Source: Terriglobia bacterium (GTDB taxonomy: Bacteria; Acidobacteriota; Terriglobia; Terriglobales; Acidobacteriaceae). From it: DNA of 24,000 nucleotides. The DNA lies in assembly GCA_963757835.1 (NCBI GenBank), contig CAVWSP010000017.1:37671-61670 (forward strand), in the 5' to 3' direction. Within the stretch, counting starts at the first letter, position 1; each line of letters opens with the position of its first letter. The notes under the pieces are model-generated. The model was not told the origin of the DNA and ran no database searches. It saw only the letters and a program-made list of their open reading frames with translations. The position numbers and the translations under genes are program-made. Shown here one piece after another: positions 1 to 24,000 of this stretch.

Positions 1-489
1 GCTCCCGGAGTGGTCGAGGTTCCTGCCGCCGGAGGCAAGGGGCGGCCCACCAAGGACGTCGTGCCCGGGGCGAACTACAGCATTGACACGGTCAGGCGTC
101 TGAAAGAGTCGCTGAAGAAGATCGACCGCGTATTTTTTCTGATTGGCATGGACGCCTTTTCCGAGATCGCGCACTGGCACCAGGCCGAGGCGTTGTTTCG
201 GGAGTGCGAGTTCATCGTGGCCAGCCGCCCCGGATACTCCCTGGCCGATGTGGCCAATGCCCTGCCGGAGAAGATCCGGCCTCCACGGAACGTGAGCCAA
301 CCCTTCGCTAAACAGCCGGCCAAGGGCGATCTGGTGCTGAGGGGAGCGACCATCCATTTGCTGGAGAACGTGCACCAGGCAGTGTCGGCCACGGCGATCC
401 GCGAAGCGGTTGCGGCGAAGAAGCCGCTGCGCAAGTACGTGGATGCGGCGGTGGAAGAGTACATAAAGAAGGAAGGGTTGTATGGGTAG
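1..489 (+). CDS. nadD: nicotinate-nucleotide adenylyltransferase NadD, C-terminal part (5' end lies outside the window)
   Basis: The frame is open from nt 1. The block YSIDTVRRL...FFLIGMDAFSEIAHWHQ...FIVASRPG is typical of NadD. The conserved nadD-rsfS-rlmH order follows. Confidence 0.85.
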   Translation, partial: APGVVEVPAAGGKGRPTKDVVPGANYSIDTVRRLKESLKKIDRVFFLIGMDAFSEIAHWHQAEALFRECEFIVASRPGYSLADVANALPEKIRPPRNVSQPFAKQPAKGDLVLRGATIHLLENVHQAVSATAIREAVAAKKPLRKYVDAAVEEYIKKEGLYG

Positions 490-642
490 CAGTCGTCGGT
501 CGTCAGGAAATCGTCGTTGGCCGTTGGTCTTTGGCCTTTGGTCTTTGGCCAAACCTGGTGCCTGCCAGTATCCGGGACCTCAGCTACAATGGATTGGCCA
601 ACGACCAAGGGCCAACGGCCAGCGACGATTTCCCAACGACTC
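490..642. repeat. heptad-periodic intergenic repeat H1 (nadD-rsfS spacer), two inverted arms
   Basis: Nine in-phase 7-mers span 490-552: cagtcgt cggtcgt caggaaa tcgtcgt tggccgt tggtctt tggcctt tggtctt tggccaa. Reverse-complement units span 596-642. Positions 506-543 pair with 596-633. Confidence 0.85.
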
Positions 643-1062
643 ATGACCAAAAACGATTCGAAACACCAGGTCTCCGAAGCCATCCGTGCCTGCCTGGAAA
701 AGAAGGCGGAAGAAATCACCATACTGGAACTGGAAAAAGGGTCGGGAGCGTTCACCGACTACTTCGTAGTGTGCAGCGGGACGAATCCGCGGCAGGTCCA
801 GGCCATTGCCGACGAGGTGGAATTGCGCTTGAAAGGGGCGGGTCAGCGGCCCACTCACATCGAGGGCTACAAGCAGGCGGAGTGGGTGTTGCTCGACTAC
901 GTCGATTTCGTGGTCCACGTTTTCTCCGAGAAGGCGCGCAAATTTTATGATCTCGAGCGCTTGTGGAAGTCAGCGCGCCGGATGGAGCCGGCCGAGCTGG
1001 TGGCCGCGCCGGCAAGGCAAAAGCGCACCCCGGTTCGCGGCCTGCGGAAGAAGCGAGCCTGA
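643..1062 (+). CDS. rsfS: ribosome silencing factor RsfS (iojap family)
   Basis: FTDYFVVCSGTNPRQVQAIADEV...EGYKQAEWVLLDYVDFVVHVFSEKARKFYDLERLW is the RsfS core. I chose the ATG at 643; the upstream part of ORF 517.. is translated heptad repeat. Confidence 0.9.
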   Translation: MTKNDSKHQVSEAIRACLEKKAEEITILELEKGSGAFTDYFVVCSGTNPRQVQAIADEVELRLKGAGQRPTHIEGYKQAEWVLLDYVDFVVHVFSEKARKFYDLERLWKSARRMEPAELVAAPARQKRTPVRGLRKKRA

Positions 1063-1151
1063 GTTTTCTGGTTAAGTCCTTGGCCGACGCTTCAAGCCAT
1101 TTCTGACCCGTTGCCCTCTGTGTACTCGGTGTCCTCTGTGGTTAAATCCCA

Positions 1152-1595
1152 TTGGTGAAACTCAAAGTTGCGTGGATTGGGAAGACTAAAGAACCCGCCA
1201 TCCAGTCTCTGACGGATGAATACCTGAAGCGTCTGTCACGTTACGCCGAAGTTGACGGGACCACGCTCAAAGACGAGGCGGCGGTTTTGAAGCTATGCAC
1301 GCGGGAGGCACGGCCCCGGCACACGCTGGTCCTGCTCGACCAGCGAGGCAGGCAGCTTTCCTCGGAGGAACTGGCCCAATTCCTGGGCGACTATCAGGAC
1401 CGGAACCCCCTGGCCTTGCTGTTTGCGGTGGGCGCGGCGGACGGCTTTACTGACCAGGCGCGGCAGGCGGCCACGCTGGTGCTTTCCCTGGGCAAGATGA
1501 CGCTGGCGCACGAACTGGCGCGGGTGGTCCTGCTGGAGCAACTCTACCGGGCCTTCACCATTCTAAAGGGTCACCCCTACCATCTGGGGCATTGA
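1152..1595 (+). CDS. rlmH: 23S rRNA (pseudouridine1915-N3)-methyltransferase RlmH (SPOUT)
   Basis: Matches RlmH over its full length: LLDQRGRQLSSEELAQFL...LLFAVGAADGF...LSLGKMTLAHELARVVLLEQLYRAFTILKGHPYH. The start is TTG 1152 or GTG 1155. Confidence 0.9.
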   Translation: MVKLKVAWIGKTKEPAIQSLTDEYLKRLSRYAEVDGTTLKDEAAVLKLCTREARPRHTLVLLDQRGRQLSSEELAQFLGDYQDRNPLALLFAVGAADGFTDQARQAATLVLSLGKMTLAHELARVVLLEQLYRAFTILKGHPYHLGH

Positions 1596-1720
1596 GACCA
1601 ATTCAGGAATTCAGGCGTGTACCTTCGTGATGTTCCCAGATTGGGCTCTGGAAGCCTAGAGTCGAGATGGCAGCAGAATAACGCTGTGTACCCAGCCCTC
1701 CCCTTTAAGGATTGATTGTG

Positions 1721-1879
1721 ATGAAGAATCCATTTGAAGTGTTGAAGACGAAAGAGCAGGAAGTCGCCAAAGTCAAGAAAGAGATCAATGCGCTGCGGGT
1801 CACGATTCAGCTGATCGGGGACGAGAAAAACGCCGCCGACCACAAAGTGGACCTGCACTCTGTTATCGAAATGCCGTAG
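1721..1879 (+). CDS. hypothetical small protein (52 aa, predicted helical/charged)
   Basis: Sequence MKNPFEVLKTKEQEVAKVKKEINALRVTIQLIGDEKNAADHKVDLHSVIEMP. AAGGA lies 9-10 nt upstream of the ATG, and third codon positions are mostly G/C as in neighbouring genes. A perfect intrinsic terminator follows. It is absent from the ORF track only because of the length cutoff. No homology recognised. Confidence 0.5.
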   Translation: MKNPFEVLKTKEQEVAKVKKEINALRVTIQLIGDEKNAADHKVDLHSVIEMP

Positions 1880-1920
1880 TCCGCAATCTCTCGTTCAGCC
1901 TGGAAATAACATTGATCGAG

Positions 1921-1947
1921 CACGGGCGTCCCCGCCCGTGTTTTTTT
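1921..1947 (+). terminator. rho-independent terminator
   Basis: cacgggcg-tccc-cgcccgtg forms a perfect 8-bp GC stem, followed directly by T7 (1941-1947). Confidence 0.85.
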
Positions 1948-1962
1948 GTCGCCAAAACGCCC

Positions 1963-2077
1963 GGGTGGGGAGAGCCGCCTCCGGCTCTCCAGTCGAGCGC
2001 AGCTCGACCGGGGTTTGCCGACAGAAAAATAGCGGAGCTTTGCTCCGCCGGACAGCCGAGGGCGGCTGTCTCCACCC
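1963..2077. repeat. E2 palindromic-repeat inverted doublet (REPIN/MITE-like)
   Basis: Left copy 1963-2011: gggtggggagagccgcctccggctctccagtcgagcgcagctcgaccgg. Right copy inverted, 2031-2077: ...ccggacagccgagggcggctgtctccaccc. Same family as 8479-8527, 14827-14965 and 23661-23698. Confidence 0.8.
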
Positions 2078-2196
2078 TGTTCTCCACGTGATTCTCTGCG
2101 TTGTTCTTAACCTGGCCACTGATCAGGAGGCGGTGCACGAGCGGGGCGCTCGCGCCCACATTCGGCGGGAACAGGTACAATTAAAGATTCGCCGGT

Positions 2197-2733
2197 ATGC
2201 CGGACATCCGCCGTGGTCTCATCATCGTGAATACCGGCCCGGGCAAGGGCAAAACCACTGCTGCCATGGGCACGGCTTTGCGGGCGGTGGGGCAGGGCAT
2301 GCGCGTCCTGATGCTGCAGTTTTTGAAGGGCTCGTGGCACTACGGCGAGCTCGATGCGGTGCAGGCTTTTGGCGACAAGTTCATCATGAAGCAGATGGGC
2401 CGCGGCTTCGTGAAAGTGGGCAGCGAAAAGCCCGATCCCGAAGATGTCCGCATGGTGGAAGAGGCCTGGGCGGAGGCTGCCCAGGCAATCAATTCCGGCG
2501 CCTGGGACCTGGTGATCCTGGATGAGATCAACTATGCCATCAGTTATGGCATGCTCGATCCCGCCAAAGTGGTGGAGACTCTGAAGAGCAAACCTGAAAT
2601 GGTGCACATTATCTTGACCGGGCGAAACGCCCATCCGACAATTGTCGAGGTCGCGGACACCGTGACCGAGATGCGCCAGGTCAAGCACGCCTACGAGAAG
2701 GGCGTCATGGCGCAGAGAGGGATTGAGTACTAA
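2197..2733 (+). CDS. cobO: cob(I)yrinic acid a,c-diamide / cob(I)alamin adenosyltransferase (CobA/CobO/BtuR family)
   Basis: GLIIVNTGPGKGKTTAAMGTALRAVGQGMRVLMLQFLKG (P-loop), then DLVILDEINYAISYGML, ILTGRNAHPTIVEVADTVTEMRQVKHAYEKGVMAQRGIEY. Confidence 0.85.
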   Translation: MPDIRRGLIIVNTGPGKGKTTAAMGTALRAVGQGMRVLMLQFLKGSWHYGELDAVQAFGDKFIMKQMGRGFVKVGSEKPDPEDVRMVEEAWAEAAQAINSGAWDLVILDEINYAISYGMLDPAKVVETLKSKPEMVHIILTGRNAHPTIVEVADTVTEMRQVKHAYEKGVMAQRGIEY

Positions 2734-2737
2734 ACGT

Positions 2738-2845
2738 CAGGCGTCAGTCTTCGGTCTTCAAGACTTCGCCGCCCGAGACAAGCACGGCTAGTAAAGGTTT
2801 TGACCTTCGACTGAAGACTGACGACCGACGACTGACGACCGACTT
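2738..2845. repeat. heptad-periodic intergenic repeat H2 (cobO-accD spacer), inverted arms
   Basis: Left arm 2738-2765: caggcgt cagtctt cggtctt caagact. Right arm 2811-2845: ctgaaga ctgacga ccgacga ctgacga ccgactt, ending exactly at the accD ATG. Positions 2743-2756 pair with 2809-2822 (13 WC + 1 G.U). Confidence 0.85.
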
Positions 2846-3730
2846 ATGGCATGGTTCAAACGACAAGCCGGTGAGCTGGATACTTCGGGCGAGCGCAAGA
2901 TTCGCACCGAGGGGCTGTGGGTGAAGTGTGAGACCTGCCGGCAGATTATCTGGAAGAAAGACCTGGAGGAGAACCTCAACGTTTGTCCCAAGTGCGACCG
3001 TCATTTCCGCATTGATGCGCGCACCCGCCTGGCCCAGTTGCTGGATGACAATGAGTACGAAGTTTCCGACTCTAACCTGACTTCCACCGACCCCTTGAAA
3101 TTTGTGGACCTCAAGGCCTACTCGGCGCGCCTCAAGCAGGCGCAGGCCGATACCGGATTGAAGGACGCCATAATCAACGCCCGCGGAAAGCTGAATGGGC
3201 GGACCGTGATCGTAAGCTCGATGGAGTATGCGTTCATCGGGGGAAGCATGGGAGCGGTGGTGGGCGAGGCCATCACCCGGGCCATTGAGCAGGCCACCGA
3301 AACCAGGGTGCCGATCGTGATCGTTTCCGCCTCGGGCGGGGCGCGCATGATGGAAGGCGTGATCAGCCTGATGCAACTGGCCAAGATTTCGGCCGCGCTG
3401 GCCCGGTTGGATGAGGCCAAGGTGCCGTTTATTTCGATCCTGACCGACCCTACTACGGGAGGCGTGACGGCATCCTTCGCCATGCTCGGCGACCTGAATA
3501 TCGCCGAACCCGGCGCTTTGATCGGCTTCGCCGGCCCGCGAGTGATTGAACAGACCATCCGCCAGAAACTTCCCCAGGGCTTCCAGCGGAGCGAATTTCT
3601 GCTCGAGCACGGCATGCTGGACGCGGTGGTGCACCGGCGCCAGCTGAAGTCATTCATTTCGCGGTCGCTGGATTTTATGGATCAGTCTGAAGGGCAGTCG
3701 TCAGTCGTCGGTCGTCAGACGTCAGCTTAG
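2846..3730 (+). CDS. accD: acetyl-CoA carboxylase carboxyltransferase beta subunit AccD
   Basis: N-terminal Zn ribbon CETCRQ...CPKCDRHFRIDARTRL. CT domain SMEYAFIGGSMGAVVGE...VSASGGARMMEG. accD-folC synteny. The last ~12 codons (EGQSSVVGRQTSA) are heptad-repeat sequence. Confidence 0.95.
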   Translation: MAWFKRQAGELDTSGERKIRTEGLWVKCETCRQIIWKKDLEENLNVCPKCDRHFRIDARTRLAQLLDDNEYEVSDSNLTSTDPLKFVDLKAYSARLKQAQADTGLKDAIINARGKLNGRTVIVSSMEYAFIGGSMGAVVGEAITRAIEQATETRVPIVIVSASGGARMMEGVISLMQLAKISAALARLDEAKVPFISILTDPTTGGVTASFAMLGDLNIAEPGALIGFAGPRVIEQTIRQKLPQGFQRSEFLLEHGMLDAVVHRRQLKSFISRSLDFMDQSEGQSSVVGRQTSA

Positions 3731-3884
3731 AACCTCAGTGGCCAGTCTTCAGTTCCCGGTTGTCAGACACTCCATCGAGCTGCCTACTTCCTCTGTTCGG
3801 CCCGCCAGTTCGACGATTCGACGGGCTGGGCTCGAAAGCTTAAACCCGAAGCTGGTACCCTTGTTTGCTGAAGACTGACGACCG
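3695..3884. repeat. heptad-periodic intergenic repeat H3 (accD 3' end to folC start)
   Basis: First run 3695-3729: cagtcgt cagtcgt cggtcgt cagacgt cagctta. A second phased run with CAG/CGG every 7 nt spans 3736-3770. The distal arm ctgaaga ctgacga ccg (3868-3884) abuts the folC ATG. It is perfectly complementary to 3743-3752 and to 3709-3718 (10 bp each). Confidence 0.85.
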
Positions 3885-5237
3885 ATGTCTTCCTACGAAA
3901 CTGCCATCGCGCGCATGAACGCATTGGGCCATGAACTGGCCCAAACGCCCTCGCACAAGTTCGATCTGGCGCACATGCGTGTGCTGCTCGCGGCGCTGGA
4001 TAATCCTGAGCGGCATTTCCCCAGCGTCCTGATTGCGGGGACGAACGGCAAGGGATCGACCGCAGCGACGCTGGCTTCGATCCTGCAGGCGTCGGGGTTG
4101 CGCACCGGGCTCTATACCTCTCCCCACCTGGTGCGGATCAACGAGCGCATACAGATCGGCGGGCAGCAGATCGGCGATGACGATTTTGCCCTGGTCCACG
4201 ACCTGGTGGACCGCACCGCCGAGCGCCTGGCCGGCGAGGGCGAGTTGCCGTGGCATCCCAGTTTTTTCGAGATGCTGACTGCGATTGCATTTGAGCACTT
4301 CGCGCGCCGGAAGGTGGAAATCGCGGTGCTCGAGGTCGGCATGGGCGGACGCCTGGATGCGACCAACGTGGTGGAACCGATCGTCAGTGTCATCACCGAT
4401 ATCTCGCTCGACCATCAGAAATTCCTGGGAGACTCCGTGACCGAGATCGCGGGCGAGAAGGCGGGAATCATTCGTCCGGGCGGAGTGGTGGTCACGCTTC
4501 CGCAACAGCCCCAGGCCAACGACGTAATCGGAAACACGATTCTTGAACTGAACGCGCGGGCAGTGAATGCGGTGCCGTATGTGCCGCCGGTGAGTCCGGC
4601 CAGCGCCCAATACCTGGCGGCCGGTAGCGAAAAGAATCCGGTTTCGCGTTATCCGATGCAGGTGATGGGGGAGCAGATCCTGGTCGAAACACCGTTGATC
4701 GGGCGCCACCAGTTGCGAAACGTCGCTTTGGCCATTGCGGCCGCGGAGGAACTGGGCCGGCAGGGATTTGGCGTGACGGCGGCCTCGATTGAACGGGGCA
4801 TTCGCGAAAGCCATTGGCCGGGACGCTTCCAGGTGATGCCCGCCGGCGGCGGTGCACCTGAATATGTATTCGATGTGGCGCATAATCCGGCCGGGGCATG
4901 GGCGCTGCGCTCGACTCTTTCGGCTGGCTATGCGGAGCGTCCGCTGACGTTTATTTTTGGCGCGATGCGAGACAAGGCCATTGGAGAAATGGCTGAAATC
5001 CTGTTTCCGCTGGCGGAGCGGGTGATCGCCACTCGGGCCGACAATCCCCGGTCTGCCGCGCCTGAGGACATTCGAGAGGCGGCGTCCCGGACCTCGACCC
5101 AGATCGAAGAAGCCGCGGACGTGGCCGCCGCCCTGAAACTGGCACGAACCTCGGCCCGGCCGGATGCTGTGGTGGTTGTTACTGGATCGATATACATTGT
5201 AGGAGAGGCGATGCGGCTGCTCGGAGCGCGCATCTAA
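3885..5237 (+). CDS. folC: bifunctional folylpolyglutamate synthase / dihydrofolate synthase FolC
   Basis: Mur-ligase P-loop IAGTNGKGSTAATLASIL, then VLEVGMGGRLDATNV, HWPGRFQ, FDVAHNPAGAWAL. Located downstream of accD. Confidence 0.93.
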   Translation: MSSYETAIARMNALGHELAQTPSHKFDLAHMRVLLAALDNPERHFPSVLIAGTNGKGSTAATLASILQASGLRTGLYTSPHLVRINERIQIGGQQIGDDDFALVHDLVDRTAERLAGEGELPWHPSFFEMLTAIAFEHFARRKVEIAVLEVGMGGRLDATNVVEPIVSVITDISLDHQKFLGDSVTEIAGEKAGIIRPGGVVVTLPQQPQANDVIGNTILELNARAVNAVPYVPPVSPASAQYLAAGSEKNPVSRYPMQVMGEQILVETPLIGRHQLRNVALAIAAAEELGRQGFGVTAASIERGIRESHWPGRFQVMPAGGGAPEYVFDVAHNPAGAWALRSTLSAGYAERPLTFIFGAMRDKAIGEMAEILFPLAERVIATRADNPRSAAPEDIREAASRTSTQIEEAADVAAALKLARTSARPDAVVVVTGSIYIVGEAMRLLGARI

Positions 5238-5243
5238 CAAGCG

Positions 5244-6074
5244 GTGCCATCAGCGAAAACACCTATCGAGATGGACAGCCCGGTGGAGGCGGCTCCGGCA
5301 AAACCTCGCCAGGGTCCTCCCCAGCCCGCGGCGGCAGCCGTTTCCCGGCACTATGGGTGGGCCAGCCGCCTGCGTTCGTATCTCATCTTCGATCCCCTCA
5401 TCTGGGCGTACACCGTCGTTCTGGGGATTATTTCCATTCCAGTGTCGCTATTCGGAAACCAGGGGCGCATTCTGCACGGATTCGCGCGCTTCTGGTCCTG
5501 GTTGATCATGAAGACGATTTCATCGCCAACTACAGTCAGGGGAATGGAAGCGATCGACACGTCAAAGCCGTATGTTTACGCGGTGAACCATGCGTCCGCG
5601 CTCGACATCCCCGTGTTGTATGTGTATCTGCCCTTCGAGTTCCGCATTGCTTTCAAGAAGGAATTGCTGTCATACCCCATCGTGGGGTGGCACCTTAACC
5701 GCTCGGGGCAGATTTGCGTGGACCAGCAGAACCCGTCGCGGTCGATCGGCAGCATTCGCGCCGCGCTGAAGAGCCTGAAAAGCGGTATGCCCCTGGTCAT
5801 CTTCCCCGAAGGTGGGCGCACGCCGGATGGCGAGATCAAGCCATTTTTACCGGGAGCGTTGTTTCTGGCGATCAAGGCGCAGGTGGATATCGTGCCGGTA
5901 GCGCTGGTGGGAACCTTCGATCTGCTGCCAATGAATACCTATCACATCAAGTGCCGGCCTCTGGAAATGCGGTTGGGACCGCCCATTTCGACCGCCGGCT
6001 ACACTTTGCGAAACATGCAAGAGCTTTCGGACAGGGTCCACAACGCGGTGGAGGATTTATACAAGAGCGGCTGA
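5244..6074 (+). CDS. plsC: 1-acyl-sn-glycerol-3-phosphate acyltransferase (PlsC/LPLAT family)
   Basis: Acyltransferase motifs NHASALDIP (HX4D block) and FPEGGRTPDG, with an N-terminal TM segment. The start is GTG 5244 or ATG 5271. Confidence 0.8.
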   Translation: MPSAKTPIEMDSPVEAAPAKPRQGPPQPAAAAVSRHYGWASRLRSYLIFDPLIWAYTVVLGIISIPVSLFGNQGRILHGFARFWSWLIMKTISSPTTVRGMEAIDTSKPYVYAVNHASALDIPVLYVYLPFEFRIAFKKELLSYPIVGWHLNRSGQICVDQQNPSRSIGSIRAALKSLKSGMPLVIFPEGGRTPDGEIKPFLPGALFLAIKAQVDIVPVALVGTFDLLPMNTYHIKCRPLEMRLGPPISTAGYTLRNMQELSDRVHNAVEDLYKSG

Positions 6075-6106
6075 GTTGTGGGACTGCAAAGTGGGATTTA
6101 CAGAAA

Positions 6107-7246
<1,140 letters not shown>

Positions 7247-7326
7247 TAAACAAAAATGCCCCGGCTCCCGCGCCGAGGCTTGGGGCCGCGAAGTTCCCGG
7301 GCGACCCGCTGATTGCTTTTCGAACG

Positions 7327-7590
7327 CTACTTCGCTTCGAGGGGTTCGATCATGACGAACTTGCCCATCGAACCCTTGTCGAGGAACTTGATGCGGCCGC
7401 TGATCTTGGCGAAGAGAGTGTCGTCCTTGCCGCGTCCAACGTTGAGACCCGGTTTGACCCGCGTGCCCCGCTGGCGGACGATGATGGTGCCGCCCGGGAC
7501 GATCTGTCCGCCAAAAGCCTTGAAGCCTAACCGCTGCGCGTTGGAGTCGCGTCCGTTTCGTGAACTGCCTAGACCTTTTTTATGTGCCAT
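7327..7590 (-). CDS. rpmA: 50S ribosomal protein L27
   Basis: [61 protein letters not shown] is canonical L27. Confidence 0.97.
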
Positions 7591-7625
7591 TGATTTTCAG
7601 TTTCCAGTTTCTGGTTTCTTGTTTC
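7591..7625. repeat. heptad-periodic repeat H6 (rplU-rpmA spacer, rpmA leader)
   Basis: tgatttt cagtttc cagtttc tggtttc ttgtttc. On the coding (minus) strand this reads gaaacaa gaaacca gaaactg gaaactg aaaatca directly followed by the rpmA ATG. Confidence 0.8.
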
Positions 7626-7643
7626 AAACTCTGCAATAAGCCG

Positions 7644-8129
7644 CTACTTCTTCTTTTTCGGCGCCGTTTTCTTGGGCGCTGCTTTTTTGTGCGCTGCCTT
7701 CTTGGCCGGGCTTTTGGCCGCCTTGGCCTCGGCCTTGGGCGCGTGTTCTTCTACTTCTGCCGGCTTCACTTTCTTCGGCTTCGCCTCTTTTTTCGGGAGG
7801 TCGGGGGCGGAGAATTTCTGGCCGTCGTAGGCGATCTCCGTGATGCGGACCGCGGTGTATCCCTGGCGATGTCCGCGCAGTTTCTTGTACTGCTTCTTGC
7901 GTTTGTAATGGAAGACCAGAATCTTCGCGCCGCGGCCCTGTTCCACGACTTCGCCGGTCACGAGCGCGGTGGATTGCGGACGCCCAATCTGGCCGGGCTC
8001 GCCGGAGACGGCCAGCACGTCGTTGAACTCGATTTTCCCGTCGGTGCCGTTGCCCTGGTTCTCCAGCCGAATCACATCGCCGGGCGCCACCCGGTACTGT
8101 TTACCACCGGCGCGGATGACCGCGTACAT
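7644..8129 (-). CDS. rplU: 50S ribosomal protein L21 with a ~60-aa Lys/Ala/Pro-rich C-terminal extension
   Basis: MYAVIRAGGKQYRVAPGDVIRLE...HRQGYTAVRITEI is the L21 core. GGAGG lies 7 nt upstream of the ATG at 8129. The ORF-track N-terminal extension to 8231 was rejected. Confidence 0.93.
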   Translation of the reverse strand: MYAVIRAGGKQYRVAPGDVIRLENQGNGTDGKIEFNDVLAVSGEPGQIGRPQSTALVTGEVVEQGRGAKILVFHYKRKKQYKKLRGHRQGYTAVRITEIAYDGQKFSAPDLPKKEAKPKKVKPAEVEEHAPKAEAKAAKSPAKKAAHKKAAPKKTAPKKKK

Positions 8130-8282
8130 ACTTATGCCTCCGTCCAATCTTGTGCCCGTCGCGGCCTGGCGCGATTGCCGGGAACCTGCTGAATTTCCTG
8201 TGCTTGCTTTCCGCGTCGGCGCTTTCGGCAACGATTGCGGGGCGGCTCCAGAACGGAGCCGTGAGTACAGGCAAACCCATCC

Positions 8283-8312
8283 ATTTTAGCGTGTGCTGTG
8301 GAAAAGCGTCAA
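8283..8312 (-). promoter_or_regulatory. sigma70-type promoter of rplU-rpmA-obg
   Basis: On the minus strand: TTGACG (8312-8307), an 18-nt spacer, then TAAAAT (8288-8283). The predicted TSS near 8276 gives a leader of about 147 nt. Confidence 0.6.
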
Positions 8313-8356
8313 ACCCGCAGAGGAGGGGCGATGCCAAGGCCACGAACTTGCGGGTA

Positions 8357-8458
8357 GTGTGGGTCGGACACTCTTGTCCGACGCCGTTGAAGTTGGACTG
8401 GCCGAAACCCAAAAAACAGCAACGTCAAAAGCGTCGGACAAGAGTGTCCGACCCACAC
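8357..8458. repeat. E1 palindromic-repeat inverted doublet (REPIN-like)
   Basis: Inverted copy 8357-8399: gtgtgggtcggacactcttgtccgacgccgttgaagttgg. Forward copy 8417-8458: cagcaacgtcaaaagcgtcggacaagagtgtccgacccacac. Confidence 0.85.
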
Positions 8459-8478
8459 CGTCGCCCGGCACGAAGAAT

Positions 8479-8527
8479 AGCGGAGCCTTGCTACGCTGGA
8501 CAGCCGGGGGCGGCTGTCCCGACGTGG
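8479..8527 (-). repeat. E2 palindromic repeat, single copy
   Basis: agcggagccttgctacgctggacagccgggggcggctgtcccgacgtgg. The hairpin is GGACAGCCG/CGGCTGTCC. Confidence 0.8.
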
Positions 8528-8594
8528 TTCGCGGCGGGCTTTGAGCTTTCTGCCGCCTTGTGCGACAATTCCTCGCCGCACGGGAGGAACATCA

Positions 8595-9068
8595 ATGTAC
8601 AAGCGCGTTTTGGTCACTTTAATCTGTGTGCTCGCCCTCAGTTTTTCTACTCTGGCCGCACCCAAGCCCAGGAAGACATCCAAGGCTGGCGCTCCAGACA
8701 AAGTCTATCTGCAGAAAATTCTGGATGGCTGGAGCGCCGGCAATGCCGCCGACATGGCCCAGTACTACGACCACGGCGACTACAACTTCTTTGACATTGC
8801 TCCCCTGAAGTACAGCAATTGGGCTGAGTACGAGAAGGGCGTGACTGAACTGCTCAAGGGGTACAAGAGCCTCAAGCTGACCCTGAACGATGATACCCAG
8901 GTGCACACCGACGGCAATCTGACCTGGGCCACCAGCACGGTCAAGGAAGATGCCGTCACCGCCGCCGGAAAACACGAAATGGCCACTTTGCGCTGGACCC
9001 TGATCTTTGAAAAGCAGGCGGGCAAGTGGATGATCGTCCACGAACACATGTCGGAGCCGGTGCAGTAG
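8595..9068 (+). CDS. exported SnoaL-like / DUF4440 (NTF2-fold) protein
   Basis: GGGAGGA RBS and signal peptide MYKRVLVTLICVLALSFSTLAAP. The pattern ...W.AGNAADMAQYY...TWATSTVKEDAV...ATLRWTLIFEKQAGKWMIVHEHMS is typical of the NTF2-like fold. Confidence 0.65.
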   Translation: MYKRVLVTLICVLALSFSTLAAPKPRKTSKAGAPDKVYLQKILDGWSAGNAADMAQYYDHGDYNFFDIAPLKYSNWAEYEKGVTELLKGYKSLKLTLNDDTQVHTDGNLTWATSTVKEDAVTAAGKHEMATLRWTLIFEKQAGKWMIVHEHMSEPVQ

Positions 9069-9074
9069 GCGAAG

Positions 9075-9148
9075 CAGAACGCAGACTGAAGACTGCAGAT
9101 TTCAGATTGAAGGATCGAGCGCGACCCGACAAATCTGAGATCTGCAAT
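9075..9148. repeat. heptad-periodic repeat H7 (convergent spacer), hairpin
   Basis: Left arm: cagaacg cagactg aagactg cagattt cagattg aaggatc (9075-9116). Opposite arm: ctgagat ctgcaat (9135-9148). Positions 9095-9108 pair with 9132-9145 (13 WC + 1 G.U). Confidence 0.8.
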
Positions 9149-9150
9149 TT

Positions 9151-9918
9151 CTACGCGTAAGCCCGGGCAAAGAAGTACGCGGTCATGCCGACCCCCACCA
9201 CGATCACAAATCCCCTGATCCAGGCTTGAGGCAACTTCTGGGCATAGTGGGCGCCAAAGTATCCGCCGATCAGTGCGCCCGCGATCACGACGATGCCCTG
9301 CCGCCAGTAGATCGCTCCCTTTAGGACGAACACCATCGCCGCTACGCCATTGATGGCCACCCCCAGAATGCTTTTGAGCGCATTCATGGCATGAATGTCG
9401 GTCATGCCGATGGCTGCCATCATGGCCAGGTTGACAATGCCCATGCCGCCGCCGAAGTAGCCGCCGTACACGGCAATGATCAATTCGAAGATCGCGGCGC
9501 CCACGATGGCCGCGGTCGTGATCTCGCGTCGGTCGCCGGCAGAACGGCGACGCGCCAGTCGGTTGCCGAAAATAAAAAGCAGGGTGGCGCCCATCATCAG
9601 CCAGGGCAGTACGCGCATGAAAGTGTGGGCGGGGGTCCGGAGCAGCAGAAACGCTCCGCCGATTCCACCGGCCACCCCGGCGGCCAGAAGCGGTACCAGC
9701 ATTCGTCTGGGCGCATCCAGCCGATTGCGATAGGCGCCCCCGCTGGCGGCCGCGCCCGTCCAGAGAGCGAGCGCGTTGGTAGTGTTGGCTGGAATAGGAG
9801 GGACGCCGACGAAAAGAAGCGCGGGAAAGGTCAGGAAACTGCCTCCCCCGGCCACCGCATTCAATGCCCCGCCGAGGATGCCGGCGACAAACAGAAAGAT
9901 GGCGTGCTCGAGAGTCAA
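9151..9918 (-). CDS. TauE/SafE (DUF81) family anion exporter/permease
   Basis: Multi-TM protein with GILGGALNAVAGGGSFLTFPALL and a repeated second half GAAIFELIIAVYGGYFGGGMG. The start is uncertain: TTG 9918 chosen, GTG 9978 possible. The ORF-track N-terminus (to 10125) is translated E1 repeat. Confidence 0.75.
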   Translation of the reverse strand: MTLEHAIFLFVAGILGGALNAVAGGGSFLTFPALLFVGVPPIPANTTNALALWTGAAASGGAYRNRLDAPRRMLVPLLAAGVAGGIGGAFLLLRTPAHTFMRVLPWLMMGATLLFIFGNRLARRRSAGDRREITTAAIVGAAIFELIIAVYGGYFGGGMGIVNLAMMAAIGMTDIHAMNALKSILGVAINGVAAMVFVLKGAIYWRQGIVVIAGALIGGYFGAHYAQKLPQAWIRGFVIVVGVGMTAYFFARAYA

Positions 9919-10084
9919 GGGTAAAGGTTTATCACAAGAGTTGATTGACCACGAAGCATGGAGGGCGCCAGTCTCCACGTTTCCGCGGCGTCGTTCCGAT
10001 TTTCGTCCTGCTACCGTTTCATGTTCCGCGCCGTCTGATGGCAAGGATATCCGCGGAGGAGCGATGGTCCAAGTCAACAAACCG

Positions 10085-10127
10085 AAGTCAACTTCAAAGG
10101 CGTCGGACAGGAGTGTCCGACCCACAC
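10085..10127 (+). repeat. E1 palindromic repeat, single copy
   Basis: aagtcaacttcaaaggcgtcggacaggagtgtccgacccacac. Confidence 0.85.
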
Positions 10128-10144
10128 ACAGGCGTGCCTCTGTA

Positions 10145-10699
10145 ATGATGGATTATGTCCAGATCTGGAAGCATTGCCGAATTGCCCTGATTTTCCTGAC
10201 CCTGACCTGTCTGGCCAGCGCCCGTCAGGGCAATGGGGCGGCGCAACCCAAGCCCTGTTCAGAGCCGGAACAGAAGCAACTCGAGTTCTGGGTAGGCGAA
10301 TGGGACCTTACGTGGCCGGGAAATAATCCGGCCGAAACCGCCCACGGAACCAACAGCATCCGGCGAATCCTCGACGGCTGCGTCGTGGAGGAAAATTTCT
10401 CCGGCGGCGAGGCCATGCATCTGCGGGGGCGGAGCGTATCCATTTACGACGTACGCGCGCGCAAATGGAAGCAGACATGGGTGGACAACGAGGGTGGATA
10501 CCTCGATTTCGCCGGCGAGTTCAAAGACGGACAGATGGTCCTGGGGCGGGAGGCTACTCGTCCTGACGGCAGCAAAGGCCTGCAGCGCATGGTCTTCAAA
10601 AACATCAGCCGTGATGAGTTCGACTGGAGTTGGGAAAGCTCGAAAGACGGCGGCAAGACGTGGACCGTCGCCTGGCCCATTCACTACAAGCGCAGGTGA
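10145..10699 (+). CDS. exported DUF1579-like protein (family assignment tentative)
   Basis: Signal peptide MMDYVQIWKHCRIALIFLTLTCLASA. EFWVGEWDLTW...ILDGCVVEENFSG...WKQTWVDNEGGYLDFAGEFKDGQMVL resembles DUF1579. Confidence 0.55.
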   Translation: MMDYVQIWKHCRIALIFLTLTCLASARQGNGAAQPKPCSEPEQKQLEFWVGEWDLTWPGNNPAETAHGTNSIRRILDGCVVEENFSGGEAMHLRGRSVSIYDVRARKWKQTWVDNEGGYLDFAGEFKDGQMVLGREATRPDGSKGLQRMVFKNISRDEFDWSWESSKDGGKTWTVAWPIHYKRR

Positions 10700-10702
10700 G
10701 GA

Positions 10703-10813
10703 CGGACGTCGGGCGTCAGGCGTCAGACATCGGCCCCAAAACTCCTAGGTTCTGCAGAGGATCATTGGCGCATCTGCCGGGTCTGAAGGCCGGGGTCCGC
10801 CGCCCGACGTCCG
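10703..10813. repeat. heptad-periodic repeat H8 (convergent spacer) with distal complementary arm
   Basis: cggacgt cgggcgt caggcgt cagacat cggcccc (10703-10737). Positions 10703-10715 are perfectly complementary (13 bp) to 10801-10813. Confidence 0.75.
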
Positions 10814-10824
10814 CCGTACGGTTC

Positions 10825-11196
10825 TTACCCGCCGAAGGTGCCGGTGGCAGCGGCGGCGCGCGACGAGACTCGCTCGCGAATGTCGCGGGCCTTGCTCGCT
10901 ATGTTGGTGCGGGTTTGTTCTCCACTCGCAGGAGCCAGCAGCAAGCCCAGGCCCACGCCGATGCCCAATCCCAGGAGCGCGGCGGTAGCGGTGCCGATGA
11001 CGTGGCTGTCTTCGCCACGAATGACGTCGCTGGCGCGGCTGACCCGGTCAGCGGCAGTTTCGTAGGTCTCCTGCGCTCTTGACCTCAAGTCCTCCACGGT
11101 GCCGCCCATGCGATTGCGCCAGGAATCCAGGAGATAGACTCCCGTACCCAACAGAATATTCATAAGAACTTTGTCTTTGCGTGATCTCATTTCCAT
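10825..11196 (-). CDS. YtxH-domain (general-stress-type) membrane-associated protein
   Basis: GLGIGVGLGLLLAPASGEQTRTNIASKARDIRERV matches the YtxH signature (G-rich TM + APxSGxxTR). AGAGG lies upstream of the ATG at 11196; an alternative ATG is at 11163. Confidence 0.6.
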   Translation of the reverse strand: MEMRSRKDKVLMNILLGTGVYLLDSWRNRMGGTVEDLRSRAQETYETAADRVSRASDVIRGEDSHVIGTATAALLGLGIGVGLGLLLAPASGEQTRTNIASKARDIRERVSSRAAAATGTFGG

Positions 11197-11405
11197 TACC
11201 TCTTCATAAGAATAAAGTCGCTGTTATCAAGATGCCAGAGTTGGGGGAGCGGTTGGCAGGCTTTTTTGCACAGGTTACAAGGACAAACCGCGCCCAATAC
11301 TTTTTTGGGAACCGGCCCACCAGGCTGTTGTATAGTTGCGATTACTTACTTTTACTTTCGTTCTGTTGCAAAACACGCGAAACCGCGCCAGAACTGGAGG
11401 CTGCG

Positions 11406-12572
11406 ATGAGTTTCAAGACCACGTGGGTGCTGGCGCTGCTGCTTTGCGTCCCCTTGGTGCGGGCGCAGACAGCGCCGGCGGCGTCCGACCAGATCGGATA
11501 CAAGGCGGCCGCCGACGCGGAGCAGAAGAAGACGCTGCTGCTGCGGGATTTCCATCCCATCCAGATGCTGCACGTGCCGGCGCACCAGATTCCCCGGGCC
11601 AAGTTCTACGTCATCGACGTGCACAATCACGTCAACGATGCGGCCGGAATTGACGAACACATGGATCCGAAACGGGTGGTCGAGGTCATGAACAACACCA
11701 ACGTGAAAACCGTGGTGATCCTGACCGGCATGTGGGGCGACAAGTTGCAGCACGTGATCGATGAAATGGTGAAGCCTTATCCAGGGCGGTTCATCGTGTT
11801 TACCCAACTTGACTGGAGCAAGGTTGACGACCCGGACTTCGGCCAGGAAATGGTACGGCAACTGGACGATGCCGTGGCCAGAGGCGCTCGCGGGCTCAAG
11901 TTTCTGAAAGACCTGGGGCTGGGGGTGCGGCTCAAGTCAGGCAAGCTTCTGGCGATCGACGATCCGCGACTGGATCCCGTCTGGCGTGAGTGCGGGCGCC
12001 TGGGCATTCCAGTCTCGATTCACACCGGCGATCCGGAAGCCTTCTTCCTGCCCACTGACGGCAAGAACGAACGCTATGAGGAATTGACCGAGCATCCTGA
12101 CTGGAGCTTTTACGGTCCGCAGTATCCCAAGCTGGAGGAGTTGCTGGAAGCGCGCAATCGGGTTTTTGCCCGCCATCCGGAGACCCATTTCGTTTCCCTG
12201 CATATGGGCTGGCCGGAGAACCTGCCCTGGGTATCGCGCATGCTCGATGAACATCCTAATGTCATGGTGGAATTCGGAGCACGCGAGGCTGAACTGGGCC
12301 GGCAGCCGCGGCAGACGCGCGACTTCTTCGTGAAATATCAGGACCGGGTCATGTTCGGCACCGACAACTCAATGGACGAGGAGATGTATCGCAACAACTT
12401 CCGCTGGCTGGAAACCGCGGACGAGTCGTTCGATTACTGGGGCCATCCGGGGCAGGGCCGGTGGGAAATTTACGGCCTCGACCTGCCGGACCCGGTGCTG
12501 GAAAAAATCTATCACTTGAACGCAGAGAAAATGTTCAGCCACTTCAAGGGCCTGGGCAAGGGAGCGAAATGA
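11406..12572 (+). CDS. exported metal-dependent amidohydrolase (Amidohydro_2/TIM-barrel type)
   Basis: GGAGG lies 5 nt upstream. Signal peptide MSFKTTWVLALLLCVPLVRAQT. Has the VIDVHNHV HxH motif, then ...PVSIHTGDP...MFGTDN. Its stop TGA overlaps the next gene's ATG (ATGA at 12569-12572). Confidence 0.75.
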   Translation: MSFKTTWVLALLLCVPLVRAQTAPAASDQIGYKAAADAEQKKTLLLRDFHPIQMLHVPAHQIPRAKFYVIDVHNHVNDAAGIDEHMDPKRVVEVMNNTNVKTVVILTGMWGDKLQHVIDEMVKPYPGRFIVFTQLDWSKVDDPDFGQEMVRQLDDAVARGARGLKFLKDLGLGVRLKSGKLLAIDDPRLDPVWRECGRLGIPVSIHTGDPEAFFLPTDGKNERYEELTEHPDWSFYGPQYPKLEELLEARNRVFARHPETHFVSLHMGWPENLPWVSRMLDEHPNVMVEFGAREAELGRQPRQTRDFFVKYQDRVMFGTDNSMDEEMYRNNFRWLETADESFDYWGHPGQGRWEIYGLDLPDPVLEKIYHLNAEKMFSHFKGLGKGAK

Positions 12573-14807
12573 TAAATACTGAGAGCTGGGGAAAAATCCT
12601 GCTGCGTCGGGCACGCCTTCGTGGCGTGCTCCTGGCGCTCACCGTATTCTTGCTGAGCACCGGTTGCAGTCGTCCGCCGGCCAAGACAGAAACCGCCGCG
12701 CCGGAGCCATCTTCGCAGATCAAAGTCGAGGTCAAGCAGGGTGGGCCCATTGTGCTGACCACGAGTACAGCCGAGTTTCAGATATCGCCGTCAGGATACA
12801 TACAGGCGGCGCTGCTCAAAGGCGACCAGAGGCTCACACTGGACCAGGCCGGAGCGGGCGGCAGTGATGTGCTGGTGCTCGATGGCAAACCGGTTCCGTT
12901 CACCCTGGACCTGGGTGCGGCCAAGGTCGAGGACAGCGTGGGCAAGCTGGGCCGCGGTAAGCGTCTGGAGATTCCGGCGCAGGCCCCTTCCGGCTCCAAC
13001 ATCCAGCGCACGCTGCAGGTCGAAGTTTATGACGCGTTTCCCAACCTGCTGCTCTCGAGTGCAGCATATAAGAACGCCGGCACACAGGACGTTCACATCG
13101 ACAGCGTGGTCGAGCAGCAGCACAAATTCGATGCCGGCCTGGCGCAGAAGAATGCAAAGCCGTATGACATGTGGAGCTACCAGGGGGCAAGCTACGACTG
13201 GGGAAAGGACGACGTCTTAAAACTGGGCCACAACTTCGCACAACCCAACCTGATGGGCGCGGCGGTGAAAGGCGGCTATGGCGGCGGGATTCCGGTAGTC
13301 GCATTCTGGACGGGCTCGGTAGGCGAAGCTGTGGGTCACGTAGAAACCTTGCCGCTGACTTTGTCACTGCCGGTCAAGGTCGGGGCCGACGGTGGCGTGA
13401 ACGCGGGCATTGACATCGCTGCCGATACCACACTGAAGCCCGGGGAAACTTATTCCACGCCGCGCAGTTTTGTTTCCGTGTACTCCGGCGATTTTTATGA
13501 GCCGCTGCATCTGTGGTCGAGCGTGCTGCAGAAAGAAGGATGGGAAATCCCCAAGCCTTCAGGCGAAGCCTACAACGTGAGCTGGTGCGGCTGGGGTTAT
13601 GAATTCAACGTCACTCCGGCGGAGATGCTGGGCACGGTGCCGAAGTTAAAGGAGTTTGGCATCAAGTGGGCCACTCTGGACGATCGCTGGTTTGACACTT
13701 ATGGAGACTGGAATCCCCGTGCGGACACCTTTCCCGGCGACTCCATCAAGAAAATGACGGATGACTTCCATAAGCAGGGCATGCTGGTGCAGCTGTGGTG
13801 GTTACCGCTGGGGGTGGAAGACGGGCAGGGCAGATGGGAGTCGCACAAATATATCGTGTCGAAGATTGCGCAGGAGCATCCGGAGTGGCTCATCCTCGAC
13901 AAGAACGGCAAACATGCGCGCATGACCCGCGACCTGGCGACGCTGTGTCCGGCGGTCCCTGAGGTGCAGGCGTACTTCAAGAAGCTGACTGAGAAATTTA
14001 TCGGCGAATGGGGCTTCGATGGATCGAAGCTGGACAATATCTACAGCGTGCCCATGTGCTACAACCCGGCGCATCATCACAAGTCTCCGCAGGATTCGGT
14101 CAACGCCATGGCCGACGTGTACAAGACAATTTTTCAGACCAGCCGAGCGCTGAAGCCGGAGAGCGTGACCCAGAGCTGTCCCTGCGGCACGCCGCCCTCA
14201 CTGGCCTGGCTGCCGTTTATCGACCAGGCAGTGACGGCTGATCCGGTGGGCGCAATCCAGGTGCGCCGCCGCATCAAGATGTACAAAGCGCTGCTGGGGC
14301 CGGAGTCCGCGGTGTATGGCGATCACGTCGAACTCTCGACCATGGATCGCATCGGGAACAACTGGCGCGAGCACGGTGAAGATTTCGCTTCCACCATCGG
14401 CCCCGGCGGCGTGGTAGGAACAAAGTTTGTATGGCCCGATCCCGGACCCGAAATACAAGGCCGTGGCCCTCACCCCGGAGAAGGAAGCACACTGGAAGAA
14501 GTGGATCGGTATTTACAACCAGAAGATGCTTTCGAAGGGAACGTTCCGCAATCTCTACGTTTACGGGTACGACACGCCGGAAGCTTACGCCATCGAAAAA
14601 GACGGCAAGATGTACTACGCGTTTTTCGCTCCCTCGTCCGCACCGTGGAAGGGCGAGATCGAACTGCGCGGGCTTACACCCGGCAGTTATCACGTTCGCG
14701 CCTATGCTGAAGACAAAGACCTGGGAACGGTAGAAGCCACGGCGGATGCGGCTCCCCGGCTCAAAACGGAATTCAAAGACCATTTGTTGCTGGAAGTGAG
14801 CCCGTAG
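12569..14807 (+). pseudogene. clan GH-D (GH27/36-like) alpha-galactosidase-family lipoprotein, reading frame broken by a +1 shift between 14418 and ~14451 (true frameshift or homopolymer sequencing error)
   Basis: Lipobox-like signal MINTESWGKILLRRARLRGVLLALTVFLLSTGC. Barrel motifs WATLDDRWF..YGDW..TFPG, GMLVQLWWLPLG, HPEWLILD, GFDGSKLDN. The upstream frame turns into Arg-rich nonsense after ~14450. The protein-like C-terminus (DPKYKAVALTPEKEAHWKKWIGIYNQKML...YYAFFAP...LLLEVSP) continues in the +1 frame to 14807. Total length of 2239 nt is 3n+1. Confidence 0.7.
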
Positions 14808-14826
14808 ATTCGTGTTTGTGTAGGCA

Positions 14827-14965
14827 GATCACGTGGGGACAGCCGCCCTCGGCTGTCCAGTGGAGCGGAGCTCTACAATAATTTTCAGTCCGCCCACATT
14901 TTTATTCTGGGGAATCGTCGAGCTGTGCTCGACCGGACATCCGAGGGCGGCTGTCCCCACGTGAT
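14827..14965. repeat. E2 inverted doublet, MITE/REPIN-like (139 bp)
   Basis: The termini gatcacgtggggacagccgccctcggctgtcc (14827-14858) and ggacatccgagggcggctgtccccacgtgatc (14934-14965) are inverted repeats, 31 of 32 identical. Inner gtcgagc..gctcgac module; AT-richer centre. Confidence 0.85.
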
Positions 14966-14978
14966 CCTGGGTCGAAAA

Positions 14979-15018
14979 GCAAAGTCAAAGGCGTCGGACA
15001 GGAGTGTCCGACCCACAC
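14979..15018 (+). repeat. E1 palindromic repeat, single copy (overlaps the 3' end of the PfkB gene)
   Basis: gcaaagtcaaaggcgtcggacaggagtgtccgacccacac. Confidence 0.85.
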
Positions 15019-15953
15019 GAGCGCAGGAAGTGTTCGCGATATTCTTTGTCGCGGAAGGCTTCGGTGCCCCCTGGCCGGGTCACGGAAAGAGCGCCGGCGC
15101 GGTTGCCGCTAGCCAGGCAGGCTGGCAGATCTGAGCCTCGGAGATATTCGTGCAGAAAGCCGGCATCGAAGCTGTCGCCGGCGCCGACTGCATCGACTTC
15201 GGTGACATTCAGTGAAGGGCTGGTAAAGCGCTCTTTCCCCCGCTGTGCCAACGCACCTTCATGACCGAGTTTTACCACTACAAGTGGAACCATTTCGGCC
15301 AGTTGCCGGATGGCTTTTTCCGGATCCTCGGTTCCGGTGATCCTGGTAGCCTCGCGCGCATTGGGTAGCAGCACATCAACATATTTCAGCAAGTCCTTCA
15401 CCCCGCCGTCCCAGAGGTCCTGCGGATCGTCGTTGGTATCGAGAGAGATGGTGAGGCCCGCCGCCTTCAGCCGGCGGAAAAGTTCGCCAAGGTCGGGCTG
15501 CAGAGCCTGCTGCAAATAGAGCGACGAGAGATGAAAATGGCGGGAGTCCGAAAGGTAGTCGAAGTCGAGATCTTTCAAGGACAGTTCAGCGATCGTCCCC
15601 GGGTAAGTCAGTATGTTGCGCCAGCCCGTGCGTTGCAGCATGATGGTAATTCCGGTCGTGGTCGAGCCGCGGGCACGATGAACTTGTGAAACGTCCACGC
15701 CGCCTTCGGCCAGGCGGTCGAGCGCGATCTTTCCCAGCGGATCGTCGCCAATCAGCGACTGGAAGCCTACCTTGCTCCCTAACGCGGCCAGATTGTGGGC
15801 CACGATGGCGGAAGAACTGCCCAGGGTAAGCATCATGCGGTCGGCCAGGAGCTCGCGCTCGGGCGCAAGCACATCAGGCAGGCCGTAAAGGATGAGGTCG
15901 AGGTTCAGTTCTCCGGCGATGGTGACGTCAAAACGTGGCATGTGAGCGGACAT
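14985..15953 (-). CDS. PfkB-family carbohydrate kinase (ribokinase-like)
   Basis: VTIAGELNLDLI at the N-terminus and the C-terminal PfkB signature VDAVGAGDSFDAGFLHEYL...GNRAGALSVTRPGG. The start is ATG 15953 or 15941. The longer ORF-track start would overlap the tRNA. The last 11 codons plus the stop are E1 repeat sequence. Confidence 0.85.
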   Translation of the reverse strand: MSAHMPRFDVTIAGELNLDLILYGLPDVLAPERELLADRMMLTLGSSSAIVAHNLAALGSKVGFQSLIGDDPLGKIALDRLAEGGVDVSQVHRARGSTTTGITIMLQRTGWRNILTYPGTIAELSLKDLDFDYLSDSRHFHLSSLYLQQALQPDLGELFRRLKAAGLTISLDTNDDPQDLWDGGVKDLLKYVDVLLPNAREATRITGTEDPEKAIRQLAEMVPLVVVKLGHEGALAQRGKERFTSPSLNVTEVDAVGAGDSFDAGFLHEYLRGSDLPACLASGNRAGALSVTRPGGTEAFRDKEYREHFLRSCGSDTPVRRL

Positions 15954-16031
15954 TATAGATGCTGTCTGGGATGCGTGGCGCGCGGAAAAGTGGCCACGGA
16001 TTTGCGCGGATTTACACGGATAAAGCAGGAA

Positions 16032-16108
16032 TGGTGGACCCGGAGAGACTTGAACTCCCAACCCCTGCGTTCGAAGCGCAGTGCTCTATCCAGTTGAGCT
16101 ACGGGTCC
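16032..16108 (-). tRNA. tRNA-Arg (anticodon UCG), CCA encoded
   Basis: Reverse complement GGACCCGTAGCTCAACTGGATAGAGCACTGCGCTTCGAACGCAGGGGTTGGGAGTTCAAGTCTCTCCGGGTCCACCA. Has a 7-bp acceptor stem GGACCCG/CGGGTCC, D arm GCTC..GAGC, anticodon stem CTGCG/CGCAG with loop CT-TCG-AA, and T loop TTCAAGT. Confidence 0.93.
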
Positions 16109-16255
16109 CGGTTGGCGGAACGGCTTGCACAGTAACATTGTAGTGCAGGCGCGCCAACCTTCGCTCGACCGGACAGCTACGCGGTACGGCGAATGAAGAT
16201 CTGCCCTTACTGAATCCAGTCACACTGGGTGTCTTAGGGCATCGAACTCTAACAG

Positions 16256-16281
16256 GTAGCGCCGGCGGGCGCCGGCGCTAC
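16256..16281. other. GC-rich perfect palindrome (12-bp arms)
   Basis: gtagcgccggcg-gg-cgccggcgctac, located between the tRNA-Arg upstream region and dinB. Function unknown. Confidence 0.6.
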
Positions 16282-16325
16282 CCTCCCCGTTGCAGATAGA
16301 CTGATTGATTGTCGAGGTGTAGCCG

Positions 16326-16838
16326 ATGTCCGAAAATGAATTAACGGAGCCCTGGCTTCGCGGTTCGTTGCTGGAAATCCCGGCGGTGCAGCGCGCAGTG
16401 GTGCATGCGCTCCATCTGGCGAAGGAAGACTTGCAACGCTGGTGCGGCGGTTTGAGCGATGAGCAGATCAATGAGCGTCCGGGCGGGCTGCCGCCGGTGG
16501 CGTTTCATTTGCGCCACATTGCCAGGAGCCTGGACCGTTTGCTTACCTACGCCGAAGGACGAGATTTGAACGATGAGCAGTTGAGCGCCAGGCAGGCGGA
16601 GATGGACCCGGGGACGACGCGCGAAAAACTCTTTGCGGAGCTGAACGCGGCGTTGGCGATGAGCGAGGGCCGGATCCGGGCGGTTGATTCGGATTCGCTG
16701 GAACAGGGCCGGACGGTAGGCCGCAAGCACTCGCCCACGACTCTCGGCGGGTTGCTGGTGCATGTCGCTGATCACACCCAGCGTCACGTGGGACAGGCTG
16801 TCACGACTGCCAAACTTGTTTCGATGGTTGCCGATTGA
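16326..16838 (+). CDS. DinB-family (DinB_2/DUF664-like four-helix-bundle) protein
   Basis: Conserved His positions in AFHLRHIARSLDRLL and LLVHVADHTQRHVGQAV are typical of the DinB superfamily. GAGGTG lies upstream. Confidence 0.7.
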   Translation: MSENELTEPWLRGSLLEIPAVQRAVVHALHLAKEDLQRWCGGLSDEQINERPGGLPPVAFHLRHIARSLDRLLTYAEGRDLNDEQLSARQAEMDPGTTREKLFAELNAALAMSEGRIRAVDSDSLEQGRTVGRKHSPTTLGGLLVHVADHTQRHVGQAVTTAKLVSMVAD

Positions 16839-16840
16839 GT

Positions 16841-16864
16841 AACCCGCGGCTTACGCCGCGGGTT
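16841..16864. terminator. hairpin between convergent dinB and the Q-rich gene (terminator-like, no U tract)
   Basis: aacccgcggc-ttac-gccgcgggtt forms a perfect 10-bp stem. There is no T-run on either strand, so terminator function is only suggested. Confidence 0.35.
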
Positions 16865-16891
16865 CACTCGTCACCGCGCAGTGCTCAATTC

Positions 16892-16935
16892 AAAGTCAAC
16901 ATCAAAGGCGTCGGACAGGAGTGTCCGACCCACAC
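16892..16935 (+). repeat. E1 palindromic repeat, single copy
   Basis: aaagtcaacatcaaaggcgtcggacaggagtgtccgacccacac. Confidence 0.85.
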
Positions 16936-16946
16936 GTTCCTTCTTT

Positions 16947-18200
16947 CTAGTGCAGCGACTGCAGATTGAGAATCAGTGACAGCACGTTGCCCAGGACACT
17001 GTACGAGCCATTGGAATAGGCACCGTACTGGTAGCGGTTGTAGTAGCCGTCTTCGTACCCGCGCTGAAAACCCTGGCGGAAATAGTAGTTATAGTCAGCC
17101 TGGTCCACGTAGTAGCCACTGTAGCCGAAGTTCGCGTCCTGATAGGCGAAACTGTCCTCGTAATCGGCGCGCCAGTGGTCTTCCCGGTCGGCGGCTCCGG
17201 CCCGGAAGCCTTCGCGGTAGCCGTTGTTCACAGCCTCCCGCAGCAAGTCCGCCCCGTACTGATTGACTTCATAGTACGAGCCACCCCGGTTATAGCGATA
17301 AATCGGGGCGGTATAGAAGTAGGGATCGTTGTCGTAGTCGTGATGCTCGCGCCGCAGGCGTTCATCCTGCTGGCGCTCGCGCTCATAGTATTCCTGCTGA
17401 AAGCGGTATTGCGCCATGCGCCGCTGCTGTTGCAGGGCGGCACCCCGCTGCTGGCCGATGCGTTCCTGCTGGTCCAGATGCTGGCGGTACTGCGTAACCC
17501 GCTGTTGTTGCTGCCGGATCAGTTCCTGCTGGCGCTGTTGCGAAAGCCGTTGCTGGTTGAGGTGCGACTGCTCCTGCGCCTGGTGTTGCTGCTGCTGGTT
17601 CAGCTGTCTTTGCCGCTCCTGTTCCTGGCGCTGCTGCTGATTCTGCACCTGCTGCTGTTGCGCATGCTCTCGCTGTTGCGCCTGCTCTTTTTGACGTTGC
17701 TGCTGCATCTGCTCATTCTGGTGCTGCTGCTGCTGGGCGTGCTCCTGCTGCTGGCGAGCGCGTTCCTGCTGGGCATGCTGTTGCTGCTGCATCTGCTCAT
17801 TCTGGTGCTGCTGCTGCTGGGCGTGCTCCTGCTGCTGGCGAGCGCGTTCCTGCTGGGCATGCTGTTGCTGCTGCATCTGCTCATTCTGGTGCTGCTGCTG
17901 CTGGGCGTGCTCCTGCTGCTGGCGAGCGCGTTCCTGCTGGGCATGCTGTTGCTGCTGCATCTGCTCATTCTGGTGCTGCTGCTGTTGGGCGTGCTCCTGC
18001 TGCTGGCGCTCTTGTTCCTGGCGCTGGTTGCCCTGTTCCCGCTCCTGCTGCGGCTTGGGTTGGGGATGCGCTTCAGGCCTGGCCGTCTTCTCAGGCTTCG
18101 ATTCTTTCTCGTCCTGGTGATCTTGCTGCGAGTAGAGCGGAACACTGACTCCCAAAAACAGGAACAGAACCGTCGTAAGGCCTGCGCCGAATCTTTTCAT
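16947..18200 (-). CDS. secreted Gln/His/Glu-rich tandem-repeat protein with Tyr/Gly/Asn/Asp-rich C-terminal domain (no family recognised)
   Basis: GGAGGA lies 4 nt upstream of the ATG. Signal peptide MKRFGAGLTTVLFLFLGVSVPLYS. The 28-aa unit EHAQQQQHQNEQMQQQQHAQQERARQQQ is repeated, followed by a long Q/R/E region. The C-terminus reads ...NNGYREGFRAGAADRED...YFRQGFQRGYEDGYYNRYQYGAYSNGSY. Confidence 0.8.
   Translation of the reverse strand: MKRFGAGLTTVLFLFLGVSVPLYSQQDHQDEKESKPEKTARPEAHPQPKPQQEREQGNQRQEQERQQQEHAQQQQHQNEQMQQQQHAQQERARQQQEHAQQQQHQNEQMQQQQHAQQERARQQQEHAQQQQHQNEQMQQQQHAQQERARQQQEHAQQQQHQNEQMQQQRQKEQAQQREHAQQQQVQNQQQRQEQERQRQLNQQQQHQAQEQSHLNQQRLSQQRQQELIRQQQQRVTQYRQHLDQQERIGQQRGAALQQQRRMAQYRFQQEYYERERQQDERLRREHHDYDNDPYFYTAPIYRYNRGGSYYEVNQYGADLLREAVNNGYREGFRAGAADREDHWRADYEDSFAYQDANFGYSGYYVDQADYNYYFRQGFQRGYEDGYYNRYQYGAYSNGSYSVLGNVLSLILNLQSLH
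17704..18008. repeat. 84-bp tandem repeat, 3 perfect copies plus ~0.6 of a fourth (inside the Q-rich CDS)
   Basis: Units start at 17704, 17788, 17872 and 17956. The first three are identical nucleotide for nucleotide. The fourth has one T/C difference, then diverges after ~50 nt. Confidence 0.95.
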
Positions 18201-18339
18201 AGTTCCTCCACTGCGTTGATTAGATGCCGCAGGGCCCAGCGTGCCGTACGAGTTTACCCGTATTTTGTGAATGGCGCTGCCTTAGAAAGATGGTCGGCGC
18301 AGCCAGCTTTAAGGTTCGGTTCAGACTTCTGTCGGGCAT

Positions 18340-18417
18340 GAACGTTAAAGATGAACGTAAAGAGCGTCGGACAGAGCCTGCCCTGAGCGAAGTCGAAGGG
18401 AGTGTCCGACCCACACA
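18340..18417 (+). repeat. E1 palindromic repeat carrying an E3 element inside its hairpin loop
   Basis: gcgtcggacag-[agcctgccctgagcgaagtcgaaggg]-agtgtccgacccacac. The bracketed 26 nt (18375-18400) are identical to the reverse complement of 23786-23811. Confidence 0.85.
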
Positions 18418-18483
18418 TGCTGAGCTCCGCTTACCCCCGATGGTATGATGCTGGCCGAGCGCGAGCAGCCGGGCCTTGCCCGG

Positions 18484-18516
18484 CTGGACGGGCGAGGGCG
18501 CCCGCCCCTACGTGGG
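18484..18516 (-). repeat. diverged E2-like hairpin repeat
   Basis: ctggacgggcgagggcgcccgcccctacgtggg, compared with canonical ggacagccgagggcggctgtccccacgtgg. Both stem arms are changed in a paired way. Confidence 0.6.
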
Positions 18517-18554
18517 TGGTGGTGGAACGAAGCAATCCGGGAGGATATCGACAC

Positions 18555-19730
18555 ATGTCGGCAAGAACAAGAATTCTGGTTGCACTGTTGGGTTTACTGA
18601 CCGCATCCTCGTTTCTCTCCGCGCAGGAGAAGACGTTGGCCGCTACTCCTCCGATGGGGTGGAACAGCTGGAACAAATTCGCATGCCATGTGAGCGAAGA
18701 CCTGATTCGGCAAATGGCTGATGCCATGGTCAAGTCCGGCATGAAGGACGCCGGGTATCAATACATCGTGATCGACGATTGCTGGCAGGTGGAGCGCGAC
18801 GCCAGCGGCAACATCGTGCCCGATGCCAAGACTTTTCCCTCAGGCATCAAGGCGCTGGCGGATTACGTTCACTCCCGCGGGCTCAAGTTCGGGATCTACT
18901 CGGACGCCGGGGTCAAGACTTGCGCCAAGCGGCCCGGCAGCCTGGGCCATGAATATCAGGACGCGCTGCAGTACGCCGCCTGGGGCGTCGATTACCTGAA
19001 ATACGACTGGTGCAACACTTCCACCCAGGACGCGCAGGCCGCCTACGCGCTGATCCGCAATGCGCTGAATGCCACCGGCCGGCCCATTGTGTTAAGCATC
19101 TGCGAATGGGGCACAGCCAAGCCATGGCTTTGGGGCGAAAGCGTGGGTGGAAATCTTTGGCGCACTACCGGCGACATTCGCGACCAGTGGGAGAGCAAGG
19201 ACAAGCATCACCTCGGCATGCTCGACATCCTCGATCTGCAGAATGGAATCGAGGGCTACGCTGGACCCGGCCACTGGAACGACCCTGACATGCTCGAAGT
19301 GGGCAACGGCGGCATGACCACGGAGGAGTACCGCGCCCACTTCAGCCTGTGGTCCATACTCGCGGCGCCTCTGATTGCAGGTAACGATCTGCACGACATG
19401 AAGCCGGAGATCCACGACATTCTCACCAATAAGGAAGTGATCGCGGTAGATCAGGATCCTCTGGGCAGCGAGGGCCGCCGGGTGCTGAAAGACGGCGACC
19501 TGGAAGTCTGGGCCAAGCAGATGCAGGATGGAAGCCGCACCGTGGTCCTGCTCAATCGCGACACCAGCGAAAAGCAAATCGGCTTCTCCTGGGAAGCTAT
19601 TGGATATCCCAATCACGTGAGTGCCGGCGTGCGTGATCTGTGGAAGGCCAAGGATTTGGGACAGTTCAAAGGAAAGTTCTCCGCCGCGGTTGGGCCGCAT
19701 GCAGTGGTAATGGTTAGAGTCGCACCCTGA
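18555..19730 (+). CDS. secreted alpha-galactosidase, glycoside hydrolase family 27
   Basis: GGGAGGA RBS and signal peptide MSARTRILVALLGLLTASSFLSAQ. Motifs PPMGWNSWNKFAC, YIVIDDCWQ, GLKFGIYSDAG, VDYLKYDWC (nucleophile motif), WNDPDMLEVGN (acid/base motif). Confidence 0.93.
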   Translation: MSARTRILVALLGLLTASSFLSAQEKTLAATPPMGWNSWNKFACHVSEDLIRQMADAMVKSGMKDAGYQYIVIDDCWQVERDASGNIVPDAKTFPSGIKALADYVHSRGLKFGIYSDAGVKTCAKRPGSLGHEYQDALQYAAWGVDYLKYDWCNTSTQDAQAAYALIRNALNATGRPIVLSICEWGTAKPWLWGESVGGNLWRTTGDIRDQWESKDKHHLGMLDILDLQNGIEGYAGPGHWNDPDMLEVGNGGMTTEEYRAHFSLWSILAAPLIAGNDLHDMKPEIHDILTNKEVIAVDQDPLGSEGRRVLKDGDLEVWAKQMQDGSRTVVLLNRDTSEKQIGFSWEAIGYPNHVSAGVRDLWKAKDLGQFKGKFSAAVGPHAVVMVRVAP

Positions 19731-19775
19731 ACGGTCTCCGATCGACGAAGAACATTTCCGACAACGGACTGAAGG

Positions 19776-19809
19776 GAGAACCGGTTTTCAGTTGCCGGTT
19801 CTCAGTTCT
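19776..19809. repeat. heptad-periodic repeat H9 with hairpin (downstream of the GH27 gene)
   Basis: cggtttt cagttgc cggttct cagttct (19782-19809). gagaaccgg (19776-19784) pairs perfectly with ccggttctc (19795-19803). Confidence 0.7.
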
Positions 19810-19923
19810 CGGGGGCTTGTACAGTACATTCCAAAACCGATTACAGGTTCTTGCCGATGTATCGCTCCGCTTGGGTCAGCTAGCCTTGACTGGCCGTCTA
19901 ATTACGCATTGTGGAGGAATCAT

Positions 19924-20172
19924 ATGAACAAGGACAGAGTAGAAGGCAAAGTCAAGGACATAGCGGGCCGCGCTGAACGGCAGGTTGGAGAATGGACTGG
20001 CGATGAAGAAGCCCAGGTAAAGGGCGCCGCCAAGCAGGTGGAAGGCAAAGTCCAGAATGCCTGGGGGCAAGCGAAAGATGCAGTGAAGAAGTCCAGCACA
20101 AGTGAGGCCGACAAGGACCAGGCCGACCGCGAAGAAGCGGAACGGCAGAGGAAACGCGCGGCCAACGAGTAA
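19924..20172 (+). CDS. CsbD-family stress-response protein with charged C-terminal tail
   Basis: GGAGGA RBS. MNKDRVEGKVKDIAGRAERQVGEWTGDEEAQVKGAAKQVEGKVQNAWGQAKDAVKK is the CsbD repeat pattern. Confidence 0.85.
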   Translation: MNKDRVEGKVKDIAGRAERQVGEWTGDEEAQVKGAAKQVEGKVQNAWGQAKDAVKKSSTSEADKDQADREEAERQRKRAANE

Positions 20173-20186
20173 CCTGAAACCGTTGC

Positions 20187-20217
20187 GGGGGACCTCCCGG
20201 GTCCCCCCTGTTTTTTT
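20187..20217 (+). terminator. rho-independent terminator of the CsbD-like gene (shared spacer with the convergent TBDR gene)
   Basis: gggggacc-tcccg-ggtccccc (8-bp stem), then ctg and T7 (20211-20217). The T-run overlaps the TBDR stop codon (20216-20218). Confidence 0.8.
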
Positions 20218-23200
20218 AGTAAATCAGCTTCAGCGAGAACTGGATCTGCCGCGAGGGTCCGGCAGTCTTGCTGATAATGCCGAAGCCGCTCCCGCGCAGG
20301 ATGTTCGATGGCAGCCCGAAATTCACCAGGTTAAAAACATTAAAAAATTCGGCGCGAAATTCCACCGTGCCCAGTTCGCTGTTTCCGCGGCGGCCGAAGG
20401 GCGTGTCCTTGATCAGCGCGACGTCGTATTGCTGAAAGCCCGGTCCGCGGAAAGTGCTGCGCCCCAGCGTGCCGAAGCGGCCGTGGTTGGGGCCGGTGCC
20501 GCCGGGAACATTTATCGGAATCGAAAAGAATGACGCGTTGTCCCCTCCCCGGCCAAAATAATCCTCGCGCACCGCGCCGCTGGTGGAGAAGTGCGGCTGT
20601 TCCACCAGGTCGGGACGGTCGGCTCCGCCCGCTCCCGCTCCGGTTTGTTGCACTCCGGAATAGACCGTAAACGGCGCGCCGCTGGTCAAGGTGGTGATAT
20701 TCAGGAACTGCCAACCTCGAGTGAGAGTTCGTCCCAGCGGCCGCAGAAAACTTGCACGATCAAAGGGCAGCACCTGGATCACGCTCAGAGTAAAGGAGTG
20801 GGTCGCATCGAACGTTGAGGGGCCTTTTTCGGCGTCCGGGTTCCAGGGATCCTGAGGCATGGTCTGCAGCACCACGCCGGCTCCCGCGATCGAGCCTCCC
20901 AGCACCGCGCTGGTGTCATCTATCGATTTGGAATAGGTGTAGCTGGCTTGCAGGCCGAGGCCCAGGCGCGCGGAATTCTTGCTGACACCGGACTGCAGCG
21001 CATGATAAGTGGAATGCGAGCGGCTGGTCATCACGCTCTCCGGACCAAAGCCTCCGACGGCATTGCCCGATGAATCGAACTGGGTGAAGGGCGCGAACGC
21101 CGGATCGGCCCCGCCATAGCTGTTGGGTGAATAGACGGCGGCCAGGTGCACTCCGGCGGTGGCCACATACGCGGCGGTGAACTTGAAGTCCCTGAAATCG
21201 TGGTCGATGCCGGCCGTGTAGCTCTCGATGTAACCATTGCGGAAGTTTTTTGCCAGCCCGACCATGGAGAGCAACTGCACCTGATTCCCCGGCGTCAGCG
21301 CCGTCAGATCATTCTGGTAGCGTTGCAGGTCCACCTGCGTGTTCGGGGGAACGTGACTGGAATCTCCGTTGGGGAAAAGAAGCTTGCCCGCCGTGGTGTA
21401 GGGAGGCGGAAGGGTCACCGGCACCACCGAATTCTGAAAAGGCAAAGGCACATTGGGCAGCGCGCTGGCGTAGAGGGTGGTCGCGAGGGGAAGCGCACCG
21501 GTAAGAAAATTGTCCTGCCAAAGGTTGGGGACGAGGGACGTGATCGCTCCGCCGGCGTGCAGCATGGTGTGACTGGTGACGGCGTAATCGACCGATAGGC
21601 GCGGTCCGAAGCCCTTCCAGTCCTGGTCATAGGGAGGCTGCGGGTTGAAGTAGAAGGGCTGCTTCGCGTTGTGGTCCCAGTAGGGAACGTCGTGGCCGCC
21701 GGCGTCCACGAATCTGGGCAGCGATGTACGATGCTCGGCCTCGTGGATACGGCTGTTCACCTCGTAGCGCAATCCGTAATTGATGGTCAGGTTCGGCCGG
21801 GCCTTCCAGGTGTCCTGAAAGTAGAAGTTATAGGCCTCGCGGCGGACCGCGGCTTCATTGAAACGATCGCCGGTGGGCGTGACGTCGGCGGCGGCCATGA
21901 CGCCGTACGAATACGGCGTGGCGGTGAGCAGGCCGGTCAGCGAATCGGGCAACGGATCTCCGGGCTGGATATCGTGGGTGCCGCTGGCCGAGGTGATCAG
22001 GACGGGAGAATATGCGGTTCCTCCGCCAAACGTGTACTGGCCGTTGGGATTGGTCCCGAAAATCGTGGCGTCGCGATTGTGCCGGATTTCGACTCCCCAT
22101 TTGAAGAGGTGATTGGAGCGCACGTAGCTCATGTCCTGTTTGAGCTGGTAGAGGTTGCTGTACGATCCGAAAATTGAGCCGCCCGGCTGGTTGAAGGCCT
22201 GAAATAATCCGTCGCCGAAAGTCATCGCCGGCTGGGTGTGATTAATGGCGGGAAAGAATGGCGTGCTGCGAATGTAGCTGAAGGAAGTGTCGGAAAGAAA
22301 GTGCGGAGAAATGGTCCGCGAGTATTTCACGCCGGCGTTGCGCTGGTGATCGAAAAACTGCACTGCAAAACTGGGATCGATTGCCGTCTGATCGGGATTG
22401 GTCAGGGGCCCAGTCACCTGGTTGAGGCTGAACCGGGTCAACAGCGAGGCCTTGTCAGAAATGCGGTGATCGACCCGCACCGAAAACTGGTCGGTGCGGG
22501 TGTAAATCTTGGACGAAGCTGCATAGGTGCGGTCGCCGTAGGCTCCCTTGGGATCGTTGGGCAGGGGATAGTGATCGAGCACCGGGACGATGGCCGAGTT
22601 CACAGGTACGGTCAGGGTGTCGCCGGGAAAAGTCTCGGTGTCGATGCCCTGGCGCTCGGCAGCGGTGGGGACGGGGAACACTTGCGTGGTCCCCAGCACC
22701 TGGCGGAAGCCCTGATACTGGCCGAAATAAAAAGTGCGGTTGCGGCCATCGTAGATTTTCGGCAGCACCACCGGGCCGCCGTTGGTGAAGCCGAATTCAT
22801 TGCGCACAAAGGGAGGAAGGCGGCGCTCGTCAGCGACGCTCTTGTGGTCGAAGTAGTTGCGGGCGTCGAAGGCGGCATTGCGGGCGAATTCGAAGAAGCT
22901 GCCATGCACCTGGTTGGCGCCGGATTTCGTGATCACGTTGGTGTAGCTGGCGGCGCCGTGTCCCATCTCCGCGGTCAGCACTCCGGTATTCGATTGCACT
23001 TCCTGGATGGCATCCACGTTGAAGTTGGAAAAAGTGGCGCCCCCCATTTCCGGATCGGTGGTGTCGAAGCCGTCAAGGGAGAAGACGGTGGCGGTGCCGC
23101 GCTGTCCGTTGACCGCAAATTGCTGGGTAAAGTTGGCGGCGCCGTTGGCGTCGGTCATGGTACCGGCGGCCAGCAGCAGCAATTTGCTGAAGTCGCGGGC

Positions 23201-23638
23201 ATTCAAGGGAAGACTTGATACCTCTCCGCTGGAAAGGCGTTCGCCGCCGCTGGCCTGCGCGGCGGATTCCTCGCCGCCGGGCAGGATGTGGACGTCCGCC
23301 GCCTGGGAAGACAGTTGCAGTGTGCTGGTAAGTGAAGCGCCGTCCGGGATGACGATGGCCTTCGCCAGGGGCCAGGTTTTTCCCGCGCTTTCTACCGAAA
23401 GGTCGTAGCGCCCGGCAACGATCTCAGAGAGGGCGAAGTCTCCGCCGGCGGATGTCGCGGCCTCGTAACGCCGATCTCCGGCTGCCGAGGTCAGCTTGAT
23501 GGTCGCCGCGCTGACGGGTTTTCCGGCATCGTCGCGCAATACTCCGCGCCACGATGACAGGGCAAGAGCGCCGGGCGCTGACATCAAAGTGGCTATGAGG
23601 CACAGGGTATGAAGAGGCTTCCCGAGACGGAAGGACAT
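20216..23638 (-). CDS. TonB-dependent outer-membrane receptor, Oar-like, with N-terminal carboxypeptidase-regulatory-like domain
   Basis: Signal peptide MSFRLGKPLHTLCLIATLMSAPGALA. CarboxypepD_reg-like block GVLRDDAGKPVSAATIKLTS..GDFALSEIVAGRYDLSV. Plug region LPLNARDFSKLLLLAAGT. Long beta-barrel ending ...RQIQFSLKLIY (aromatic C-terminus). Confidence 0.88.
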   Translation of the reverse strand: MSFRLGKPLHTLCLIATLMSAPGALALSSWRGVLRDDAGKPVSAATIKLTSAAGDRRYEAATSAGGDFALSEIVAGRYDLSVESAGKTWPLAKAIVIPDGASLTSTLQLSSQAADVHILPGGEESAAQASGGERLSSGEVSSLPLNARDFSKLLLLAAGTMTDANGAANFTQQFAVNGQRGTATVFSLDGFDTTDPEMGGATFSNFNVDAIQEVQSNTGVLTAEMGHGAASYTNVITKSGANQVHGSFFEFARNAAFDARNYFDHKSVADERRLPPFVRNEFGFTNGGPVVLPKIYDGRNRTFYFGQYQGFRQVLGTTQVFPVPTAAERQGIDTETFPGDTLTVPVNSAIVPVLDHYPLPNDPKGAYGDRTYAASSKIYTRTDQFSVRVDHRISDKASLLTRFSLNQVTGPLTNPDQTAIDPSFAVQFFDHQRNAGVKYSRTISPHFLSDTSFSYIRSTPFFPAINHTQPAMTFGDGLFQAFNQPGGSIFGSYSNLYQLKQDMSYVRSNHLFKWGVEIRHNRDATIFGTNPNGQYTFGGGTAYSPVLITSASGTHDIQPGDPLPDSLTGLLTATPYSYGVMAAADVTPTGDRFNEAAVRREAYNFYFQDTWKARPNLTINYGLRYEVNSRIHEAEHRTSLPRFVDAGGHDVPYWDHNAKQPFYFNPQPPYDQDWKGFGPRLSVDYAVTSHTMLHAGGAITSLVPNLWQDNFLTGALPLATTLYASALPNVPLPFQNSVVPVTLPPPYTTAGKLLFPNGDSSHVPPNTQVDLQRYQNDLTALTPGNQVQLLSMVGLAKNFRNGYIESYTAGIDHDFRDFKFTAAYVATAGVHLAAVYSPNSYGGADPAFAPFTQFDSSGNAVGGFGPESVMTSRSHSTYHALQSGVSKNSARLGLGLQASYTYSKSIDDTSAVLGGSIAGAGVVLQTMPQDPWNPDAEKGPSTFDATHSFTLSVIQVLPFDRASFLRPLGRTLTRGWQFLNITTLTSGAPFTVYSGVQQTGAGAGGADRPDLVEQPHFSTSGAVREDYFGRGGDNASFFSIPINVPGGTGPNHGRFGTLGRSTFRGPGFQQYDVALIKDTPFGRRGNSELGTVEFRAEFFNVFNLVNFGLPSNILRGSGFGIISKTAGPSRQIQFSLKLIY

Positions 23639-23660
23639 TGCAGGGAATTATAGCCGCTGA

Positions 23661-23698
23661 CACACGTGGAGACAGCTGCCCCCGGCTGTCGGTAGTGG
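23661..23698 (+). repeat. E2 palindromic repeat, diverged copy
   Basis: cacacgtggagacagctgcccccggctgtcggtagtgg. Confidence 0.7.
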
Positions 23699-23785
23699 CT
23701 CAATTTGAAAACGTACCTGTCCAGCGGATCTGGCGTGCATCCGCAGCAAGCCAGGGGTAAAGGGTGTATCTGCTTCACGCCAGAT

Positions 23786-23811
23786 CCCTTCGACTTCGCT
23801 CAGGGCAGGCT
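23786..23811 (-). repeat. E3 repeat core
   Basis: cccttcgacttcgctcagggcaggct is the exact reverse complement of 18375-18400. The 7-nt direct repeat cttcacg occurs at 23773-23779 and 23812-23818. Confidence 0.8.
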
Positions 23812-24000
23812 CTTCACGGCCTGAAGGTCGTTCAGGATGACGCCCATGGGTAAGGAGAAGTTCAAACTGAGCCACGATCCGGCTGTCGGGTTCAACGCAG
23901 CTCGACTAGCGTTTTGCGGATGTCCCCATTTGAGATCGGGCATGATGCCGATGCGATATAGTAGCGACTTCAGGTTTGAGCATGGCGCGTCTTCCGCGGT

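Follow-up and report, generated by a model that had tools for sequence, protein, structure and literature searches.

Heptanucleotide arrays in intergenic gaps

The window, the whole 24,000-nt stretch analyzed here, comes from a soil Terriglobia (Acidobacteriota) MAG of ~60% GC. Local autocorrelation (at least 14/21 matches) detected 13 period-7 segments within nine intergenic gaps: nadD-rsfS, cobO-accD, accD-folC, plsC/obg, rpmA-obg, the rpmA leader, SnoaL_3/TauE, DUF1579/YtxH, and the gap 3' of an alpha-galactosidase gene. All nine loci at which an earlier note had claimed tandem heptanucleotide arrays were recovered. In 100 dinucleotide-preserving shuffles of the window, the mean was 1.06 segments (maximum, 4). 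At a stricter cutoff of at least 16/21 matches, 11 period-7 segments were detected, compared to 0.01 in the shuffles, and periods 2, 4, 5, 8, 10, 11, and 13 gave 0 segments each in the window. Period 14 (two units) also scored; otherwise, 7 stood alone when set against periods that are not multiples of 3 or 7. Tandem Repeats Finder (TRF) independently reported period 7 at 517 to 550, 596 to 621, 2808 to 2843, 3695 to 3725, 6113 to 6139, 7174 to 7206, 7216 to 7246, 7607 to 7625, and 10707 to 10726, and period 14 at 19781 to 19807.

Intergenic DNA makes up just 15% of the window but holds 465 of the 548 array bases. The earlier view of the arrays as noncoding holds for most bases, with two exceptions in which units enter the 3'-terminal 36 nt of accD and 15 nt of obg and encode C-terminal residues. 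The period-7 match fraction was 0.311 in intergenic and 0.245 in coding DNA, whereas periods 5 and 8 matched at ~0.25 in both. Intergenic DNA further showed elevated fractions at period 14 (0.294; two units) and, to a small degree, at period 10 (0.273). The proposed concentration in the housekeeping half was borne out, as 12 of the 13 segments fall within the first 11 kb; ~4 kb outside each window end contained 0 period-7 segments. Units and copy numbers vary from gap to gap. A leading YRG triplet, previously described as constant, was not the recurrent feature. This was instead a TCAG/CTGA core (found in 28% of array units, compared with 5.4% of 7-mers drawn at random from the genome, and at 16 of the 35 loci with arrays) together with a fixed arm polarity. 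The arrays are distinct from REP-like palindromes, as had been stated.

Hairpins between codirectional genes

In the nadD-rsfS gap, the 5' arm of a hairpin (490 to 556, + strand; autocorrelation and TRF) begins 1 nt after the nadD stop codon (487 to 489) and reads cagtcgt cggtcgt caggaaa tcgtcgt tggccgt tggtctt tggcctt tggtctt tggcc. A loop (557 to 588, +) separates it from the 3' arm (589 to 647, +; ggccaac gaccaag ggccaac ggccagc gacgatttcc caacgactc), which was identified by autocorrelation (592 to 650), TRF, and predicted folding and extends into the rsfS start codon (643 to 645). The 5' arm is longer by one 7-nt unit. The predicted fold has an MFE of -93.9 versus -55.3 in shuffles (z, -10.1), and positions 492 to 496, 3 to 7 nt past the nadD stop, pair with the rsfS AUG region. 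A promoter-like CTGCCA-17-TACAAT (562 to 590; 9/12 match) runs from the loop 2 nt into the 3' arm, and the sequence around its -10 box (gctacaatg) is shared with sister genome L003, where this gap has no arrays.

The cobO-accD hairpin consists of a 5' arm (2736 to 2765, +; autocorrelation and predicted fold; cgtcagg cgtcagt cttcggt cttcaag) starting 3 nt past the cobO stop and a 3' arm (2806 to 2845, +; autocorrelation, TRF, and predicted fold; cgactga agactga cgaccga cgactga cgaccgac) ending 2 nt ahead of the accD ATG (2846). In the predicted fold (z, -4.6), the region of the cobO stop codon is the pairing partner of the accD AUG. The period itself is not fixed in this gap, which in a sister genome holds an octamer-array hairpin with another unit but the same arm-stop/arm-start layout.

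The last 12 codons of accD contain the 5' arm of the accD-folC structure (3695 to 3729, +; autocorrelation and TRF; cagtcgt cagtcgt cggtcgt cagacgt cagctta), giving a nonconserved AccD tail; homology in relatives stops at residue 278 to 280 of 294. A 3' arm, gctgaagactgacgaccg (3866 to 3884, +; predicted fold and sequence comparison), adjoins the folC ATG (3885), with predicted long-range pairing (z, -1.8). Between them, units cagtggc cagtctt cagttcc cggttgt cagacac can be read at 3736 to 3770 (+) and are kept in L003. Contig L002 breaks off inside this gap. Most arrays listed earlier were confirmed, but 3736 to 3770 is only degenerate, lying under the 14/21 threshold, and 3868 to 3884 and 9135 to 9148 are short complementary arms that do not themselves form arrays. 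Two arms, at 592 to 650 and 10788 to 10822, were missing from that list.

The rpmA-obg hairpin (7174 to 7246, - strand; autocorrelation, TRF, and predicted fold) has, in mRNA sense, the 5' arm agctgtcagctgtcagccatcagctttcagc (7246 to 7216) and the 3' arm gctgacggctgatagctgagggctgacggctgc (7206 to 7174). It is flanked by the obg ATG (7167) and, upstream, by the rpmA terminator (7279 to 7258), which is a conserved hairpin in its own right. The heptamer hairpin has an MFE of -51.6 versus -27.5 (z, -7.3). In L003, the arms are kept and the loop is replaced; the hairpin is missing from relatives at 79 to 87% Obg identity.

Convergent gaps, unpaired arrays, and a dispersed copy

Two arrays in the window are unpaired. 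Between convergent plsC and obg, the array at 6107 to 6141 (+; autocorrelation and TRF, no hairpin in the fold; cagatat cagttgt gagttct cagttct cagttgt) supplies the last 5 codons and TGA stop of obg. The forward array before the rpmA ATG (7590) lies at 7598 to 7625 (-; autocorrelation and TRF, no hairpin; gaaacaa gaaacca gaaactg gaaactg aaaatca) and is without a Shine-Dalgarno (SD) motif. An (RRAACTG)n array is kept at this position in the window and L001, L003, L004, L007 to L011, L019, and L039, spanning an entire clade, ~10 genomes at 79 to 100% Obg identity; L009 and L019 contain the exact TAACTGA unit.

Hairpins were also found between convergent SnoaL_3 and TauE genes (9075 to 9150, unstranded; autocorrelation; predicted fold z, -4.8), with the array cagaacg cagactg aagactg cagattt cagattg and the partner aaatctgagatctgc, and between convergent DUF1579 and YtxH genes (10696 to 10822, unstranded; autocorrelation and TRF; predicted fold z, -2.9), with a 5' arm at 10696 to 10737 (gacgtcg ggcgtca ggcgtca gacatcg) and a 3' arm at 10788 to 10822. 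A small array/hairpin 3' of the alpha-galactosidase gene (19776 to 19809, +; autocorrelation and TRF; fold z, -2.7) reads gagaaccgg ttttcagttg ccggttctc agttctc. This element represents a dispersed copy of the one at 6102 to 6135 and is identical in L223 to L226, i.e., in five sequences counting the window.

Pairing and start sites

Reverse-complement partners able to pair had been proposed for most loci; indeed, folding gave stable hairpins (z as low as -10.1) for the 6 to 7 gaps with an inverted partner array. Across the window and relatives, 71 of 142 arrays had an inverted partner within 350 nt, compared to 1.25% of random 38-mers. The arms differ by 7-nt indels in 2 of 3 cases, and the AG/CAG-rich arm is always 5'. 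Mismatches on the sense strand of 8 hairpins comprised 15 G.U and 11 A.C; this lack of strand bias gives no sign of selection for RNA pairing. An SD 4-mer at -20 to -4 was present in 0 of 5 array-abutted genes versus 9 of 15 other genes with a checked start, with GGAGG as the motif in most of those 9. The contact of arms with stop and start codons may be automatic for any element filling a short gap.

Distribution among relatives

L001 shares 99.5% identity with the window, and the sole in-array indel is one additional CGGACGT unit in L001 at 10702, in the DUF1579/YtxH array. The repeats change fast: arrays are gained and lost in gaps between genomes at 96% Obg identity, and many close relatives lack arrays near obg, so that presence is patchy. 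Across orthologous spacers, some arrays, arms, and the rpmA leader are kept; others are absent or changed in unit or period. The sister genome retains some arrays and lacks others. Among 80 related Obg loci (1.38 Mb), 94 period-7 segments were detected versus 11 for period 8 and 3 to 6 for periods 4, 5, 10, and 11. The relatives' arrays are built from many unrelated units.

Origin, possible function, and alternatives

These arrays very probably represent, in a Terriglobia genome, an intergenic heptanucleotide simple sequence repeat (SSR) class of the short tandemly repeated repetitive (STRR), TAACTGA, or Xanthomonas GGGAATC kind. Their commonest form is two inverted arrays around a short loop. 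Slippage combined with arm templating is the origin that we favor, with some reservation. Replication slippage lengthens or shortens arrays by whole 7-nt units, as shown by the one-unit indel between strains and the 7-nt bulges between arms, and the arms are inverted copies that stay alike, likely via template switching or conversion between them. Some variants are also copied from one locus to another, as shown by irregular arrays that are nearly identical in distant gaps. Slippage leaves unexplained the fixed arm polarity, the preference for 7, and the near-identical irregular arrays at distant loci.

A function at the RNA level is a more tentative proposal, judged somewhat less likely than not. 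In codirectional gaps, the 5' arm starts from or inside the upstream open reading frame end and the 3' arm reaches the downstream start codon; given this placement, the hairpin could mask the SD-less initiation region, which a ribosome finishing the upstream gene might free, coupling translation by unmasking. The 25- to 55-bp stem would also be a plausible RNase III substrate, separating cistrons as in hmw (see below). Unpaired forward arrays, as at rpmA, may act as unstructured SD-independent leaders, as might the nadD-rsfS 3' arm if the promoter-like site in the loop drives its transcription without the 5' arm. Coupling cannot apply to the rpmA-obg hairpin because the terminator lies upstream of it, and the convergent-gap hairpins are an exception. 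Patchy presence and gap-wise gain and loss are what one would expect of a repeat that is selfish or nearly neutral. Taken together, this blend of identity, origin, and RNA function is only slightly favored.

Alternatively, the hairpins could be small REPIN-, MITE-, or cyanobacterial SDR-type mobile or dispersed elements, each copied as a unit into gaps through interlocus conversion or by an enzyme acting in trans; the heptamer period would then be a family property and not the product of local slippage. This would fit the 79% identity between 6102 to 6135 and 19777 to 19810 (family D9), nonperiodic positions and flanks included; the 18-nt CTGAAGACTGACGACCGA (family D13) common to the arms before accD and folC; CGTCAGGCGTCAG..TCGG after both cobO and DUF1579; and the fixed polarity. 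Sister genomes also hold different repeat types in one gap, not only at cobO-accD but also upstream of rplU (a REP-like palindrome in one, a heptamer hairpin in the other), and (CRGTCGT)3 occurs in >120 metagenome contigs of 36% to 73% GC. However, loops are unrelated between hairpins, and the nadD-rsfS loop, found also in L003, is ancestral, so that its arms arose by addition to either side and not by insertion in one piece. As units and copy numbers also differ per gap, about half of all arrays have no partner, neither terminal inverted repeats beyond the arrays nor target duplications were seen by eye, and the window contains no transposase, we consider such elements unlikely. Phased sites for a protein that binds single-stranded nucleic acids with a ~7-nt footprint (a cold-shock protein [Csp], ribosomal protein S1, or a dedicated regulator) and thereby controls the translation or RNA structure of genes abutting the arrays would account for the core enrichment and for forward arrays next to SD-less start codons. 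A window array also contains GTCTTTG, which we take to be the preferred heptamer of Bacillus subtilis CspB. This explanation is nonetheless quite improbable given the diversity of units across gaps and genomes, the octamer array in the orthologous cobO-accD gap, the lack of an identified binder, and the lack of (CAGTCGT)3 enrichment in viral contigs (3 matches versus 4, 0, and 13 for control heptamers of the same composition). S1, Csp, or CsrA binding has, however, been proposed for TAACTGA repeats (MacGregor 2015, PMC4679880).

Three hairpins or arrays lie between convergent genes (plsC/obg, SnoaL/TauE, and DUF1579/YtxH) and the stems are stable, as would be expected of transcription terminators or attenuators (bidirectional in such gaps) or of REP/BIME-like 3'-end stabilizers. 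The AG/G-rich 5' and CT/C-rich 3' arms likewise resemble the arm asymmetry of intrinsic terminator stems. A consensus terminator scan nevertheless gave 12 sites versus 12.1 expected, with weak partial matches alone inside arrays (519 to 536, 7193 to 7174, and 9097 to 9080). U-tracts are absent from most stems, another hairpin forms the real rpmA terminator, and four hairpins lie inside apparent operons directly 5' of essential genes, making this role very improbable. Chance, composition, or assembly artefact, for which one could cite that repeats generally break assemblies, as in L002, is hardly credible and was rejected: shuffles gave next to no segments at the stricter cutoff, arrays persist in a sister genome, and the same arrays are carried by independent assemblies (ENA, JGI, NCBI GCA_049590875.1, and Logan).

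Comparison with known repeats

The STRR of heterocystous cyanobacteria, reportedly described by Mazel et al. in 1990, are said to have the units CCCCAGT, TTGGTCA, and CAACAGT. The 1990 paper is among the references of PMC4692102. Like the arrays here, they are tandem 7-nt units in noncoding DNA with several variants per genome. The likeness raised in the earlier note extends to the common CAGT core (rotated STRR1 CAGTCCC and STRR3 CAGTCAA versus CAGTCGT/CAGTCTT) and to STRR2 TTGGTCA, which matches TTGGTCT at 6/7 positions. In contrast, the host here is an acidobacterium of ~60% GC, no unit is identical, and the arrays are mostly inverted-pair arms of fixed polarity abutting stop and start codons.

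The earlier note knew of no described equivalent in this kind of GC-rich, apparently acidobacterial genome. Outside heterocystous cyanobacteria, precedents exist in Xanthomonas (PMC4692102) and in Beggiatoaceae and Bacteroidetes (PMC4679880), and novelty is limited to the host phylum. Heptanucleotides are the commonest long SSR in prokaryotes according to Mrazek 2007 as cited in PMC4692102 and PMC4679880. TAACTGA repeats of Beggiatoaceae, Cyanobacteria, and Bacteroidetes (MacGregor 2015, PMC4679880) share a patchy phylogenetic distribution and overlap the expected ribosome-binding sites of SD-less genes, ribosomal-protein operons included; a role as unstructured SD-independent leaders was proposed. 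However, 169 of 170 sets in the Beggiatoa genome are direct and one is indirect, while inverted pairs prevail here, and the window has GC-rich unit variants (CTGACGA, CTGAAGA, GCTGACG, and GAAACTG) in place of TAACTGA itself. GGGAATC in GC-rich Xanthomonas and GGGGA(T/C)T in Nostoc (Rehm et al. 2015, PMC4692102) are likewise intergenic, mostly between codirectional genes, and are transcribed; the Xanthomonas inverted pairs (70 to 75 per genome) have a fixed "convergent" orientation, may form stem-loops, and occupy gaps conserved across species with variable array length and sequence. Their G-tract units form G-quadruplexes, an explanation that is not transferable because the units here are without G-tracts.

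REP/BIME and REPIN sequences (Bertels & Rainey 2011, PMC3116915) are also hairpin-forming intergenic inverted doublets that vary dynamically from strain to strain and from species to species, with the same gaps occupied by different families and other palindromic repeats alongside. REPs differ in being 20- to 35-nt palindromic units without internal 7-nt periodicity, moved by RAYT transposases, whereas the arms here are variable tandem arrays. In Haemophilus influenzae hmw1A/hmw2A, a 5'-UTR (ATCTTTC)n array whose copy number varies by 7-nt steps makes up one side of a long RNA hairpin, and RNase III cleavage was shown experimentally to raise expression (Rapun-Araiz et al. 2025, PMC12721329). 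That system is a single adhesin contingency locus with a G-rich nonrepeat region as its right arm, whereas the present arrays occupy both arms at many loci beside housekeeping genes.

Period-7 arrays in intergenic DNA

Local period-p autocorrelation was calculated by counting matches between positions i and i + p in 21-nt windows, with 100 dinucleotide-preserving shuffles as controls. Period 7 gave 13 segments at ≥14/21 matches, compared with a mean of 1.06 in the shuffles, and 11 segments at ≥16/21, compared with 0.01. The excess over shuffled DNA for which the earlier note had proposed a test was therefore present in the window, and all nine array-bearing gaps listed in that note were recovered among the 13 segments. 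Complementary arms at 592-650 and 10788-10822 were absent from its list. At ≥16/21, no segments were found for periods 2, 4, 5, 8, 10, 11, and 13, and a coding repeat at 17.6-18.0 kb accounted for the signal at multiples of 3. Tandem Repeats Finder independently reported arrays with a period of 7 or 14 at ten of the autocorrelation sites. At 513-550 and 2808-2843, period 14 outscored period 7 (90-91% versus 81-82% matches), with alternating unit variants (TTGGTCT/TTGGCCT and CGACTGA/CGACCGA, respectively), which suggests growth by two-unit steps.

With a gene map backed by gene calls on a near-identical contig, 465 of the 548 array bases (85%) were intergenic, while intergenic DNA makes up only 15% of the window. 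The period-7 match fraction was 0.311 in intergenic and 0.245 in coding DNA. Intergenic values were also raised at period 14 (0.294), which spans two units, and to a slight extent at period 10 (0.273); periods 5 and 8 gave approximately 0.25 in both compartments. As the arrays are present in ENA, JGI, NCBI, and Logan assemblies of the species, they are not assembly artefacts. Another contig of the same species (L002; JGI Ga0673032_0075108) ends within the accD-folC array region, at window position ~3759, consistent with heptamer repeats disrupting short-read assembly.

Paired arrays and predicted hairpins

The usual layout was [upstream stop]-(CAGnnnT)n-loop-(AnnnCTG)n-[downstream ATG]. Inverted pairs accounted for the majority of arrays, bearing out the earlier observation of reverse-complement arrays at most loci. 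Across the window and its relatives, 71 of 142 arrays had an inverted partner within 350 nt, compared with 1.25% of random 38-mers. Arm complementarity was ~83% (Watson-Crick pairs at 234 of 281 aligned positions), whole-unit (7-nt) indels separated the arms in 2/3 cases, and irregular unit order was mirrored between arms (e.g., caggaaatcgtcg versus cgacgatttcc).

Minimum free energies were compared with those of dinucleotide shuffles, gap by gap. The strongest predicted folds were those of nadD-rsfS (-93.9 versus -55.3 kcal/mol; z = -10.1) and rpmA-obg (-51.6 versus -27.5 kcal/mol; z = -7.3), followed by SnoaL-TauE (z = -4.8), cobO-accD (z = -4.6), DUF1579-YtxH (z = -2.9), and aGal-csbD (z = -2.7). 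The accD-folC gap showed long-range pairing only (z = -1.8), and the plsC-obg and rplU-rpmA arrays were unpaired in this test. In the predicted nadD-rsfS fold, the rsfS AUG (643-645) is paired with 492-496, 3 nt past the nadD stop; likewise, the cobO stop region is predicted to pair with the accD AUG. The nadD-rsfS loop contains a promoter-like CTGCCA-17-TACAAT sequence (562-590). As the surroundings of its -10 box are shared with the sister genome, which is array-free at this position, the loop is ancestral and the arrays were added on both its sides.

Some arrays extend into coding sequence. The accD-folC 5' array sits within the final 12 accD codons, the plsC-obg array encodes the last five obg codons and the stop, and similarity to the AccD and Obg proteins of relatives stops just ahead of these array-encoded tails.

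Arm polarity

The order of the two arms was fixed. Because an X-loop-rc(X) structure reads identically on both strands, arm order is intrinsic to the hairpin and not a strand effect. In a census of 36 hairpins on 16 contigs, the 5' arm was AG rather than CT rich in 32 versus 3 hairpins (15 versus 0 contigs), with similar biases for GT over AC (27:4 hairpins), CAG over CTG (24:2), and GGA over TCC (11:0). Among CAG-type pairs of the window and relatives, CAG was on the left in 24 arms versus 0. Keto (G+T) skew was rejected as the polarity rule, since left arms were favored only 24:15; the true asymmetry lies at the dinucleotide level (AG, GT). Fixed polarity is the most interesting unexplained feature of these hairpins.

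Turnover among strains and relatives

An Obg-based scan with one genome per species provided 80 loci with 10-kb flanks, at Obg identities from 96% down to 51%, and placed the window in the Terriglobia (Acidobacteriota), the nearest genomes being Terriglobia/Acidobacteriaceae metagenome-assembled genomes (MAGs). Relative to a 99.5%-identical strain (L001), the sole difference within an array was one extra CGGACGT unit in that strain, at window position 10702, which is direct evidence of unit-wise slippage.

The alignment of orthologous spacers called for in the earlier note gave a mixed picture, in which some arrays were kept with altered units or copy numbers and others were gained, lost, or replaced by another period. 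The sister genome (L003; CAWJBA01; 96% Obg identity) retains the accD-folC, rpmA-obg, and rplU-rpmA arrays with changed units and copy numbers; at rpmA-obg the arms persist and the loop is replaced. Compared with the window, only the sister carries arrays in the rsfS-rlmH gap, and upstream of rplU it has a heptamer hairpin where the window has REP-like palindromes. Its cobO-accD gap is of equal length and keeps the layout with one arm at the stop and one at the ATG, built from an unrelated period-8 unit (GTAATTNN); these arrays are octamers and were rejected as heptamers. In relatives at 79-87% Obg identity, the rpmA-obg gap keeps only the conserved rpmA terminator. Directly 5' of the rpmA ATG, approximately ten genomes (79-100% Obg identity) have a forward (RRAACTG)n array, with 2 to 5 copies and the exact unit TAACTGA in two of them (L009 and L019). 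In more distant families (Pyrinomonadaceae and two groundwater MAGs), this rplU-rpmA gap is occupied by heptamer hairpins that are unrelated and represent independent acquisitions.

Over 1.38 Mb of the relatives' Obg loci, 94 period-7 segments were detected at ≥16/21, compared with 11 of period 8 and 3 to 6 each of periods 4, 5, 10, and 11. At least one array was present in 35 of the 80 loci, four of which (L003, L028, L041, and L043) were as rich as the window, and many close relatives had none. Units were diverse (AATCGTC, CGGATTT, GAGGTCA, GATTCAA, AGTTTAA, and others). Of 94 units, 26 contained TCAG/CTGA (random genomic 7-mers, 5.4%), and the motif was present at 16 of the 35 loci that had arrays. 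A Terriglobia MAG (L028; 66% Obg identity) carries very long CAGCnnT/GCTGAnn inverted arrays at 8057-8443 and 12619-12869 of its locus, one arm reaching ~250 nt (~35 units), of the unit type of the window's rpmA-obg hairpin.

Array orientation across loci was judged only at orthologues located by tblastn; a greedy longest-ORF gene caller was rejected for orientation statistics, as it chose antisense shadow ORFs in GC-rich DNA. In metagenomes, (CRGTCGT)3 was found in >120 contigs with GC contents of 36-73%. In viral contigs, (CAGTCGT)3 had 3 matches, compared with 4, 0, and 13 for control heptamers of the same composition. As it was no commoner than the controls in this set, CAGTCGT was rejected as a special unit.

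Start codons, Shine-Dalgarno motifs, and terminators

None of the five array-abutted genes (rsfS, accD, folC, obg, and rpmA) had GGAG, GAGG, or AGGA at -20 to -4, compared with 9 of the 15 others whose start was checked, mostly GGAGG (one-sided Fisher P ≈ 0.03, small sample). At rpmA, obg, accD, and folC, the ATG is preceded at a distance of 0-10 nt by an array or arm of the CTG(A) type. The arm next to rsfS also adjoins its ATG, though with units (ggccaac, gaccaag) that lack CTG. A rule that every frame carries a stop ahead of the start codon was rejected, as it holds for obg only (two frames for accD and folC, one for rpmA, and none for rsfS). Stop enrichment in 3' arms was confined to CAG-type hairpins, and start-codon avoidance in 3' arms found no support.

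An intrinsic terminator follows rpmA (7258-7279, minus strand; gcctcggcgcgggagccggggcattttt), separate from the heptamer hairpin and kept across the Acidobacteriaceae-like clade as cagcctcgccttcgggacgaggcttttt. Since rpmA is followed by this terminator, transcription of obg in these genomes probably depends on read-through or on a promoter of its own.

Other repeats and genes of the window

Two dispersed palindromic families also occupy the window. A REP-like family (..TCAAAGGCGTCGGACAGGAGTGTCCGACCCACAC) has at least five intergenic sites: 8350-8465 (an inverted pair), 10078-10127, 14969-15018, 16886-16935, and 18347-18415. The inverted pair scores 52.7 bits with a plant miRNA model of Rfam, a spurious match below the gathering threshold of 99. 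A second family, with the palindromic core GGACAGCCGAGGGCGGCTGTCC plus AGCGGAGCTTTGCTCCGC, lies at 1961-2093, 8472-8541, 14818-14978, 23660-23700, and 23878-23914, and also occurs in metagenome contigs L106 and L198 (71-88% identity). For contig L143, the match is to the GTCGGACA-type first family (18359-18417; 93%). Related genomes are the probable source of L106, L198, and L143.

The ORF at 16947-18200 (minus strand; 417 aa; no Pfam match) contains a tandem repeat at 17597-18100, with four to five copies of 84 nt (28 codons) that are rich in Gln, His, and Leu and 93-99% identical. The length of its orthologue is 416 aa in an ENA contig but only 360 aa in NCBI GCA_049590875.1, a difference possibly due to the copy number of the 84-nt repeat. 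In a melibiase-like glycoside-hydrolase ORF (12461/12569-14710), TGA at 14708-14710 replaces a GGA of the near-identical strain, so the window copy is prematurely stopped; the strain's gene is called at 770 aa and continues to ~14881. This TGA lies in a region (14255-14726) of unusually dense substitutions between the two. The same strain has insertions of 42 and 17 nt at 16262-16278, beside a GC palindrome (gcgccggcgggcgccggcgc) located between a tRNA gene (16035-16108, minus strand) and a DinB-family gene.

Formation, possible roles, and alternative readings

At the level of sequence comparison, the data demonstrate unit-wise slippage within arrays, the origin of inverted arms as copies of each other, and some copying between loci. 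The sites at 6102-6135 and 19777-19810 are 79% identical, flanks included, and an identical 18-mer lies 5' of both accD and folC. Template switching or conversion probably keeps the arms similar. The arms are predicted to fold into stable hairpins, and on a read-through transcript such a hairpin would hide the Shine-Dalgarno-less start, which a terminating upstream ribosome would unmask. Long stems may also be cleaved by RNase III, which has been shown to act on the (ATCTTTC)n hairpin in Haemophilus influenzae hmw1A (PMC12721329), and single forward arrays may act as unstructured, Shine-Dalgarno-independent leaders. Patchy presence and fast turnover count against a firm claim of function, as does the position of the rpmA-obg hairpin past a terminator. 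The arm-at-codon geometry follows automatically once an element fills a short gap. As a test for RNA-level selection, the balance of G·U over A·C mismatches gave no signal (15 versus 11 in the sense strand).

A mobile element of the REPIN, MITE, or SDR kind is an unlikely source. The arms could serve as its inverted repeats. Visual inspection revealed no direct duplication at the flanks, and one of the loops is ancestral. REP and REPIN elements share a conserved 20-35-nt palindrome genome-wide, whereas here arm unit and length vary by gap. Longer strings were shared by only three locus pairs, and the window and L001/L223, which cover ~32 kb of this genome, contained no RAYT transposase gene. 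It is very improbable that the hairpins are terminators or 3' stabilizers, as a terminator scan of the window showed no enrichment: its total equaled shuffle expectation, and the heptamer hairpins were uncalled save for weak partial matches. Most of the stems lack the U-tract that follows the GC-rich stem of an intrinsic terminator. No Rfam family fits the arrays, the non-tRNA matches being the spurious miRNA model and P26 (E = 0.78, overlapping 7189-7247). It seems quite improbable that the arrays serve as phased binding sites of a protein of the OB-fold type whose footprint is ~7 nt.

A broader reading, which we regard as distinctly doubtful, is that heptamer hairpins are not passive products of slippage but a polar class, spread across phyla, that conserved machinery makes or uses. 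Behind it stand the AG/GT/CAG/GGA-rich arm being 5' in 15/15 contigs, strand symmetrically and as in Xanthomonas; the five-fold enrichment of a TCAG/CTGA core in units of unrelated lineages; the repeated filling of rplU-rpmA, rpmA-obg, and cobO-accD by unrelated units, even of another period; and abutted starts without Shine-Dalgarno motifs. Such machinery could be a dedicated repeat-adding activity that lengthens the 3' ends at either side of a break or segment, which would yield the observed polarity. Alternatively, it might be a general signal for Shine-Dalgarno-independent initiation and translational coupling, recognized by a conserved factor whose footprint spans 7 nt.

The comparative series obtained here comprises one-unit strain differences, a sister with the same layout and another unit or period, a clade-wide rpmA-leader array, and independent hairpins in the same gaps of distant families. 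Together with fixed polarity and abutted starts lacking Shine-Dalgarno motifs, it makes coupling by unmasking, RNase III processing, and Shine-Dalgarno-independent leaders testable. Even if the arrays are only selfish or mutational debris, they affect annotation (AccD and Obg ORF tails, the rsfS start call) and assembly (contigs break at arrays).

Relationship to known repeat classes

The record of heptanucleotide repeats in cyanobacteria goes back to 1990, with STRR1 (CCCCAGT), STRR2 (TTGGTCA), and STRR3 (CAACAGT) as reference units. The STRR-like character proposed in the earlier note holds for the 7-nt tandem organization and for the noncoding, dispersed distribution (nine gaps in 24 kb), but both units and host fall outside STRR sensu stricto. 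No unit in our census was identical to STRR1, -2, or -3; the nearest were TTGGTCT of the window (6/7) and CAGTCGT (5/7 to rotated STRR1 and STRR3). The nearest genomes are Terriglobia/Acidobacteriaceae MAGs, not heterocystous cyanobacteria.

In Beggiatoaceae, TAACTGA repeats are forward, just 5' of starts, over the expected ribosome-binding site, and within ribosomal-protein operons (PMC4679880). The arrays described here share the forward position a few nucleotides upstream of the start codon and downstream genes mostly without a canonical ribosome-binding site (0/5 versus 9/15, small sample). However, the window has GAAACTG/AAACTGA- and CTGACGA-type units, and the exact heptamer that defines the class occurs only as the first unit in two relatives. 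Rehm et al. described GGGAATC pairs, 70-75 per Xanthomonas genome, in a fixed "convergent" orientation (PMC4692102). Our paired arrays have such a fixed orientation as well, but their units lack the G3-4 tract of the Xanthomonas-type G-quadruplex units, none containing GGG.

Heptanucleotides are the commonest long simple sequence repeats (SSRs) in prokaryotes, according to Mrázek et al. (2007) as cited in PMC4679880 and PMC4692102. The arrays have at least three head-to-tail 7-nt units beyond chance, as well as the whole-unit length polymorphism of SSRs (the CGGACGT insertion and the 7-nt inter-arm indels). The earlier note knew of no acidobacterial description, and none for Acidobacteria was found in the library of papers that our literature search covered; the heptamer repeat class is here extended to the Acidobacteriota, an abundant soil phylum. 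Overall, the arrays fall within the definition of heptanucleotide SSRs and work like the STRR, TAACTGA, and Xanthomonas GGGAATC repeats, while lying outside the sequence and host definitions of every named heptamer family. Their value is in the comparative series and the polarity rule, rather than in a new category.
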